Of a DNA stretch of 64,000 bases, positions 1-64,000 are shown one piece after another. Below the pieces are notes generated by a model that was not told where the DNA came from, ran no database searches, and saw nothing but the letters and a program-made list of their open reading frames with translations. Source of the DNA: Gammaproteobacteria bacterium (lineage in GTDB: Bacteria; Pseudomonadota; Gammaproteobacteria; UBA6429; Thiohalophilaceae); NCBI GenBank assembly GCA_015491815.1, contig WFVC01000038.1, positions 2,095 to 66,094 of the forward strand, read 5' to 3'. How positions within the stretch are numbered: position 1 is the first letter of the stretch; each line of letters starts with the position of its first letter. A program made the position numbers and the translations under genes.

Positions 1-219
1 GAAGCCCAGCATGTGTTGCTCAATCAGTTCAAGATTGCGCACATCGGCTGTCGACAGGCCGTTCTCATTGATAATAATGGTCAAACGCTCCAGCCATTTT
101 TTCCAGCCTTCTTTGGAAACATTTTCATAAATACGCAGGCCGAGATCACCGGGATGCGGTAGATTATCCAGACCTTCCGCCTTTGTTTTTAATACCACGC
201 ACTCTACCATTCTTGTCAT
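1..219 (-). CDS. yggX: Fe(2+)-trafficking / oxidative-damage protection protein, YggX family. The 3' end runs off the window.
   Basis: My translation of the minus strand from the ATG at 219 gives MTRMVECVVLKTKAEGLDNLPHPGDLGLRIYENVSKEGWKKWLERLTIIINENGL... This is collinear with E. coli YggX (PGELGKRIYNEISKEAW...LINE). A GAGGTG SD lies just upstream. The ORF track omits it because there is no stop in the window. Confidence 0.8.
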   Translation of the reverse strand, partial: MTRMVECVVLKTKAEGLDNLPHPGDLGLRIYENVSKEGWKKWLERLTIIINENGLSTADVRNLELIEQHMLGF

Positions 220-243
220 TATTCACCTCAATATTCTATTCAC

Positions 244-381
244 TTAAGGAAGCTCTGATTAATTCCACCGTTCGTGGTGAGCTTGTCGAACCATGAACGC
301 TAAGCATTGTAAAATCATAATGTTATATGATTCCCCCTTCGACAAGCTCAGGGCGAACGGAATTAATCAGAGGTTCCTTAA
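244..381. mobile_element. MITE copy A (138 bp), full length
   Basis: The termini are inverted repeats: TTAAGGAAGCTCTGATTAATTCC...GGAATTAATCAGAGGTTCCTTAA. Internal arms are complementary (GTGAGCTTGTCGAACC / CTTCGACAAGCTCAG). The same element recurs at 28646, 38794, 45457 and 53895. Confidence 0.8.
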
Positions 382-1538
382 TTCTGTTCATATTTTTTCA
401 GCAGGACGCCATCATCGCCACAGCAGTCTGCCGCACAATGCTTAAGCTGATGTATTTCTTCACGACTACCATTGAGGTAGGCGTCAACCGGCATGTTATC
501 TTTCGCGCAATCGCAACCCTTGTCATTATACACATAAACATGCTTCAGTCCGGCGCGCTGTGCGGCTTCCTGCGCACGAAATAATACCGCATCCTCTGTC
601 GGCGGCAGATGCTTTAATTTATAGGCCGGGAAAAATTTTGTAATATGCCAGGGGCTGTCGGCGCCCAGGTTATCCCGAATCCAGCAGGCCATCCGGTAAT
701 GCTCGTCTGGATCATCATTTTTACCGGGAATAATATTAGTGCGCGTTTCCACATGCATGCCCAGCGCATGGGCTTTTTTAATCGAGTCCAGCACCTGCGT
801 CACTTTTGCCGGTTTGCAAATATCCTCATAGAAATCATCGCGCATGCTTTTGATATCAGAACACAGCACATCAATATGCGGCGCCGCCAGTTCCAGCGCC
901 TCATCGGTCACATAGCTGTTGGAAACATAGACGGTATACAGTCCGGCCTCATGTGCAAGCTGACTGACATCAATAATATATTCCAGCCAGACCGCCGGTT
1001 CCGAGTAGGTAAAGGCGATCCCCTGCACCTCGGCGCGCAGGGCGGTTTCAACTAAACTTTCAGGCGCGACCCAGGCGTCGGTGGACCGGCCTTTGGCGAG
1101 TTGATCCAGCGCCTCCACGCCCCAGGAAATATCCAGATTATGGCAGCCGCCGCAACGAAAGCTGCAGCCATAACTTCCAACCGACATGATTCGAGTGCCC
1201 GGATGATAATGGCGGACGGGTTTGTCTTCGATAGCGCCGATTTCAATCGCGGATAAAATGCCATAGGACAAATTATACAGAACGCCATTACGGTTAACAT
1301 GCGCCTGACAAAAACCACGTTGGCCATGGCCGATCTTGCAACGCCACAGACACAGGTGACAGCGCGTCGTGCTGTTATCCAGTTTTTCCTGTAAGCGGGT
1401 CTCGACTAACTGATACTGGCGGGGGGGAATTTTCTGATGACTCAAGCTGCATCCTGTGATGTTAGTGGGCGAGCGCGAAGCACGCTTCAAAGTTCGCTTA
1501 TTATAGCAGAAATTCCGCCTCAACCGAGCCATCCGCAC
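378..1538 (-). CDS. Radical SAM enzyme, AmmeMemoRadiSam/PflA-activase-like, with a Cys-rich C-terminal tail. The start is uncertain (1538, or a TTG at about 1445).
   Basis: It has a CX3CX2C cluster motif (GCSFRCGGCHN) and an upstream CHLCLWRC...C motif typical of AmrS-like enzymes. The C-terminus reads CDCAKD...HCAADCCGDD. The stop codon TAA (378-380) lies inside the MITE terminus. Confidence 0.75.
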   Translation of the reverse strand: MRMARLRRNFCYNKRTLKRASRSPTNITGCSLSHQKIPPRQYQLVETRLQEKLDNSTTRCHLCLWRCKIGHGQRGFCQAHVNRNGVLYNLSYGILSAIEIGAIEDKPVRHYHPGTRIMSVGSYGCSFRCGGCHNLDISWGVEALDQLAKGRSTDAWVAPESLVETALRAEVQGIAFTYSEPAVWLEYIIDVSQLAHEAGLYTVYVSNSYVTDEALELAAPHIDVLCSDIKSMRDDFYEDICKPAKVTQVLDSIKKAHALGMHVETRTNIIPGKNDDPDEHYRMACWIRDNLGADSPWHITKFFPAYKLKHLPPTEDAVLFRAQEAAQRAGLKHVYVYNDKGCDCAKDNMPVDAYLNGSREEIHQLKHCAADCCGDDGVLLKKYEQN

Positions 1539-2358
1539 AGGGTACGGTAATGCGCGATTCGGCTATCGCCAGTTTCTTTTTCCGTGCAGTCTGGTATGAA
1601 TAGGCCGCCGTAAGTGAATAGGAATGTCCATTTATATGGCAGGGGAAATAGCGGGTTCGTTCGCGCATGGCGCAAATAAAATTATACAGTCGTCGCGCCG
1701 GCCAGTCCTGATTCAAAATGAAATCCCGATCTTCAGGAAAAGACTGATAGTCTGCCTGTGTTTCATCCTGCGGCTCGGGTAAAAAGGCCGGCGCGTTCAT
1801 ATTGGATAAGAGTTCCAGCAAGGCCGCTGTTCCCTTTTCCGCCAGCCGATGACAGGCGGCTGAATAAGGGATCCCATCAGGCATCGACACTGATTTGCGA
1901 ACAAGAATCGCGCCGCGATCCAGTTCCGGCGAGACAAGATGCAGGCTGACGCCAAAATCCGTTTCACCATGTCTGAATTGCCAGAATACGGGATCGGGAC
2001 CCCGGTAAGCCGGCAATAGTGAAGGATGCAGATTAATGCAGGCCTGTTTCGCCATCGCGCAAATCTCATTAGGCAGGCGGCGTGCAAAACAGGATACAAA
2101 AATAATATCAGCCGAGCAGTCTCGAATACGTTTAGCGCAGTCCCGCCAGTTTGAACCAACTTGAACTAAAGGCACACCGGACTTTAAAGCCAGTGACGCC
2201 AGCGATTCCCGCGCGGCGTCAACAACAGGAAGTTGAGGGGCCGACGCATGTGCATCCGCATTGGCGATAATCAGGCAGACATGGTGTTTTGATTCCAGCA
2301 GCGCCTGCAGAGGAAGTAGTGAAAGACTGCTCGATGAACCAATATAAACAATGTTCAT
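1501..2358 (-). CDS. Formyltransferase-family protein (Fmt/PurN-like N-terminal domain)
   Basis: It begins MNIVYIGSS... and carries the NLHPSLLPAYRG motif characteristic of formyl_trans_N enzymes. The ORF track starts at a GTG (2364); the ATG at 2358 is preferred. It is adjacent to or overlaps the downstream radical SAM gene. Confidence 0.7.
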   Translation of the reverse strand: MNIVYIGSSSSLSLLPLQALLESKHHVCLIIANADAHASAPQLPVVDAARESLASLALKSGVPLVQVGSNWRDCAKRIRDCSADIIFVSCFARRLPNEICAMAKQACINLHPSLLPAYRGPDPVFWQFRHGETDFGVSLHLVSPELDRGAILVRKSVSMPDGIPYSAACHRLAEKGTAALLELLSNMNAPAFLPEPQDETQADYQSFPEDRDFILNQDWPARRLYNFICAMRERTRYFPCHINGHSYSLTAAYSYQTARKKKLAIAESRITVPCADGSVEAEFLL

Positions 2359-2536
2359 TCGCACTTAAAAAAACAGACGTTATTTAAAATCTCAGCATGC
2401 CTCAACACAACTCTCCTTTGAGCGCGAACAATTGACCCCGTCCCGAACAAATTTCAGATCATTATAGCCATGTTGAGCTTGAACAGGTATAACTACCTTT
2501 GTGGCGGCGACAAACAGACCTTTAAACGGATAGCCT

Positions 2537-3376
2537 ATGCGACTATTTATTATTTTTATTTTACTGCTCATTCTGGCAAGCCTGTTTTTAAAAAATATTC
2601 GTCATGATCAGATCAGTCTGGATCTGCCGCCGGCGTCACTGGAGCAATGGTACAAACCCGCAAACAAGCGTCAGCAATGGCTGCATACCATGTTTAAACT
2701 TCGTCGTGAAATGCAGGCGATTTCTGAATATGTGGACGCCGGCGATCAGCCGCGCCAGCTTGAATGGGCGCAAAAGTTACGCAAAAATTATTACAGGGCC
2801 GCTGACATGGTTCCCGAATGGAAAGCGGATATGCGACTGCATCAGGTGGATGAACTACTGGACGCAATAAAAAACAACCGGCCGGATGAAATCAAAGAGG
2901 TGCAGGAAAAACTGGCCGGCGTCTGTCAAAAATGTCACCGCAAATATCGCGCAATCACCGCAGCGATTTATCGCTCTCCTGACTTTTCAGATATCAGGGT
3001 GGATGATACGGGCGCGAATAAAAAACTTGCTTACAAGGAGGCCATGGAACAACTCAGTCTGAGCATGAACAGAATTGTTATCAACATTGTTGATCAGAAT
3101 TATACCGCCGCCCGGGCTTCAGCCGATGAACTTGAAAAGCGAATGACCAGACTTGGCGACACCTGTCATGAATGCCACAAAAATGACAGCGCCAAAGAAA
3201 GGCTGCTGGGTGAGGAGAACCGCGCACGCTTCAGAAATCTCAGCGAGCTTATCCGCTCAGAAAAGCGGGAAAAAGCAGGCCGAACCGTCGGGGAGATTGC
3301 CGTCGCCGCTTGCGCCCGATGCCACAGCATCCATCGCAGTACCTCGGCGATTCGCCGGGTTTTTCAGAAGAAATAA
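2537..3376 (+). CDS. Membrane-anchored or secreted tri-haem c-type cytochrome (helical, cytochrome c'-like repeats)
   Basis: It has a hydrophobic N-terminus (MRLFIIFILLLILASLFL). Three CxxCH motifs occur at residues 130-134 (CQKCH), 210-214 (CHECH) and 259-263 (CARCH), each ending a helical, charged segment. Confidence 0.65.
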   Translation: MRLFIIFILLLILASLFLKNIRHDQISLDLPPASLEQWYKPANKRQQWLHTMFKLRREMQAISEYVDAGDQPRQLEWAQKLRKNYYRAADMVPEWKADMRLHQVDELLDAIKNNRPDEIKEVQEKLAGVCQKCHRKYRAITAAIYRSPDFSDIRVDDTGANKKLAYKEAMEQLSLSMNRIVINIVDQNYTAARASADELEKRMTRLGDTCHECHKNDSAKERLLGEENRARFRNLSELIRSEKREKAGRTVGEIAVAACARCHSIHRSTSAIRRVFQKK

Positions 3377-3715
3377 AACAGCCCGTCACGATCTTGCCAA
3401 ATGATTACGTGCTTGCCTGAATGTCCGTTCTACCCTGACAACCCGCCCGCTCTGAAACTTTCGACGCTGAACAGACTCCCTTTTCAGATACCGGCGGAAA
3501 TTTCTGAACATGGTATTGCCCTTCCCGCTATCACTGAGGCTGTCTGAAGCTGCTGCGTACTCTACACCAGCGTGACTGCGGTTTCCGGAAAACAGGCCGG
3601 AACCGTTCACGTTCCGCGGGAAACAGCGATCACCTTCAGTGAAACAGGCAACAAGGCGGGGTCATCCCTGACCATTTTGTTCCTCGACTTTATTCCTCGC
3701 CAGGAACTCTCTAAA

Positions 3716-4594
3716 TCAGGCTCTGCGACGAGCAACTCCGAGCAGGGCAACCAGGCCGGAACCCAGCAGCCAGACTGCGCCTGGCACCGGCACCGTGCTG
3801 GCGCCGCCGGTTTCGCTGAAACCACCCTGCAGGGAGCTGATCCGGAACCCGTCCGGCAAATTGAAAGAACTGGAGATGACACTGCCGTTCATGCCTGCAA
3901 GCATCGCTGTGCCATTAAGATCCAGCGAAGCTGCCGTATCGATATCGATTGTTAGTGTGGCGTTCGACTCCAAGCCCATGTTGAGTGAAAAGGGGGAATT
4001 CAGGGGCACCAGAGCCGAGCCGGTAGTGAACAGTCCCGAGAAACTGCCATCAGTCGTCTGATCGAACACAGTCGTTCCGGCCAGCGACACGTATGTGCGG
4101 TTGCGGCCAATAGCATTGGTAATGCCATTGGAAGGGCGGTCCGTGAAACCGCGATCGGTCTGATAGCTGGTTGCCGAGGAAGCGATAAACAGGTTGACGC
4201 TGATCTCGGCCTGGCCGGTGCTGGCGGGGTTGGCCGTATCGATCAGCATCAAATCATCCAGTCTCATGCTCGCATTGGCCTGGCCATACTCTCCTTCCGA
4301 GTAGATAATCCATGAATTCTGCTCAATGCGGATGTTAGCGTCAAGCTGTCCCGGGTCGGCGCTGGCATGGACGACAACCCGACCGGCGTAGACACCTTCA
4401 TCCCGGTCGTAAACCACCGGTGTCGTTCCACGATTTTGCGCGGTGCCATTATCATTATGATACCCGGCATAATAATCGGGTTCGCTGGCCTGTACCGCAG
4501 CGCTGCTCAGCAGGGCAGTCAGGGCAATGCACTGTGCATAAAAATAGCCGTGACGCATGAATCCGGTTCCGGAATTCTTCAGGTTTTTGTTCAT
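3716..4594 (-). CDS. Secreted protein with a C-terminal PEP-CTERM/VPLPA-CTERM-type sorting signal
   Basis: It has an N-terminal signal peptide (…ALLSSAAVQASEP). The C-terminus VPVPGAVWLLGSGLVALLGVARRRA has the motif + TM helix + Arg cluster layout of exosortase substrates. A GAGGGG SD lies upstream. Confidence 0.7.
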   Translation of the reverse strand: MNKNLKNSGTGFMRHGYFYAQCIALTALLSSAAVQASEPDYYAGYHNDNGTAQNRGTTPVVYDRDEGVYAGRVVVHASADPGQLDANIRIEQNSWIIYSEGEYGQANASMRLDDLMLIDTANPASTGQAEISVNLFIASSATSYQTDRGFTDRPSNGITNAIGRNRTYVSLAGTTVFDQTTDGSFSGLFTTGSALVPLNSPFSLNMGLESNATLTIDIDTAASLDLNGTAMLAGMNGSVISSSFNLPDGFRISSLQGGFSETGGASTVPVPGAVWLLGSGLVALLGVARRRA

Positions 4595-5034
4595 TATTGT
4601 TTTCCCCTCAAGTCAGGTTAATTTTGAATCGAGAACCGCTGAAAACCCTTGATTCTCAGTGGCGACTGTCAATACTGGCAGCCTGCCAGACCAGGTATGA
4701 GATACCGAAATTGTTCGCGGAAACAGTTAACCTCTGGAGGAAAACAGGAATCATGCTTTTTTCCATACCGCAGTTACGTCTGGAGCTGTACTTGCCCCTG
4801 CGCCCGACCCAATCTGGACTGGTTCCAAAATTCTATATCCACGACTAACATGGGACAATATGTAGAAAGTAATAAGCTGCGGCGGCAACTCCCTGATTTC
4901 TTCGATGAGTTGCTGGCCGAAAAGAACGAGTAACTTTTTACGAGATTCGATTACGCGGGGCAAGAGCGTACAAAAGGATGGAAAAGATTCGCACCGATAG
5001 ATGCGAGCAAGTTCTTGTTGGTACAAGGGAAAAT

Positions 5035-5111
<77 letters not shown>

Positions 5112-5199
5112 TTATCTGGTTTGAATCTGAATATGTGTATTCAGGAAACGGCGGCAATGATACCCCAGCCGCCGCTAAGATGGAATGCAAAAGAATGAT

Positions 5200-5559
5200 T
5201 TAGCGGCTAAGAATATCCATGACTTCTTCAAGCTCCCTGCGAATATCCTGCAGGGTTTCCTTGTCGTTCTTATGAGCGTCTTTATTTTCATCGCTATCCG
5301 AAAGCTGCAAACGCGCACCGCCAATGGTGTAGCCCTGCTCATACAGCAGGCCGCGAATTTGGCGAATCATAATGACATCCTGACGCTGGTAATAGCGCCG
5401 GTTGCCTCGCCGTTTTACCGGCTTGAGCTGGGGAAATTCCTGCTCCCAGTAGCGCAGGACATGGGGTTTGACATTACACAATTCGCTGACTTCGCCAATG
5501 GTGAAGTAGCGCTTGCCGGGTATGGGAGGTAATTCGTTATTGTTGGTTGGTTCCAGCAT
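5200..5559 (-). CDS. MerR-family transcriptional regulator (the conserved ihfA-downstream type)
   Basis: It has a MerR HTH ([25 protein letters not shown]...[13 protein letters not shown]). The ihfA-merR-tRNA-Pro order matches Pseudomonas-type synteny. Confidence 0.8.
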
Positions 5560-5839
5560 ACGCCTCTACTCTGGCTTTCAGTTTCTGACCGGGACGAAAA
5601 GTGACGACACGCCGTGCGGTAATCGGGATCTCTTCCCCGGTCTTCGGATTTCTGCCCGGTCTCTGCTTTTTATCACGCAGATCAAAATTACCAAAACCGG
5701 ATAATTTAACCTGTTGCCCGTTCTCCAACGCCCCTCGAATTTCTTCGAAGAACATTTCGACAATTTCCTTGGCTTCGCGCTTGTTGAGTCCAAGTTCTTC
5801 AAACAATCTTTCCGCCATATCGGCCTTGGTCAACGCCAT
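5537..5839 (-). CDS. ihfA: Integration host factor subunit alpha
   Basis: The sequence [73 protein letters not shown] is near-canonical IHF-alpha. Confidence 0.95.
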
Positions 5840-5844
5840 ATTTC

Positions 5845-8229
5845 TTATTCTCTCAATGTAGCCCCAAGTTCAGCACCCAGGGCGCTGACAACATTCTGAA
5901 TTTCAGAATCCACTTCACTGTCTGTAAGAGTGCGTGAAAGATCCTGTAAGGTCAAGCCCAGCGCGAGACTTTTTCTACCAGAATCAATACCTTCGCCCAC
6001 ATATACATCAAAAAGCTCGATATCCTGCAAGGTCGAAGAGGCCGCCCGGCGAATACAATCATGTACTTTTTGCGCCGCTATATCCTCATCCACAATCACC
6101 GCAATATCCCTGCGAATGGCCGGAAATCTGGATAAAGGTGAAAAAGCCGGAATCTGACCCGTTTGCACATAGTCCAGAGCCAGTTCAAAGACAAAGACCC
6201 GTTGATTCAGCCCCAGGGCTCGTTCAACTTCTGGATGTAATGCCCCAATATATCCCAATAAATTTCCACTCTGAGTATGATAAATAGCCGCACTTTGCCC
6301 CGGATGCAAGGCGGGATGTGTTTCCGGACGAAATTCCACCGCCCCTGTTTTGCCGCCTAAAGCCAGCAGGGCTTCCACCTGCGCCTTTACATCAAAGTAG
6401 TCCAGCTTGCGGCTTTCCATACCCCACTGAGGTGGATTCACTTCACCCGTTGCCGCACCGGCAATGACCATTTTTTGCTGCAATTCAGTATCTTGCATCA
6501 CAAACTTAAGGCCAGACTCGAATAAGGATAACCTATTTTGCTGGCGATTCAAGTTATAAATCAGCGCCTGCGCCAGCCCCGGCCAGAGACTGGTGCGCAT
6601 AACGGATAAATCGCTGGAAATCGGATTGGCCAGCGCCACCGGTTTTTGTGTCGGATCCAGCAGTTTCTGCATTTTAGGATCGACAAAGCTGTACGTAATG
6701 GCTTCGTAGTAGCCTCGTTGCACCAGCACATCACGCACCTGAGCCATGCTGATCCGGGTTTCACTACTGGGCTGCATCTGCAGACGAATTTTTGGCCGGG
6801 AGTCAGGCAGATTGTCGTAGCCGTAAATGCGGCCGATTTCTTCGATCAGATCGACTTCGCGTTCAATATCAAAACGAAAGGCCGGCGGCGTCACCCGCCA
6901 TCCCGTCGCATTCGTTTCAACGGCCATGCCCAGCCCTGAGAGCATCGTCGCGACGGTCTCCGACGCCACCTTCACGCCCAGCACGCGCTCGATACGCGCC
7001 TCACGCAGGGAGACCGGCAGTCTGACCGGGAGATCCTCTTCTCTCACCTGTTCGATGACCGGCCCCGGTCGACCACCGACAATTTCCAGCAGCAAGGCAG
7101 TGGCGCGTTCTATCGCTTCGCGCTGCAATTCAAATGAGACGCCGCGCTCAAAACGATGTGAGGAGTCGGTATGCAGGCCGTAGCTGCGCGCCCGTCCGGC
7201 AATCGCCAGCGGGTTGAAATAGGCGCTTTCAAGGAAAATATCCCGGGTTTCATCACCCACAGCTGAGTCGGCCCCGCCCATGATGCCCGCCAGCGCCAGC
7301 GGCGCATGCCGGTCGGCGATCAGCAGACTGCCTTTTTGCAGGCTAATTTCCTGACCATCGAGCAGGGTCAGCGGTTCGTCTTTTTTAGCGTGACGAACCA
7401 CAATATCACCGTCGAGCTTCGCCATATCGAAGGCGTGCATGGGCTGTCCCAGCTCCAGTAAAATGAAATTGGTGACATCGACCACCGGCCCCAGACTGCG
7501 CAGACCGCTGCGACGCAGCTTCTCCTGCAACCAGATCGGGGTGCTCGCAGCCGGGTTAATATCGCGAATAATCCGGCCCACATAACGCGGACAGTCGGCG
7601 CCGGCTTCCAGTTTCACCGCTAAAACATCATCAATTTCAGGCGTCACGTCAGCAATAATCGGCGGGGTTGGCTTCACATTATTCAGTCCCCCGACCTCGC
7701 GGGCAATCCCGGCGATGCTCAGGCAGTCGCCCCGGTTGGGTGTCAATCCCAGCTCAATGCTGACATCATCCAGCTTCAGATAGTCGCGAATATCGATGCC
7801 CACCGGCGCATCAGCAGGTAATTCCATCAGGCCATCGGCCTGCTCGGCCAGCCCCAGTTCCTGCTCGGAACAGAGCATGCCGTGTGACGGTACGCCGCGC
7901 AGTTTGGATTTTTTGATCTTCAAACCGCCCGGCAATTTTGCGCCCACCAGCGCCGTCGGGACTTTCAATCCGGTACGCACATTGGCCGCGCCACAAACGA
8001 TGCCCAGCGGTTCATCCTCATCCACCCTGACCGTACACACGCGCAACTTGTCCGCATCGGGGTGCGCCTCGACCGACAGCACTTCGCCCACCACGATTTT
8101 CTCGAACTCGGCGGCGACCGGCTCGATGGCTTCCACTTCCAGCCCCGACATGGTCAGCTGGTGCGCCAGCGTGTCCGTGTCGATATCAGGATTAACCCAT
8201 TCTCTTAACCATTTTTCACTGAATTTCAT
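5845..8229 (-). CDS. pheT: Phenylalanine--tRNA ligase beta subunit
   Basis: 794 aa beginning [14 protein letters not shown]..., with the tRNA-binding, B3/4, B5 and FDX-ACB domain order. It lies downstream of pheS. Confidence 0.95.
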
Positions 8230-8258
8230 AATGCTCTTATTACCTGTGATGGGTAATT

Positions 8259-8347
8259 AACGCAGAGGACGCCAAGGCGCAGAGACGCAAAGAATAAAAA
8301 TAAAAAATATTTTCTCTGCGTCTCTGCGCCTCAGCGCTCTTTGCGTT
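8259..8347. repeat. ~90-bp imperfect palindrome in the pheS-pheT spacer
   Basis: The inner stem pairs 8276-8294 (GGCGCAGAGACGCAAAGAA) with 8312-8330 (TTCTCTGCGTCTCTGCGCC): 19 bp with one mismatch and a 17-nt A/T loop. The outer arms AACGCAGAGGACGCC / GCGCTCTTTGCGTT pair partially. Confidence 0.8.
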
Positions 8348-8379
8348 TAATATGACCCTATATATTTTAACTACAGCGT

Positions 8380-9478
<1,099 letters not shown>

Positions 9479-9534
9479 AATCTTTTACTGTGCGATCCCC
9501 GTCATGCGGAGATCGTATGCCTGATAGTGCCGGC

Positions 9535-9894
9535 TCAGTTCGACAGATTAGCCCTGGCTTTTTCAGCTAAGGCTGCAAATGCTGTTTTGTCGAAAATAGC
9601 CATGTCGGCCAGCACTTTGCGATCGATTTCAATCGAGGCTTTTTTCAGGCCATTGATGAAACGGCTGTAGGACAGACCGCATTCCCGCGCGCCGGCATTG
9701 ATGCGGGCAATCCACAGGGCGCGAAACTGACGCTTGCGCTGCTTGCGACCGATATAGGCATACTGTCCGGCCTTGGTGACGGCCTGAACCGCAACCCGGT
9801 AGACGTTCTTACGACGGCCATAATAGCCTTTGGCCTGATCCAGTACTTTTTTATGGCGTGCACGTGCGGTGACGCCGCGTTTTACTCTTGGCAT
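9535..9894 (-). CDS. rplT: 50S ribosomal protein L20
   Basis: It begins [35 protein letters not shown]..., which is canonical L20. Confidence 0.95.
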
Positions 9895-9909
9895 AGTCTC
9901 ACCCTCCCC

Positions 9910-10107
9910 TTAACTGTATGGAATCATTTTGCGAACGGCGGCCGTATCGGCTGCGCTGACCGCTTCACCGTTACGCAGCTGACGCTTGCGCTTGGTGCTC
10001 ATCTTGGTGAGGATGTGGCTTTTATTTGCGTTACCACGTTTGAATCCGCCGGACGCCCGACGTTTGAAGCGCTTGAGTGCGCCGCTGTTGCTTTTCATTT
10101 TAGGCAT
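9910..10107 (-). CDS. rpmI: 50S ribosomal protein L35
   Basis: It begins [45 protein letters not shown], which is canonical L35. Confidence 0.95.
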
Positions 10108-10221
10108 GCTGTGTACTCCGCATTATATTAAAAGAACAGTGAATCAGGTATGAAAAGGACCCGGGATCACTTCTTGTCGCCGCCCGAATGGCGGCTTGCA
10201 GCCGTTACCGGATGCTGTAAT

Positions 10222-10277
10222 GTGCGGCTGAAGCCGCACCTACAATAAAAACAGGTGCGATTGAAATCGCACCTACA
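10222..10277 (+). repeat. REP-like hairpin doublet (locus R1) in the infC-rpmI spacer
   Basis: Two units, GTGCGGCTGAAGCCGCACCTACA and GGTGCGATTGAAATCGCACCTACA. Each is a 7-8 bp stem with a 3-4 nt loop followed by CCTACA. The family recurs at 37462, 38688 and 59795. Confidence 0.75.
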
Positions 10278-10281
10278 AAAA

Positions 10282-10797
10282 TTACTTTTTGTTGGCGCCA
10301 ATCACCATCACCATCTGCCGGCCTTCCAGTCGTGGAAACTGCTCAACCGTGCCATATTCTTCAAGATCGGCGGCGACGCGTTTAAGCAGTTCCAGCCCCA
10401 GTTCCTGATGCGCCATTTCCCGACCGCGAAAGCGCAAAGTTACTTTAGCCTTGTCGCCATTTTCGAGAAAACGTTTGAGATTACGCAGTTTGACCTCGTA
10501 ATCGCCCTTCTCGGTGCCCGGTCGAAACTTCACTTCCTTGATATGGATCTGCTTCTGCTTTTTCTTTGCCGCATGGCGTTTCTTGTTCTCTTCGAACAGG
10601 AACTTGCCATAATCCATAATCCGGCAAACCGGCGGTTTGGCTTCCGGCGCGACTTCGACCAGATCCATGTCTGAGTTATCTGCTAATTCCTGCGCTTCCT
10701 CAATTGACAGAACCCCTGCCTGTTCGCCGTCCGATGTGATGACACGCACTTGTGGTGCGGTTATTTCCGCATTGGTGCGCGTTTTCTTGGTCGCGAT
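10282..10797 (-). CDS. infC: Translation initiation factor IF-3, with an inferred non-AUG (AUC) start
   Basis: The ORF track begins at a GTG (10749). However, homology to E. coli IF-3 (RINGEIRAQEVRL versus [13 protein letters not shown]) continues upstream of that GTG. The only in-frame near-cognate codon after the thrS stop is ATC at 10797, 7 nt downstream of GGAGGG. Confidence 0.85.
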
Positions 10798-10800
10798 ATT

Positions 10801-12726
10801 TTAACCCTCCAAATGACTACGGCCGCGGCTCACGATTTCTTCGGTGATTTTCTCGGCAAATGATGCAATGCTCATTCCGCCCAGATCCTCACCGCCTCGT
10901 GTGCGCACGGCCACAGTTGAATTTTCAACTTCCCGATCCCCGGCAATTAGAAGATAGGGCGTTTTCTGTAACGTGTGTTCGCGGATTTTAAAGCCTACCT
11001 TCTCATTTCTCAAGTCGGCAATGGCGCGAATCCCCTGTTTTTGCAGTTTTTCTGTCACACTCTCTACATAATCGGCCTGATTATCGGTAATTCCCATCAC
11101 CACCACCTGATGGGGAGCCAGCCACAGGGGGAAGGCGCCGGCATAGTGCTCGATGAGAATACCGATGAAACGCTCCAGCGAACCCAGAATCGCACGGTGC
11201 AGCATCACCGGTGTCCGCCGCGAACCGTCTTCCGCTACATACTGGGCGTCCAGTCGTCCCGGCATGTTGAAATCCACCTGAATGGTGCCGCACTGCCACA
11301 CTCTGTCTAAACAGTCACGCAGGGAAAATTCGATTTTCGGGCCGTAAAACGCGCCCTCGCCCGGTTGCAGTTCCCACTGCAGATCCTTGGCGTTAAGCGC
11401 CGTGGCCAGCGCCGCCTCGGCTTTCTCCCAGACCTCGTCCGAGCCCACCCGTTTTTCCGGACGGGTGGAAAGTTTGATGATCACATCATCGAAACCAAAA
11501 TCGCGGTAGACCTCGAACAGCAAATCGATAAAGTCTGAAACCTCCGACTGGATCTGATCTTCGGTACAGAAAATATGCGCATCGTCCTGGGTGAAGCCAC
11601 GCACGCGCATCAGTCCATGCAGGGTGCCGGACGGCTCATTGCGATGACAGGAACCAAACTCGGCCATGCGCAGGGGCAGATCGCGATAGCTTTTTAAGCC
11701 CTGATTGAAAATCTGAATATGGCAGGGACAGTTCATGGGCTTGACCGCATACTCACGGTTTTCCGAATGAGTGGTGAACATGTCATCCTTGAATTTATCC
11801 CAATGACCGGACTTCTCCCACAGCACCCGATCCGCCAGATTGGGCGTACGCACTTCGCCGTAGCCGTGTTCGCGCAGCAATTTACGCACATATTGCTCGA
11901 TTTCCTGATACAGCACCCAGCCGTTGTCGTGCCAGAACACCATCCCCGGCGCTTCTTCCTGCGAGTGAAACAGATCCAGCTGCCGACCCAGCTTGCGGTG
12001 ATCCCGCTTCTCGGCTTCCTCCAGCCTGTGTAAATAGGCTTTAAGCGCCTTCTTGTCATTCCAGGCAGTGCCGTAAATACGTTGCAGCATTTCGTTGTTT
12101 GAATCACCGCGCCAGTAGGCGCCGGCCAGCTTCATCAGTTTAAAGGCCTTAATTTTGCCGGTCGATGGCACATGCGGGCCACGACAGAGATCGGTAAAGT
12201 CACCCTGCGTATATAAGGAAAGGGTCTGATCTTCAGGAATGGACTCGATAATCTCGGCTTTATAATTTTCACCCAGCTCACGGAAATACCGAATCGCCTC
12301 GTTGCGCGACATGGTCGAGCGCTCGATGGGGATATCCTGCTTCACCAGCTCCTTCATTCTTTTCTCAATCAGCGCGAGATCAGATTCGGCAAAGGATTCC
12401 TCACGGGCGAAGTCATAATAAAAGCCGGCATCCACCACCGGACCAATGGTCACCTGGGTCTCAGGAAAGAGCTGCTTCACCGCCTGCGCCATCAAATGCG
12501 AAGCCGAGTGGCGAATAATATCCAGCCCTTCCTCATCCCGATCCGTCACCAGCGACAGACTTGCGTCATGATCAATGAGATAAGCGGCGTCGACCAGTTG
12601 CTCATCCACCTTACCGGCCACCGTCGCGCGCGCCAGACCGGCGCCAATATCAGCGGCCACCTCCATCACGGTAACAGGATTTTCAAACTTGCGTTTGGAG
12701 CCATCGGGAAGTGTAATTACAGGCAT
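10801..12726 (-). CDS. thrS: Threonine--tRNA ligase
   Basis: 641 aa beginning [28 protein letters not shown]..., with TGS, editing, class II core and anticodon-binding domains. Confidence 0.95.
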
Positions 12727-12983
12727 ATCAGCACCTTGTTCAGCCAGTGGTGACCCCTACCAAAGGCCACATGAGGCGTTATTATTTTGAACCGGTAGAG
12801 GCTGGTAAACCCCTCTACATCGTTGAAATAAATGCGAATGAATGTGTACTTCGCAGCAAAGCGCGAACTTTACAGGAATCAGAATTGGCCGTAAAGCCGG
12901 GGCCGGCGTTGCAGGCTGTGGGGGATTAACCCCACAAAGATGAAAACTGAGATTGAATGCGAGAGCAGTGAGAATTAACCGTT

Positions 12984-13415
12984 TCAGGCTCGATGCACCG
13001 TCACCTGTTGGCTCTCACTGTGCAAAATTTTACAGGCCTGTTCAACGATGTCACTGTCACCATGAACAATCAACAGGTTCTGTCCGAGCATGACCGCCTG
13101 TTCGTACTGCTTAATACAACTTCTGGGAATACCCATATTATAAAGCATCGCGCCGAAAGCGCTAAAACCACCATTGATAACCGCATTCGCAGTTCTTTTC
13201 AGGTTTGTTTGAACATCACATTCCCAGTAACAACGACTTTCGCCAACATTATAAAAACCGATTGGATACGCATCGCTTCGGTAAACTTTGCTGGCAATAA
13301 ACACCTGTTTAAGATCAAGCCCCGCTTTTTGCAAATCCTCAAGCGCCTGCTCAGTCGCCTGATGAGTCGGGTAAATAGAAATACAACTGTTTTTTTTACT
13401 CATCGCCTTATTCAT
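12984..13415 (-). CDS. Small stress-protein-like protein (YflT / general stress protein 17M-like ends)
   Basis: The N-terminus ISIYPTHQATEQALEDLQKAG and C-terminus GIPRSCIKQYEQAVMLGQNLLIVHGD resemble the two ends of the 24304-24891 protein and of B. subtilis YflT. This is an alignment by eye only. Confidence 0.45.
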   Translation of the reverse strand: MNKAMSKKNSCISIYPTHQATEQALEDLQKAGLDLKQVFIASKVYRSDAYPIGFYNVGESRCYWECDVQTNLKRTANAVINGGFSAFGAMLYNMGIPRSCIKQYEQAVMLGQNLLIVHGDSDIVEQACKILHSESQQVTVHRA

Positions 13416-13498
13416 TATAATTTTACAACTCTAAACCGGGCGATGCGCCGGTTTAAGTGCTGAATAAGCATATTTTGAAATACAGGCGCTAATATAGC

Positions 13499-13514
13499 TG
13501 TCACACAGGTGACA
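13499..13514 (+). promoter_or_regulatory. Operator-like site S0: TGTCACACAGGTGACA (fully palindromic half-sites TGTCA-N6-TGACA)
   Basis: It is part of the 7-4-7 inverted repeat CTGTCAC-ACAG-GTGACAG. It lies about 90 nt upstream of the 12984-13415 gene and just after the Crp/Fnr gene stop. Confidence 0.6.
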
Positions 13515-13572
13515 GACACAGAATATTAAAGATCAACAGCCACTGGCAGAAAACGGTAATAGCTTACGCCAA

Positions 13573-14331
13573 TCAGGAAACCTTCTTCTGTTGTTTCGTA
13601 TGAGCCAAGGCGTCCCCGGCATATTCCTGCAGAACTTCCAGATCTGCAACCTCGGTGTGAAACTTATGTTTGTGTAACACACCCTGTTTTCGCCAGTGCT
13701 GAAGATGTCGATTAACAACCTGACGCACTGAGCCCACCATCCGCGCCAAAGCATCATCATGCAGGTCATTAATTAATTTTAGAGGATGGTGATGGCGACT
13801 ATTGGCGGACTCCGGGTGATGCGGCGCAACATGGCGCAATATTAAACGAGCCAGTCGCGTCATGGTATCGTGCAGAGCAAGATCGGTCGCCAAATCTTCC
13901 ATTTGCCGCATCTGCTCTCCCAGATAAGGCAGAAAATTTCGATTAAATTCATGATGCCGGTCGATCCATGCACGGGCATCCGGTATGGGCACAGAAATCA
14001 GGGCGACATCGTCCAACGCTACTGGTGTAATTTCATGTGGTTGAGTATATAGCAGGGTCGCCATATCAATACCATCACCCGGCCCCAGTAAAAACAGGGT
14101 AATGCTTCGCCCTGTTTCCGGATTGATACGCATCACTTCGAGGCGACCTTCAATCAACAAATAAAAACGCTCCTGAAAAATGGCAGGATCCAGTTGTACG
14201 CCACGACGCCAGGTATCGCGCCGGAATAATGACAACATGTCATCGAGCAACTCGTCCTCCAGTCCTGCAAACAGCGGAGAGTGCGTCAATATATCTTTAC
14301 AATGGCGATAGTAAACAGGATCCCGTTTCAT
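13573..14331 (-). CDS. Crp/Fnr-family transcriptional regulator (cNMP-binding-like sensor plus C-terminal HTH)
   Basis: It has a beta-roll effector domain (FYLLIEGRLEVMRINPETGRSITLFLLGPGDGI) and a C-terminal HTH (DDALARMVGSVRQVVNRHLQHWRKQGVL). It has only one Cys, so it lacks an FNR-type Fe-S cluster motif. Confidence 0.8.
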   Translation of the reverse strand: MKRDPVYYRHCKDILTHSPLFAGLEDELLDDMLSLFRRDTWRRGVQLDPAIFQERFYLLIEGRLEVMRINPETGRSITLFLLGPGDGIDMATLLYTQPHEITPVALDDVALISVPIPDARAWIDRHHEFNRNFLPYLGEQMRQMEDLATDLALHDTMTRLARLILRHVAPHHPESANSRHHHPLKLINDLHDDALARMVGSVRQVVNRHLQHWRKQGVLHKHKFHTEVADLEVLQEYAGDALAHTKQQKKVS

Positions 14332-14516
14332 TTAACTGTCCCCCATGGAACATTTATAAAAGATCTGAAAGCTGGTCATCTAAACTCGATAACCGGATAA
14401 AGGCATTTCAGCAACACCGTGCAAAATTATGATTAATTCCACACGCTTCTTGCGTCTAACTATGCGACAACAGCATAACAGATAAATTCCGTTGACAGGA
14501 TAATGCAACGCTTGAG

Positions 14517-14532
14517 TGTCACCCAGGTTGCA
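14517..14532 (+). promoter_or_regulatory. Operator-like site S1: TGTCACCCAGGTTGCA
   Basis: It lies in the divergent intergenic region between the Crp/Fnr gene (start 14331) and glgP (ATG 14599). Confidence 0.6.
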
Positions 14533-14598
14533 TCGGACTAAAAACAGCTTATATACACTTCTTATACAGAATCTAACTTTAACTTAAGGGTGTATGCG

Positions 14599-17124
14599 AT
14601 GCCCGCCTTTTTACCACGTCCGTTACCGCAGGGACTCGAAGTGCTCACCGAGCTGGCGCTGGATTTGCGCTGGACCTGGAGTCATAGCGCTGATGCGCTC
14701 TGGCAGATGCTCGACAAAGAAGCCTGGGAGCGCAGTAAAAACCCCTGGATACTTTTGCAGGACGTATCTCAGCAGCGTCTGCAGCAGCTTGCCAATGATG
14801 CCGCATTCCGGCGGGAACTGAAACGTCTGTCTGCAGAACGGGACAATTATCTGGCTAATCCCGGCTGGTACAAAGAGGCGCAACCGCAGTTTGATATTGG
14901 CAAGGTCGCCTATTTCAGCATGGAATTCGGTCTTGGCGAAGCCCTGCCTGTCTATGCCGGTGGGCTGGGTATTCTTGCCGGCGATTTTCTTAAAACCGCC
15001 AGCGATCTGGGCATCCCGTTGGTGGGCGTCGGCCTGCTCTACCAGGAAGGCTATTTCCGGCAAATGCTCGATACCGATGGCCGTCAGCTGGCTGTGTATC
15101 CTTATAATGAACCCTCCACGTTACCTATTCAGCCCGTTCTCACTCAGACCGGAAAATGGTTGCATGTGCCCCTGAACCTGCCGGGACGGCAATTAAAGTT
15201 GCGCATCTGGCAGGTAATCGTGGGTCGGGTTCGCCTGTATTTACTGGACAGCAACGATCCACTCAACAGCCCCCGTGATCGCGGCATCACCAACAAACTT
15301 TACGACGCCAGCCACGAACTACGCTTTTTGCAGGAACTGGTGCTCGGCATCGGCGGCTGGCGCCTGTTGAAAGCCATTGGCGAAGAGATTTCAGTCTGTC
15401 ATCTCAATGAAGGACACGCCGCCTTTGTGGTGCTGGAACGCGCGCGCAGCTTTATGGATCAGGCAGGCTGTTCATTTCAGACAGCCCTGTGGGCCACCCG
15501 CGCCAGCAATGTTTTTACCACCCACACGCCGGTCGCGGCGGGTTTCGATACCTTCCCGCCGCAGTTCATCGATAAATATTTCCCGCTATTCCACAATTTC
15601 CTCAGCCATACCGGACTCTCGCTGCAGGCGTTGCTGGCGCTGGGCCGTAAAAATCCGGACGATCCGACGGAAGCATTTAATATGGCTTATCTGGCCATGC
15701 GCGGCTGTGCGCATACGAATGCGGTCAGTCGTCTGCACGGCGAGGTCAGTCGCCAGTTATTCTCTGATCTTTATCCACGCTGGCCACAGGCCGAAGTCCC
15801 GGTCAGCCATGTCACCAACGGCGTACACGTTCCGACATGGGATTCCCCCTGGGCTGATCAGATCTGGACTGAGGCCTGTGGCAAACAACGCTGGCTTGGC
15901 AGCACCGATGCTCTGCACCATTCTATCCAGACGCTGGACGATGAAACTCTGTGGAAGTTACGCGCCAGTGAACGCGAAGATCTGGTGCACTACGCACGCA
16001 AACGTCTGGCGCTGCAACTGGGTCAGGCCGGAGCCAGTCCGGAACAGGTCGAACAGGTGGCGCAGGTGCTGGATCCAAATGCATTAACTCTGGGCTTTGC
16101 CCGACGTTTTGCAAGCTATAAACGACCCAACCTGTTATTACACGATCGCCGGCGTCTGACAGCTTTATTGACGAACCCCGCACGACCGGTGCAGTTGATC
16201 ATTGCGGGTAAGGCGCACCCTGATGATCAAGAAGGCCAACGCATGATTCAGGAGTGGGTCAACTTTGTTCGCCAGCCGGCTATCCGCGGCCATGTTGTTT
16301 TTCTGGAGGATTATGACATTGCGCTGGCGCAACAACTGGTGCAGGGCATCGACGTCTGGATCAATACGCCCCGCCGCCCCTGGGAAGCCAGCGGCACCAG
16401 CGGCATGAAAATATTGGTCAATGGCGGACTCAATCTTTCGGAGCTGGATGGCTGGTGGGCCGAAGCCTGTTCGGAAGAAACCGGCTGGTCGCTGGGCGAC
16501 GGCAGGGAGCATGATGCGGATTTAAGCTGGGATGCCGTGGAAGCCGAACAACTTTATCAGCGTCTGGAAAATGAAATTATCCCCATGTTCTATACTCGGG
16601 ATACACAGGGTCTGCCGCGCGACTGGCTGATGCGTATCCGCAAGAGCATGGTGCAACTGGCGCCGCAATTCAGCAGCAACCGCATGGTGCAGGAATACAT
16701 CCGGCAGCTTTATCACCCCGCCAACACCGCCTATGAAAAACGCCGCGCGCAGCAGGGACAATTGGCCAAACAACTTCACGGCTGGCACAGCACGCTTAAT
16801 CTGCATTGGAAACAGATACACTTCGGCAACCAGACTGTCAACAATACGGATGACGGTTGGCAATTTCAGATACAGGTCTATCTCGGTGAAATTCTGCCTG
16901 AACAAATCCGGGTTCAACTTTACGCCGAGGGAATAGACGCTGACAGCCCTCAGGTGTATGACTGCGACTGCGGAGAAAAAATTACCGGCGCTATTCACGG
17001 TTACTGTTTTTACACAACGATTAGTACTAACCGGCCGGTAACAGATTTTACCGCGCGAGTCATTCCTTATCATGTTAACGCCTGCGTTCCAGCGGAAGTG
17101 CAACTGATTGTCTGGCAACACTGA
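14599..17124 (+). CDS. glgP: Alpha-glucan (glycogen/maltodextrin) phosphorylase, GT35 alpha-glucan family
   Basis: It contains LDLRWTWSH, NEGHAAF, HVTNGVH and the PLP-lysine region EASGTSGMK. The ORF track starts at a GTG (14590); the ATG at 14599 is preferred. Confidence 0.9.
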   Translation: MPAFLPRPLPQGLEVLTELALDLRWTWSHSADALWQMLDKEAWERSKNPWILLQDVSQQRLQQLANDAAFRRELKRLSAERDNYLANPGWYKEAQPQFDIGKVAYFSMEFGLGEALPVYAGGLGILAGDFLKTASDLGIPLVGVGLLYQEGYFRQMLDTDGRQLAVYPYNEPSTLPIQPVLTQTGKWLHVPLNLPGRQLKLRIWQVIVGRVRLYLLDSNDPLNSPRDRGITNKLYDASHELRFLQELVLGIGGWRLLKAIGEEISVCHLNEGHAAFVVLERARSFMDQAGCSFQTALWATRASNVFTTHTPVAAGFDTFPPQFIDKYFPLFHNFLSHTGLSLQALLALGRKNPDDPTEAFNMAYLAMRGCAHTNAVSRLHGEVSRQLFSDLYPRWPQAEVPVSHVTNGVHVPTWDSPWADQIWTEACGKQRWLGSTDALHHSIQTLDDETLWKLRASEREDLVHYARKRLALQLGQAGASPEQVEQVAQVLDPNALTLGFARRFASYKRPNLLLHDRRRLTALLTNPARPVQLIIAGKAHPDDQEGQRMIQEWVNFVRQPAIRGHVVFLEDYDIALAQQLVQGIDVWINTPRRPWEASGTSGMKILVNGGLNLSELDGWWAEACSEETGWSLGDGREHDADLSWDAVEAEQLYQRLENEIIPMFYTRDTQGLPRDWLMRIRKSMVQLAPQFSSNRMVQEYIRQLYHPANTAYEKRRAQQGQLAKQLHGWHSTLNLHWKQIHFGNQTVNNTDDGWQFQIQVYLGEILPEQIRVQLYAEGIDADSPQVYDCDCGEKITGAIHGYCFYTTISTNRPVTDFTARVIPYHVNACVPAEVQLIVWQH

Positions 17125-17239
17125 GACATCCAGTTTTACTACTCTGTGCTGATTATTGCTAATGTTATATCTTGCCGTTATCAGCATGGATCCACCGCTT
17201 GCGGCAGGATTCATAAATACAATTTCAAGGAGATATATC

Positions 17240-17563
17240 ATGCGTGATTACAGCAATATTCCTGTTCTTAACTGGGATGGAGAAATCAGTGCAAAAAAGG
17301 CAATGGCTCAGGTTCATCATGCCGAGCCGGTTATTCTGCAAATGCCTGAAAACTTTACAGCCGACATTGATATCACAGCCTGCGGCTGCAAAAGCGGAAA
17401 CGCTTTGATAAAGCATATTGATTGTCATGCCGCCGATACCCTCAGGGCGCTGGCGGCGACGAATGCCCTGCCCGAGCTTGCCGAACTGGCTGAAGTCGCT
17501 CACGAAGCCGGACAGGTTGTGGATATCGATGCCGATAAACACCGGATTGTTATTCACGATTAA
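17240..17563 (+). CDS. Hypothetical protein (107 aa)
   Basis: The ATG at 17240 is preceded by AAGGAG with 7-nt spacing, whereas the track ORF starts upstream at 17156. I recognise no family. Confidence 0.5.
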   Translation: MRDYSNIPVLNWDGEISAKKAMAQVHHAEPVILQMPENFTADIDITACGCKSGNALIKHIDCHAADTLRALAATNALPELAELAEVAHEAGQVVDIDADKHRIVIHD

Positions 17564-17601
17564 GCGCGATTTTCTCTGTTTGCTTCTCACAAATAGAAAT
17601 C

Positions 17602-18216
17602 ATGTTTACACTGAACCAATTTGCCTCCTGGTTAACCGACTCTCACTGGCCCTGCATCGTCATCAGCATACTGGTGTTTCTGGAGTCCAGTCCGGTTGTT
17701 GGCCTGTTTATTCCCGGTGTTCTGCTGCTGCCAGCCATTGGCGCACTGTCCGGCAGCAACATGCTGGAGTTTGAAAAAATATTCCTGTGTTGTCTGGCGG
17801 GCGCACTGATGGCGGACAGTCTTGGTTATGCTCTGGGTCGTCTGGGCTATGGCGAATGGCATCACCGCTTCAGCTCCCGAGGGCACAATCGGATCAGGCA
17901 ACAGGCCGGCAATTTTTTACATCACTATGGCGGGGTTGCAATCTTCGTCGGACGCATCATGTGGCTGATTCATCCACTGGTGCCAACGCTGGTGGGCGCG
18001 CTTGGCGCACCGGCCTGGCGATTCTATTTACTGGACACGCTGGCGGTTATTCTCTGGCTGGCGCTGGAATTAGGATTGGGTCACGGCCTGCTGGTCTACA
18101 CGCGACAGTTCACCGGCTCTTTTAGCGACTGGTTAATCATGTCGCTGGGGCTGCTTGTCGTGTTCATCGGAATCTACAGCTGGCGTCGACAATCTTATTT
18201 TCGAGATAATAAATAA
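17602..18216 (+). CDS. DedA/SNARE-associated family membrane protein
   Basis: It has the DedA-type re-entrant region VFLESSPVVGLFIPGVLLLPAIGALSG and multiple TM helices. Its 3' end overlaps the convergent TauE gene by 22 nt. Confidence 0.7.
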   Translation: MFTLNQFASWLTDSHWPCIVISILVFLESSPVVGLFIPGVLLLPAIGALSGSNMLEFEKIFLCCLAGALMADSLGYALGRLGYGEWHHRFSSRGHNRIRQQAGNFLHHYGGVAIFVGRIMWLIHPLVPTLVGALGAPAWRFYLLDTLAVILWLALELGLGHGLLVYTRQFTGSFSDWLIMSLGLLVVFIGIYSWRRQSYFRDNK

Positions 18217-18953
18217 CGAAAACCAATAATCAGCAACAGCACGGCAAACAGGCTACGCAAATGCAATTCCGGCAAGGACAGCGCCAGACGACTGCCCAGC
18301 CAGGCGCCAAGCAGGCCGCCGCTGATCAATCCCGGCAACAACGCCAGACGCACATGTCCATGCCGAAAATTTTCCAGACTTCCCGCCACCACTGCAGGAA
18401 TTCGGGCCGCCAGTGAGCAGCCCTGCGCCATTTGCTGCGGCATGCCGAGCCCCAGAACCAACAGCGGCGCCAACACCGGGCCACCGCTGACCCCCACGCT
18501 ACCGGCGACCAGACCTTCAATAACGCCCACGCCAATCAGATAGCCGATGCGCATCGAGTCGGTTAATTTCCAGTCACCCAGAAATTGTTCCCGCAACAAG
18601 AGAAACAGCGCACCGGTGATAATCACGACACTGAAAATACGACGCAAACGAAGACTGGAAAAATGCTCACTCCAGAGGCCCACAAAGGGCGTCACAATCA
18701 ATGCAGGGACAGCCACCAGCACCACCGCCAGCCAGTCTACCTGCGCAGCCTGCGCGTATAGAAACGTCCCAAACAGCGCAGGAAAAAAGGCTGCCGCCAG
18801 AGCGGTGCCTCGCGCTTCAAATTCAGACAAATGCAACCAGGACAACATCAAAGGGATAGTCAGAGTACCGCCGCCCAGACTGAACAAGCCGCCGCCCAAA
18901 CCGGCCAGCAGACCAATAATCAGAATTTTAATTTGCATGGGCATAGTGTACAT
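18195..18953 (-). CDS. TauE/SafE (TSUP) family anion exporter
   Basis: It is a 252-aa polytopic membrane protein with two Gly-rich repeat halves (GLGGGLFSLGGGTLTIPLM / GSVGVSGGPVLAPLLV). Confidence 0.75.
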   Translation of the reverse strand: MYTMPMQIKILIIGLLAGLGGGLFSLGGGTLTIPLMLSWLHLSEFEARGTALAAAFFPALFGTFLYAQAAQVDWLAVVLVAVPALIVTPFVGLWSEHFSSLRLRRIFSVVIITGALFLLLREQFLGDWKLTDSMRIGYLIGVGVIEGLVAGSVGVSGGPVLAPLLVLGLGMPQQMAQGCSLAARIPAVVAGSLENFRHGHVRLALLPGLISGGLLGAWLGSRLALSLPELHLRSLFAVLLLIIGFRYLLSRK

Positions 18954-18993
18954 TGCTATAAAATTTATTCTATACGCTAAAAAATAATCCGCC

Positions 18994-19009
18994 TGTCACT
19001 CAGGTTGCA
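18994..19009 (+). promoter_or_regulatory. Operator-like site S2: TGTCACTCAGGTTGCA
   Basis: It lies in the divergent intergenic region between the TauE gene (start 18953) and the zinc-ribbon gene (ATG 19099). Confidence 0.6.
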
Positions 19010-19098
19010 TCACCTTCATCCGACTGGGATTAAACTTTCATTAACCTGGTTAAGATAGCAACCATGCCTACGACAATTCAACGACAACGGAGAAAAAC

Positions 19099-19611
19099 AT
19101 GAATAAACCGTCACAACATGATCCGATTGACATACTTGGCGAAGTCTACGAAAAAATGTTCGAGCGCGTAGTCGAAGATTTCCACAAAGCGGAAAAAAAG
19201 ACCGACACCCTGTTACACACGCTTATTGATGAGGCCAGAGACAAGTTTATTGAACTGGGAGAAGTATCAAAAGAAGATGCGGAAAAACTGGGCGACTATC
19301 TCAAACGCGATATGACTCACGCTCTTCACTATTTATCAGAAACCGGCCATGAGCTGAGTGACTGGCTGGGATTTGAAACCGCACTGTATGAAAATGCGAT
19401 ATTTGATCTGCTCTTAAGCGCCGCCGATAAAACCACATTTGAGTTGCTGACTATGAAAGAAGCATTGCAACAGGCGGCAGTCTATCGCACTGGGGAAATT
19501 ACCGGCCCCGGTACGCTGATCTGTGACCAATGCGGGGAAAAGCTGCATTTTCAGAAAGCCGGAAGGATTCCCCCCTGTCCGAAATGTCATGCAACCACGT
19601 TTCATCGTTAA
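19099..19611 (+). CDS. Zinc-ribbon-containing protein (DUF1451-like)
   Basis: It has a helical N-terminal part and the C-terminal CDQCGEKLHF...PPCPKCHATTF Cys4 ribbon. Confidence 0.6.
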   Translation: MNKPSQHDPIDILGEVYEKMFERVVEDFHKAEKKTDTLLHTLIDEARDKFIELGEVSKEDAEKLGDYLKRDMTHALHYLSETGHELSDWLGFETALYENAIFDLLLSAADKTTFELLTMKEALQQAAVYRTGEITGPGTLICDQCGEKLHFQKAGRIPPCPKCHATTFHR

Positions 19612-19740
19612 TACCCGGTTTATGACAAATCAATCCCAGCCCGCCGTCGCACCTTCACGATCGGCGCAACGCTGAATGCAGGCAAATGATTATCTTGCAT
19701 AGATTCAAGTGATGTCTTCATATTCTTTTGCCTGATTTGA

Positions 19741-21135
19741 TTACAGTTCATATACCTGATGCAGTTCCGGCATTTCGACTCGGGTATTTTTTAATTTACT
19801 GGAAAAACTTCGCATACTCTCTTCTTCACCATGTACAAGAAAAGTTGTTTTTGGGTTCCCCGTCTGTTGATGCCAGGCCAGCAACTCCGCTTGATCAGCA
19901 TGAGCGGAAAATCCACCGATGGTGTAAATACCAGCGCGCACCGGAATCTCTTCACCAAAAATACGCACCTGTTCAGCTCCGTCAATAATGCGCCGCGCAA
20001 GGGTGCCCTGCGCCGCATAACCGACAAACACCACGCTGTTTTTATGATTCCACAGATTATGTTTCAGGTGATGTCGAACGCGCCCCCCTGTACACATACC
20101 GGAACCGGCCATGATCACCGCACCGCCATCGATCTGATTGATAGCCATAGACTCAGCGGTTTCACGGGTGAAATGCAGGCCGGGTAACTGAAAAGGATCA
20201 TGACCGTTATCTGATACTTTCAGTGTCTCCGCATCAAAACATTCGGGATGACGTTCGAAAATTTGAGTGGCAGAAATTGCCATAGGCGAATCGAGAAAGA
20301 CATTGGTGAAATGTTTGATCTGTCTGCTTTCTATCCCTTCGCGCAGGTAATAAAGAATTTCCTGTGCGCGCTCCAGCGCAAAAGTGGGAATGATGACATT
20401 GCCGCCTCGACCCAGGCTGTCGTTAATCACCACATACAGTTCTTCAATCGAGGGTTGCAGTTGCTTGTGCAGACGATCGCCATAAGTAGTTTCCATTACT
20501 ACCGTATCCACCTTTGGCGGCGTTGCCGGATTACGTAAAATCGCGCGTCCGCTATAACCAAGATCACCGGAGAACAATAACCGATGCGATCGCCCGTTTT
20601 CCTCCAGCTCCAGTAAAATACTGGCCGAACCAAGAATATGACCCGCATCAATAAAAGTGACGCGAATTCCCGGCGCCAGATCCACAGGCTGATCGTAACT
20701 AATGCGTCGACCAAAATATTCAAGACTGTTAAGCGCATCCAGTGTGGTATAAAGCGGCTCAATTTTTTTTGCATGATTGCCGCCATGACGACGCGCCTTG
20801 CGCATCTGGTAACGGGCCTCTTCTTCCTGCAGCCCGGCCGCGTCCAGCATCACCAGTCGCGCCAGTTCAACTGAAGCCGCTGTAGTGATCACCTCACCTG
20901 TAAAACCACGTTTAGCCAACAGGGGGATGCGCCCGCAATGATCAAGATGGGCATGCGTTAATAACAGATAATCAATCTCCGCCGGTTCAAATCCGAAAGC
21001 TGCAGAATTCTCCTCGGCAATTTCATGCCCGCCCTGATACAGGCCACAATCAATCAAAATCCGTTTGCCCGCGCATTCAAGCAAATGACAGGAGCCTGTG
21101 ACACTCTGATCAGCGCCGTGAAATGATATTTTCAT
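19741..21135 (-). CDS. MBL-fold metallo-hydrolase of the beta-CASP family (RNase J/CPSF-like putative ribonuclease)
   Basis: It has the HAHLDHCGRIP motif, a beta-CASP-sized insertion and a C-terminal H (…FSAHADQAELL…). Its ATG overlaps the upstream LOG gene stop (ATGA). Confidence 0.75.
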   Translation of the reverse strand: MKISFHGADQSVTGSCHLLECAGKRILIDCGLYQGGHEIAEENSAAFGFEPAEIDYLLLTHAHLDHCGRIPLLAKRGFTGEVITTAASVELARLVMLDAAGLQEEEARYQMRKARRHGGNHAKKIEPLYTTLDALNSLEYFGRRISYDQPVDLAPGIRVTFIDAGHILGSASILLELEENGRSHRLLFSGDLGYSGRAILRNPATPPKVDTVVMETTYGDRLHKQLQPSIEELYVVINDSLGRGGNVIIPTFALERAQEILYYLREGIESRQIKHFTNVFLDSPMAISATQIFERHPECFDAETLKVSDNGHDPFQLPGLHFTRETAESMAINQIDGGAVIMAGSGMCTGGRVRHHLKHNLWNHKNSVVFVGYAAQGTLARRIIDGAEQVRIFGEEIPVRAGIYTIGGFSAHADQAELLAWHQQTGNPKTTFLVHGEEESMRSFSSKLKNTRVEMPELHQVYEL

Positions 21136-22115
21136 TGTATTTCCTCAATCAGTGTTTCACCATTTCGCTCATACCAGCACAGCAGGCCTTCCCAGATATC
21201 TTCCGCCGTTTCGGCAAACCAGAATAATTCCCGATCCTCGATATCAATCACTCCCTCTTCAACCAGAAAATCAATATCAAAGGCTTTACGCCAATAGGCC
21301 TCACCTACCAACACCACCGGCACCGGTTTAATTTTGCGTGTCTGTATCAAAGTTAATGTTTCAAATAGTTCATCAAAGGTGCCAAAACCGCCGGGAAAGG
21401 CGACCAGCGCCTTTGCACGCAACATGAAGTGCATTTTGCGCAAGGCAAAATAATGAAACTGGAAGCATAATTCGGGAGTAATATAGGGGTTGGGATATTG
21501 TTCATGCGGCAGGGTAATATTAAGACCAATGGTTTTGGCTCCGGCTTCACATGCGCCGCGGTTAGCGGCTTCCATCATTCCCGGCCCACCACCGGTCATC
21601 ACCACCAGTTGCGAGTCCTCCGGCCCACCACCGGCATTAGCAACTCGATGTGAAAATTCACGCGCGACATCATAGTAATGACTTTTCGCAAGAATGCGTT
21701 CAGCGACAAACAGGCGGCGTTGTAATTCATTATCTTCCGGAGATGCCGCCAATGCCTCGCGCAGCTGTTCAACTTTCTGTTCGGCCGCCACCGGTTCAAC
21801 GATGCGTGTGCTGCCGAACACAACAATCGTATTCATAATTCCATGTGCATGCAGCAGGCTGTCCGGTTTCAGATAATCCAGTTGCAAACGCACACCGCGT
21901 GCAGTATCACTATCAAGGAAATCTACATCTTCAACAGCCGGAATATAGGATGAACTATTCAGAATGCGATCCAGCTTACCCGGTCCTTCCGGATCTTCAC
22001 TTGAGGATTTAGGTTTATGCCAGGGTAACGGCTCCCGGCGTCGCTGCGGATGCGCCGGTTGCGGCACTTCTGGTCGACTATGTTTTTTAATCACGGGTGA
22101 CCTTTTGTTATTCAA
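21132..22115 (-). CDS. LOG / TIGR00730-family nucleotide 5'-monophosphate nucleosidase (PpnN-like). The start codon is uncertain (TTG 22115 or GTG about 22094).
   Basis: It has the GGGPGMMEAANRGA and PGGFGTFDELFE signature motifs. Confidence 0.75.
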   Translation of the reverse strand: MNNKRSPVIKKHSRPEVPQPAHPQRRREPLPWHKPKSSSEDPEGPGKLDRILNSSSYIPAVEDVDFLDSDTARGVRLQLDYLKPDSLLHAHGIMNTIVVFGSTRIVEPVAAEQKVEQLREALAASPEDNELQRRLFVAERILAKSHYYDVAREFSHRVANAGGGPEDSQLVVMTGGGPGMMEAANRGACEAGAKTIGLNITLPHEQYPNPYITPELCFQFHYFALRKMHFMLRAKALVAFPGGFGTFDELFETLTLIQTRKIKPVPVVLVGEAYWRKAFDIDFLVEEGVIDIEDRELFWFAETAEDIWEGLLCWYERNGETLIEEIQ

Positions 22116-22156
22116 TGGAATTGGGGCTTATTTTAAAATGTATATTTCCCCTTTGC

Positions 22157-22172
22157 TGCTACCTGGGTGACA
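22157..22172 (-). promoter_or_regulatory. Operator-like site S3: TGTCACCCAGGTAGCA (read on the minus strand)
   Basis: It lies in the divergent intergenic region between the LOG/beta-CASP operon (start 22115) and glgX (ATG 22236). Confidence 0.55.
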
Positions 22173-22235
22173 GCGAGCGCAGATTAAATAGCCGGATAAT
22201 CCGAACATACAGAAAAAGCAGGGAACCGCGAGGAC

Positions 22236-24287
22236 ATGTTTATGAACAACTGGGAAGCACGGGAAGGCGCGCCCTGGCCGTTAGGGGTTAACTTCATTGC
22301 CTCACAACAGGCATGGAATTTCGCTCTCTACAGTAAACATGCAACAGAGGTGACGCTGCATCTGTATCAGGAAAACGATATCCAGCATCCGGTTGACAGC
22401 TATGTCTTTAATCCTTTACTGAACAAATCCGGTCGAGTCTGGCACTGCCGCCTGCCGCTTGCAAGAGTGGACGGCGCACATTACTACGCCTATCAGGTTG
22501 ACGGCCCCTTTGATCCCGTCAATGGTCATCGTTTTGATTCACAAAAACAATTGCTGGATCCCTATAGCCGAGCCGTGTTTTTCCCACCGGGGTTTGATCG
22601 TCGGGCCGCCATTGAATCCGGTTCAAATATCGGCAAGGCGCCATTGAGCGTGCTTCCTGCACATATCCATGATCGCATCCAAAACCCGCTTCCAAAACCT
22701 CAACATACTCATGATCTGATCATTTATGAACTGCATGTAAAAGGGTTTACCCAACATGCCGGTTCCGCCGTTGCTGCAGACAGGCGCGGTACGTTTTCGG
22801 GGGTGATCGAAAAGATTCCCTATTTACAGTCTCTCGGCATTACCGCAGTTGAACTAATGCCGGTTTTCCAGTTTGACCCACAGGGAAATGACTACTGGGG
22901 CTACATGCCACTGAGTTTCTTCGCACCACACCACCACTATGGCAAGACTGATTCACCCGTCGCCCTGCTCGATGAGCTCCGGGAAATAGTTCATGCCTTT
23001 CATCATGCCAATATCGAAGTCATTCTGGATGTGGTTTATAACCATACCGGCGAAGGCAATGAGCAGGGACCGACCTACAGTTTTCGCGGGCTTGATAACA
23101 CCACCTATTACCTGCTCGAAAATGATCGACGTTATTATCGCAATGACGCCGGCACCGGCAATGTGCTGCATACCGCCAATCGCTATGTGCGCAGCATGGT
23201 GCTCGACAGTCTGCGTTACTGGGTCAAAGACATGCGAGTGGATGGTTTCCGTTTTGATCTGGCGTCGATCTTTACCCGCCGTAGCGACGGCTTAGTTAAT
23301 CTTGAAGATGCGCCGATCATCTCGGCAATTCGTTCCGATCCTGATCTTGCCGGGGTGCGTTTGATCGCGGAGGCCTGGGATATCTCCAGTTATCAACTCG
23401 GACGCAGTTTTCCCGGTATCAGCTGGCAACAGTGGAACGGGCGCTTTCGCGATGACATTCGCCGTTTCGTGCGCGGTGATAATGGTCTAATCAATTCACT
23501 CATACAGCGGCTTTACGGCAGCGATGATCTTTTTCCGGATTCGCGCATGGACGCCTACCACCCTTACCAGAGCATCAACTTTATCACCGCCCATGACGGT
23601 TTCACACTTTATGATCTGGTCGCCTATAACAACAAACATAATGAAATTAACGGTCATGGCAACACCGATGGCAGTGATCATAATTTTTCATGGAATGGTG
23701 GCTGGGAGGGCGACACCGCCGTTCCCGATGCCGTGATGCATTTACGCAAACGTCAGATCAAAAATTTCTGCGCACTGCTGTTGCTCGCCAACGGCACGCC
23801 GATGTTGCGCGCCGGTGATGAATTCATGCAGACCCAGTTCGGCAACAACAACCCCTACAATCAGGATAACGAAATCAGCTGGCTAAACTGGGATCGGCTT
23901 GAGAGCAACCCGGATATGTTTCGTTTCTTTCAGAAGATGATCGCCTTTCGCAAGGCCCATCCCTCATTGGGGCGCAGTCGTTTCTGGCGTGAAGATGTGC
24001 GTTGGTATGGCGTCGGCCCGGATGTCGATCGTTCATGGTATTCCCATAGTCTTGCCTATCATCTCAGCGGCGCTTCACAAAATGATCGAGATATCTATGT
24101 CATGATTAACGCATGGAGGGAAGATCTTACTTTCACTATTCAGGAAGGTCATGCGAATGACTGGCATCGCGTCATCGATACGGCTGAAACCTCTCCTCAG
24201 GACATTGTTGCCGACGCTCAGGCGCGCCCGTTACAAACTCTGAGCTATCGAGTCAGCGCGCGTTCGATTGTGGTATTAATATCCTGA
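22236..24287 (+). CDS. glgX: Glycogen debranching enzyme (isoamylase-type, GH13)
   Basis: It contains REGAPWPLGVNF...NFALYS (the CBM48 start), GFRFDLA, EAWD and the FITAHDGFTL catalytic regions. Confidence 0.9.
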   Translation: MFMNNWEAREGAPWPLGVNFIASQQAWNFALYSKHATEVTLHLYQENDIQHPVDSYVFNPLLNKSGRVWHCRLPLARVDGAHYYAYQVDGPFDPVNGHRFDSQKQLLDPYSRAVFFPPGFDRRAAIESGSNIGKAPLSVLPAHIHDRIQNPLPKPQHTHDLIIYELHVKGFTQHAGSAVAADRRGTFSGVIEKIPYLQSLGITAVELMPVFQFDPQGNDYWGYMPLSFFAPHHHYGKTDSPVALLDELREIVHAFHHANIEVILDVVYNHTGEGNEQGPTYSFRGLDNTTYYLLENDRRYYRNDAGTGNVLHTANRYVRSMVLDSLRYWVKDMRVDGFRFDLASIFTRRSDGLVNLEDAPIISAIRSDPDLAGVRLIAEAWDISSYQLGRSFPGISWQQWNGRFRDDIRRFVRGDNGLINSLIQRLYGSDDLFPDSRMDAYHPYQSINFITAHDGFTLYDLVAYNNKHNEINGHGNTDGSDHNFSWNGGWEGDTAVPDAVMHLRKRQIKNFCALLLLANGTPMLRAGDEFMQTQFGNNNPYNQDNEISWLNWDRLESNPDMFRFFQKMIAFRKAHPSLGRSRFWREDVRWYGVGPDVDRSWYSHSLAYHLSGASQNDRDIYVMINAWREDLTFTIQEGHANDWHRVIDTAETSPQDIVADAQARPLQTLSYRVSARSIVVLIS

Positions 24288-24303
24288 CAGCAACCGATAT
24301 TAC

Positions 24304-24891
24304 TCAGTGTTCAACCGGCAGGGTAATCACCGAATCGGCGCCCGTCGATCCAAGGCGCATGGTGCAGTGATCCGCCTGTTCCGGATCACAATGTAGAATC
24401 ACAACATAATGATCAGTTTCGATTGCCCGATGAATCTGTTTAATCGCCGATGCGGGTACGCCAATTTGATGCAGGGCGCCGGCCAGTTGCGTCAATGCCG
24501 CCGCCCCCGCCATCGCGCCACCACTTACCACCCCGCCGGCGATGGCGCCACCCAGCGCTTCCACCATCGGACCGGCAGCCAGCAACGGTCCAATGCCCGG
24601 CAACACAAAAAGTCCGGTTGCCCCGGCCAGCATCCCCCAGAGCACCCCCCAGACAACGCCGTGTTTACCCCAGGCTTTGACCCGTTCAGAGGTGTTGGTA
24701 TAGGCCAGCCCCAGCATGTCATCGCCTGTGCCACCAGCTTTACGCAACAGCGAAAGTCGATCAGCGGGAAATTCATCCTCAATCAATTTTTCAATGGTTT
24801 GCAGCGCCTTTTCTTCACTGCTATAAATACCAATCGCCAGCACCAGGCGGGCATGTTCATATTTGTTTTCTGTCTTCTCCAGATCCGCCAT
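24304..24891 (-). CDS. General stress protein 17M (YflT)-like protein with a Gly-rich membrane segment
   Basis: It contains GIYSSEEKALQTIEKL, then LPGIGPLLAAGPMVEALGGAIAGG, then GVPASAIKQIHRAIETDHYVVILH. This parallels YflT (GVY..EEA..AIE; IPGIGP..AAGP; GIPEE.A..Y...V..G..L). Confidence 0.6.
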   Translation of the reverse strand: MADLEKTENKYEHARLVLAIGIYSSEEKALQTIEKLIEDEFPADRLSLLRKAGGTGDDMLGLAYTNTSERVKAWGKHGVVWGVLWGMLAGATGLFVLPGIGPLLAAGPMVEALGGAIAGGVVSGGAMAGAAALTQLAGALHQIGVPASAIKQIHRAIETDHYVVILHCDPEQADHCTMRLGSTGADSVITLPVEH

Positions 24892-24997
24892 GAGATGCCG
24901 CCTTTTCTTTGCTGAACGATTTGTTTCACCCGTGATATTCTCCGGGGAAAACGGTCATTGTCTGCATCGCACTTTATAGAACTCTTTATGCTTTGGC

Positions 24998-25013
24998 TGT
25001 AACCTGGGTGACA
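24998..25013 (-). promoter_or_regulatory. Operator-like site S4: TGTCACCCAGGTTACA (read on the minus strand)
   Basis: It lies in the divergent intergenic region between the YflT-like gene (start 24891) and ackA (ATG 25047). The site ends 34 nt before the ackA ATG. Confidence 0.55.
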
Positions 25014-25046
25014 GATGAGGCGATTGAATACGCGCACAATTCGTTC

Positions 25047-26258
25047 ATGTCTCAGCTCCCTATCAGATCGCTATTAAGCATCAACAGCGGTTCCTCCAGC
25101 CTGAAGTTTGCACTGTTTGGAATGGCTAATAAGGATGCGCTGCGTGAATATTACCGAGGACAAATTTCCAGCATTGGCGCGGATGCGCTGTTTCAGGTTA
25201 AGGATGAAAAGGGAGAAGAAACGCACCGGAAAAACCTGCGCCTCTCCGATCACCGGCAAGCATTGAAATTACTGCTGGACTGGTTAGCAAAGCAAATCGA
25301 CTTATCGCAACTGCTCGGGGTAGGACATCGTATCGTACACGGTGGCGCGCGTTTTACTATGCCCGTGCGCATAACGGCGGATGTATTTGCATATTTACAA
25401 TCACTGACGCCCCTTGCCCCCAATCATCAACCGGCCAATCTGCTCGGCATAAGCACCCTTCAGGATCTGCAACCGGCGATCCCCCAGGTCGCCTGTTTCG
25501 ACACCGCTTTTCATCAACAACGGCCGGACGTGGAACAAGGTTTCGCCCTGCCCGCGCATCCCAAATTGAAAGCTGTTCGTCGCTATGGTTTTCACGGCCT
25601 GTCCTACCAGTATATCGCCGGCGTATTGTCCGACTATCCCGATATAGAGGCCGATGGCAAAATCATCGTCGCGCATCTGGGGCATGGCGCCAGTTTATGC
25701 GCCATGCATAAACGCCGCAGCATCGCCACCACCATGACCTTTACGCCGCTGGATGGCGTGCCAATGGGCGCGCGCTGTGGTTCGATTGATCCGGCGGTGG
25801 TGCTGTATTTACTGCAACAGGGCATGAGTGAAAAAGAAATTTCCGATCTGCTGTATTTTCAGTCCGGCCTGCTCGGGGTCTCCGGCCTCAGTGATGACAT
25901 GGCTGAGTTACTTGAATCATCTTCACAACAGGCGCAGTTCGCCATTGAGCTGTTCGTTCACCACGTTGTCCGCGCCATCGGTTCACTGGCCGCCGCACTG
26001 GGCGGCGTCGACGCCATCATTTTTACCGCCGGCATCGGTGAACATGCGGTGTCCATACGCGAAACGATCTGTCAGCGTTGTGCATGGCTGGGTGTACAAC
26101 TGGATGAAAACGCCAACCGCGCCAGCCGGCCCTGTATTACCGAAAAAAACAGTCCGGTGCAGGTCTGGATCATCCCCACCGATGAACAACGCATGATTGC
26201 CGAACAGACGCTTGCGCTTATAAACACGGACAACAACTTACACAGGATGTCATCATGA
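25047..26258 (+). CDS. ackA: Acetate kinase
   Basis: It contains [33 protein letters not shown] and FTAGIGEH. The track ORF starts at 24993, but the conserved N-terminus begins at the ATG at 25047. Confidence 0.9.
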
Positions 26259-28636
26259 TTGAATCAAATTTTACCGTCACGGATTCACCGTTATCCGATA
26301 CTGAACTGGCTCTGATCGACGCATGGTGGCGGGCGGCGAATTATGTCTCCATCGGCCAGATCTACCTGCTCGATAATCCCCTGCTCAAACAACCGCTAAG
26401 TCTTGAACACATCAAACCACGACTGCTGGGGCACTGGGGCACCACACCCGGTTTGAACATGATCTATGCGCATCTTAATCGAGTGATCAGCGCGCGCGAT
26501 CTGAATATTATTTATGTGACCGGCCCCGGTCACGGCGCACCGGGGCTGGTCGCCAATACCTGGCTGGAAGGCAGCTACAGCGAACTGTATCCCAACATCA
26601 GCCGCGACGAAGCGGGAATGAAACAGCTATTCAGGCAGTTTTCTTTCCCCGGCGGCATTCCCAGCCACACGGCGCCGGAAACCCCTGGCTCGATTCATGA
26701 AGGCGGTGAACTCGGTTACTCGTTGAGCCACGCTTATGGCGCGGCTTTCGATAACCCGGATCTGATCGTCGCCTGCGTGGTCGGCGATGGCGAAGCGGAA
26801 ACCGGCCCCGCCGCCACCGCCTGGCACTCCAACAAGTTTCTTGATCCTGTGCGCGATGGCGCGGTGCTGCCCATTCTGCATCTAAACGGTTACAAGATTG
26901 CCAATCCCACCGTGCTGGCGCGCATCAGCAACACGGAATTGATCGATCTGTTTCACGGCTACGGTTATACGCCTTACCTGGTTGAAGGTTCTGATCCGCA
27001 GGCTGTGCATCAGGCCATGGCCGCCACTCTGGATCGGATCATGGATGAGATTCACGACATTCAATACAACGCACGCAAGGGTGCAGAAAACACGCGCCCG
27101 CGCTGGCCAATGATCATCCTGCGCACACCCAAGGGCTGGACCTGTCCGAAGGAAATCGACGGTCTGAAACTCGAAGATTACTGGCGCGCCCATCAGGTGC
27201 CCTTTGCGCAACTGGCGGAAAAACCGCAACACATCCGCGTGCTCGAACAATGGATGAAAAGTTATCGACCCGAAAGCCTGTTTGATGACCAGGGAAAGTT
27301 AATCGCCGATGTCGCCGCGCTGGCCCCATCCGGCGAGCGGCGCATGGGCAGCAATCCCCACGCCAATGGCGGCCTGCTGTTGCATGATCTAAAACTGCCC
27401 GACTATCGCGATTACGCGCTGGACATCCCCACACCCGGCGGCACAACGGGTGAAGCCACGCGACGCATGGGCGACTATCTGCGCGATGTCATGGCCTTGA
27501 ATGCCGAGCAAAAAAACTTCCGGGTGATGGGCCCGGATGAAACCGTCTCCAACCGCCTTGGCGCATTGCTGGAGGTCACCAATCGCGTCTGGGAGGCCGA
27601 GACCTATGCTTATGATGACCACCTCGCCCCTGATGGCCGGGTCATGGAAATTCTTTCCGAGCACACCTGTCAGGGCTGGCTCGAAGGTTATTTACTGACC
27701 GGTCGGCACGGCCTGTTTTCCTGTTATGAAGCCTTCATCCACATCGTCGATTCCATGTTTAATCAACACGCCAAGTGGCTCAAGGTCAGCAAACAGATCC
27801 CCTGGCGGCGACCCATCGCCTCGCTCAATATTCTGCTCACCTCGCACGTCTGGCGACAGGATCACAACGGTTTTTCCCATCAGGATCCCGGTTTCATCGA
27901 CCACGTGGTAAACAAGAAAGCCGACATCGTACGCGTCTATTTACCACCGGACGCCAACACCACGTTGTGCATCACCGCCCGTTGCCTGAACAGTCGCAAC
28001 CGGGTCAATGTCATCGTCGCCGGTAAACAACCTGAACCTCAGTGGCTGGATATGGAGGCGGCGATCAAGCACTGTCACGCCGGTATCGGCATCTGGGAAT
28101 GGGCCGGCAATGACAGCGACAGCGAGCCGGATGTGATCATGGCCTGCGCTGGGGATGTGCCGACGATTGAAACCCTCGCCGCAGTAAAAATATTACGTGA
28201 ACATCTGCCCGAATTGAAAGTCCGGGTCATCAACGTCGTCGATCTAATGACCCTGCAACCTAAAGAAGAACATCCGAATGGTCTTAACGATGATGACTTC
28301 GACGCCCTGTTCAGCATCGACAAACCGATCGTCTTTGCTTTTCATGGCTATCCCTGGCTGATTCATCGACTGGTCTATCGCCGCCACAACCATGAAGGTC
28401 TGCATGTGCGCGGATATAAAGAGGAAGGCACCACCACCACGCCCTTCGATATGACCGTACTCAATGAACTGGATCGTTTTCATCTGGTCAGTGATGTTAT
28501 CGACCGGGTCAGCGGTATGGGTTCAAAAGGCAGCTATCTAAAACAGCTTATGCGCGACAAGCTGATTGAACACAAGCAATACATCACCGAACACGGTGAA
28601 GACATGCCGGAAATTCGTGACTGGCAATGGCAGTAA
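26255..28636 (+). CDS. xfp: Phosphoketolase (xylulose-5-P/fructose-6-P phosphoketolase)
   Basis: 793 aa containing [38 protein letters not shown] and [10 protein letters not shown]. Its start overlaps the ackA stop (ATGA). Confidence 0.95.
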
Positions 28637-28645
28637 AAAATAGAG

Positions 28646-28707
28646 TTAAGGAACCTCTGATTAATTCCGTTCGCCCTGAGCTTGTCGAAGGGTGAACCAT
28701 ATAACAT
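28646..28707. mobile_element. MITE copy B, a solo half-element (one arm only)
   Basis: TTAAGGAACCTCTGATTAATTCCGTTCGCCCTGAGCTTGTCGAAGGGTGAACCATATAACAT matches one arm of the full copies. Similarity stops after ATAACAT. Confidence 0.7.
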
Positions 28708-28752
28708 AGTGAGTAAAGCGTAGGGGTATCGATGACGCCAAAACGAAGAGTC

Positions 28753-28773
28753 CCCTCTCCCTCAGGGAGAGGG
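28753..28773. repeat. 9-bp-stem hairpin CCCTCTCCC-TCA-GGGAGAGGG
   Basis: It is a perfect inverted repeat between xfp and the lpd-like gene. No U-run follows on either strand. Confidence 0.6.
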
Positions 28774-28831
28774 AGTCAGGCCGTGCTACCGAAAATTTTT
28801 CTGAAGAACCAGATAAGGGAGAAAAACAAAA

Positions 28832-30253
28832 ATGAACACTGATTACGATGTGCTGATCATCGGCGGTGGCCCCGGCGGCACCCCCGCGGCAATGGCGCTG
28901 GCGATGGCGGGTAAACAGGTGCTGCTGGTGGAAAGCGGTGCGGGTCTCGGCGGCACCTGTTTATTCGAAGGTTGCATCCCCTCCAAAATTTTTCGCGAGT
29001 CGGCGCGCCGTCTGCGTGAGTTGCGTGAAGCCGCCGACTTCGGGCTTTGTTTGCCGACGCTGGATACCCGGATTAACTGGTCAGCCATTCAGGAACGCAA
29101 ACGAAATATTTTACAACGCCGCAGTCAGGCTGCACTGGCGCGAGTGGAAAAAATTCCCGGCCTGACATTTGTTCAGGGACGCGCACAGTTTATCTCGGCG
29201 CACGAAGCCGAGATCTCGATCACGGACGCTGAGGTTCAGCGCGTGCAGTTCAAACAGGCCATCATCGCCACCGGCTCGATACCGTTTCGGCCCCCCATCC
29301 GCGGCATCGATCATCCCCGGGTACTGGACAGCGAGGCGATACTTAATATCGATCACATCCCGGACAAGCTGGTGATCATCGGCGCCGGTCCCATCGGCGT
29401 GGAACTGGGACAGGTCTTTCACACCTTTGGCAGTCGGGTCAGTATTCTGGAAGCCGCGCCGAACATTCTTGGCCCGGTCGATCAGGAACTGGCCGCGCAA
29501 CTGCGGCAACGCATGCAGGACGATGGCATCGAAATTCACACTGACTGCAGGGTCAACGCAATCATTCATTCCGGACAACGCGTGTATGTGGAATACCTGA
29601 ACGCCGATCAGGAAAAACAGCACTGCTTCACCGACACCGTGCTGGTCGTCGCCGGTCGCCGTCCCAATGTTCAGAGCCTCGGACTGGAAAACACAGCCGT
29701 CGAACATGATGCGCATGGCGTCAAGGTTAACGCGACACTGGAAACCGGCGAGGCCGGAATTTATGCCGTTGGCGATGTCATCGGCCAGCCCATGTTCGCC
29801 CACTGGGCCACCACGCAGGGACTGGCGCTGGCCCGGCATCTTCTCGGCCAGCCCGCGCCCTTCCCCGATCCCCTTAGCAATTCCGCCGTTATTTTCAGTG
29901 AACCGGAACTGGCGATGGCGGGACTGACTGAAGCGGCGGCGCGTGAAGCCGGGATCGAAGTTGAAATCGCCCGCTATGATTTTCAGCACGACGCGCGCAG
30001 CCAGATCAGCGGCCGGGATGCGGGCATGCTGAAAATCGTATTCGAGAAAAACAGCCACAAGGTGCTGGGCGTCCATGCGCTAACGGAAGGCGCAGATGCG
30101 CTCATGGGCGAGGCCGCTCTGCTGGTCAAGGCCGGTTTGCCGCTTGAAGCCATAGCCGGTGCGATTCATCCCCATCCGACCCTGAGCGAATCCTTTGTGC
30201 AGGCGGCGCGCTCGGCGCTGGCCGCCCTGAGCATGGGCAAGCCAAAACCATGA
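28832..30253 (+). CDS. Dihydrolipoyl dehydrogenase-family flavoprotein disulfide oxidoreductase
   Basis: It has the GGGPGG FAD motif, the redox-active CLFEGCIPSK motif and the C-terminal HPHPTLSE interface motif. Confidence 0.8.
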   Translation: MNTDYDVLIIGGGPGGTPAAMALAMAGKQVLLVESGAGLGGTCLFEGCIPSKIFRESARRLRELREAADFGLCLPTLDTRINWSAIQERKRNILQRRSQAALARVEKIPGLTFVQGRAQFISAHEAEISITDAEVQRVQFKQAIIATGSIPFRPPIRGIDHPRVLDSEAILNIDHIPDKLVIIGAGPIGVELGQVFHTFGSRVSILEAAPNILGPVDQELAAQLRQRMQDDGIEIHTDCRVNAIIHSGQRVYVEYLNADQEKQHCFTDTVLVVAGRRPNVQSLGLENTAVEHDAHGVKVNATLETGEAGIYAVGDVIGQPMFAHWATTQGLALARHLLGQPAPFPDPLSNSAVIFSEPELAMAGLTEAAAREAGIEVEIARYDFQHDARSQISGRDAGMLKIVFEKNSHKVLGVHALTEGADALMGEAALLVKAGLPLEAIAGAIHPHPTLSESFVQAARSALAALSMGKPKP

Positions 30254-31209
30254 ACGCCAAAATTTCAGGCGCAGGACTCTCAGTCTTTCTGCAACAAGCA
30301 GAGGAGTATCCGCCTCTGCCAGTCGCCGTTGTCGATGCGCAGGAAGATCATGTTCTGCAGGGCGTACTGGCGGCCAGCAAAGCCGGCCTCATTGAGCCCA
30401 CCCTGATCGGCCAGCCTGAGGTGATACAGCGCCTGTGCCGGGAACAGGATTGCGATGCAGATCGTTTTCCCATCATCAAGGCTGACTCGGAAACCGCCGC
30501 CGCACGAACAGGCGTAGAATTGATTCGGGATGGCAAAGCGCATGCCTTGATCAAAGGCTGGATTCATACCGATGCGCTGATGCGCCCGGTGCTGGCCCAG
30601 TTGCGCACGGCGCGGCGCATCAGCCATATTTTTATTGCCGAGCTGCCGCGCTATTCCAAATTACTTTACATCACCGATGCGGCTATTAATATCGCGCCGG
30701 ATTTGAGCATCAAGGCGCAGATTGTGCAAAACGCGGTGGATCTGGCGCACATGCTGGGGGTCGAACGCCCCGCCGTCGCGGTGCTTTCGTCGGTGGAACT
30801 GGTCAAACCGGCGATACCCTCAACCCTTGACGCCGCCTGCCTGAGCAAGATGGCGCAGCGCGGCCAGATCACGGGGGCGATTCTGGATGGCCCGCTGGCC
30901 TTTGATAACGCTATTTCCTATGACGCCGCAAAAACCAAACACATCCACAGCGATGTCGCAGGCAAGGCGGATATCCTGCTCGCCCCGGATCTGGATGCCG
31001 GCAATATTCTCGCCAAGGATCTTGAATACCTGGCGGGCGCCACCATTGCGGGTATTGTCGTTGGCGCACAGGCGCCGATCATGTTGCCCTCTCGCTCCGA
31101 TCCACCCGCCGCCCGTCTTGCTTCGGCAGCCATTGCGGTTCTTATGCACCACCTGTGGCCGGATTATCGATACCCGGACAGCGCTGAAAAAACTAATACG
31201 ACCCATTGA
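30250..31209 (+). CDS. pta: Phosphate acetyl/butyryl-transferase (PTA_PTB family)
   Basis: 319 aa containing …LIKGWIHTD…, ITDAAINIAPD and DAGNILAKDLEYLAGA. Its start overlaps the upstream stop (ATGA). Confidence 0.75.
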   Translation: MNAKISGAGLSVFLQQAEEYPPLPVAVVDAQEDHVLQGVLAASKAGLIEPTLIGQPEVIQRLCREQDCDADRFPIIKADSETAAARTGVELIRDGKAHALIKGWIHTDALMRPVLAQLRTARRISHIFIAELPRYSKLLYITDAAINIAPDLSIKAQIVQNAVDLAHMLGVERPAVAVLSSVELVKPAIPSTLDAACLSKMAQRGQITGAILDGPLAFDNAISYDAAKTKHIHSDVAGKADILLAPDLDAGNILAKDLEYLAGATIAGIVVGAQAPIMLPSRSDPPAARLASAAIAVLMHHLWPDYRYPDSAEKTNTTH

Positions 31210-31222
31210 AGGAGATAACACC

Positions 31223-31921
31223 ATGCCACAACAACTCACAATAAATCGCCTGCATGTTTACAGTCTGCTCATTCTGTTAAGCATTGTTTCTCCATTACAG
31301 ATAACCAACGCCGCACCCGGCGTCTCTGCATCCGGACCGACACCGGGAAAATATTGCCCGGCGCCGGGCATTCTTCTCATCACCGCTGAAGATCTCTCTT
31401 CCAGTCTGGATCTCGCTATGCGTTCACGAACCGCGCTGGAAAGAAAAGATCGGGTGGAAACCCTGAACACCTTAACTGCAATCGGTGGCATTCTTCAGCA
31501 GGCGGCCGGTCGTGGCGCGAGCGCGCGCACGGCTTTGTTAATCGACAGTATTATTTTTGCCCGCCCCAATGAAGACAATGAACACCTGTTAACCTGGTTT
31601 CCCATGCTGCATACCGCTCTGCTTGCTCTGCCGGATGAGCCTGCGCCACGCGCCGCCGATGAGGCTGTGAGCCGCGCCGAGGAAATATTACAGGGTGATC
31701 GCAAAGGCGATGTTCTGGATGAATTAAAAGAAGCGCGTCACCTTCTGCGCTGCGATGGCCTCAACCTGCCCTTACAGGCAGCCATCGTGGAACAATCCCG
31801 TCTGTTTTTTAAATTTCAGGATCACAGCAAACCTCTGACCACGAAAGATTATGAAAAAATTCTCGAATCACTGCGCAACGCAATTAACTTTATTCTGGAA
31901 CAAACTAGCAATGTTGATTAA
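31223..31921 (+). CDS. Hypothetical exported protein (232 aa)
   Basis: The ATG at 31223 follows GGAG. It has a signal peptide (LLILLSIVSPLQITNAAP) and the rest is helical. The track ORF (from 30887) is an out-of-frame read-through of the pta 3' end. Confidence 0.55.
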   Translation: MPQQLTINRLHVYSLLILLSIVSPLQITNAAPGVSASGPTPGKYCPAPGILLITAEDLSSSLDLAMRSRTALERKDRVETLNTLTAIGGILQQAAGRGASARTALLIDSIIFARPNEDNEHLLTWFPMLHTALLALPDEPAPRAADEAVSRAEEILQGDRKGDVLDELKEARHLLRCDGLNLPLQAAIVEQSRLFFKFQDHSKPLTTKDYEKILESLRNAINFILEQTSNVD

Positions 31922-31965
31922 AGGCATAACGATGGCCTGTTTTATTTTTATAAGGAAACCTTCTC

Positions 31966-32898
31966 ATGTCTAATCTATTTCGTTTACCTATCCGATTCAG
32001 AACCCTGCTTATCCTGTCTGGCCTTATTTTGTTTTTGACCATATCCCCAGTAATGGCCAATGAGGAAATGGCGCAACCGAATTTGACGCTCAGCGGCTCA
32101 ACCAGCCTCGCCAACCTCATCAGCCTGTGGGTCGATGCTTTTCGTCTGCGCTATCCGGAAGCGGCGTTTATTGTCGCAGATTCAGGCAGCGCCGTCGGCA
32201 TGGAGGCATTGCTCAATGGCAGCGCTGACGCTGTGCTGCTCAGTACGCCATTGCATGAATATCAGCAACAGCGTTTTCTCGATCGTTATGGCTACGCACC
32301 CACACTCATTCCCGTCGCTCACGACGGCGTCGCCATCTTCGTTAATAAGCTCAACCCATTGGCGCAAATTAGTCTGCCTCAACTTGACGCTGTTTTTTCC
32401 CGCACCCTGCGTTGTGGCGAGAACAAGGCCATCCGTAGCTGGCGTGGACTGGGATTAAAGGGTGAACTTGCACAAAAGCCAATTACCACGGTCGGACTCA
32501 GCGCCGACACTGGAGCCTATTATCTGTTTCGCAAAGAAGCGCTGTGCGGTGGTGATTTTCGCACCGATTTTCAGGCTATAGCCGGTCCCGGTGGAGTACA
32601 GGCCGCAATTAGCCACAATGCTGCCGCTATCGGTTTTGCCGGCAGCGCACAGGACAACCCCGAACTACGCACCGTTGCCGTCGCCAGAGATAAAGCTGGG
32701 AAGGCTGTTCTTCCAACGCCGGAGGCCATTCGCAGTCAGCGTTACCCGCTTGCCCGCACCCTGTCGATTGCCTACAACCTGCCACCGGAGCACGCTATGC
32801 CGCCGCAGCTGAAAACCTTTATTGAATTTATTCTGTCAGTCGATGGTCAGGATATTGCGGCCGAAGCCGGTTATGTCAGATTGGCGGAACCACAATAG
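31966..32898 (+). CDS. PstS-family phosphate-binding periplasmic protein (orphan, with no pstCAB nearby)
   Basis: It has a signal peptide and the sequence GSTSLANLISLWVDAFRLRYPEAAFIVADSGSAVGMEALLNGSADAVLLSTPL, typical of PBP_like_2/PstS proteins. Confidence 0.7.
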   Translation: MSNLFRLPIRFRTLLILSGLILFLTISPVMANEEMAQPNLTLSGSTSLANLISLWVDAFRLRYPEAAFIVADSGSAVGMEALLNGSADAVLLSTPLHEYQQQRFLDRYGYAPTLIPVAHDGVAIFVNKLNPLAQISLPQLDAVFSRTLRCGENKAIRSWRGLGLKGELAQKPITTVGLSADTGAYYLFRKEALCGGDFRTDFQAIAGPGGVQAAISHNAAAIGFAGSAQDNPELRTVAVARDKAGKAVLPTPEAIRSQRYPLARTLSIAYNLPPEHAMPPQLKTFIEFILSVDGQDIAAEAGYVRLAEPQ

Positions 32899-32971
32899 CC
32901 ACAGAGCAGTGCCCTGATTGATAAAGCTGCTTTGCCGTCGTTGATTTCACTATTTTTAAAGGACCAATACC

Positions 32972-35413
32972 ATGACTAACAAAGCCTCTTATATTCGCTG
33001 GTTCAGTGAACTGGGCATCGATGATGTGCCACTGGTTGGCGGCAAAAACGCCTCACTGGGCGAGATGTATCAAACCTTAATTCCCAAAGGCATACGCATT
33101 CCCAATGGTTTTGCCATCACCGCCGACGCCTATCGTTACATGCTCGAACAGGCCGGCGCCTGGGACGCCCTGCATGAAACGATGAACGGACTGGATCCGA
33201 ATGATGTAGACGATCTGGCCCGGCGCGGCGCCCGGGCGCGAGATATCATTTACAGCGCCGGACTGCCGGAGGATCTGCAGCAGGAAATTTTACAGGCCGC
33301 CCGGCAATTAAAGGAGGAGTATGGCGAAGGCCTCAGTCTGGCGGTGCGCTCCTCCGCCACCGCCGAGGATCTGCCCACTGCCAGTTTCGCCGGCCAGCAG
33401 GACACCTATCTTAATATTTCCGGCGACGCTGCCTTGCTGGACGCCTGCCGCCGCTGCTTCGCCAGCCTGTTTACCGATCGCGCCATTCACTATCGCATCG
33501 ATCAGAATTTTGATCACTTCAAGGTGGCGCTGTCCATTGGCGTGATGAAAATGGTGCGTTCCGATCTGGCCGCCAGCGGCGTCATGTTTTCACTCGATAC
33601 CGAGACCGGCTTTCGCGACGTGGTTTTCATTACCGGCAGTTACGGTCTGGGGGAAAACGTGGTGCAGGGCGCAGTAGAGCCTGATGAATTTTATGTGCAT
33701 AAACCCACTTTCGCACAGGGTCACCGAGCGGTGCTGCGCCGCCATCGGGGCGGCAAGGCGATCAAAATGATCTACGCCGGTGGTCATACCCGCGAGGCGA
33801 CCCGCAACATTCCCACCCCCGAACCGGATCAACTACGTTTCTGCATCAATGATGAAGACGTGCTGCAACTGGCTGACTACGCCATCAAAATCGAGCAGCA
33901 CTACAGCGATCAGGCGGGACACGCCAAACCCATGGACATGGAGTGGGCCAAAGACGGACTCGATGGCAAACTGTATCTGGTGCAGGCGCGGCCGGAGACC
34001 GTCGCCTCACAGCAGCAAGGCAGCATACTGGAACAGTTTCATCTGCAGGGCAGCGGCAAAATCCTCACCCGCGGTTACGCCATCGGCGCCCGCATCGCCC
34101 ACGGTAGAGCGCGCTATATTGTCGATGTCGCCCATCTGCATGAGTTCCAGCCCGGCGAGGTGCTGGTGGCGGATACGACCACCCCCGACTGGGAACCGGT
34201 GATGAAAGAAGCCGCCGCCATTGTCACCAATCACGGCGGGCGCACCTGTCACGCCGCCATCATTGCGCGGGAATTAAATATCCCCGCCGTAGTGGGCTGT
34301 GGCGACGCTACCGACAGCATCCCCGACGATGAGATGATCACCGTCTCCTGCGCCGGCGGTGACGAAGGCCGGATCTATCAGGGCGAAATTCCCTTCAAGG
34401 TTGAACGCACCGATCTGTCCGATCTGCCCCGCCCCCACACGCAAATCATGATCAATCTGGGCAATCCGGATCTGGCCTTCTCCACCCGCTTCCTGCCCAA
34501 CGACGGCGTGGGTCTGGCGCGGCTGGAATTTATTATCAACGAATATATCAAGGCCCATCCCATGGCCCTGCTGCATCCTGATCGGCTGGAAGATAACAAT
34601 GAGCGCAAGGCGATTGAAACCCTGATCCATGGCTACAAAGACGGCGCGGAATTCTTTATTCAGAAATTATCAGAGGGTGTAGCCACCATCGCCGCCGCCT
34701 TCTGGCCCAAACCGGTGGTGGTGCGCATGTCGGATTTCAAAACCAATGAATACGCCACCCTGTTGGGCGGCCGTGGTTTTGAACCGGAGGAAGACAACCC
34801 CATGATCGGCTTTCGCGGCGCGGCCCGCTACACCCATCCCGCCTATGCCGAAGGCTTCGCGCTGGAATGCGCGGCCATGAAACGGGTGCGCGACGACATG
34901 GGCCTGAGCAATGTAAAACTGATGATTCCCTTCTGCCGCCGAGTGGAAGAAGGCGAACGGGTGTTGCAGGCGATGGCGGAGCATGGTCTGAAACGTGGCG
35001 ATAACGATCTGGAAATTTATGTTATGTGCGAAATCCCCAACAACGTGATCCTGATCGATCGTTTCGCGCAACTGTTCGACGGCTTCTCCATCGGCTCCAA
35101 CGATCTCACCCAGCTCACCCTCGGCGTGGATCGAGATTCGGAGATCGTCGCCTTCGATTTTGATGAACGCGACGAGGGCGTGAAAGAAATGATCCGCCTG
35201 GCGGTGGAAGGCGCGCGGCGCAACCAGCGTCACTCCGGCCTCTGCGGTCAGGCGCCGTCCGACTATCCGGAAATGGCCGAATATCTGGTCGAGATCGGCA
35301 TCGATTCCATGAGCCTGAATCCGGACACCGTGCTCGCCACCACCCGCCATGTGCTCGAAGTCGAGAAAAATCTCGATGCCCGTCTCCAGGCCCGTAAAGG
35401 AAAAGCATCATGA
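32972..35413 (+). CDS. ppsA: Phosphoenolpyruvate synthase (pyruvate, water dikinase)
   Basis: It contains VGGKNASLGEM, the phospho-His region GGRTCHAAIIARELNIPAVVG and a C-terminal PEP-utilising TIM domain. Confidence 0.95.
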   Translation: MTNKASYIRWFSELGIDDVPLVGGKNASLGEMYQTLIPKGIRIPNGFAITADAYRYMLEQAGAWDALHETMNGLDPNDVDDLARRGARARDIIYSAGLPEDLQQEILQAARQLKEEYGEGLSLAVRSSATAEDLPTASFAGQQDTYLNISGDAALLDACRRCFASLFTDRAIHYRIDQNFDHFKVALSIGVMKMVRSDLAASGVMFSLDTETGFRDVVFITGSYGLGENVVQGAVEPDEFYVHKPTFAQGHRAVLRRHRGGKAIKMIYAGGHTREATRNIPTPEPDQLRFCINDEDVLQLADYAIKIEQHYSDQAGHAKPMDMEWAKDGLDGKLYLVQARPETVASQQQGSILEQFHLQGSGKILTRGYAIGARIAHGRARYIVDVAHLHEFQPGEVLVADTTTPDWEPVMKEAAAIVTNHGGRTCHAAIIARELNIPAVVGCGDATDSIPDDEMITVSCAGGDEGRIYQGEIPFKVERTDLSDLPRPHTQIMINLGNPDLAFSTRFLPNDGVGLARLEFIINEYIKAHPMALLHPDRLEDNNERKAIETLIHGYKDGAEFFIQKLSEGVATIAAAFWPKPVVVRMSDFKTNEYATLLGGRGFEPEEDNPMIGFRGAARYTHPAYAEGFALECAAMKRVRDDMGLSNVKLMIPFCRRVEEGERVLQAMAEHGLKRGDNDLEIYVMCEIPNNVILIDRFAQLFDGFSIGSNDLTQLTLGVDRDSEIVAFDFDERDEGVKEMIRLAVEGARRNQRHSGLCGQAPSDYPEMAEYLVEIGIDSMSLNPDTVLATTRHVLEVEKNLDARLQARKGKAS

Positions 35414-36720
35414 ACCGATCCTTCAGTATCGAGCAAATTCAGGCCCGCCAGATCCTCGATTCGCGCGGCAATCCAACCGTCGAAGTCGAGTGCCGGTTAA
35501 GCGATGGAACATGCAGCCGGGCAGCGGTGCCTTCCGGCGCGTCCACCGGCAGTCTTGAAGCAGTCGAACTGCGCGACGGTGACGCCTCATGCTTTGGCGG
35601 CAAAGGCGTGTTGAAAGCCGTCGCCAATGTCAACGATATCATCGCCCCGGCCCTGCTCGGGAAGGACGCTCGGCGACAGGCGGCCATCGATGCAACCATG
35701 ATTAGCCTGGACGGCACCCCCAACAAAGCCCGGCTCGGGGCCAACGCCATTCTCGGCGCTTCCCTGGCTGTCGCGCGCGCCGCCGCCGATGCCTGCGGTC
35801 TGCGCCTGTACCAGTATCTCGGCGGGCCGGGCGCAACCCGTCTGCCGGTGCCACACATGAATATTCTCAATGGCGGCGTCCACGCCCACTGGCAGGGTGC
35901 GGATTTTCAGGAATTCATGATCGCGCCTTTCGGCGCGGATAGCTTCCATCAGGCTCTGCAATGGGGCAGCGAAATTTATCATGCCCTGCAGGCGCTGCTG
36001 GTAAAACGGAAACTCACGGTCGGTGTCGGTGATGAAGGTGGTTTCGCCCCACATGTGCGCTCCAACGAAGAGCCGTTTGAAATGATCATCGCAGCCATCG
36101 AACAGACGGGCCTGCGCCCCGGACAGGATGTCGGCATCGCCTGCGATCCCGCCTCCAGCGAATTCTTTGCAGACGGACTCTACCACCTGCGCACGGAAAA
36201 ACAGCAACTCGACGCCAATGGCATGGTCGCCTACTACGAAAAACTCAGCGACGCCTATCCGCTGGTCTTACTGGAAGACGGTATGGCGCAGGACGACTGG
36301 GACGGCTGGAAACATCTGAATCAGGCCATCGGCGGGCGCATCGAACTGGTCGGCGACGATCTGTTCTGCACCAACCCGGCAATCATCGCCCGCGGCATCG
36401 AAGAAGATGCCGCCAACGCGGTGCTGATTAAACTCAACCAGATTGGCACTCTGACAGAAACCATCGCCGCCACCCGGCTGGCTCGCAACCACGGCTGGGG
36501 CGCATTCGTCTCCCACCGCTCGGGGGAAACCATCGACAGCTTTATCGCCGATCTGACGGTGGCGCTGGATACCGGCCATCTGAAAACCGGCGCACCGGCG
36601 CGCGGTGAACGGGTGGAAAAATACAACCAGTTGCTGCGCATCGAAGAACACCTCGGCGACGCCGCCCGCTATGCCGGAGCCGACGCCTATTGCCGACGTC
36701 CCGAACAGGCCGGAGGCTGA
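35410..36720 (+). CDS. eno: Enolase
   Basis: It contains ARQILDSRGNPTVEVE, SGASTGS.EA.ELRDGD and IKLNQIGTLTET. Its start overlaps the ppsA stop (ATGA). Confidence 0.9.
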   Translation: MNRSFSIEQIQARQILDSRGNPTVEVECRLSDGTCSRAAVPSGASTGSLEAVELRDGDASCFGGKGVLKAVANVNDIIAPALLGKDARRQAAIDATMISLDGTPNKARLGANAILGASLAVARAAADACGLRLYQYLGGPGATRLPVPHMNILNGGVHAHWQGADFQEFMIAPFGADSFHQALQWGSEIYHALQALLVKRKLTVGVGDEGGFAPHVRSNEEPFEMIIAAIEQTGLRPGQDVGIACDPASSEFFADGLYHLRTEKQQLDANGMVAYYEKLSDAYPLVLLEDGMAQDDWDGWKHLNQAIGGRIELVGDDLFCTNPAIIARGIEEDAANAVLIKLNQIGTLTETIAATRLARNHGWGAFVSHRSGETIDSFIADLTVALDTGHLKTGAPARGERVEKYNQLLRIEEHLGDAARYAGADAYCRRPEQAGG

Positions 36721-36723
36721 ACA

Positions 36724-37407
36724 ATGGGACGCCTGACGCTGATCCGCCACGGCCAGTCGATCTGGAACCTGCAAAATCGGTTCACCGGCTGGATCGATGT
36801 TTCCCTCAGTGAACAGGGCGCAGAAGAAGCGCAGCGCGCCGCCGCCCTGCTCGCCGAGCAACACTTCGATCGGGCTTTCACTTCAAGCCTGCTGCGGGCG
36901 CAGGACACGCTTTATGAAATTCTCAAACAGAATCGCTACTGCAATCACTATCTGCGCATCCACGAAACCGGCCGCGAATGGTATGAGCATTTCAAACCAA
37001 CTGAAGAAGATGAGTCGGAACTGAAAATCTATATTTCAGAAAAACTGAACGAACGCTATTACGGCGATCTACAGGGGCTGAACAAGGACTGGGCCAGAAA
37101 ACACTTCGGCGCGGAACAGGTGCATCTATGGCGGCGCAGTTACGACACCCCACCGCCCAACGGCGAAAGTCTGGCCATGACCGCAGACCGCACCCTGCCC
37201 TACTTCCAGTCACACATTGTTTCTCCCCTGCAACACGGCGAACATGTACTGGTTTCTGCGCACGGCAATTCCCTGCGCGCCATTATTATGCAGCTCGAAC
37301 ACCTGAGCGCGGAACAGATCCTGACCTATGAATTGAAGACCGGCGCCCCCCATATATACGAAATCGATGAGCAGATGCAGATTATGGAGAAACACATACT
37401 CAGCTGA
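36724..37407 (+). CDS. gpmA: 2,3-bisphosphoglycerate-dependent phosphoglycerate mutase
   Basis: It contains LIRHGQSIWNLQNRFTGWIDV, LNERYYGDLQGL and SAHGNSLRA. Confidence 0.9.
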   Translation: MGRLTLIRHGQSIWNLQNRFTGWIDVSLSEQGAEEAQRAAALLAEQHFDRAFTSSLLRAQDTLYEILKQNRYCNHYLRIHETGREWYEHFKPTEEDESELKIYISEKLNERYYGDLQGLNKDWARKHFGAEQVHLWRRSYDTPPPNGESLAMTADRTLPYFQSHIVSPLQHGEHVLVSAHGNSLRAIIMQLEHLSAEQILTYELKTGAPHIYEIDEQMQIMEKHILS

Positions 37408-37461
37408 GAAATATTTAATTTCTATTTTGGAGGTAATTCCCCACAACCTGCCACATCATCG

Positions 37462-37542
37462 GTACGGCTTCTACCCTTCGGGTGAAATACCCGGCAGGGT
37501 GCACAGGTGAGCCGTACATGTTCGATTGAAATCGAACCTACA
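37462..37542 (+). repeat. REP-like hairpin doublet (locus R2), with the first unit expanded
   Basis: GTACGGCT...AGCCGTAC encloses extra small hairpins. It is followed by GTTCGATTGAAATCGAACCTACA. Confidence 0.65.
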
Positions 37543-37585
37543 GAAGTCGCTTATTAAGCCTAACACTCTGAACAGGAGATAAAAC

Positions 37586-38602
37586 ATGGAATACGCAAAC
37601 CAACTTGAAAGCACCATCAATGACATGGTGCAAAAAGGCCGCGGCGTCCTCGCCGCCGATGAAAGCGCACCCACCATCGCCAAACGCTTCAAGGCCATCG
37701 ATGTTGAATCCACCGAGGAAAACCGGCGCGCATGGCGCAGTCTGCTGGTGACGACTAAAGGTCTGGGCGAATACATCAGCGGCATTATTCTATTCGAGGA
37801 AACGCTCAGCCAAAAAACCGATGATGGGCAAACTATTCCCGAAGCCGCCTGGGCGCAAAACATCGTCCCCGGCATCAAGGTTGATAAAGGTAAAGTTCCG
37901 CTGGCCCTGTCGCCCGGCGATCTGATCACGCAGGGTCTCGACGGGCTGGCCGATCGTCTGCGAATTTATAAGCAACAGGGTGCGCGCTTCGCCAAGTGGC
38001 GTGAAGTTTATAGCATCGACAAACACGCACCGACACAACATGGCATCAAAGCCAACGCCGAAATGCTGGCTCGTTACGCCGCCGCCTGTCAGGCCGAAGG
38101 ACTGGCGCCGATTGTGGAGCCGGAAGTGCTGATGGATGGCAGCCACGATATCAATCGTCATGCCGAAGTCACCGAGGCCGTACAGCACGCCGTATTCCAT
38201 GCCCTGCACCGCCATCACGTCGTACTGGAACTGATGATTCTCAAACCCAACATGGTGCTGCCCGGCAAGGACTGTCGTCGGGCCGAACCCGATGAAGTCG
38301 CAGCAGCGACATTGAAGGTGTTAAAGCGCACTGTGCCGGCGGCGGCGCCAAGCATTAATTTTCTCTCCGGCGGTCAAGGGCCGGAAGAAGCCACCGCCAA
38401 CCTCAATGCGATTAACCAACAGGGAGCCGACGCCCCCTGGAATCTGACTATTTCCTACGGACGCGCACTGCAACAAACCGCGCTGCAGGCCTGGCGGGGT
38501 AAAAAAGAAAATCTGGCTGCCGCACAACAGGCGCTGCTCAAACGCGCGCGCCTGAATCATCTGGCCATGCTCGGTGAATACCAGCCGGAAATGGAATCCT
38601 GA
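37586..38602 (+). CDS. fba: Class I fructose-bisphosphate aldolase
   Basis: It contains GVLAADES..TI.KRF and the Schiff-base lysine context LELMILKPNMV. The 338-aa length is typical of class I FBA. Confidence 0.9.
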   Translation: MEYANQLESTINDMVQKGRGVLAADESAPTIAKRFKAIDVESTEENRRAWRSLLVTTKGLGEYISGIILFEETLSQKTDDGQTIPEAAWAQNIVPGIKVDKGKVPLALSPGDLITQGLDGLADRLRIYKQQGARFAKWREVYSIDKHAPTQHGIKANAEMLARYAAACQAEGLAPIVEPEVLMDGSHDINRHAEVTEAVQHAVFHALHRHHVVLELMILKPNMVLPGKDCRRAEPDEVAAATLKVLKRTVPAAAPSINFLSGGQGPEEATANLNAINQQGADAPWNLTISYGRALQQTALQAWRGKKENLAAAQQALLKRARLNHLAMLGEYQPEMES

Positions 38603-38637
38603 AACCGGGCAATCATTTTGGACGCTTAACTGAAGAT

Positions 38638-38653
38638 TGTCATCCAGGTTGCA
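38638..38653 (+). promoter_or_regulatory. Operator-like site S5: TGTCATCCAGGTTGCA
   Basis: It lies 36 nt after the fba stop and upstream of the APC permease/H+-ATPase genes. A REP doublet and MITE copy C lie between the site and the permease ATG. Confidence 0.55.
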
Positions 38654-38687
38654 TCTTTGCTTCTGCGAGTCAGGCACGATTAATCAG

Positions 38688-38730
38688 GTGCGGCTTGAGC
38701 CGCACTTGTTCGATTGAAATCGAACCTGCA
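38688..38730 (+). repeat. REP-like hairpin doublet (locus R3)
   Basis: GTGCGGCTTGAGCCGCAC followed by TTGTTCGATTGAAATCGAACCTGCA. Confidence 0.7.
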
Positions 38731-38793
38731 ACCAACCCCTCATCAGCTTGCTGCGAGGTGGTTTACTGATTCCCTTTCGGGGACAATAAAAAA

Positions 38794-38930
38794 TAAGGAA
38801 GCTCTGATTAATTCCACCGTTCGTGGTGAGCCTGTCGAACCATGAACGCTAAGTATTGTGAAATCATAATGTTATATGGTTCACCCTTCGACAAGCTCAG
38901 GGCGAACGGAATTAATCAGAGCCTCCATAA
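38794..38930. mobile_element. MITE copy C (137 bp), full length, same orientation as copy A
   Basis: It is near-identical to copy A (TAAGGAAGCTCTGATTAATTCCACCGTTCGTGGTGAGCCTGTCGAACC...GGAATTAATCAGAGCCTCCATAA). It ends 20 nt before the permease ATG. Confidence 0.8.
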
Positions 38931-38950
38931 TCTTTACTGACGAGATAAAC

Positions 38951-40363
38951 ATGCCGGGCGAAAAAAATAACGCAACAACATCTGCTTTGCCAAACGACAA
39001 AAAAATGGGTCTCTGGCAGGTGGTGGCGCTGGCGGTCGGCACCATGGTTGGCGCCAGCATCTTTTCAATTTTCGGACTGGGCGCGCGACTGGCCGGGCCG
39101 AACCTGCCTCTGGTTTTTGTGCTCTCCGGCATCATTGCCCTGCTGGTCGCCTATTCCTATGCCAAACTGGGCAGCCGCATTATCTCTGATGCCGGCCCGA
39201 TTGAATTTATTCTCAAGGGTATAGGTGACGGCCTGCTGGCCGGGGCGCTGAGTTTTTTGTTCTGGCTAACCTATGTTGTCTCCATCGCCCTGTTCGCCAA
39301 AGGCTTTGCCAGCTATCTGCTGCCACTGCTGCATGTCCCGGCTTCACCCTTAATAAAAGACATCGCCGAAGCCGGGGTGGTGCTTGTTTTCCTGATGCTG
39401 GGCTTACTGGGATCTTCTGCGGTCGGCAAGGCCGAGCTGATGATCGTTATTATCAAGCTTTCCATCCTCGGCCTGTTTGTGGCGCTCGGGATCTGGAGCA
39501 TAAAATCTTATCTGGTAACGCCTTCGTTTAGCGCCTCCTCATTGAGGGGCAGCGTTGACGCCATCGCCATCTTTTTTCTTTCCTACATGGGCTTTGGGCT
39601 GGTCACCAATGCTTCTGAAAATATGCAGGCGCCGGAAAAAAATGTTCCCCGCGCTATCTATTTAAGTATTTTAATCGTCAGCCTTGTTTATATTCTGGTG
39701 TCGCTGGTCGCGGTGGGAAACCTGAGCCTGCCTGATCTGATAAAAGCACAGGATAATGCGCTGGCTGTTGCCGCCAAACCTTTCCTTGGTCAGACCGGAT
39801 TTCTGTTAATTTCACTTGGCGCGCTGTTCTCCATTGCTTCGGCGCTGAACGCCACCCTGTTCGGCGGCGCCAACGTCGCCTATGCTCTGGCCAGAGACGG
39901 CGAGCTGCCGCGGTTGTTCAATCGCAAACTCTGGTTCGGCTCCAGTGAGGGACTTTATTTCACTGCCGCCCTCGGTATCGTTTTTGCGCTCATGTTTAAT
40001 TTAAATGGCATCGCCTCGATTACCAGCGGCGTGTTCATGATCATCTATCTCTTTGTGCTTTATTCGCACTGGCGGTTAAAAGATCAATACGGTGGTCATC
40101 CACTGATCATCATTTCAGGCTTTCTGGTTGTCGCGGCCGTCTTTTTATTACTGATGCATTATCAGTGGCGCACGGATCGGGGCAGTTTTTACGGCACCTG
40201 CATCGTTCTCGGCGGCAGCCTGTTGGTGGAACTGATTTACCGCGGCATCAGCAAACGCCGTTTTGTTCTGCGTGAATTGACGCTGTTGAAAAGAGGTGAA
40301 AGAAATCTAAAGGGTGAACTGGATAAAGAAATTAACCAGCTGCGTTCGCACAGAAATGTCTAA
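38951..40363 (+). CDS. APC-superfamily amino acid/polyamine permease
   Basis: About 12 TM helices, with the N-terminal GLWQVVALAVGTMVGASIFSIFG motif. The track ORF start (38876) lies inside the MITE and is rejected. Confidence 0.8.
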   Translation: MPGEKNNATTSALPNDKKMGLWQVVALAVGTMVGASIFSIFGLGARLAGPNLPLVFVLSGIIALLVAYSYAKLGSRIISDAGPIEFILKGIGDGLLAGALSFLFWLTYVVSIALFAKGFASYLLPLLHVPASPLIKDIAEAGVVLVFLMLGLLGSSAVGKAELMIVIIKLSILGLFVALGIWSIKSYLVTPSFSASSLRGSVDAIAIFFLSYMGFGLVTNASENMQAPEKNVPRAIYLSILIVSLVYILVSLVAVGNLSLPDLIKAQDNALAVAAKPFLGQTGFLLISLGALFSIASALNATLFGGANVAYALARDGELPRLFNRKLWFGSSEGLYFTAALGIVFALMFNLNGIASITSGVFMIIYLFVLYSHWRLKDQYGGHPLIIISGFLVVAAVFLLLMHYQWRTDRGSFYGTCIVLGGSLLVELIYRGISKRRFVLRELTLLKRGERNLKGELDKEINQLRSHRNV

Positions 40364-40396
40364 TTCCGATCTCGTATCCACAGAGGAGCATTTGTC

Positions 40397-42862
40397 ATGA
40401 CCGATTCCAGTAAGAAGACTGACACGACTGATTTCGATCGGGGTCTGAGCAGCGAGGAAGCCGCCCGGCGACTGGCCCAGTACGGCCCCAATGCGCTGGA
40501 ACAAAAACAGGTTTCTATCCTGCGCCGTCTTCTTGGCTATTTCTGGGGCCCCATCCCCTGGATGATCGAAGTTGCCGCCATACTCTCCGCACTGGTGCAA
40601 CACTGGGCCGATTTCTGGATCATTATGGCGCTGCTGATCTTTAATGCGGCAGTCGGTTTCTGGCAGGAATACACCGCCGGCAATGCTGTCGCCGCGTTGA
40701 TGAAACAACTGGCGCTGAAAGCCCGTGTCCGCCGTGACAGTCAATGGCGGGAGATCGATGCCAAACAACTGGCGCCCGGCGATATTGTGCGCATTCGACT
40801 GGGCGATGTGATTCCGGCCGATGTCAGACTGGTGGACGGCGACTATCTCAGCGTCGATCAATCCGCCCTTACCGGCGAATCTATGCCCGTCACCCTGCGC
40901 ACCAATGATGAGGCCTTCTCCGGCACCATCGTTAAACAGGGTGAAGTGCTGGCCGAGGTCACCCAGACCGGCGCCAATACCCGTTTCGGTAAAACCGCCA
41001 GTCTGGTGGAACAGGCGAAAACCGTTTCTCATTTCCAGAAGGCCGTATTGACTATCGGCGACTATCTCATCTACGTCAGTCTGGCGCTGGTGGCGGTGCT
41101 GGTTATTGTCCAGCTGCATCGCCATATGCCGTGGCTGGATCTGGTGCAGTTCGCGCTCATCCTCACCGTCGCTTCCATCCCCGTGGCCATGCCTGCGGTG
41201 CTGTCCATGACCATGGCGATGGGTGCGATGGCGCTGTCGAAACATAAAGCCATCGTCACCCGTCTGGAATCCATCGAGGAAATGGCCAGCATGGACGTGC
41301 TGTGCTCGGATAAAACCGGCACCCTGACGCAGAATCGCCTGACGTTGGGAAAAATCGAACTCTTTCAGGCAAAGGATGAACAGGAGGTGCTGCAGGCTGC
41401 GGCGCTGGCCTCGCGCGAAGAAGATCGGGACGCTATCGACGAGGCGGTGCTGGAAGGCGTGCAGAATAAAGAGCAACTCACAAGCTACCGGCAAACCGCC
41501 TTTATTCCTTTTGACCCGGTGCATAAACGCACAGAGGCGACCATTCAGGCTCCTGACGGCGCGACCTTTCAAACCGCCAAGGGCGCACCGCAGATCATCA
41601 TGGAAATGGCTGAACTCTCAGATGAGATGCAAACCCGCGCGCAACAGGTCGTTGACGCATTCGCTGCGCAGGGCTACCGCGCCCTCGGCGTCGCACGCAA
41701 AAACAGCGATGCGCCCGGCTGGACTTTCCTCGGCATTCTCTCCCTGTTTGATCCACCGCGTGAAGATTCAGCAAAAACCATCGCCCACACGTGCGCCTAC
41801 GGCGTCAACATGAAAATGGTGACCGGCGACAATCTGGCCATTGCCAGGCAAATCTCCGGCAAACTGGGCCTCGGTGATAATATTCTCCGGGCCGATGCCC
41901 TGCCCATCGACGGCGACGGCGCCGATCACAAAGCCAGCATCGATGCCGTCGAGCAGGCTGACGGCTTCGCTGAGGTTTTTCCCGAACATAAGTTCGCTAT
42001 CGTTAAAATCCTGCAAAAACGCGATCACATCACCGGCATGACCGGTGATGGCGTCAATGATGCGCCTGCTTTGAAACAGGCCGACGTCGGCATTGCCGTC
42101 AGCGGCGCCACCGATGCCGCCCGCGCCGCCGCCGATCTGGTGCTCACCGCACCGGGGCTGTCGGTCATTGTCACGGCCATCGAAGAAGCCCGGCGTATTT
42201 TCGAACGCATGAGCGCCTATGCCATCTACCGCATCAGTGAAACCATTCGCATCATGTTCTTCGTAGTGCTGGCGATGGTCTTTTTCGACTTCTATCCCAT
42301 CACCGCAATCATGATCATCCTCCTTGCTTTTTTCAACGATGTGCCGATTATGACCATCGCTTACGACCACACCGGACTGGAGAAAAAACCGGTGCGCTGG
42401 AATATGCAGCAGGTGATTACCGTCGCCACGGCGATGGGCATTGTTGGCGTCTTCGGCAGCTTCGGCATGCTGCTGATTGCGATGGACTGGCTGCATCTGG
42501 ATGTCAGTCAGATTCAGACTTATGTCTTTCTGAAAATGGCCGTCGCCGGGCATCTGGTGTTGTTCGTCGCCCGCAACAAAGGCCACTTCTGGGAACGGCC
42601 CTGGCCTGCGCCTGTCATGATCTGGTCGGCAGTCGTCACCAAACTGGCGGCAACCCTGCTGGCCGCCTATGGCTTTGGCCTGATCACGCCCATCAGCTGG
42701 CCGGAAATCGCATTGATCTGGGGCTATTCTTTTGCCTCGGCAATGCTCACCGATCTGGTCAAGGTGCAGGTCTATCGCCATCTGTCAGGAGAAACGCCCC
42801 GCCATCGCGGCTTTGTCGATCATCTGAAGCATCCGTTGAATGCTTCCAGAGGTGGAAAATAA
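40397..42862 (+). CDS. P3A-type (plasma-membrane-type) proton-efflux P-type ATPase
   Basis: The N-terminal half is collinear with plant AHA and fungal PMA1 (GLSSEEAARRL..YGPNALE; GNAVAALM; PGDIVRIRLGDVIPADVRL; DQSALTGESMPV). It also has CSDKTGTLT and TGDGVNDAPALKQADVGIAV. Confidence 0.85.
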   Translation: MTDSSKKTDTTDFDRGLSSEEAARRLAQYGPNALEQKQVSILRRLLGYFWGPIPWMIEVAAILSALVQHWADFWIIMALLIFNAAVGFWQEYTAGNAVAALMKQLALKARVRRDSQWREIDAKQLAPGDIVRIRLGDVIPADVRLVDGDYLSVDQSALTGESMPVTLRTNDEAFSGTIVKQGEVLAEVTQTGANTRFGKTASLVEQAKTVSHFQKAVLTIGDYLIYVSLALVAVLVIVQLHRHMPWLDLVQFALILTVASIPVAMPAVLSMTMAMGAMALSKHKAIVTRLESIEEMASMDVLCSDKTGTLTQNRLTLGKIELFQAKDEQEVLQAAALASREEDRDAIDEAVLEGVQNKEQLTSYRQTAFIPFDPVHKRTEATIQAPDGATFQTAKGAPQIIMEMAELSDEMQTRAQQVVDAFAAQGYRALGVARKNSDAPGWTFLGILSLFDPPREDSAKTIAHTCAYGVNMKMVTGDNLAIARQISGKLGLGDNILRADALPIDGDGADHKASIDAVEQADGFAEVFPEHKFAIVKILQKRDHITGMTGDGVNDAPALKQADVGIAVSGATDAARAAADLVLTAPGLSVIVTAIEEARRIFERMSAYAIYRISETIRIMFFVVLAMVFFDFYPITAIMIILLAFFNDVPIMTIAYDHTGLEKKPVRWNMQQVITVATAMGIVGVFGSFGMLLIAMDWLHLDVSQIQTYVFLKMAVAGHLVLFVARNKGHFWERPWPAPVMIWSAVVTKLAATLLAAYGFGLITPISWPEIALIWGYSFASAMLTDLVKVQVYRHLSGETPRHRGFVDHLKHPLNASRGGK

Positions 42863-42871
42863 AACAGGCAT

Positions 42872-42887
42872 TGTCATCCAGGTTGCA
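42872..42887 (+). promoter_or_regulatory. Operator-like site S6: TGTCATCCAGGTTGCA (the 18-mer is identical to S5)
   Basis: It lies 10 nt after the ATPase stop and 61 nt before the CMD-family gene ATG. Confidence 0.6.
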
Positions 42888-42947
42888 TCCCCGCCTCGTG
42901 GATCGATGCACAATATGCGTGACAATCTTTGAAAAGGGAGAAAAACA

Positions 42948-43295
42948 ATGCCCCGAATGCAGGAAAAACTCGATGAGATTATGACGCTGACCCAGTCACT
43001 GCGTAAAGATTATCCGACTGAAACCAATGCCTTTCTCGGATTTCTAAACAAAGCCGAATCCGGCAAGGCGTTAGCGATCCGCGACAAGGAACTGATTAAC
43101 GTCGCTCTTGCAGTCGCCGCGCAATGTGAATGGTGTATCGCCTTTCATGTTGAACAGGCGGTAAAAAGCGGCGCCGACCGAGATGAAATTATCGAAGCCG
43201 GTTTCATGGCCGTGATCATGCACGGTGGCCCCGCCTATATGTATATGACTCCTCTGCTGGATGCGATTGACGAATTTTTAACAGAGACAAACTGA
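42948..43295 (+). CDS. Carboxymuconolactone decarboxylase (AhpD-like) family protein
   Basis: 115 aa with the CxxC-H motif (QCEWCIAFH) typical of the CMD/AhpD fold. Confidence 0.75.
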   Translation: MPRMQEKLDEIMTLTQSLRKDYPTETNAFLGFLNKAESGKALAIRDKELINVALAVAAQCEWCIAFHVEQAVKSGADRDEIIEAGFMAVIMHGGPAYMYMTPLLDAIDEFLTETN

Positions 43296-43296
43296 G

Positions 43297-44367
43297 ATGG
43301 ACAGAGACACCCTGCACCGGTTTTTATACGACATGCTGCTGGCGCGCGCCTTCGAAGAACGCGCGGCTGAGGAATACGCCAATGGGAACATTGCCGGTTT
43401 CCTGCATCTTTATCCCGGCGAGGAAGCGGTTGCTGTAGGCGTGATTCACGCCGCCGAGCCCAGCGACTATCTGGTCACCACCTATCGTGAACACGTGCAT
43501 GCGCTGGTGCGCGGCATCCCGCCACGCCCAATCATGGCCGAACTGTTCGGCCGCTGCGACGGCATCTGCAAAGGCATGGGTGGCTCCATGCACCTGTTCG
43601 ATCGCGAACGTCGTTTCATGGGCGGCTATGCGATTGTCGGTGAAACCTTTCCGGTGGCGACCGGCATTGGCTACAGTATCGCTCTGCGTCAGTTACCGGA
43701 AGCGGTGATCTGTTTTTTTGGCGATGGCGCGGTCAATCAGGGCACATTTCACGAAGCCCTGAACATGGCCGCACTCTGGAAACTGCCGGTGTTGTTTGTC
43801 TGTGAAAATAACCACTATCAAATCGGTACTGAGATCCATCGTCACTCTGCTGTCGTTGATGTCCATAAACGCGCCTGCGCCTATAACATTCCGGCGGAAA
43901 AGTTTGACGGCATGGATGTGATCAATGTTTATGAAGCCACGCGGCATGCGCTCGCCCGGATACGCGCCGGTAACGGGCCGCAATTGCTGGAGTTTGAAAC
44001 CTACCGTTTTCGCGGCCACTCGATGGCGGATTCCGGCAGCTACCGACCACGTTCGGAAGTTAAAGCTTATGCCGAACGCGATCCGTTAAAGACGGTGATT
44101 AACGAAGCCGAATTCGGCTATCCAACATCCGAGCAAATTACCGCCGCCGGTCCTGATGTCATCAGCCGCCTGGTCGATCACCCTTCCGCCATCGATCATT
44201 TTGATGCACGCCATGTTGAACAGATTAAACAGGAGGTGGCGAACATCGTCGATGACGCCGCACAGTTTGCATCGCAAAGTCCGCAACCCACAATCGATGA
44301 CGCCTGGGCCAGTCTGTACGGCAACCGTCAGCATGAAACATTGATGGAGGATGCGCAACATGGCTGA
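43297..44367 (+). CDS. pdhA: TPP-dependent 2-oxoacid (pyruvate/acetoin) dehydrogenase E1 alpha subunit
   Basis: It contains GFLHLYPGEEAV, YREH, GGSMH and the TPP-binding GDGAVNQGTFHEALNMAALWKLPVLFVCENN. Confidence 0.85.
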   Translation: MDRDTLHRFLYDMLLARAFEERAAEEYANGNIAGFLHLYPGEEAVAVGVIHAAEPSDYLVTTYREHVHALVRGIPPRPIMAELFGRCDGICKGMGGSMHLFDRERRFMGGYAIVGETFPVATGIGYSIALRQLPEAVICFFGDGAVNQGTFHEALNMAALWKLPVLFVCENNHYQIGTEIHRHSAVVDVHKRACAYNIPAEKFDGMDVINVYEATRHALARIRAGNGPQLLEFETYRFRGHSMADSGSYRPRSEVKAYAERDPLKTVINEAEFGYPTSEQITAAGPDVISRLVDHPSAIDHFDARHVEQIKQEVANIVDDAAQFASQSPQPTIDDAWASLYGNRQHETLMEDAQHG

Positions 44368-45352
44368 AACCCTGCTCTACTGGCAAGCACTGAATCGCGC
44401 ACTGGATCTGGAAATGTCGCGCGATGAATCCGTTTTCACCCTGGGCGAAGACGTCGGTCTGTACGGGGGTTCCTATCGCGTCACGGAAGGACTCTATGCA
44501 AAATACGGTGAATGGCGAGTGCGCGACACGCCGATCTCAGAAGGCGGCTTCACCGGACTGGGCGTGGGCGCGGCGCTGACCGGCATGCGCCCGGTGGTGG
44601 AGATCATGACCATCAACTTCGCCCTGCTGGCGCTGGATGCAATCATCAACATGGCGGCCAAGATCCCGTTCATGTCCGGCGGCCAGTTCCCCATGCCGCT
44701 GGTGGTGCGCATGCCCGGCGGTGTCGCCAAACAACTGGCCGCCCAGCACTCACAACGTCTGGAACACACACTGATGAATGTGCCCGGCCTGCGCATCGTG
44801 GTTCCCTCCACGCCGCAGGATGCATACTGGCAACTGCGCCAGTCTATCGCCAGCGATGATCCAATTATCATGCTGGAACATGAGCTGCTGTATTTTGAAA
44901 AGGGCGAAGTAAATCCTGCCGCTGAACCACCCCCGGTACATCAGGCAAGCGTTCGCCGCGAGGGAACAGATCTAACCATCATCAGTTACTCACGCATGGC
45001 TAACCTGTCAGTACAGGCGGCGGAAAAACTTGCCGAGAAAAATATCGAGGCTGAGGTTATCGATCTACGCAGTCTCAATCCCATCGACTGGGATACCTGT
45101 AGTGCGTCTCTGAAAAAAACACATCGTTTACTGGTCGTGGAAGAAGACTGCCGGTTCGCCGGCGCCGGCGCCGAGATCATCGCAAATTTGAGCGAACGCA
45201 GTTTTTTTGATCTGGATGCAGCCCCTGTGCGCATCGCCGGACTCGACATGCCCACCCCGTTTAACCGGGAGCTGGAAGCCGCCAGCATCCCGAAAATTAA
45301 CGATATTGTCGATGCCGCCCGTCAATTGGCCGGGCAAAATAAAACTGGTTAA
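44360..45352 (+). CDS. pdhB: 2-oxoacid dehydrogenase E1 beta subunit
   Basis: It contains GEDVG.YGG.Y.VT.GL...G..RV.DTPISE and a C-terminal transketolase-C domain. The ATG at 44360 overlaps the alpha-subunit stop by 8 nt. Confidence 0.85.
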   Translation: MAETLLYWQALNRALDLEMSRDESVFTLGEDVGLYGGSYRVTEGLYAKYGEWRVRDTPISEGGFTGLGVGAALTGMRPVVEIMTINFALLALDAIINMAAKIPFMSGGQFPMPLVVRMPGGVAKQLAAQHSQRLEHTLMNVPGLRIVVPSTPQDAYWQLRQSIASDDPIIMLEHELLYFEKGEVNPAAEPPPVHQASVRREGTDLTIISYSRMANLSVQAAEKLAEKNIEAEVIDLRSLNPIDWDTCSASLKKTHRLLVVEEDCRFAGAGAEIIANLSERSFFDLDAAPVRIAGLDMPTPFNRELEAASIPKINDIVDAARQLAGQNKTG

Positions 45353-45456
45353 TGGATTCTTTCCAATAAACGCAATCTCGATATCGGAATCGAAAGAAGC
45401 GTCTTTTAATATGGAACAGAGAGCGGATATCTATCCTCAATTTGGAGGCTGATATT

Positions 45457-45634
45457 TTAAGGAACCTCTGATTAATTCCGTTCGCCCTGAGCCCTTCGAC
45501 TTCGCTCAGGAGAGCCTTGTCGAAGGGTGAGCCATATAACATTATGATTTTACAATGCTTAACGTTCATGGTTCGACCCTTCGTCAGGCTCAGGACTTCA
45601 CCACGAACGGCGGAATTAATCAGAGGTTCCTTAA
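45457..45634. mobile_element. MITE copy D (178 bp), opposite orientation to A and C, with an internal ~40-bp expansion
   Basis: TTAAGGAACCTCTGATTAATTCCGTTCGCCCTGAG...CGAACGGCGGAATTAATCAGAGGTTCCTTAA, with perfect TTAA at both ends. Confidence 0.8.
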
Positions 45635-45646
45635 ATTTGCATTTTT

Positions 45647-45678
45647 ATGCATAGTTGCACTATTATGCAACTATGCAT
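45647..45678. promoter_or_regulatory. Perfect 13-6-13 inverted repeat, a candidate ArsR/SmtB operator
   Basis: ATGCATAGTTGCA-CTATTA-TGCAACTATGCAT. The right arm contains the arsR-family ATG (45673). Confidence 0.7.
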
Positions 45679-46077
45679 ATTTTAACCATTAACCCGGAAA
45701 CCCTTTTTCAGGCCTTATCTGACAGTACACGCCTGCGCATTATTCACCTGCTGGTAATGAGTGATGAAGAAATCTGTCTGTGTGAGCTGGTCGATGCCCT
45801 GCTTGAACCTCAATACAATCTTTCCCGTCATCTTAAAGTATTGCGTCAGGCGGGCCTGTTAACATCGCAAAAAGAAGGCCGCTGGGTCTACCACCGTTTG
45901 ACCACTGATCCTGATTACCTGCAGCAACTTTATGCGCTGGTGCGCGCATTGCCGGATCCGGATAATACCTACCGCACAGATTTCAGGCGCTTTAAAAATC
46001 GCATGGCCTTGCGTGAAGACGGTCGCTGCCGGGTTGGGATTCTTTCCGAAAATCTGAAGAAGGCGGGCGCTAAATAA
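45673..46077 (+). CDS. ArsR/SmtB-family metal-responsive repressor
   Basis: It contains LSDSTRLRIIHLL, the CxC metal-site context EEICLCELVDAL, and NLSRHLKVLRQAGLL. Its stop overlaps the ATPase ATG (TAATG). Confidence 0.85.
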   Translation: MHILTINPETLFQALSDSTRLRIIHLLVMSDEEICLCELVDALLEPQYNLSRHLKVLRQAGLLTSQKEGRWVYHRLTTDPDYLQQLYALVRALPDPDNTYRTDFRRFKNRMALREDGRCRVGILSENLKKAGAK

Positions 46078-47993
46078 TGGCCTGCCCGAGCTGTGAGGCC
46101 GTCGCCGCCGGCCGGCCCCTGCCACCCCCCTGGCGCAACCCGCAGGTTGTCGCCTCCGCGCTGTCGGGGGGATTGCTCGCAGCAGGCTTCTTCGGCGCTA
46201 TGCTGGGACTCGCCGCGCAACTGGAAACCGGTTTATATCTACTGGCTGTGGTTATTGGCGGCTGGTATTTCATTCGTGAAGGCCTCGAAACGCTGCTGGA
46301 AGAACGGCAGATCGGCATTGAAATTTTAATGGCGGTTGCCGCGCTGACCGCCGGCCTTCTGGGACAATGGGCCGAAGCCGCCATGCTGGTTTTTCTTTAT
46401 TCAATTTCAGAAGCCGCCGAAGGTTATACCGAGCAGCGCACCCGCAACGCCATCCGCGCCTTGATGGATCTGGCGCCAAAAACCGCGCTGGTTTTGCGTG
46501 ACAATCAGGAAAAGCTTATTCCCGCTGACGAGCTTCAACCCGGTGATATTTTTATCGTTCGACCCGGTGAGGCGGTGGCGACCGATGGCGAAATTATCGA
46601 TGGACATTCAAGCCTGAATCAGGCGCCGGTGACCGGCGAGTCGTTGCCCGTAGAAAAGACCATTGGTGATCCGGTGTTTGCCGCAACCTTGAATGGCGAA
46701 GGCGCGCTGACTATTCGGGTAACAAAAACCACGGCCGACAATACGCTGGCGCGAATCATTCAACTGGTGGAAGAAGCCCAGTCCAGCAAGGGAAAAAGTC
46801 AGCGCTTTATCGAACGCTTTGGCCGCCGTTACAGCCCGGCGGTGCTGGCGGCGGGGATCCTGCTGGCAGTCGTACCGCCAGTTTTTTTTGCGCAGGAATG
46901 GCAGGAATGGTTAACGCGCGCGACCGTCTTTATTGTCGCCGCCGCACCCTGTGCACTGGTTATTTCCATTCCCATTACCCTGGTTGCCGCGATTGGCACG
47001 GCCGGACGAAACGGCATATTAATCAAGGGCGGCGTGCATCTGGAAAATCTGGCGAAAGTGAAGGTTATCACGCTGGATAAAACCGGCACTCTGACATCAG
47101 GCAGGCCGCAGGTCAGTAAAATTATCAGCTTTAATGACGTGTCTGAAAAACAATTACTGAGCGCCGCCGCTGCGCTGGAATTGCGTTCACAGCATCCGCT
47201 GGCCAGAGCCATTATCGACTATACGGCAGATAAAAATATCGAGGTTCCGCCTGCTGAGGATTTTCAGTCGCTGACCGGCGCCGGCGCCAGAGGTCGAATC
47301 AATAATGAAACTGTATATATTGGCAAGCCGGATTTGTTCTCTGACATGGGCATAGCCTTAACTTCGATTCAAACACAAATCAGGGAACTGCAACAGGCGG
47401 GCAATACCGTCATATTACTGGGGACGAAACAACAGGTGCAGGGACTGATTGCCGTGAATGATCCACTTAGATCGGAAGTGGTTGATGCGATTAGCGAGTT
47501 GCGCCGAACCGGTATAAAAAAGATCATTATGTTGACCGGTGATAATCAGCTGGCGGCGAATGCCATCGCCGCTAAAGCCGGTATCGATGAAGTTTTTGCC
47601 GAACTAAAGCCTGAGGATAAAAAACGCAAAATTGAAGAACTGGATCGGCGTTATGGTCGAGTCGCCATGGTCGGTGATGGCGTCAATGACGCCCCGGCAT
47701 TAGCCGCCGCGCATGTCGGTATCGCCATGGGCGCAGCCGGGACGGATGTCGCGCTGGAAACTGCCGATGTGGCGCTGATGGCGGACGATCTGTCGCGCCT
47801 GCCTTATCTGATTCACTTTAGTCATCGAAACTGGCATATTATTCGTCAGAATTTAATCCTCTCTGTACTTGTCATCGGCAGTCTTGTCAGCGGCGCTGTT
47901 GCAGGCGCATTTTCATTACCCGTTGCTGTTCTCGCCCATGAGATTAGCGAGTTTATCGTAATCGCCAGCGGTCTGCGGATGTTGCGATCCTAG
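46077..47993 (+). CDS. P1B-type heavy-metal-translocating ATPase without a full HMA domain
   Basis: It has DKTGTLT, GDGVNDAPAL, the TM6 sequence AAAPCALVISIP (A-P-C at 46944-46952) and an N-terminal MACPSCE. Confidence 0.85.
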   Translation: MACPSCEAVAAGRPLPPPWRNPQVVASALSGGLLAAGFFGAMLGLAAQLETGLYLLAVVIGGWYFIREGLETLLEERQIGIEILMAVAALTAGLLGQWAEAAMLVFLYSISEAAEGYTEQRTRNAIRALMDLAPKTALVLRDNQEKLIPADELQPGDIFIVRPGEAVATDGEIIDGHSSLNQAPVTGESLPVEKTIGDPVFAATLNGEGALTIRVTKTTADNTLARIIQLVEEAQSSKGKSQRFIERFGRRYSPAVLAAGILLAVVPPVFFAQEWQEWLTRATVFIVAAAPCALVISIPITLVAAIGTAGRNGILIKGGVHLENLAKVKVITLDKTGTLTSGRPQVSKIISFNDVSEKQLLSAAAALELRSQHPLARAIIDYTADKNIEVPPAEDFQSLTGAGARGRINNETVYIGKPDLFSDMGIALTSIQTQIRELQQAGNTVILLGTKQQVQGLIAVNDPLRSEVVDAISELRRTGIKKIIMLTGDNQLAANAIAAKAGIDEVFAELKPEDKKRKIEELDRRYGRVAMVGDGVNDAPALAAAHVGIAMGAAGTDVALETADVALMADDLSRLPYLIHFSHRNWHIIRQNLILSVLVIGSLVSGAVAGAFSLPVAVLAHEISEFIVIASGLRMLRS

Positions 47994-48004
47994 ACGATAA
48001 AACT

Positions 48005-48322
48005 ATGTTTATACGCCTTATCATTACACAACTATTAACCCTGAGCATACTGTTCAGCAATATCGCCTGGGCAATGGATGAGTGCAGCTGGTTTACCAAT
48101 GTATCCGGGCAGGAGATGAGTCAGACTGCCACTCCCCCTTCAGATAATGGTTCGCTAACGGGTTCTTGCAACAGCTATTGTATTGGCTGGATCCATCTTT
48201 TGTATATTAATTATCAGGCCTCTTCTATCAACACCATTACCCATCATTTTGATGGGATGCCGAAATTTTCATTTTATCATTCTCTGCAACGCAAACCCCC
48301 TACCGAACCTCCACAGGCCTGA
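48005..48322 (+). CDS. Small exported hypothetical protein (possibly CzcI-like)
   Basis: It has a signal peptide (LTLSILFSNIAWA) and lies between the metal ATPase and czcC. I have no firm family assignment. Confidence 0.4.
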   Translation: MFIRLIITQLLTLSILFSNIAWAMDECSWFTNVSGQEMSQTATPPSDNGSLTGSCNSYCIGWIHLLYINYQASSINTITHHFDGMPKFSFYHSLQRKPPTEPPQA

Positions 48323-48389
48323 GTTCCTTTTGTAACCCAGACTATATTACCGTGGTCATTTGTTATGCCTTCAAAAAAGGACTCGTTTC

Positions 48390-49679
48390 ATGTTCAGGTG
48401 TTTTATTTTACCGATATTATTATCAAGTTGTTTATTGCCCATTAATGCGTGGTCAAGTGATAATACTCCATCAACAAATCAGCATTATTTAGCGGATAAC
48501 CTGTCCACTCTTTCGTCACTGGTGAAAAATGTGCTTGACGACAATCCCGGCATTAAATCTGTGCAGGCCGCACAGGATGCGGCAGTTGCAAAAGCACAGG
48601 CGGCGGATCAACCCTTGTATAATCCAGAACTGGAGCTGGATGTTGAAAATACAGATGTGCAGACCAGTAGTATGGGTATAAACCAGACTATCGACTGGGG
48701 GGATAAACGCGATGCGCGCAGCCAGACGGCTCGCTTCAGACAGCAGGCGTTTGCCGCCAAATTGCAAACCGCTCGTCAGGTGCTGGCTGCCGATGTTCTG
48801 CATGCCCTGGCCAACTATCATTCAGATAATGAAATGGCCGCCCTGACCAAACAACGCATTGAGTTATTGCAAGGATTCGTCGGTCTGGCGAAAAAACGCC
48901 GGCTGTCAGGCGATCTTGGTCAGGCTGAATTAACGCTGGCCAAACTGGCCTTTGTTGAGGCCAATATGCAGCGAACCCGTGCGACAACCCGGCTGATGGA
49001 AACACAACAGCAATTAATCGCGCTTGTCGGTGGAAACAGACATGAATGGCCGCATCTTCCTGATGTATTGCCACCTCTGGAATTGGCGGAACAAAACATC
49101 GATGATATATTGATGCAACTGCCTGTCTTACGGGAGCAGCGATCACGAATTGCTGCAGCCAAAGCCAATATTATTTTTCGCCGCCGAGCCCGGCAACCTG
49201 ATCCAACTATCGGTTTGCGCGGCGGGCGCGAAGCTTCTGACAATCTGATTGGCGTTAGCCTGTCTATTCCGCTTTTTGTGCGCAATAATTTCCGCGCCGA
49301 GGTTGATGTCGCTAATTCTCAGCTAATTCAAACCGAGCGGCAAAGTCAGAATATTACCCGCAAAGTTCGCGCAAAACTGCTTTCTTCCGCACGTCGTTAT
49401 CAACTGGTCTGGAAAACCTGGCAAGACTGGAAACAGGCCGGCCAATTCAGTCTTGTTAACCAGACCACGCTGATACAACAGCTTTGGCAAGCCGGGGAAA
49501 TAAGCACTACTGAATATTTTATGCAACTCAACCAGACGCTGGACACCCGTCTTAGCGCAATAGAATTGCGCAATGATTTATGGCGAACCTGGATCGACTG
49601 GTTACTCGCCTCAGGCCAAATAAATACCTGGTTGGGCATCGACAATCAAGAATTACAATCTGGAGATAAGCCGTTATGA
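48390..49679 (+). CDS. czcC: TolC-family outer-membrane factor of a heavy-metal RND system (CzcC-like)
   Basis: It has a signal peptide and two OEP repeats. The ATG at 48390 has an AAAAGG SD; the track ORF begins at a TTG (48360). Confidence 0.75.
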   Translation: MFRCFILPILLSSCLLPINAWSSDNTPSTNQHYLADNLSTLSSLVKNVLDDNPGIKSVQAAQDAAVAKAQAADQPLYNPELELDVENTDVQTSSMGINQTIDWGDKRDARSQTARFRQQAFAAKLQTARQVLAADVLHALANYHSDNEMAALTKQRIELLQGFVGLAKKRRLSGDLGQAELTLAKLAFVEANMQRTRATTRLMETQQQLIALVGGNRHEWPHLPDVLPPLELAEQNIDDILMQLPVLREQRSRIAAAKANIIFRRRARQPDPTIGLRGGREASDNLIGVSLSIPLFVRNNFRAEVDVANSQLIQTERQSQNITRKVRAKLLSSARRYQLVWKTWQDWKQAGQFSLVNQTTLIQQLWQAGEISTTEYFMQLNQTLDTRLSAIELRNDLWRTWIDWLLASGQINTWLGIDNQELQSGDKPL

Positions 49680-50779
49680 AAATATATATAAACAGATTAT
49701 TCATACTTCTTTTTATAGTTACCAGCATGCCTGTTTTTGCAGAAGAAACATCCTCTGAAGAAGCGCAGGGCATTCCTGAAATGACGCCTGCGCAACGTCA
49801 GGCAATGGGTATCGTCAGCGCTGCGGTCGGCTATCGTAGATTAAACAAAGAGATCATCGCCCCCGGTGAGGTAACGGTGAATATCTATCGCAGCTCTCAG
49901 GTCACCACGCGAATCCGCGCACAGATCATCAAACGATATGCGCGCATGGGGGATGAGGTCAAAGCCGGACAAAAATTGCTGACCCTCTCCAGTGTGGATA
50001 TGGCCGATGCGCAAAGCCGGCTGGTGGTTGCCGAGCGTGAATGGCAACGGGTGAAAAAACTGGGGCGCAAGGTGGTTTCCGAGCGGCGCTATGTTGAAGC
50101 ACAGGTTAATCGCCAGCAGGCCTATGCCAGCGTGCTGGCTTATGGCATGACCGAGGCGCAGATTAATGCTCTGCTGAAACAGGGGGACGCCTCCAGAGCC
50201 ACGGGCATGTTTGATCTCTTGAGTTCTCAGCAGGGAACGGTGATCAGCGATCACTTTGTAATCGGGCAGGTGGTTGAACCGGGTCAGGTGCTGATGGAGA
50301 TCAGTGATGAATCTCAGCTCTGGGTGGAAACCCAGATCAACCCTGTTGATGTCATCCACGTTAAAGCAGGCAATCCGGCGCGCATCAATCCCGGCGCGAA
50401 CGAATGGCTAAAGGGAAAAGTAGTACAGATTCATCGCCGTGTTGATGAAACCACGCGCACCCTGCCTGTACGCATTGAAGTCGATAACCGGCAGGATTTA
50501 TTGCGCCCCGGTCAATTTGTCAAAGTCGCCCTGCAAACATCGCTGAGTGCGCAGGTCATCGCCGCCCCCACCTCGGCGGTTACCCTGTTACAGGGGGAAC
50601 AGGTGGTGTTTGTTGTGCACGGCAATGAAATCAGCCCGCAACTGGTGGAAACCGGTGAAGTGCGTGGCGACTGGATTGAAATAAAAAACGGTCTAAAAAA
50701 AGATAGTGAGATTGTTGTCAAAGGCATGTTCTTGCTCAAGTCGCTGTTGTTGAAATCACAGATTGGCGATACCGATTAG
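49676..50779 (+). CDS. czcB: RND efflux periplasmic adaptor (CzcB/CusB-like)
   Basis: It has HlyD_D23/biotinyl-lipoyl-like motifs (…VKAGQKLLTLSS…, GQFVKVAL). Its start overlaps the czcC stop (ATGA). Confidence 0.8.
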   Translation: MKIYINRLFILLFIVTSMPVFAEETSSEEAQGIPEMTPAQRQAMGIVSAAVGYRRLNKEIIAPGEVTVNIYRSSQVTTRIRAQIIKRYARMGDEVKAGQKLLTLSSVDMADAQSRLVVAEREWQRVKKLGRKVVSERRYVEAQVNRQQAYASVLAYGMTEAQINALLKQGDASRATGMFDLLSSQQGTVISDHFVIGQVVEPGQVLMEISDESQLWVETQINPVDVIHVKAGNPARINPGANEWLKGKVVQIHRRVDETTRTLPVRIEVDNRQDLLRPGQFVKVALQTSLSAQVIAAPTSAVTLLQGEQVVFVVHGNEISPQLVETGEVRGDWIEIKNGLKKDSEIVVKGMFLLKSLLLKSQIGDTD

Positions 50780-50789
50780 GAGATGGAAC

Positions 50790-53700
50790 ATGTTAAATAA
50801 ACTGGTTGAAATATCTCTGCGCTATAAATTTCTGGTCATCGTTAGTTTTATGGTGGTGGCGTTTCTCGGCTGGCGTGCGGTCAACAGCATATCCATTGAC
50901 GCCTTTCCCGATGTTACGCCGGTGCAGGTCAATGTTTATACCGAAGCAGCAGGACTGGCGGCGGAGGATATCGAACAACTGCTGACTTTTCCGGTGGAGT
51001 CCGGCATGGCCGGCTTGCCGGGCGTGCAGGAAATACGGTCGGTGAGTCTGTTCGGTTTATCCTATGTGTCGGTCTATTTTGAAGACGGTATGGATATTTA
51101 TTTTGCCCGGCGGCTGGTGATGGAGCGCCTGCAGGAAATCGGTGATCGCATTCCGGAGGGCTACGGCACGCCGGAAATGGGTCCCAACACCTCGGGGCTG
51201 GGACAGGTATTCTGGTACACCGTTGAACGCGCCGATGAAAAACTCAATGCCGATATTTCCGATATGGATCTGCGCACGGTGCAGGACTGGAGCGTGCGCC
51301 TGATGTTGCGCACCGCGCCGGGAGTCGATGACGTCATGTCATGGGGCGGACAGGAGCGGCAGTTTCAGGTGGTGATTGATCCATTGAAACTGATTGAATA
51401 CGACCTGAGTTTTCGGGATATCATTGAATTACTGGAAACCAATAATCGTCAGGTCGGTGGCCAGTATATTAATCAGGGCGCCGAACAATATCTGGTGCGC
51501 GGTCTGGGGCTGGTAAAAGACGAAACCGATATCGGCAATATTGTGGTCAAGGTGGAAGACGGTACGCCCGTCTATCTGCGCGAGGTCGCAACGATTTCAC
51601 AACAACCGGCGCTGCGTTCAGGCGCGGTCACCCGTGATGGTAAAGAAGTGGTGCTGGGCATGGCGCTGGCGCGCATTGGTGAAAACGCCAAAAATGTTGT
51701 CGATAACGTAAAGGAAAAAATGGCGGTGGTTGAGTCCACCCTGCCCGAAGGCATGGTGGTCACCCCCATTTATGATCGCACCGATCTGGTGGAAAAAGCG
51801 GTCAATACCGCAGTCAGCGCGCTGGTGGAAGGTTCGATTCTGGTGGCCATTGTGCTGTTTCTGTTTCTGGGCGAGTTGCGTTCGGCGCTGGTGGTGATCG
51901 CCGCCCTGCCGCTGGCGATGCTCATCGCCTTTATTATGATGGGAGAAGCGGGTCTGAGCGCCAACCTGATGTCTCTGGCGGGACTGGCTATCGGCATTGG
52001 CATGATGGTCGATGGCGCGGTGGTGTTAACGGAAAACGCTTTCCGCATTATGGCCGAACGACGGGAAAAGGGAGAAAAGGTAAATCGAACGGCGGCGGTG
52101 CTCACTGCGGCGCAGGAAGTCGCCAACCCGGTTGCCTTCGCTATTTTAATTATCATCGTGGTGTTTTTGCCGTTGTTCAGTCTCAGCGGGCTGGAAGGCA
52201 AACTGTTCAAACCCATGGCCTTTAATATCAGCTTCGCCATGGCCGGTTCCCTGTTGCTGACCCTGACAATTATCCCGGTGCTGGCGGCCATGATTCTCAA
52301 ACCCAAAGAAGAACGGGACACCTGGCTGGTGAGCCGGATCAAACGCGCTTATCTGCCCACTCTGGCCTGGTCGTTGGCGAATAAAGGCAAGGTCGTTACC
52401 TCTGCGATTATCCTGTTGATCGCAAGTCTGGCGCTGTTTCCCTTACTGGGTAAGGAGTTTATGCCGCAGTTGCAGGAAGGCTCGATTATGTGGCGCATCG
52501 TCTCCATTCCCTCGACCTCGCTGGAAACAACGATTGAAATATCCAAAGACGTGGAAAAAGCCCTGAACGCCTTTCCCGAGGTGAACAGCACCATCGCCAT
52601 GATCGGCCGCGCCGAAAAAGGCGAAACCGCGGATGTGAATTACATGGAAATTTTTACCGATCTTAAACCCCATGATGAATGGGAAAATCCACGCAGCTAT
52701 GAGGCGCTGGCCGTAGAAATGCGTGAGCAACTGGAAAAAGTCGCGCCGACATCGGTGATCAGTTTCACCCAGCCGATCCAGATGCGGGTGGAAGAGCTGA
52801 TTTCCGGCGTGCGCGCCACGCTTGCGGTCAAACTCTACGGCGAAGATCTGACAGAGCTGGATCGCCTGAGTCAGAAAATTAAAACCGCGATTGCAAAGGT
52901 GCCGGGAGTGGCTGATCTTTCACTGGAAGCCAACTTGGGCAAACCCCAGATCCGCATTCAGGTTAACCGCGAAGCCCTGTCGCGCTATGGCATGAACGCC
53001 GATGAAGTGCTTACCGTGGTGCGCACCGGAATCGGCAACGATCCGGTTTCCAGTTTGATTCGGGGCATCAAACGATTTGATATTACCGTGCGCCTTGATG
53101 ATGCGGCCAAACTGTCGGTCGAGGCGATTCGAAATATTCCGCTGCGCACCAGCAATGGCGCCATTGTACCCCTGAAACAGGTGGCGGACATTTCAGTCGC
53201 CGAAGGTTATTCCTTTATTCGTCGTGAACAGTTACAGCGCTACGCGGTCATTCAAATGGACGTGCGCGGCCGCGATGTCGACGGTTTTGTCGCTGACGCC
53301 AACGCCATGATCAAACAGGAGATTGAGATGCCACCGGGCTACTGGCTGGAATGGGGCGGCGCGTTTGAAAATCAGCAGCGTGCGCTCAAGCGGCTGGCGC
53401 TGATTGTTCCACTGACGATTTTCTTTATTTTCGTGCTGCTCTACACCGCCTTTAACTCGGTGAAATACGCCACCCTGATTATCGCCAATGTGCCTTTCGC
53501 CACCATCGGCGGACTGGTGTCCCTGTTTATTACCGGGCAATACCTGTCGGTGCCCTCGGCCATCGGCTTTATCGCCGTATTCGGTGTGGCCATGCTCAAC
53601 GGCATCGTCCTGATCAGTTTTTTAAATGAACTTCAGGAAAAAGGACTGTCTGTAAGAGAGGCGGTGCGCAGGGGCGCGGAATTGAGATTGCGGCCGGTGA

Positions 53701-53885
53701 TGATGACCGCCAGCGTGGCGATTCTCGGTCTGATTCCCATGCTGCTGTCCACCGGAGTCGGCGCGGAAACCCAGCGACCATTGGCGACCGTGGTCGTGGG
53801 TGGATTGATTACCTCAACCCTGTTGACGCTCATATTGCTGCCGGTGATTTATGAGTGGATGGAAAGCCGTAGTAACCGGAAATAG
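50790..53885 (+). CDS. czcA: CusA/CzcA-family heavy-metal efflux RND pump
   Basis: It begins MLNKLVEISLRYKFLVIV..., has the 12-TM HME-RND architecture and …AIGIGMMVDGAVV…. The ATG at 50790 follows TAGGAGA. Confidence 0.9.
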   Translation: MLNKLVEISLRYKFLVIVSFMVVAFLGWRAVNSISIDAFPDVTPVQVNVYTEAAGLAAEDIEQLLTFPVESGMAGLPGVQEIRSVSLFGLSYVSVYFEDGMDIYFARRLVMERLQEIGDRIPEGYGTPEMGPNTSGLGQVFWYTVERADEKLNADISDMDLRTVQDWSVRLMLRTAPGVDDVMSWGGQERQFQVVIDPLKLIEYDLSFRDIIELLETNNRQVGGQYINQGAEQYLVRGLGLVKDETDIGNIVVKVEDGTPVYLREVATISQQPALRSGAVTRDGKEVVLGMALARIGENAKNVVDNVKEKMAVVESTLPEGMVVTPIYDRTDLVEKAVNTAVSALVEGSILVAIVLFLFLGELRSALVVIAALPLAMLIAFIMMGEAGLSANLMSLAGLAIGIGMMVDGAVVLTENAFRIMAERREKGEKVNRTAAVLTAAQEVANPVAFAILIIIVVFLPLFSLSGLEGKLFKPMAFNISFAMAGSLLLTLTIIPVLAAMILKPKEERDTWLVSRIKRAYLPTLAWSLANKGKVVTSAIILLIASLALFPLLGKEFMPQLQEGSIMWRIVSIPSTSLETTIEISKDVEKALNAFPEVNSTIAMIGRAEKGETADVNYMEIFTDLKPHDEWENPRSYEALAVEMREQLEKVAPTSVISFTQPIQMRVEELISGVRATLAVKLYGEDLTELDRLSQKIKTAIAKVPGVADLSLEANLGKPQIRIQVNREALSRYGMNADEVLTVVRTGIGNDPVSSLIRGIKRFDITVRLDDAAKLSVEAIRNIPLRTSNGAIVPLKQVADISVAEGYSFIRREQLQRYAVIQMDVRGRDVDGFVADANAMIKQEIEMPPGYWLEWGGAFENQQRALKRLALIVPLTIFFIFVLLYTAFNSVKYATLIIANVPFATIGGLVSLFITGQYLSVPSAIGFIAVFGVAMLNGIVLISFLNELQEKGLSVREAVRRGAELRLRPVMMTASVAILGLIPMLLSTGVGAETQRPLATVVVGGLITSTLLTLILLPVIYEWMESRSNRK

Positions 53886-53894
53886 ACGTTTATT

Positions 53895-54046
53895 TTTGGA
53901 ACCTATGATTAATTCCGTTCGCCCTGAGCTTGTCGAAGGGTGAACTATATAACATTATGATTTTACAATGCTTAGCGTTCATGGTTCGACCCTTCATCAG
54001 GCTCAGGACTTTACCACGAACGGCGGAATTAATCAGAGCTTCCTTT
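53895..54046. mobile_element. MITE copy E (~150 bp), same orientation as copy D, with degenerate termini
   Basis: TTGGAACCTATGATTAATTCCGTTCGCCCTGAGCTTGTCGAAGGG...CGAACGGCGGAATTAATCAGAGCTTCCTTTTA. It starts 10 nt after the czcA stop and ends 28 nt before the next ATG. Confidence 0.75.
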
Positions 54047-54073
54047 TATTTTAACTTTAGTGGAGAAAAGACA

Positions 54074-54361
54074 ATGAAAACATTTTATTTGTTAGCTGTA
54101 ATTTATCTGGGCGCGATCAGCAATCCGGTTTTTGCCGCACAGAATCATCAGAGCGAAAACTCAGGCATGGGCATGAAATCCTCCATGATGGAAGGCGGAA
54201 AAGCCTGCGATAAAATGCATAAGATGAATCCGGAGAAAATGCAGGGCATGATGAAAATGAAGAAAGAACACATGCAGAAAATGGAAACTCATCTGGCGAA
54301 TATCGAGAATCTTCTAAAACAGCTGGTGGAGCTGGAAAAGAAAAAATCTTCAAATCACTAA
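54074..54361 (+). CDS. Small exported Met/His/Lys-rich protein (putative periplasmic metal binder)
   Basis: The ATG at 54074 follows GGAGAAAAG. It has a signal peptide (AVIYLGAISNPVFA) and a mature part with about 16 Met (GMGMKSSMMEGG...KMHKMNPEKMQGMMKMKKEHMQKME). The track ORF start (53930) lies inside the MITE. Confidence 0.6.
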   Translation: MKTFYLLAVIYLGAISNPVFAAQNHQSENSGMGMKSSMMEGGKACDKMHKMNPEKMQGMMKMKKEHMQKMETHLANIENLLKQLVELEKKKSSNH

Positions 54362-54441
54362 TGCTGTAAGTTTATTCTGTTTACAGCATCCGGCTGCCAG
54401 GATATGAATCAGCCGGGTGCTTTATGAGACAAGGATTTATT

Positions 54442-54768
54442 ATGAAAGAAATCAAGGCCTTTATTCACCGTAATCGAATTACTGATGTTTTACATGCATT
54501 AAAAAATAAAAACTTTTGTTCCGGGCGTTGCAATCTGTCTATTAACGATGTAAGTGGAACCCTGCAGGCGCTGGATAAACAGGAACAGAACTTTTCCATC
54601 GAACTGGGTGAGAACATTATTACTGAAGTCAAACTGGAACTTATCTGTGAAGATGAACGCATTGATGAAGCCATCGCACTGATTCGCGACAATGCGCGAA
54701 CCGGCCAACCACTGTCAGGCTGGATCTATACTTCTGAGATCACAAATATCACGGCAATAGAAAATTAA
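54442..54768 (+). CDS. P-II (GlnB)-fold family protein, atypical (no canonical T-loop)
   Basis: MKEIKAFIHRNRITDVLHAL...EVKLELICEDERIDEAIALIRDNARTGQPLSGWIYTSEI parallels the P-II layout (MKKIEAII..., ...KIEIVV.D..V..V...I...ARTG..GDGKIFV). Confidence 0.6.
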   Translation: MKEIKAFIHRNRITDVLHALKNKNFCSGRCNLSINDVSGTLQALDKQEQNFSIELGENIITEVKLELICEDERIDEAIALIRDNARTGQPLSGWIYTSEITNITAIEN

Positions 54769-54814
54769 GCATTGCCTGAGATTATTATACAGTAGACTTA
54801 AAATGTAATGACGC

Positions 54815-55735
54815 CTACAAAACCCAGGTCACATTGAGCAGTATCGGGCTGCTCACTCCCTTGTGTATTCGACCTTCCATTAACAGAAAATACAGACTGG
54901 CGCCGAGATCAATCTGCCAGCCCTGTGCAGGATGTTTCACACTAAACCCAAGGCCAACAAAAGCATCGGGGATATGTTTGCCTTCACCGGCGCCGGATTG
55001 ATCAAAGCCATCATAACTAAGCCGCGCTGAAAAAGCCTGCCGCGGTGAAGGCCAGGCGGCAATAATGCGCGCCGAATACTTCAGCCTGCTTTGCTTTACC
55101 GGAAATTGCTGACGATAGGAAACATAAGGCGCCAGTGAAATATAGGTTGCCGCATAATCCACCACGCCAGAAAAATTAGCATCAAGTCCGATGCTATCGA
55201 AGGAAACCGCAAATTCACCAATATCAAAATATTCGAAAACCAGACCATACTGCCATGATTTTGTTTCATCGATTGCGCTGACTCTTGAAGCCGAAACGCC
55301 ATAATGTTCGGCATGACCACTGACACCGGTAACATTGACATTCAATGGTATGCCAAAGGGTGGATTTTTAATAAAGGCCGGATCGAAAACAGCCGGCCCG
55401 TTTTTGCCGCGAAACTGCAGAAAATCACCGAACAGTGAAAACAGATAACCACCACCTGCCGATGAGTCGGGCAGGAAATATTCCAGCCCCAGCATCAGCG
55501 TTGAAGTGTCGAAGCTGGTCGCGGATACCCGGTTAAACCCGGCCTGTAATCGTCGTTCACTGTTATTAAAATTATCCGGAACAGCCGGCAGCGACAGGTA
55601 ACGCGCATTCATCGGCGCTTCAAGGGCGTGCTCCGCTTCATAGCCGAGGCGCTCCCCCGCCGGCACAGCACTGGAAAACAGCATGCAGGCTATCAGCCAG
55701 ATTCTTTTATTGAGCCTCAATCTCAATATTCTCAT
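54815..55735 (-). CDS. Hypothetical exported protein, last gene of the HlyD/ABC-2 operon (possible outer-membrane beta-barrel)
   Basis: It has a signal peptide (IWLIACMLFSSAVPA) and alternating hydrophobic/polar stretches. Its ATG (55735) abuts the permease stop (55736-55738). Confidence 0.4.
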   Translation of the reverse strand: MRILRLRLNKRIWLIACMLFSSAVPAGERLGYEAEHALEAPMNARYLSLPAVPDNFNNSERRLQAGFNRVSATSFDTSTLMLGLEYFLPDSSAGGGYLFSLFGDFLQFRGKNGPAVFDPAFIKNPPFGIPLNVNVTGVSGHAEHYGVSASRVSAIDETKSWQYGLVFEYFDIGEFAVSFDSIGLDANFSGVVDYAATYISLAPYVSYRQQFPVKQSRLKYSARIIAAWPSPRQAFSARLSYDGFDQSGAGEGKHIPDAFVGLGFSVKHPAQGWQIDLGASLYFLLMEGRIHKGVSSPILLNVTWVL

Positions 55736-56848
55736 TTAATACATCCTGTGCCGGAACAACCAGCCGGAGAACGCCAGCGACACAATGCTAATCAATAACA
55801 TCGGCCAGTACTGATTGAACAACAGGCCATAGCTGTCACCTTCCAGAAATACGCCACGCACGATAATCAAAAAATAACGCAGCGGATCAAGATAGGTCAA
55901 CCATTGCACGACTTCAGGCATATTGGCGATAGGGGTGGAAAAGCCGGATAGAATAACCGCCGGCACCATAAATAAAAAAGCGCCGAGGATGGCCTGTTGC
56001 TGGGTAACCGCAATCGAGGAAATCATCAACCCCACACCTGTGCTGGAAAGTAAAAACAGCACAATGCCAAGATAGAGTGCGCCAATATCACCGCGCAACG
56101 GAATCTTGAACAACATGATCATGATGATAATAATGACAGTGGATTCAAGCAGACCGATGACGATACCCGGTATGGCCTTACCGATCAGAATTTCCACCGG
56201 TCGAATCGGCGTCACCAATAGTTGATCAAAGGTGCCTGCTTCACGTTCACGGGCAACCGACAGGGAGGTGACTAACAGGCTCACCACCAGCGTCAACAGG
56301 CAAACGATGCCGGGCACAATAAACCAGCGCGACTGCAGATTTTCGTTATACCAGTTGCGAACATCCAGCACGGTCTTCACACCGGCCTGCCCCTGTTTTT
56401 CCAGCCAGTTGCGATTGAAATCAAGCAGGATGGTGCGCAAATAATTCATCGCTGTCATCGCCGTATTTGAATTACGTCCGTCCAGAATCACCTGCATTGA
56501 AGTGCTTTGTCCCCGGCGCATATCGGCGCTGAAATGTGAATCGATATTCACCACCAGCAACACCGCCCGATTATCAATCAAGGGCGCAATCTCCGCCTCA
56601 TGATGAATGCGTTTGATAATGTGAAAGTTGGGAGAACCTTCGAGACGGCTGATCAACTCGTGGGACAGTGAACCGGCATCCCGGTTGTAAACTGCAACGG
56701 GAATATTATTAAGATCATAGGTCGCGGCAAAACTGAACATCAGCAATTGCACGATCGGCGGAATGATGATCACGATGCGACTGCGTTTATCCCGCAATAG
56801 AGCCAGAAACTCCTTGATGGCAAGCGCCATGATCAGTTCGAATTTCAT
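55736..56848 (-). CDS. ABC-2-type transporter permease (YbhR/YhhJ-like)
   Basis: 370 aa with one N-terminal TM, a large periplasmic loop and a C-terminal 5-TM ABC2_membrane domain. Confidence 0.8.
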   Translation of the reverse strand: MKFELIMALAIKEFLALLRDKRSRIVIIIPPIVQLLMFSFAATYDLNNIPVAVYNRDAGSLSHELISRLEGSPNFHIIKRIHHEAEIAPLIDNRAVLLVVNIDSHFSADMRRGQSTSMQVILDGRNSNTAMTAMNYLRTILLDFNRNWLEKQGQAGVKTVLDVRNWYNENLQSRWFIVPGIVCLLTLVVSLLVTSLSVAREREAGTFDQLLVTPIRPVEILIGKAIPGIVIGLLESTVIIIIMIMLFKIPLRGDIGALYLGIVLFLLSSTGVGLMISSIAVTQQQAILGAFLFMVPAVILSGFSTPIANMPEVVQWLTYLDPLRYFLIIVRGVFLEGDSYGLLFNQYWPMLLISIVSLAFSGWLFRHRMY

Positions 56849-56851
56849 CGA

Positions 56852-57982
56852 TTATTCCAGACGCTTGCGCGATTTTTTCCATACCAGGGTGAAGAAAAAA
56901 ATCAGCATCAAAAATAATGCGCCCATATTGGCGAGCACCACCGGCCAGACATCCCCGGCCAGAAACAGCGTTTGCAAAATGGCGACAAAATAACGCGCCG
57001 GGACAATATGAGTGATCACCTGAATGATCATCGGCATGGAGTTAATATCAAACAGAAAACCGGAAAGAATAAAAGCCGGCAGGAAAGTCACGATGATCGC
57101 AATCTGTCCGGCGACAAACTGGTTTTTCGCAATAATCGAAATCAGCAACCCAATCAGCAGGGCCACCAGCATGAACAGCGCCGAGGCCAGAATCAGCAAC
57201 CAGAAAGATCCGCGCAGGGGCACATCAAACTGCCATATCGCTAAAGCCACGCTGAACAACATGCCGCCCATGCCAAGAATAAAATAAGGGATCAACTTGC
57301 CGACCAGCATTTCGCTGATGCGCAGCGGCGTCACCATCAGCGCCTCCATTGTCCCCCGCTCCCATTCGCGCGCCACTACCAGCGCTGTCAACAGGGAGCC
57401 GATCAGCGTCATGATAATGGCCACCAGTCCCGGCACCAGAAACATCCGGCTGGAAAGCGCGGCATTGAACCAGACCCGTTGATCCAGCGCCACCGGCATC
57501 GGCAGAGCTTGCCCCTGTACTTCGGCAAAGTGCGTCAGCCAGGCCAGCCAGACTCCCTGAATATAACCCTGAGTGATGTTGGCCTGATTGGAATCCACAC
57601 CGTTGATGATCACGCCAATAGGAGCCTCTTGACCGGCGAGCAAGCTGCTGGAAAAATTATTTCGCAACCAGATGACAGCATCAATTTTGCGTTCGTCCAG
57701 CGCCTGTTGTGCTTCCTGAATCGCATTAAAATAATACGGTTTGAAAAATTCAGAACGTTCAAAGGAACCGGCAAGCGAATGGCTGAGAGTATCGGGCTGT
57801 TCGATTACGATTCCTAGCGGAATATCACTGGCGTCCAGCGAAACCCCATAGCCAAATAAAAACAGCAGCAGCACCGGCATCACAAAGGCGATAGAAATAC
57901 TGGAAGGATCGCGCAGGATTTGCCAGCTTTCCTTGCGAATCACGCCCAGCAATCGCATCCGCGCCGCGTGCTGCGCCTTCAT
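56852..57982 (-). CDS. ABC-2-type transporter permease (YbhS-like)
   Basis: It has the same architecture as its downstream paralogue, and its start overlaps the ATPase stop. Confidence 0.8.
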   Translation of the reverse strand: MKAQHAARMRLLGVIRKESWQILRDPSSISIAFVMPVLLLFLFGYGVSLDASDIPLGIVIEQPDTLSHSLAGSFERSEFFKPYYFNAIQEAQQALDERKIDAVIWLRNNFSSSLLAGQEAPIGVIINGVDSNQANITQGYIQGVWLAWLTHFAEVQGQALPMPVALDQRVWFNAALSSRMFLVPGLVAIIMTLIGSLLTALVVAREWERGTMEALMVTPLRISEMLVGKLIPYFILGMGGMLFSVALAIWQFDVPLRGSFWLLILASALFMLVALLIGLLISIIAKNQFVAGQIAIIVTFLPAFILSGFLFDINSMPMIIQVITHIVPARYFVAILQTLFLAGDVWPVVLANMGALFLMLIFFFTLVWKKSRKRLE

Positions 57983-59730
57983 GCCGCCACCTTTCTGTTT
58001 TCAATTAGCCAGATAAACGCATCTTCCATGCTCGGATCAGGAATTGTTGAACTGCGCGCCAGCGCCTTCATATCCCGAGGCGCGCCTTCCGCCAGCACCT
58101 CGCCTTCCGCCATAATCACCAGTCGATCACAGTAGTTGGCTTCTTCCATAAAATGCGTGGTCACCAGAACGGTCACCCCGGTTTCCGCCAGCGCATTGGT
58201 CCAGGCCCAGAATTCCCGCCGCGCCAGCGGATCGACGCCCGACGTAGGTTCATCCAGAAACAGGATCTCCGGTTCATGCATCAGGGCGGCGGCAAAAGAA
58301 AGACGCTGCCGGTAACCCAGCGGCAATATCCCCGCATTCGTGTCCCGATAATCTTCAAGTTCGAAAGTGCTTAACGCCCATTCAAGCCGCTCACGCTGTT
58401 GCCGGTTGCGCAGGCCATAGGCGCTGGAGAAAAAACGCAAATTCTGAATCACGGAAAGATTGGTATAAAGAGAAAACTTCTGCGCCATGTAGCCAATGTG
58501 ACTGCGGGCGCGGGCTGCGGCCGTGCGCAGATCATGACCGGCCACCGCCAGTTTTCCCGAGCTGGCCGGCAACAAACCGCAAAGCATGCGAAAGGTCGTC
58601 GATTTGCCTGCACCATTAGCGCCAAGCAGGCCGAATATCTCCCCGCGCCTGACGCTAAAACTGACATGGTTCACCGCGACAAACTCACCGAAACGACGCA
58701 CCAGATCCTTTACCTGAATAATCTCATCCGAGGCCGCGCCTGTCGCGGCTTTTACAGGCAGAACAGGATTTTTTCCGCTTTGTTCTGAATGAGGTTTAAG
58801 CTTCGCCACAAAGGCGTCTTCAAAATGCGGAGCCAACGGTTTTATTTTGAGTCCTGTTTCATTCGCCAATAAATCGGCCCCGGCAACCGTCCCCTCCTCC
58901 ATCACCAGGCGTACAGATTCACCTTCGATCAGCGCATCCAGCACCCCCGGCGCATGACTCAGTTTCGCCTGCAAGCCACGCACGCTCTGATCAACCACAT
59001 CAGGATCGGCAATCCTAACCTGAAACACACGGCCATTCACTTCATCGCTGAATGTCTGCGGTTGTCCCTGCCCCAGCATCCGACCTTCATGCAACAGGAT
59101 CACTTCATCACAACGTTCGGCTTCATCCAGATAAGCGGTGCTGAGTAACACTGTCATCCCCGCCTCCTGCACCTGTTGATAAACAATATGCCAGAGTTCA
59201 CGTCGAGAAACAGGATCGACGCCAACCGTCGGTTCGTCCAGCAATAATAATTGCGGTGAACGCACCAGCGTGCAGGCCAGTCCCAGTTTCTGTTTCATGC
59301 CACCGGATAACCGCCCGGCCAGACGCGTCGTAAAAGGCGCAAGGCCGGTCATCTGCATCAATGTGTCATAACGCGCCGCGCGTTGCGATCGGGGAACATT
59401 CTGCAGATCCGCATACAGTTCCAGATTTTCCTGTACGCTCAAATCTTCGTACAGGCCAAAGCGCTGAGGCATGTAGCCCACCTGCGACTGCACTTTCAGA
59501 GGATGGCGACGAACATCGACGCCCAGCACTTCAAGCTCTCCTTCATCGGCAAGCAGCAAGCCTGCAGCCAAACGCATGAGGGTGGTCTTACCCGCGCCAT
59601 CCGGGCCAATTAACCCTGTTACTCGCCCCGGTTTAAGCGCAAAGCTCACTTTATCCAGCGCCTGCGCCTGTCGGCCATCACGCTGAAAGCATTTACTGAG
59701 ATGAGAAGAAATCAGCGCTGGAGAGTTCAT
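57979..59730 (-). CDS. ABC transporter ATP-binding protein with two fused NBDs (YbhF-like)
   Basis: It has two Walker A motifs (GPDGAGKTT, GANGAGKST), two LSGG signatures (LSGGMKQKL; LPLGYRQRL, degenerate) and two Walker B motifs (LLLLDEPT, ILFLDEPT). Confidence 0.9.
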   Translation of the reverse strand: MNSPALISSHLSKCFQRDGRQAQALDKVSFALKPGRVTGLIGPDGAGKTTLMRLAAGLLLADEGELEVLGVDVRRHPLKVQSQVGYMPQRFGLYEDLSVQENLELYADLQNVPRSQRAARYDTLMQMTGLAPFTTRLAGRLSGGMKQKLGLACTLVRSPQLLLLDEPTVGVDPVSRRELWHIVYQQVQEAGMTVLLSTAYLDEAERCDEVILLHEGRMLGQGQPQTFSDEVNGRVFQVRIADPDVVDQSVRGLQAKLSHAPGVLDALIEGESVRLVMEEGTVAGADLLANETGLKIKPLAPHFEDAFVAKLKPHSEQSGKNPVLPVKAATGAASDEIIQVKDLVRRFGEFVAVNHVSFSVRRGEIFGLLGANGAGKSTTFRMLCGLLPASSGKLAVAGHDLRTAAARARSHIGYMAQKFSLYTNLSVIQNLRFFSSAYGLRNRQQRERLEWALSTFELEDYRDTNAGILPLGYRQRLSFAAALMHEPEILFLDEPTSGVDPLARREFWAWTNALAETGVTVLVTTHFMEEANYCDRLVIMAEGEVLAEGAPRDMKALARSSTIPDPSMEDAFIWLIENRKVAA

Positions 59731-59794
59731 TGTATTGTTCCGTCCAAGTATAAAGTTTCAAATACCAGGGGCTGTTTGAAAATACATATTGCAT

Positions 59795-59837
59795 GTACGA
59801 CTTCAGTCGTACATGTGCGGCTGAAATCACACCTACA
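59795..59837 (+). repeat. REP-like hairpin doublet (locus R4)
   Basis: GTACGACTTCAGTCGTAC followed by ATGTGCGGCTGAAATCACACCTACA, between hlyD and the ABC ATPase gene. Confidence 0.7.
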
Positions 59838-59879
59838 GGCTATGCCATGCATTCATAAGTGCACTGGTATTTGGAACTT

Positions 59880-60917
59880 TCATTTAGCCTCGCAGTTTTT
59901 GTCGGCGATATCCTGATTCACCGGCGCTTGATCAATCGCAATATGCACCGTTGCCGGCATGCCCAGACGTAATTCATCCTGCGGATTACAGGCAAAAATA
60001 CGCACCGAGTAAACCAGCCGGGTGCGCAATTCCGGCGTTTGTACATTCTTCGGCGTAAACTCGGCGGTCGGTGAAATATAACCCACCCAGCCCGGATAAG
60101 CCCGGCCCGGAAAACTGTCAGTATAAATCATGGCCTTTGAACCAAGGGTGATTTTTCCAAGCATGGGTTCCGGCAAATAGGCGCGCACCCAGACCGGATT
60201 AATAAACGCCAGCGTCAACGCCGGTGTCTGCGGAAAAGCCATATCACCCGGTTCGAGAATACGATTGCGGATCACACCCTCGGTCGGCGCGTACAGGTTG
60301 GCGTCATCCAGTTGTTGTTCGGCCAGAATCACCGCCGCCTTGCGTCTGGCGAGTTCGGCCTGTGCGATCGCAATGTCTTCCTTACGCGGCCCCAGCTCCA
60401 GCAAATTCAAGGCCTGCTTCACCGCTTCCATTTCCGCTTTGGCTGAATCTGCTGCGGCGCGGGCGTTTTCGACATCTTCAGGCGAAACCAGTTTTTTCTT
60501 CAACATCGGCAACAGCCGTTTATACGTCGCGCGAGCAGAAGTAGCCCGGGCTTTGGCGGCATTGAGTTCGGCTCGCGCCTTACTGATTTCCTCCTTCCGA
60601 CTGCCTGCCTGCAATTTATTCAGATTCTGGCGCTGGGCTTCCCATTGCGCCTGTGCTTCGGCCAGCCGCGCCCGTAGAATTTCGGTATGCAACCGCGCAA
60701 GCAACTGTCCCTTTTTAACGCGATCGCCTTCCTGTACAAAAACTGTCTCGATATGTTCACTACTGTTAAACGCCAGCTGTGCTTCGCGAATGTCCACATT
60801 ACCATAAAGGATCAATATATTTTGATCACCGTTCTGCTGCCGCTGCCAGTAATAAATGACGCCAACCCCCAGAACAAGTATTAAGGCAAACAGAAAAAAT
60901 TTTTTATTCATTCGCAT
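59880..60917 (-). CDS. HlyD-family membrane fusion protein (YbhG-like)
   Basis: It has an N-terminal TM, lipoyl-like motifs (VQEGDRVKKGQLLARL), a long coiled coil and a beta-barrel domain. The ATG at 60917 follows AAAGGAAAG; the track start is 60938. Confidence 0.8.
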   Translation of the reverse strand: MRMNKKFFLFALILVLGVGVIYYWQRQQNGDQNILILYGNVDIREAQLAFNSSEHIETVFVQEGDRVKKGQLLARLHTEILRARLAEAQAQWEAQRQNLNKLQAGSRKEEISKARAELNAAKARATSARATYKRLLPMLKKKLVSPEDVENARAAADSAKAEMEAVKQALNLLELGPRKEDIAIAQAELARRKAAVILAEQQLDDANLYAPTEGVIRNRILEPGDMAFPQTPALTLAFINPVWVRAYLPEPMLGKITLGSKAMIYTDSFPGRAYPGWVGYISPTAEFTPKNVQTPELRTRLVYSVRIFACNPQDELRLGMPATVHIAIDQAPVNQDIADKNCEAK

Positions 60918-61102
60918 CTTTCCTTTGTTGCTTCGCATTCATATACAGGGCTAAAACCGTAGCCATAGAGCCGGCCATGCATTTATGCGTGAACTCATAG
61001 CTGGAACAGGTAAATAGTGATAAAACATTAACACAGGCGCTGTTATCCGTCACCGAGAAACATGGGTTGAGTAGAAATATACAGAGAAAAAATATTTCAG
61101 CA

Positions 61103-61118
61103 TGTCACCTGCATGACA
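61103..61118 (-). promoter_or_regulatory. Operator-like site S7: TGTCATGCAGGTGACA (read on the minus strand; half-sites TGTCA-N6-TGACA)
   Basis: It lies in the 405-bp divergent region between the hlyD operon and the response regulator gene. Confidence 0.5.
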
Positions 61119-61343
61119 CTCTGACAAACTTCACGCCGGTAAACTATTATTCAATAGAGTAGGAATACATGAGTTATCGTCAGCAACAATAAAACCAGAC
61201 TTCAAATTAACAGTGAGTTGGAGATTAAAAATATTTAATCTTTTATCCATACTCTTTTTAGCCACGAGGCGGTATGCTGAAAACCGAGCCGAACACTGAT
61301 CCAAACAGGAAATCCCGGCCTTCGCTTTCCTGAGATAAATCAC

Positions 61344-62033
61344 ATGCGCATTCTTGTCATCGAAGACGATATCGAAACAGCCAATTACATAGCCAAAGGC
61401 CTGAAAGAGCATGGTCATACCGTCGATCAAGCTCATGATGGTAAAGACGGCCTGTTTATGGCGCTGGAAAACAACTACGCCATCATCATCCTTGATCGTA
61501 TGCTACCTGCGCTCGACGGCCTCTCGATTCTGAAAACCCTGCGCAGCTCTGACAAACAGACGCCGGTCATCATTCTCAGCGCGCTGGGTGAAGTGGATGA
61601 CCGGGTCGAGGGTCTGAAGGCGGGCGGCGATGATTATCTGGTCAAACCCTTCGCTTTTTCCGAATTGCTGGCGCGCATCGACGCCCTGCTGCGACGCGGA
61701 GAAATTAAACCCGATAGCAGCCTGCTGAAGGTGGCGGATCTGGAGCTGGATCGCCTGAGCCACGCAGTCAAACGGGCGGGCAAACCCATTGATCTGCAAC
61801 CGCGCGAATATCTGATCCTCGAGTACCTTATGCAACACGCCGGGCAGATCGTCACTCGCACCATGTTACTGGAAAGCGTCTGGGATTATCACTTCGATCC
61901 ACAGACCAACATCATCGATGTACACATCAGCCGCCTGCGCAACAAGATCGACAGGGATTTTACTCCGCCCCTGCTGCAGACCGTGCGCGGTGCGGGCTAT
62001 TGTCTGCGCGAGCCGACCTCGGAAGCCGGATAA
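61344..62033 (+). CDS. OmpR-family response regulator (CusR/CopR-like)
   Basis: It has the receiver MRILVIEDD...ILDRMLP.LDG and the winged-helix region ESVWDYHFDPQTNIIDVHISRLRNKID...TVRGAGY. Confidence 0.85.
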   Translation: MRILVIEDDIETANYIAKGLKEHGHTVDQAHDGKDGLFMALENNYAIIILDRMLPALDGLSILKTLRSSDKQTPVIILSALGEVDDRVEGLKAGGDDYLVKPFAFSELLARIDALLRRGEIKPDSSLLKVADLELDRLSHAVKRAGKPIDLQPREYLILEYLMQHAGQIVTRTMLLESVWDYHFDPQTNIIDVHISRLRNKIDRDFTPPLLQTVRGAGYCLREPTSEAG

Positions 62034-62037
62034 CCCC

Positions 62038-63432
62038 ATGCAAACCCGTCTGCTGCGCAGCTTTAGTTTTCGTCTTGCCTTTACCTACATGGCGCTGTTC
62101 GGCGCATCAGTATTGCTGCTGTTGTGGTTTATCTACTGGTCAACCGCAGCCTACATGTCAAGACAGGCGGACGCCACCATCGCCGCCGAAATAACCGGCC
62201 TTTCGGAACGCTACGACATGGACGGTCTCGCCGGTCTGATCGAGGTCATCAACGAACGGCTGTCACGCAAGCCTACCGGCTCATCGATTTATTTACTGAC
62301 CACCGCACTCAACACCCCGGTTGCCGGCAACCTGAGCCGCTGGCCAACAGTAAAATCCGACCGTGATGGCTGGCTCAACTTCCGCCTGGAAAATGCCGGT
62401 CACAATAAAAATGAAATCCATCTGGCCCGGGCGCGCAGTTTCACCCTCTCCGGTGGTTTTCATCTACTGGTTGGGCGTGACATCTACGAACTTGAAGAAA
62501 CCCAGCGGCTCATCATTCACACCTTGATTCTTGGTTTTGTCATCACCCTGGTGTTGGGCGGCATCGGTGGTGTTCTCCTCAGCCGTCGAGTGATGAAACA
62601 TCTGGAAGTCATTAACGCCACCAGTCGCGAGATTATCAACGGCGACCTGTCGCGCCGTATCCCCCTGCAGCACAGCGGCGATGAATTCGATGCACTGGCC
62701 GACAATCTCAACGCCATGCTCGACCGAATCGAAGAACTGATGGAAGGCGTGCGCCGCGTTTCCGACAGCATCGCTCATGATCTGCGCACGCCGTTGGCGA
62801 GGCTGCGCAACCGACTCGAACTGCTACGCACCGAGCAGGAAAAGAACGGTCAGGATCCTACTCAAACCGAACAGGCTATCAGCGAAGCTGATGGTCTGCT
62901 GAAAACATTCAATGCCCTGTTGCGCATCGCCCGAATTGAAACACGGCAACATCGAGAAACTTTCACTGAGGTCGATATGGGCGCCCTGCTCCGGGATGTG
63001 GTTGAACTCTACGAACCACTGGCCGAAGAAAAAAAGCAGTCGCTGAGTCTACAGTTAAAGAATAAACTGCATATACAGGGCGACCGTGATCTGTTATTTC
63101 AGGCCATGGCCAACCTGCTGGATAACGCCATAAAATACACCCCCGTTCATGGAGAAATTAAAATCCGCCTCGATAAACTGGCCGACACGGGCAGAGTCAC
63201 GATCGCGGATAACGGCCCCGGTATTCCCGAAGCCGAGCGCCAACAGGTATTTCAACGCTTTTATCGACTGGAAAAAAGCCGCACCACGCCCGGCAGCGGA
63301 CTGGGCCTGAGTCTGGTAGCCGCGGTAGCGAGGATCCATGACATGAACCTAACGCTGGAAGACAACCATCCCGGTGTTCGAATCCTTTGTGAATTTCCGG
63401 CGTCCCCAAAAGCAAAGATTAACGAATCTTAA
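62038..63432 (+). CDS. Sensor histidine kinase (2 TM, HAMP, HisKA, HATPase_c)
   Basis: It has the H-box SDSIAHDLRTPL, the N-box LLDNAIKYTP, and the G-boxes DNGPGIP and GSGLGLSLV. The ATG at 62038 is 4 nt after the regulator stop; the track ORF start (61918) overlaps the regulator gene. Confidence 0.85.
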   Translation: MQTRLLRSFSFRLAFTYMALFGASVLLLLWFIYWSTAAYMSRQADATIAAEITGLSERYDMDGLAGLIEVINERLSRKPTGSSIYLLTTALNTPVAGNLSRWPTVKSDRDGWLNFRLENAGHNKNEIHLARARSFTLSGGFHLLVGRDIYELEETQRLIIHTLILGFVITLVLGGIGGVLLSRRVMKHLEVINATSREIINGDLSRRIPLQHSGDEFDALADNLNAMLDRIEELMEGVRRVSDSIAHDLRTPLARLRNRLELLRTEQEKNGQDPTQTEQAISEADGLLKTFNALLRIARIETRQHRETFTEVDMGALLRDVVELYEPLAEEKKQSLSLQLKNKLHIQGDRDLLFQAMANLLDNAIKYTPVHGEIKIRLDKLADTGRVTIADNGPGIPEAERQQVFQRFYRLEKSRTTPGSGLGLSLVAAVARIHDMNLTLEDNHPGVRILCEFPASPKAKINES

Positions 63433-63530
63433 TCCTCACTCCACCTTCTGTTAAACCTCGGCAGAGTACTGTTGTATCCGAAGCCTGTATAACAGGCTGA
63501 CAGCGAATTTAATTGAACGAGGACAGTTTT

Positions 63531-64000
63531 ATGAACAAACCAGGCAAAAATTCAGGCATTTGCTTTCTGCTGCTGGCGAGCATGATCTTTGGCGGAAGCA
63601 TAAATCTGGCGGCTGCAGCGACTGTTGATAAATCGACAAACCTTAACGATATCGAAAAACAAATCCGGCAGGCTGATGCGCTGGCGCAAAAAGGCCGTGA
63701 AGCCATGTCAGACATTACCGCCGCGCGTCAACTCCTCATCAAGCATCATGATGAAGAAGCGCGTCAGTATCTAAAAAAAGCGCGGGATGTGCTTGGCAAG
63801 CTAAAAGCAGAGATGAATGATAAAGAAGGCGATAACATCGGCCTGCTCCCCATCTATTCGCAACTGGGAATCAGCAAGGAGGTCGAGATCACTGAAGAAC
63901 TCAGACAGAAACTGGAAACCACCCATCTGGATGTTATCCGCGGCAAACATAAAAAAGTTATCGAAACACTCAAAAATATTAACGTCGAACTACAGTACAG
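63531..64000 (+). CDS. yfdX: YfdX-family periplasmic protein. The 3' end runs off the window.
   Basis: My translation gives MNKPGKNSGICFLLLASMIFGGSINLAAAATVDKS...KGREAMSDITAARQLLIKHHDEEARQYLKKA... This resembles E. coli YfdX (…[30 protein letters not shown]…). A GAGGA SD lies upstream. It is absent from the ORF track because there is no stop in the window. Confidence 0.65.
   Translation, partial: MNKPGKNSGICFLLLASMIFGGSINLAAAATVDKSTNLNDIEKQIRQADALAQKGREAMSDITAARQLLIKHHDEEARQYLKKARDVLGKLKAEMNDKEGDNIGLLPIYSQLGISKEVEITEELRQKLETTHLDVIRGKHKKVIETLKNINVELQY

Follow-up and report, generated by a model that had tools for sequence, protein, structure and literature searches.

A 16-bp palindrome as candidate operator of a Crp/Fnr-type regulon in chemolithoautotrophic sulfur oxidizers

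Results

Eight intergenic sites

The stretch of DNA analysed here (the window, 64 kb) carries genes for a Crp/Fnr-family protein and an adjoining YflT-like small stress protein, for glycogen utilization (glgP and glgX), an ackA-xfp cluster, a plasma-membrane-type H+-ATPase paired with an APC permease, a CMD/AhpD-like gene followed by E1 alpha/beta genes, and HlyD/ABC genes facing those of a two-component system (Table 1). Pfam and NCBIfam searches bear out the gene identities assigned previously, with only weak YflT/DUF1269 matches for the 143-aa and 195-aa proteins; orthologs of the YflT-like protein next to the regulator, itself a weak match to YflT, score above the Pfam cut-off in two other loci (L010 and L015).

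Between these genes lie eight 16-bp sites. A search with the consensus TGTCAYNCAGGTNNCA recovers exactly the eight copies listed in the original prediction, where those on the minus strand (S3, S4 and S7) had been quoted by their high coordinate, and 12 positions are indeed invariant, with one more being Y. No match occurs in 100 dinucleotide-preserving shuffles and about 0.004 copies are expected by arithmetic, in agreement with the earlier estimate of well below 0.01. When 2 mismatches are allowed, the window yields only 3 extra matches, against a chance level of 2.2, and in a position weight matrix scan the eight sites score 22.9-28.0 bits, compared with 15.3 for the best other window position. 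All eight sites are intergenic, as had been claimed, in a window of which about 11% is non-coding (p ~2e-8). This count includes S4, which falls inside the mechanically called ackA open reading frame because that frame is over-extended from a TTG codon; the likely start is the ATG at 25047.

The sequences flanking the eight copies are unrelated, so that, as previously noted, they do not look like the core of a dispersed repeat. S0 and S7 are indeed TGTCA-N6-TGACA palindromes, with a symmetry that extends further than first described, to TGTCACC-N2-GGTGACA, which explains the invariant centre of the motif. The asymmetric copies are oriented, with their degenerate TTGCA or TTACA half toward the promoter.

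Table 1. Candidate operators in the window, with associated -10-like hexamers and genes (gap, bp between site and hexamer)
Feature	Position	Strand	Assignment	-10-like hexamer (side; gap)	Same target in other loci
S0	13499..13514	-	palindromic candidate operator TGTCACACAGGTGACA; putative promoter site of YflT-like gene 12984-13415(-)	CAAAAT 13472-13477 (-; 21)	
S1	14517..14532	+	candidate operator TGTCACCCAGGTTGCA; points to glgP (14590-17124)	TACACT 14554-14559 (glgP side; 21)	glgP: L012, L033
S2	18994..19009	+	candidate operator between TauE (18195-18953, -) and DUF1451 (19099-19611, +)	TAAACT 19031-19036 (+; 21); TAGAAT 18967-18972 (-; 21)	same 16-mer before DUF1451 orthologs: metagenome loci L056, L092
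S3	22157..22172	-	candidate operator between LOG/beta-CASP (22115 to 19741, -) and glgX (22236-24287, +)	TAAAAT 22130-22135 (-; 21); GATAAT 22195-22200 (+; 22)	LOG: L017, L027
S4	24998..25013	-	candidate operator between YflT/DUF1269-like gene (24304-24891, -) and ackA-xfp cluster (+)	TAAAGT 24971-24976 (-; 21); CACAAT 25035-25040 (+; 21)	16-mer before xfp orthologs: L054, L102
S5	38638..38653	+	candidate operator before APC permease (38876-40363) and type IIIA H+-ATPase (40397-42862)	CACGAT 38675-38680 (21; weak)	H+-ATPase and APC permease: L009, L017, L026, L027, L028, L032, L070
S6	42872..42887	+	candidate operator before CMD/AhpD-like gene and E1 alpha/beta genes (42948-45352)	CACAAT 42909-42914 (21)	16-mer before CMD ortholog: L112
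S7	61103..61118	-	palindromic candidate operator between HlyD/ABC genes (-) and response regulator/histidine kinase genes (+)	TAAACT 61140-61145 (+; 21); TATATT 61076-61081 (-; 21)	
YflT-like small stress protein	12984..13415	-	directly downstream of regulator; core conserved target		
Candidate regulator	13573..14331	-	Crp/Fnr family, 252 aa, recognition helix GSVRQVVNRHLQ; Pfam cNMP_binding + HTH_Crp_2		

A fixed register with the -10 hexamer

The sites keep a constant distance from a sigma-70-type -10 hexamer. Of 27 asymmetric sites, 20 are followed by a TANNNT that begins after 21 bp (15 sites) or 22 bp (5 sites), and all 27 by a NANNNT that begins after 21 bp (20 sites) or 22 bp (7 sites), with about 0-1 -10-like hexamers at each other offset (binomial p <=1e-17); 25 of the 27 face a gene on the same strand no more than 400 bp away. 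The palindromic sites also keep this distance on the side of the YflT-like gene. The eight sites of the window all conform to the spacing of 21-22 bp, including S5, with the permease start 223 bp further downstream, and in four divergent regions of the window a -10 hexamer is found on both sides.

By contrast with the -10 hexamer, no -35 hexamer is recognizable at these promoters; TTGCAN was considered for this role and discarded, given that a -10 at a gap of 21 bp would leave a spacer of 20 bp. The spacing puts the centre of the site at -41.5, as reckoned from the predicted -10 hexamers, which is the architecture of class II activation known from CRP, FNR and NtcA. The Crp/Fnr-type 5-6-5 geometry proposed at the outset thus gains weight, as it agrees with the 16-bp inverted repeat and its TGT-N10-ACA frame, with the -41.5 position and with the recognition helix of the neighbouring regulator. 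Class II autoregulation of the regulator gene was rejected because S1 has no -10 hexamer at the required spacing on that side; in relatives, the site upstream of the regulator gene is predicted to drive a divergent cbpA-like gene instead.

Conservation across sulfur-oxidizing lineages

Phylogenetic footprinting, the check suggested with the original prediction, finds the motif in orthologous intergenic regions of other genomes: it is kept in about 30 orthologous loci, and a regulator ortholog adjoins it in essentially all of these. Loci with regulator orthologs (70-87% identity) contain another 59 sites scoring 17.5 bits or more, and none of that strength and type was found in the loci of paralogs with 36-52% identity. 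The best-conserved site is S0, which lies 59 bp past the stop codon of the regulator gene; a palindromic site precedes the YflT-like gene in almost all orthologous loci. Over all 67 sites, T1, T3 and C15 are invariant (67/67), G2 and A16 are each kept in at least 66, and position 4 is C in 64. The lineages with the motif include Thiohalophilus, Thiohalobacter, Thiogranum, Sedimenticola, and relatives of Thioalkalispiraceae and Thiotrichaceae. The targets that recur across genomes are the genes for the YflT-like protein, H+-ATPase, ppsA, glgP, LOG/beta-CASP, eno, APC permease and VTT/TauE, together with those for CbpA, SpoIIAA-Usp, DUF308, Hsp20, rubrerythrin, DUF1451 and xfp.

In a metagenome scan with one 16-mer, a -10 hexamer at a gap of 20-22 bp accompanies 13 of 21 intergenic matches versus 5 of 60 coding ones (Fisher p = 2.6e-6). 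The intergenic matches with a -10 precede xfp, DUF1451, H+-ATPase, ppsA, CMD or holin-4-like genes, whereas the coding matches come from unrelated organisms and lack the promoter geometry. The proposed test of coding against intergenic occurrence therefore comes out cleanly for the exact metagenome matches, only the intergenic ones preceding orthologs of the window targets in the proper geometry. This comparison covers the 64-kb window, about 0.45 Mb of related loci, where crude gene calling places some sites in short or over-extended reading frames, and the exact matches in metagenomes.

The candidate regulator and its known relatives

The product of 13573-14331 combines the domains PF00027 and PF13545, and linkage of its gene to the motif extends over about 30 genomes. 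In its recognition helix, GSVRQVVNR, the R-Q pair aligns with R177-Q178 of CooA. Paralogs with an R-V helix are linked to TGTAAC...GTTACA sites lying after their own genes, which makes for a clean case of covariation between a helix residue and a base: at the position equivalent to CRP Glu181, Q goes with C and V with A. The predicted DNA target of the regulator is TGTCACCCAGGTGACA. An AlphaFold model built from a 27-sequence alignment is poor (mean pLDDT 62.6, below 50 in the DNA-binding domain) and uninformative as to a ligand.

The system was compared with known members of the family. The class II promoters of Escherichia coli CRP and FNR have the dimer, the 5-6-5 inverted repeat and the -41.5 centre in common with the system described here, and a single CRP site can serve divergent promoters, as at malX-malI. 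However, CRP is characterized by the cAMP-contacting E72, R82 and S83 and by a TGTGA-N6-TCACA site, whereas the cAMP-phosphate-binding Arg82/Ser83 region is replaced here by P-H-E ('PRTSSA' of Mycobacterium tuberculosis CRP aligns with 'PHEVTP'), the protein reaches a score of 20.9 for CRP in NCBIfam (cut-off 266), and the motif is not TGTGA. Likewise, the N-terminal cluster of four Cys that holds the [4Fe-4S] centre of FNR is absent, Cys11 being the only invariant Cys among 27 orthologs, and the motif differs from the TTGAT-N4-ATCAA site.

The promoters activated by NtcA in cyanobacteria have an identical layout: the site, of TGT-N10-ACA type, is centred at -41.5, its TAC is followed about 22 nt later by the -10 hexamer TAN3T, and a -35 box is lacking (PMC3898017). 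NtcA (TIGR03697) is also the best NCBIfam match of the regulator, at 28.1 bits against a cut-off of 244.95, but only the architecture is shared: NtcA recognizes GTA-N8-TAC with a TGTA half, as opposed to the TGTCAC half found here, and its regulon concerns nitrogen rather than carbon, energy and stress.

CooA, the CO-sensing activator of Rhodospirillum rubrum and Desulfovibrio, binds TGTC...GACA sites (PMC545781, PMC4705688), exemplified by the 16-bp palindrome TGTCGGCnnGCCGACA (PMC545781), and thus shares with the present system both the ends of the site and the R-Q helix. Nevertheless, the inner half-site is CGGC in CooA and CACC here, profile similarity is weak (E-values of 2e-11 to CooA-1 and 1e-4 to R. 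rubrum CooA), and no CO-dehydrogenase (coo) genes occur among the regulon targets. A CooA-like heme sensor was rejected because the heme ligands are not conserved, Cys75 and His77 being aligned by hhalign with Asp89 and Ala91. Finally, Cmr of M. tuberculosis (Rv1675c), also of the Crp/Fnr family, binds TGTCA-N6-(C/T)GACA, and its regulon overlaps a dormancy and stress regulon that includes a Usp protein (PMC4705688). In a comparison by description, Cmr differs in its helix (GAQRPSINK; PMC4705688), in having only four critical positions and a free centre instead of a conserved centre and strict class II register, and in its phylum and target genes, which are unrelated. Thus, the regulator lacks the residues with which CRP binds cAMP, CooA its heme and FNR its Fe-S cluster and, as judged from this, is not a cAMP, CO (heme) or O2 (Fe-S) sensor of the known types.

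Discussion

We consider it likely that a dimeric activator of the Crp/Fnr family uses the 16-mer as its operator, and the most probable such activator is the product of the regulator gene next to S0 (Table 1). The full target would be the extended palindrome cTGTCACC-N2-GGTGACAg, centred at about -41.5 from the predicted transcription start, with the -10 hexamer 21-22 bp downstream. Given this position and the lack of a -35 hexamer, the bound dimer would recruit RNA polymerase in place of a -35 contact. Where a promoter is unidirectional, the half-site nearer to it is systematically degenerate (GGTTGCA or GGTTACA). In several divergent regions, a single site would serve two back-to-back promoters.

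The assignment of the binder could be wrong even for a genuine operator, if it were occupied by a different Crp/Fnr paralog or by a dimeric HTH protein from outside the family. Adjacency of the regulator is circumstantial, and Crp/Fnr paralogs do coexist, with a second copy in L031 and two in tandem in L039. Yet this is unlikely, given that the palindromic site adjoins the regulator gene in essentially all of the roughly 30 orthologous loci, that the R-Q helix fits the TGTC half-site as in CooA (PMC545781), and that the R-V paralogs carry GTAAC-type sites of their own at the equivalent place. Alternatively, the same protein could act mainly as a repressor that occludes the -35 region. Indeed, the site spans about -49 to -34, overlapping the position of sigma region 4, and Crp/Fnr proteins can repress, both modes having been predicted for HcpR (PMC545781). 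However, a repressor site would not need the single-base register with the -10 hexamer that is observed over about 60 promoters, no -35 hexamer is recognizable, and the exact 21-22 bp distance is that of class II promoters activated by NtcA (PMC3898017), so that repression appears quite improbable and activation is the preferred mode. It is very improbable that the 16-mer is the core of a REP/MITE-like dispersed repeat, an uptake sequence or a methylation-related motif: a short palindrome recurring in intergenic DNA, with CCAGG inside and CCWGG at its centre, might suggest as much, but there is one copy per promoter amid unrelated flanks, in fixed register with the -10 hexamer, and the sites are kept before orthologous genes in many genomes. 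The least credible reading, which we reject, takes the asymmetric copies (TGTCAC-N5-TTGCA) for variants of the sigma-54 promoter (TGGCAC-N5-TTGCA, with GG at -24 and GC at -12): S1, S2, S5 and S6 do agree with it in their 6-5-5 spacing and in 10 of 11 consensus letters, but position 3 is T in 67/67 sites and never G, so that the -24 GG is absent, the -12 GC is missing from the 48/67 sites with A14 (GTGACA or TTACA halves), GTGACA alone accounting for 41/67, a sigma-70-type -10 hexamer lies at fixed distance, and palindromic sites serve both directions.

With the Crp/Fnr-type activator as the preferred reading, the predicted targets fall under several themes: stored glycogen (glgP, glgX); an ATP-yielding route to acetate (xfp, ackA and pta, along with ppsA, eno, gpm and FBA); ion and pH homeostasis (the plasma-membrane-type H+-ATPase and APC permease and, in relatives, a Na+/H+ exchanger and a DUF308 protein); and stress proteins (YflT-like, Usp, Hsp20, CbpA, rubrerythrin). 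Together, they look like a programme by which chemolithoautotrophic sulfur oxidizers survive when energy, oxygen or electron donors are limiting. We found nothing specific in the literature on the motif or on such a regulon in the relevant genera; this is a previously undescribed regulon of a well-known kind.

More tentatively, and with somewhat less than even confidence in the reading as a whole, we suggest that the regulator represents an uncharacterized Crp/Fnr subfamily that would respond, for example, to thiol/redox state, energy charge or cytoplasmic pH, and would act as master switch for a dormancy-like programme of these sulfur oxidizers. Its N-terminal His-Cys is invariant, and a pocket lined by Asp, Asp and His would replace the cAMP site. 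During a stall in respiration, the cells would use phosphoketolase to ferment their stored glycogen to acetate and would spend the resulting ATP on the eukaryote-type plasma-membrane H+-ATPase, keeping the membrane energized. The motif-bearing lineages are abundant sulfur oxidizers of sediments and vents, where oxygen and sulfide fluctuate and survival without respiration is poorly known, and for this non-respiring state the predicted regulon offers a candidate master regulator together with a concrete list of genes. The system, with three of the sites, is present in a cultured organism, Thiogranum longum, so that the prediction is directly testable.

Distribution and conservation of the motif

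A search of the window with the pattern TGTCAYNCAGGTNNCA returned eight matches, S0–S7, the very sites from which a Crp/Fnr-family regulon operator had originally been predicted, and 100 dinucleotide-preserving shuffles of the window returned none. Allowing two mismatches added three matches, approximately the number expected by chance, and a position weight matrix (PWM) derived from the eight sites sets them clearly apart from the remaining sequence (22.9–28.0 bits, against 15.3 bits for the next-best position). All 8 sites lie between genes (p ~2e-8, given ~11% non-coding DNA in the window); the only overlap with coding sequence, at S4, concerns an over-extended TTG-initiated ackA ORF, the true start being very probably the ATG at 25047. 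No shared sequence was found in the 45 bp flanking each site on either side. Thus, copy number, intergenic location and non-conserved flanks all stand as originally predicted, and Pfam and NCBIfam uphold the gene identifications.

Phylogenetic footprinting, which the original prediction had called for, bears it out as well. The identical regulator protein is present in metagenome-assembled genome (MAG) contigs of uncultured Gammaproteobacteria, and there are hundreds of homologs, the best 120 of which are 68–99% identical and come nearly all from MAGs or metagenomes; one belongs to Thiogranum longum, a cultured sulfur oxidiser. Scanning the regulator alignment against one genome per species yielded 40 loci, ~31 with orthologs (70–87% identity; Thiohalophilus, Thiohalobacter, Thiogranum, Sedimenticola, and Thioalkalispiraceae and Thiotrichaceae MAGs) and 9 with distant paralogs (36–52%). 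Almost all orthologous loci contain the strict pattern or a near variant; the nine paralog loci contain neither. The PWM recovers 59 further sites at ≥17.5 bits. Like S0, the best-kept site lies after the 3′ end of the regulator gene and ahead of the YflT-like gene; its palindrome, TGTCACYCAGGTGACA, is perfect or nearly so. Other sites precede orthologs of window targets (H+-ATPase, APC permease, ppsA, glgP, LOG/beta-CASP, eno, VTT/TauE) or additional stress genes (CbpA-type DnaJ protein, SpoIIAA-Usp, DUF308, Na+/H+ exchanger, M90 peptidase, rubrerythrin, Hsp20, holin-4-family membrane protein). T. longum carries three, ahead of SpoIIAA-Usp, a cbpA-merR2-ppsA-DUF308-glgP-APC operon and the YflT-like gene. 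Across the 67 pooled sites, positions 1–5, 12, 15 and 16 are essentially invariant, and the consensus, TGTCACC-CA-GGTGACA, is an extended palindrome, which accounts for the "invariant centre" described originally.

The original prediction named equal frequency within genes as an outcome that would count against it. Metagenome contigs searched for exact copies of TGTCACCCAGGTTGCA gave at least 80 loci. Most of the matches listed are chance occurrences inside genes of unrelated organisms (GC 38–71%), without a properly spaced -10, as expected when so large a collection is searched with a 16-mer. Among the matches listed, a -10 at a gap of 20–22 accompanies 13 of 21 intergenic but only 5 of 60 coding matches (Fisher p 2.6e-6), and the intergenic ones precede orthologs of xfp (85–86%), DUF1451 (79–84%), the H+-ATPase (78%), ppsA, CMD (86%) and the holin-4-like gene. 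This settles that check in favour of the prediction: judged by context, the 16-mer is functional-looking solely in intergenic DNA of this clade.

The candidate regulator

By profile, the closest PDB relatives of the regulator are M. tuberculosis CRP and GlxR (E ~1e-20), CooA-1 (2e-11) and NtcA, and its scores against NCBIfam equivalogs all stay well short of the cut-offs. A CRP-like regulator is rejected, an invariant P-H99-E replacing the cAMP phosphate-binding segment; a CooA-like one, Asp89 and Ala91 standing at CooA Cys75 and His77; and an FNR-like one, the single invariant cysteine being Cys11, within an H-C-K motif. The AlphaFold model is too poor to inform on the effector. From the regulon content, the signal may be energy, oxygen or redox limitation, or acid stress.

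Three observations make this protein the candidate binder: adjacency, a recognition helix matching that of CooA, and covariation of helix and base. Regulator and motif adjoin in ~30 genomes. The recognition helix, GSVRQVVNRHLQ, has R, Q and R at the positions equivalent to CRP R180, E181 and R185, and in a profile alignment with R. rubrum CooA (the sequence used being 100% identical to PDB 1ft9) its R-Q falls on R177-Q178. CooA sites are TGTC...GACA palindromes (PMC545781; PMC4705688), so that both the R-Q pair and the site ends are as in CooA. By contrast, distant paralogs (36–41% identity) have R-V in the equivalent helix, and TGTAAC...GTTACA-type sites lie right after their genes in four loci that hold such paralogs (L043, position 2691; L039, 5371; L042, 10929; L038, 4171). 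The Q to V replacement thus covaries with a change at motif position 4, the base contacted by the CRP Glu181-equivalent residue in CRP-DNA structures. This suggests that the R-V paralogs control a sister regulon with specificity changed by one base. Binding of the motif by some other protein is the less likely reading.

Predicted promoter architecture

When the 27 asymmetric sites, whose right half is TTGCA, TTACA or TAGCA, were aligned in their own orientation, TANNNT started at a distance of 21 bp past the site in 15 cases and of 22 bp in 5, and NANNNT in 20 and 7, respectively, with ~0–1 -10-like hexamers at any other offset (binomial p <1e-17, also when the background is taken as generously AT-rich). 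With the predicted -10 at -12 to -7, the site spans -49 to -34, centred at -41.5, and these promoters have no -35 hexamer: a predicted layout that is the canonical class II arrangement. The layout is identical to that of NtcA-activated promoters, whose site is "centered at about 41.5 nucleotides upstream" (PMC3898017). Repression by the bound protein is accordingly less likely than activation. Of the asymmetric sites, 25/27 are directed at a same-strand gene <400 bp away, so that the degenerate half-site is always promoter-proximal; palindromic sites keep the same spacing on the YflT-like gene side.

Asymmetric sites bear a striking likeness to the sigma-54 consensus, TGGCAC-N5-TTGCA, but as sigma-54 promoters they fail: T3 is never G, the -12 GC is missing wherever position 14 is A (48 of 67 sites, with GTGACA or TTACA halves), and a sigma-70 -10 is present. 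Unrelated flanks and a fixed register with the promoter rule out a dispersed repeat or an uptake sequence.

In the window, 8/8 sites have a hexamer at the proper distance. Hexamers fit on both sides in four of the five divergent regions, each of which thus looks like a bidirectional promoter served by a single operator. At S1, the spacing fits the glgP side only, so that the regulator's own gene is probably without class II activation. The probable ackA ATG lies 7 nt past the predicted -10 and lacks a Shine-Dalgarno sequence; thus, the ackA-xfp transcript may be leaderless. Many predicted -10 hexamers in the window and in loci L004–L036 end in CT (CATACT, TACACT, CACACT, TAGACT), recalling sigma-S-preferred elements, and the regulon may be transcribed by a stationary-phase sigma factor.

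Motif sites with predicted -10 hexamers, and annotated features of the window
Feature	Position	Strand/side	Gene or basis	-10 hexamer	Gap
S0	13499-13514	-	YflT-like	CAAAAT	21
S1	14517-14532	+	glgP	TACACT	21
S2	18994-19009	+	DUF1451	TAAACT	21
S2		-	TauE	TAGAAT	21
S3	22157-22172	-	LOG	TAAAAT	21
S3		+	glgX	GATAAT	22
S4	24998-25013	-	195-aa protein	TAAAGT	21
S4		+	ackA	CACAAT (25035-25040)	21
S5	38638-38653	+	APC permease	CACGAT	21
S6	42872-42887	+	CMD	CACAAT	21
S7	61103-61118	+	response regulator	TAAACT	21
S7		-	HlyD	TATATT	21
Crp/Fnr-family regulator	13573-14331	-	Pfam/NCBIfam
Two small YflT/DUF1269-like proteins	12984-13415; 24304-24891	-	Pfam/NCBIfam
glgP, TauE, DUF1451, beta-CASP, LOG, glgX, ackA, xfp			Pfam/NCBIfam
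beta-CASP protein	19741-21135
ackA-to-FBA cluster	25047-38602
pta-ppsA-eno-gpm-FBA cluster, downstream			Pfam/NCBIfam
344-aa ORF	30887-31921
APC permease			Pfam/NCBIfam
Type IIIA plasma-membrane H+-ATPase	40397-42862		TIGR01647, 978 bits vs cut-off 615
CMD/AhpD-like gene, then E1 alpha/beta			Pfam/NCBIfam
Metal-resistance cluster	45655-53885
HlyD; two-component system			Pfam/NCBIfam

Predicted regulon content and neighbouring genes

Full-text literature searches found no published description of this motif or regulon; among characterised operators, those bound by CooA and by Cmr come nearest. For a Crp/Fnr-family protein the mechanism is ordinary; the member, its specificity and the regulon are new. 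The regulon is a solid comparative-genomics prediction, with physiologically interesting content and open to testing in a cultured organism.

The long same-strand ackA-to-FBA cluster (ackA, xfp, pyridine-nucleotide-disulfide oxidoreductase, pta, PBP-like gene, ppsA, eno, gpm, class I FBA) contains no further strong site, so that, downstream of S4, it may form a single transcription unit or a few; relatives have separate sites for ppsA and eno. Within the cluster, the 344-aa ORF, a possible gene, overlaps the pta ORF towards its 3′ end, has no Pfam match and occupies most of the 757-bp gap ahead of the PBP-like gene. For the beta-CASP protein, the top NCBIfam match is the type VII CRISPR-associated Cas14 MBL/beta-CASP model, at 389 bits far under the cut-off of 800; the product is probably a plain beta-CASP RNase whose gene shares a transcript with the LOG-family gene, a pair conserved in relatives. 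The metal-resistance cluster (ArsR-family regulator, P1B-type ATPase, outer-membrane efflux protein and 1040-aa RND-type pump) has no motif site and seems to stand apart from the regulon. The H+-ATPase, a conserved regulon member, is a proton-efflux P-type ATPase of the fungal/plant type, found here in a gammaproteobacterium.

Follow-up and report, generated by a model that had tools for sequence, protein, structure and literature searches.

The described systems closest to the locus analyzed here belong to the Crp/Fnr superfamily of transcription factors. Proteins of this superfamily repress at some promoters, and a single CRP site may serve two divergent promoters, as in the malX-malI region of E. 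coli. The haem ligands of CooA from Rhodospirillum rubrum are His77/Cys75, with Pro2. DNA specificity is determined by residues 180, 181 and 185 (CRP numbering): Gln181, found in CooA-type proteins, pairs with C at position 7 of the site, and Val181 variants of CRP have been selected on sites with A/T at position 7 (PMC545781, PMC2677863). Cmr (Rv1675c) of Mycobacterium tuberculosis binds TGTCA-N6-(C/T)GACA in vitro (PMC4705688). Sequence comparisons make it likely that a further homodimeric Crp/Fnr factor, encoded in the DNA described below, binds a 16-bp motif and acts as class II activator of a glycogen-fermentation regulon.

The window, i.e. the whole stretch of 64,000 nucleotides analyzed, is part of contig C38 of an uncultured marine sulfur-oxidising bacterium, in which the regulator was previously uncharacterised. 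The 252-aa product of the regulator gene matches the Pfam domains cNMP_binding (PF00027; 31.1 bits, cut-off 27.5) and HTH_Crp_2 (PF13545; 36.7 bits, cut-off 27). Its AlphaFold2 model (mean pLDDT 84.5) features a beta-roll, a long inter-domain helix (residues 127-153) and a helix-turn-helix at residues 192-215. The cNMP-type beta-roll recognized in the initial annotation is borne out by both analyses, and together with the dimerisation helix and the Crp-type HTH it places the protein in the Crp/Fnr superfamily. Foldseek returned only generic family members, GlxR and M. tuberculosis CRP being the top solved relatives (TM 0.75-0.84). No subfamily name was obtained from NCBIfam, where the protein gives only far sub-threshold matches to NtcA (TIGR03697, 28.1 bits vs a cut-off of 245), FtrB and CRP (NF008732, 20.9 bits vs 266); the motif described below is also unlike the GTA-N8-TAC sites of NtcA. 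The regulator is a member of an unnamed Crp/Fnr subfamily, which extends a well-known family and introduces no new principle.

The regulator contains exactly one cysteine (C11), against the four required for the [4Fe-4S] cluster of FNR-type proteins. The exclusion of an FNR-type sensor, as originally annotated, stands: it is the paralog encoded on contig C32 that has eight cysteines and an FNR-type ETVSR helix. In the alignment with M. tuberculosis CRP the segments IDMAT and PHEIT lie opposite FGELS and PRTSS, respectively, and the CRP cassette (Glu72, Arg82-Ser83) is not conserved. Because the cAMP contacts Glu72 and Arg82 of CRP correspond to Met89 and His99, cAMP is probably not the effector. 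His99 is near-invariant among relatives of the regulator, and two further CRP-like paralogs in the genome keep the FGE...RSA cassette intact. In all, seven Crp/Fnr paralogs are encoded in the genome. The initial claim that no other DNA-binding protein of this family is encoded therefore holds within the window, but not genome-wide, where six others are found.

The motif is a 16-mer, TGTCAyC(CA/TG)GGT(T/G)(G/A)CA, with a conserved core. Allowing up to 2 mismatches to TGTCACCCAGGTTGCA, seven matches were found in the 2.62-Mb genome, and all seven reside on contig C38. A weight matrix trained solely on sites from other genomes gave a similar picture: the 12 top scores genome-wide correspond to nine sites, all on C38 around the regulator gene, in a neighbourhood of 60 kb, eight inside the window and one 9 kb outside. 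The number of copies is well beyond chance. Of 61 related genomes, the five that carry the regulator (all of the same genus) contain the exact motif (5/5), a single stray match being found in the other 56. Since xfp is found in 24 of the 61, the motif tracks the regulator rather than this target. Across 80 loci compared, most closer orthologs have the motif at most about 150 bp from the regulator gene, which it adjoins in several genera. A literature search with the motif spelled out found nothing, nor did a search for Thiogranum or Sedimenticola combined with phosphoketolase and glycogen.

The motif had been described as a 5-6-5 palindrome. This is true of S0, which is a perfect palindrome and the top matrix score of the whole genome, but most other copies are asymmetric 16-mers, with TGTCAC as upstream half and TTGCA, TTACA or TAGCA as promoter-side half. 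The coordinates of the sites, and of the genes and promoter elements associated with them, are listed in Table 1.

Table 1. Regulator gene, motif copies and associated features in the window
Feature	Position	Strand	Remarks
143-aa small stress-like protein gene	12984..13415	-	Adjoins regulator gene, conserved there
Predicted -10 CAAAAT	13472..13477	-	21 bp from S0; points to 143-aa gene
S0, perfect palindrome TGTCACACAGGTGACA	13499..13514	.	Predicted class II site, promoter of 143-aa gene
Crp/Fnr-family regulator gene (P0001)	13573..14331	-	252 aa; Pfam, AlphaFold2, Foldseek
Codons of helix residues S201-H209 (SVRQVVNRH)	13705..13731	-	From translation
S1 TGTCACCCAGGTTGCA	14517..14532	+	Predicted class II site, glgP promoter
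Predicted glgP -10 TACACT	14554..14559	+	21 bp past S1
glgP, alpha-glucan phosphorylase	14590..17124	+	Pfam Phosphorylase and DUF3417; TIGR02094, 826 bits
Motif copy TGTCACTCAGGTTGCA	18994..19009	+	TAAACT, plus side, to DUF1451; TAGAAT, minus side, to TauE-family gene
Motif copy TGTCACCCAGGTAGCA	22157..22172	-	TAAAAT to LOG-like/beta-CASP pair; GATAAT (22-bp gap) to glgX
Motif copy TGTCACCCAGGTTACA	24998..25013	-	TAAAGT to 195-aa gene; CACAAT to ack-xfp and following genes
Motif copy TGTCATCCAGGTTGCA	38638..38653	+	-10 CACGAT to amino-acid permease and P-type H+-ATPase
Motif copy TGTCATCCAGGTTGCA	42872..42887	+	-10 CACAAT to CMD, E1-alpha and E1-beta genes
Near-palindrome TGTCACCTGCATGACA	61103..61118	.	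TAAACT to OmpR-type response regulator and kinase; TATATT to HlyD-type efflux gene

Genes found next to the sites in the window recur next to sites in other genomes. Homologs of the 143-aa protein, which has no match in Pfam or NCBIfam and had been labelled as YflT-like, are located downstream of motif copies at loci L018, L023, L042, L043 and L056. DUF1451 homologs follow a site in the cultured Thiogranum longum (T. longum) and in L080, ack and xfp in L018 and T. longum, the CMD/E1-alpha/E1-beta operon in T. longum. The P-type H+-ATPase near the 38638 site (TIGR01647, 978 bits) has homologs after sites in L014, L032 and, twice, in T. longum. The 61103 site is kept identically in the same-genus genome G003.

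Alignment of 16 non-redundant sites revealed a spacing rule. Residues T, A and T are found at +22, +23 and +27 past the motif in 11/16, 14/16 and 14/16 sites, respectively; the TAnnnT pattern, read as a -10 hexamer, thus starts 21 bp past the site, and the site centre is therefore predicted at -41.5, the position of a class II activator. A -10-like hexamer faces a gene at each of the eight sites in the window. In contrast, a -35-like hexamer 16-18 bp upstream of the -10 was found at none of the 16 aligned sites, the -35 place being taken by CA plus four nucleotides, e.g. TCGG or GCAA. TTGCA was considered as a -35 element and discarded, as it is 21 bp, not 16-18 bp, from the -10 and the true -35 place is unlike TTGACA. 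The proposed control of glgP, for which ATG at 14600 is the likely start codon, fits this scheme, the centre of S1 being at -41.5 with respect to the predicted -10 that faces the gene.

The two sites flanking the regulator gene had been interpreted as bracketing it, and autoregulation through S0 and S1 had been suggested. S0 does lie downstream of the regulator, past its stop codon, as similar palindromes do in most closer orthologous loci, but it is predicted to be the promoter site of the next gene: it is located about 85-95 nt upstream of the 143-aa gene, and the -10-like hexamer is on that strand. Bracketing appears to be a by-product of two adjacent promoters. Autoregulation is frequent in the family, as in the case of Cmr (PMC4705688), S1 resides in the intergenic region common to the regulator and glgP, and in the relative L027 a site with its -10 does face the regulator. 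Yet S1 is 186-201 nt from the regulator ATG, and on that side no -10 is found at the class II distance (20-22 bp gap). Moreover, a site upstream of the regulator is missing from 12 of 27 orthologous loci, window included, and in loci which have one the -10 nearly always points to the divergent gene. The upstream neighbour of the regulator in G003 is a response-regulator gene, not glgP, and a pattern search of the interval between the two genes detected no site. Autoregulation is on these grounds unlikely.

The predicted sites at -41.5, the presence of a -10 and the absence of a -35 element suggest that the regulator most likely is a class II activator which recruits RNA polymerase. It is unlikely that it binds the motif as a repressor or a dual regulator, the promoters being occluded until a signal releases the protein. 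A protein bound to the sites, which span positions -49 to -34, could get in the way of polymerase, and repression by Crp/Fnr proteins is established at some promoters (see also PMC545781). However, promoters lacking a -35 should be weak in the absence of an activator, simple occlusion would not call for so exact a 21-bp spacing, and class II activators classically sit at -41.5.

The recognition helix of the regulator (GSVRQVVNRHL, residues 200-210 in the translation) was compared with proteins of known specificity. By alignment to M. tuberculosis CRP (ASRETVNK), R203, Q204 and R208 correspond to CRP R180, E181 and R185. Among the seven paralogs of the genome, Gln is found at the CRP-181 position in the regulator only, all other six having Glu. 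The base at position 4 of the motif varies with residue 204 of the regulator in relatives: according to helices extracted by tblastn, the 38 loci encoding Gln-type proteins carry TGTCAY 24 times and TGTAAY twice, the 24 loci encoding Val-type proteins TGTAAY 16 times and TGTCAY once. Both pairings, Gln with TGTCA and Val with TGTAA, agree with the published work on CRP and CooA. In the tree Gln-type proteins form a single clade. Counting the Gln/Val covariation as many independent events was therefore dropped, one clade being equivalent to one switch; the covariation fits a recognition rule, and is not an independent statistical proof of it.

Because of the co-occurrence of regulator and motif, the unique Gln, the match of Gln/TGTCA vs Val/TGTAA and the regulon found in T. 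longum (see below), the regulator is the best candidate as cognate factor, as the initial annotation had proposed, and very probably is the protein binding the 16-bp motif. A dimer bound to a 5-6-5 inverted repeat would agree with the palindromic sites and with the residue/base match. The promoter-side half is systematically non-palindromic (TTGCA, TTACA, TAGCA), a feature that a symmetric dimer leaves unexplained. Regulator, motif and targets are inherited as one neighbourhood, and co-occurrence alone is compatible with another factor encoded there.

Should the regulator merely travel with the motif, the binder might be one of the six further Crp/Fnr paralogs, or an unrecognised factor of the neighbourhood, whose shared inheritance confounds the co-occurrence. 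This is very unlikely. The six paralogs, having Glu at 181, are predicted to bind TGTGA- or TTGAT-type sites. Nor do the two other regulators on the contig fit: OmpR family members bind direct repeats, and the OmpR-type response regulator of the contig is itself encoded downstream of a site; the ArsR-type protein of the contig belongs to a metal-resistance unit. The shift of motif base 4 with residue 204 in relatives and the vicinity of motif and regulator gene across several genera also argue against a passenger role.

It is extremely improbable that the motif is a promoter element of sigma-54 or of another alternative sigma factor: rpoN is present in the genome, and in asymmetric copies TGTCAC-N5-TTGCA resembles TGGCAC-N5-TTGCA in spacing and in 15 of 16 letters, but all copies read GT at the place of the near-invariant GG (-24), TTGC, with the GC expected at -12, is absent from the palindromes ending in TGACA that form S0, the 61103 site and many sites of relatives, the conserved TAnnnT 21 bp downstream would be useless to a sigma-54 promoter, canonical TGGCAY-N5-TTGCW sites occur elsewhere in the genome, and no enhancer-binding protein was detected nearby, none of the ten Sigma54_activat (PF00158) matches being on contig C38.

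A comparable regulon was found in T. longum, the regulator of which is 71% identical to that of the window. There, xfp-gpmA-pta-fba, CMD-E1ab, two H+-ATPase genes and DUF1451 have sites with a -10 ahead of them, as does the divergent operon containing ppsA and glgP. A sixth site, with CAAAAT as -10, precedes a 134-aa ORF located upstream of ack. About 10 sites are predicted in T. longum, six of which fall between 957 and 980 kb. As T. longum is cultured, its genome is complete and it features the same regulon, bench tests are possible beyond metagenome bins.

In the favoured reading, the homodimer would use R203, Q204 and R208 of its recognition helix to read TGTCACC-(CA/TG)-GGTGACA as well as asymmetric variants of this site. 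RNA polymerase would be recruited to sigma-70-type promoters having a -10 and no -35, from predicted sites at -41.5. The nine sites may serve about 12 transcription units. The putative targets include glycogen phosphorylase and the debranching enzyme; acetate kinase, phosphoketolase and phosphotransacetylase; PEP synthase, enolase, phosphoglycerate mutase and aldolase; the P-type proton ATPase with a permease; the 2-oxoacid dehydrogenase E1 pair; several stress-like small proteins along with a USP fusion; and a two-component system. Such a programme would channel stored glycogen into substrate-level phosphorylation when respiration fails, the presumed physiological trigger.

Sulfur-oxidising chemolithoautotrophs of vents and sediments regularly find themselves cut off from oxygen, nitrate or sulfide, and little is known of how they get through such periods. 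The target set ties glycogen to a phosphoketolase-based acetate fermentation and to a eukaryote-like P-type proton pump. The locus provides a testable unit, made up by one regulator, one 16-bp site and about a dozen predicted class II promoters, with a predicted recognition code which pairs Gln204 with C at site position 4. A broader reading, possible but tentative, is that the regulator represents a widespread unnamed subfamily, which senses a new signal (metal, haem, pH, energy state?) and acts as master switch of a survival programme. The subfamily would span Gammaproteobacteria, Nitrospirota, Campylobacterota and further lineages from vents and sediments, and in its pocket the cNMP-binding Arg is replaced by a near-invariant His, an invariant Gly-Arg being present as well. 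If this holds true, glycogen phosphorolysis, ATP formation by phosphoketolase/acetate kinase, proton extrusion at the expense of ATP and stress proteins of the USP/YflT type would make up a conserved survival programme run by chemolithoautotrophs cut off from respiration.

The regulator shares features with several known systems and differs from each of them in others. FNR belongs to the same superfamily, and a tie to the loss of respiration is plausible in both cases, but the regulator, with its one Cys, lacks the set of [4Fe-4S] ligands, and its helix reads RQVVNR instead of E--SR. CRP, GlxR and M. tuberculosis CRP are the closest solved structures; a site at -41.5 without a -35 is the classical class II layout, and single sites serving two divergent promoters are found with CRP as well. 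In contrast, the CRP half-site is TGTGA and not TGTCA, the cAMP contacts are replaced in the regulator, and the CRP regulon is global, whereas the nine sites described here lie in one neighbourhood. The likeness of the half-site to that of CooA, noted in the initial annotation, is real, and extends to Cmr (PMC545781, PMC4705688). By sequence, the protein does not belong specifically to the CooA branch, M. tuberculosis CRP and GlxR being its top solved relatives. The Cmr site is essentially the palindromic form of the motif, and the Cmr regulon overlaps the dormancy/hypoxia regulon (PMC4705688), to which the starvation-type gene set found here is comparable; yet Cmr has Pro at 181 instead of Gln, binds at hundreds of sites across its genome and controls its own gene. 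CooA, the CO-sensing activator of R. rubrum and Desulfovibrio, differs in having Thr or Ser at the place of Arg208, TGTCG instead of TGTCA as half-site, and coo genes, which are not among the targets here, as its targets; overall similarity is weak (E 6e-6 with CooA-1 of C. hydrogenoformans, 0.03 with R. rubrum CooA). Like the regulator, however, CooA features Arg-Gln at CRP positions 180/181, recognizes a 16-bp palindrome starting with TGTC (consensus TGTCGGCnnGCCGACA; PMC545781), and activates a small, local regulon of energy metabolism.

Translation of the reading frames and a search for TGTCA-N6-TGACA, up to two mismatches being allowed, placed the Crp/Fnr-family regulator P0001 and the flanking motif copies S0 and S1 where the initial annotation had set them. 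Eight copies reside in the window (see table). Several are alike well beyond the two pentamers (TGTCAyCCAGGTTGCA or close variants), and in full the consensus forms a 7-2-7 palindrome, TGTCACC-(CA/TG)-GGTGACA. Across the assembly (2.62 Mb in 206 contigs, 93% complete), the consensus is matched with at most two mismatches seven times, always on C38, the contig of the window. The top 12 genome-wide scores of a weight matrix trained solely on sites of other genomes fell on the eight copies and a ninth on the same contig, the next match being clearly weaker. Most promoter copies have a degraded promoter-side half, TTGCA, TTACA or TAGCA in place of TGACA. In the asymmetric copies (14517, 18994, 22157, 24998, 38638, 42872) the upstream half is TGTCAC without exception, and the asymmetry is kept also in Thiogranum longum (L099); a -35 function as its cause was discarded, the spacing being wrong. 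The conserved core at the centre of each copy, CCAGG or CCTGG (e.g. 14523-14527), is a CCWGG target of Dcm/EcoRII-type methyltransferases, and its methylation could in principle affect regulator binding.

Motif copies, predicted -10 hexamers and genes (window coordinates unless a contig is named)
Feature	Position	Strand	Sequence, family match or location	Predicted -10 (strand; gene served)
S0	13499-13514		TGTCACACAGGTGACA	CAAAAT (-; 143-aa gene)
Regulator P0001	13573-14331	-	ORF, 252 aa	
S1	14517-14532		TGTCACCCAGGTTGCA	TACACT (+; glgP)
glgP	14590-17124	+	Phosphorylase, DUF3417	
DedA-type protein	17602-18216	+	VTT_dom	
TauE-family protein	18195-18953	-	TauE	
Motif copy	18994-19009		divergent intergenic region	TAAACT (+; DUF1451 gene), TAGAAT (-; TauE-family gene)
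DUF1451 protein	19099-19611	+	DUF1451	
beta-CASP nuclease, LOG-like protein	19741-22115	-	Beta-Casp, Lysine_decarbox	
Motif copy	22157-22172	reads on -	divergent intergenic region	TAAAAT (-; LOG-like/beta-CASP pair), GATAAT (+, 22-bp gap; glgX)
glgX	22236-24287	+	Alpha-amylase, CBM_48	
195-aa protein	24304-24891	-	no family match	
ack, xfp, lpd-like, pta	24993-31209	+	Acetate_kinase, XFP, Pyr_redox_2, PTA_PTB	
Motif copy	24998-25013	reads on -	divergent intergenic region	TAAAGT (-; 195-aa gene), CACAAT (+; ack-xfp)
PstS-like protein	31966-32898	+	PBP_like_2	
ppsA, eno, gpmA, class I fba	32972-38602	+	PPDK_N, Enolase, His_Phos_1, Glycolytic	
Motif copy	38638			CACGAT (+; permease, H+-ATPase)
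Amino-acid permease, P-type H+-ATPase	38876-42862	+	AA_permease_2; TIGR01647, 978 bits	
Motif copy	42872			CACAAT (+; CMD, E1-alpha, E1-beta)
CMD protein, E1-alpha, E1-beta	42948-45352	+	CMD, E1_dh, Transketolase	
Motif copy	61103-61118		divergent intergenic region	TAAACT (+; response regulator, kinase), TATATT (-; HlyD-type efflux gene)
Ninth motif copy	C38:74806		TGTCACTCAGGTAGCA; about 9 kb beyond window end, same contig	
Six other Crp/Fnr paralogs	C32, C109, C131, C168, C169, C193			

When 16 non-redundant asymmetric sites, taken from the source genome and its relatives, were aligned, a conserved TAnnnT emerged at +22 to +27 past the 16-mer, T, A and T being found in 11/16, 14/16 and 14/16 sites. 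TAnnnT is the predicted -10 hexamer, at a fixed 21-bp gap, so that the centre of the 16-mer would fall at -41.5. Nothing resembling TTGACA was found 16-18 bp upstream of the -10 in the aligned sites. Because of this geometry and the missing -35, we infer that the regulator activates rather than represses. The asymmetric copies look like the sigma-54 consensus TGGCAC-N5-TTGCA, yet the motif fails as a sigma-54 promoter element, as GG is replaced by GT in every copy, TTGC is absent from the palindromic copies, canonical TGGCAY-N5-TTGCW sites are present elsewhere in the genome, none of its ten Sigma54_activat matches is on C38, and the TAnnnT of the 16 sites also counts against it.

A gene-facing -10-like hexamer accompanies 8/8 window copies. 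At the divergent sites 18994, 22157, 24998 and 61103 such hexamers are found on both sides, with a gap of 21-22 bp, so that a single bound dimer could act on both promoters of the divergent pair. The predicted -10 ends 6-13 nt before the ATG of ack (25047) and of the TauE-family gene (18953), whose mRNAs, given this -10, would be leaderless or nearly so. Taken together, the genes of the neighbourhood suggest that glycogen is broken down to acetate and protons are exported at the expense of ATP, with stress proteins alongside. Judged by related genomes, the organism falls among gammaproteobacterial sulfur oxidisers of vents and sediments that are Thiohalophilus- and Thiohalobacter-like. The ninth copy and the gene that it precedes, for a 271-aa protein, span C38:73927-74821; by eye and by analogy the protein looks SpoIIAA/STAS-like at the N-terminus and universal stress protein-like in the C-terminal half. 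A T. longum gene with Pfam SpoIIAA-like and Usp matches has a motif copy about 65 nt before its start; no -10 at a 21-bp gap was found for this site on the one strand scored.

Comparative evidence gives good support to the proposal that the regulator is the cognate factor of the motif and acts on glgP, a proposal that is quite probably correct. On the cognate factor four lines agree: phyletic pattern, position, specificity residues and regulon conservation. The regulator (at least 78% identity) was found in 5 of 61 related genomes, all of the same genus; the exact motif occurs in those five, and a single time among the other 56. Since xfp was found in 24/61 genomes (complete ones at about 80% identity included), the motif tracks the regulator, not the target gene. 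Position was compared in 80 loci from species-representative genomes. In the closer orthologs (52-87% identity, several genera) a motif copy equivalent to S0 lies nearly always directly past the regulator stop codon, and many feature an additional copy upstream of the regulator. T. longum, a cultured organism with a complete 2.9-Mb contig, has a 71% identical regulator. Sites with a correctly spaced -10 precede there xfp-gpmA-pta-fba, CMD-E1ab, DUF1451 and two P-type H+-ATPase genes; one lies ahead of the divergent operon adjoining the regulator (ppsA, glgP and a permease among its genes), and another, its -10 being CAAAAT, ahead of a 134-aa ORF, itself upstream of ack. Of about ten sites, six lie no more than 23 kb from the regulator. 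Elsewhere among the relatives, motif copies stand before homologs of the H+-ATPase, ppsA, ack, eno, DedA, DUF1451 and the small stress-like proteins. A literature search on the motif and the regulon found nothing.

S0 and S1 had been viewed as bracketing the regulator gene, and as a sign of autoregulation. S0 is rather the predicted promoter site of the gene that follows on that strand, which encodes the 143-aa protein and is kept beside the regulator across genera. S1, located in the region shared with glgP, holds as a predicted glgP site, but not on the regulator side (186-201 nt to the ATG), where no -10 was found at a 20-22 bp gap. In 12 of 27 orthologous loci (window included) the 400 bp upstream of the regulator contain no site; where there is one, its -10 points to the divergent gene except in one or two loci, L027 being the clear exception. 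In G003, a genome of the same genus, the upstream neighbour of the regulator is a response-regulator gene, not glgP, and no motif was found between the two by pattern search. By these comparisons autoregulation is neither conserved nor supported for this regulator.

Two Pfam families are matched by P0001, cNMP_binding at 31.1 bits (cut-off 27.5) and HTH_Crp_2 at 36.7 bits (cut-off 27); its only cysteine is C11. NCBIfam matches are all far sub-threshold, and database names are generic throughout. The AlphaFold2 model (56-sequence alignment; pLDDT 84.5, pTM 0.78) features the standard fold, with a disordered, His-rich segment at residues 170-183. GlxR and M. tuberculosis CRP rank on top, CooA and NtcA below, in both structural and sequence searches. 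P0001 contains 19 His (7.5%), its paralogs 2-4%; the enrichment peaks in the closest clade (4.3-7.5% vs. mostly 2-5% in remoter homologs). The disordered loop HVAPHHPESANSRHHHPL (residues 167-185), joining the dimerisation helix to the HTH, varies in sequence. Where M. tuberculosis CRP has its cAMP contacts, FGELS and PRTSS, the aligned P0001 reads IDMAT and PHEIT, with Met89 and His99 in place of Glu72 and Arg82 (CRP numbering); among 56 homologs the conservation of His99 reaches at least 90%, and Gly62-Arg63 is invariant. The source genome encodes seven Crp/Fnr paralogs, regulator included. Of the other six, one combines eight Cys with an FNR-type helix, ETVSR; two resemble CRP and retain the FGE...RSA cassette intact; the remaining three carry helices of the RE..SR or E..SR type. 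As the cAMP contacts are replaced in P0001, and CRP- and FNR-type features are kept by other paralogs, its effector is probably neither cAMP nor an Fe-S cluster.

Six paralogs have Glu at the CRP Glu181 position (helices RE..GR, RE..SR or E..SR); the regulator alone has Gln (R203-Q204-x3-R208, in helix GSVRQVVNRHL, residues 200-210). According to published work, specificity in the Crp/Fnr family is set by residues 180, 181 and 185; for CooA-type Gln181 the partner base is C in site position 7 (consensus TGTCGGCnnGCCGACA), and a Val181 CRP came out of selection on A/T there (PMC545781, PMC2677863). CooA-like Gln204 and CRP-like Arg208 jointly predict TGTCA, as observed. TGTCAY was found 24 times and TGTAAY twice in 38 Gln-type loci, both exceptions being a TGTCAC...TTACA site in reverse reading; in 24 Val-type loci TGTAAY was found 16 times, TGTCAY once. 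The Gln-type proteins form one clade in a tree built without the helix columns, and the difference thus counts as one evolutionary switch, not many, consistent with the rule and no statistical proof of it. Val-type loci L040-L046, L048, L055 and L056 carry two tandem paralogous regulators, both with helix SVRVVVNRQ, and the motif TGTAACCCTGGTAGCA directly past the second gene; heterodimers are conceivable. Homologs at 38-50% identity (L049, L052, L060, L061, L070-L076 and others), from Nitrospirota, Thermodesulfovibrionales, Sulfurovum/Campylobacterota, Deltaproteobacteria and a Flavobacteriaceae bin, have Thr, Ala, Lys, Glu or Asn at position 181.

The half-site had been likened to that of the CooA branch. 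The site specificity does match that of CooA, but the in-vitro consensus of M. tuberculosis Cmr, TGTCA-N6-(C/T)GACA (PMC4705688), matches the motif more exactly, and by sequence P0001 is neither CooA nor Cmr. Motif and predicted -10 are arranged as in the classical class II promoters that CRP and FNR activate. The class to which P0001 adds a new, uncharacterised subfamily member is very well understood, and the mechanism proposed for it is the textbook one.
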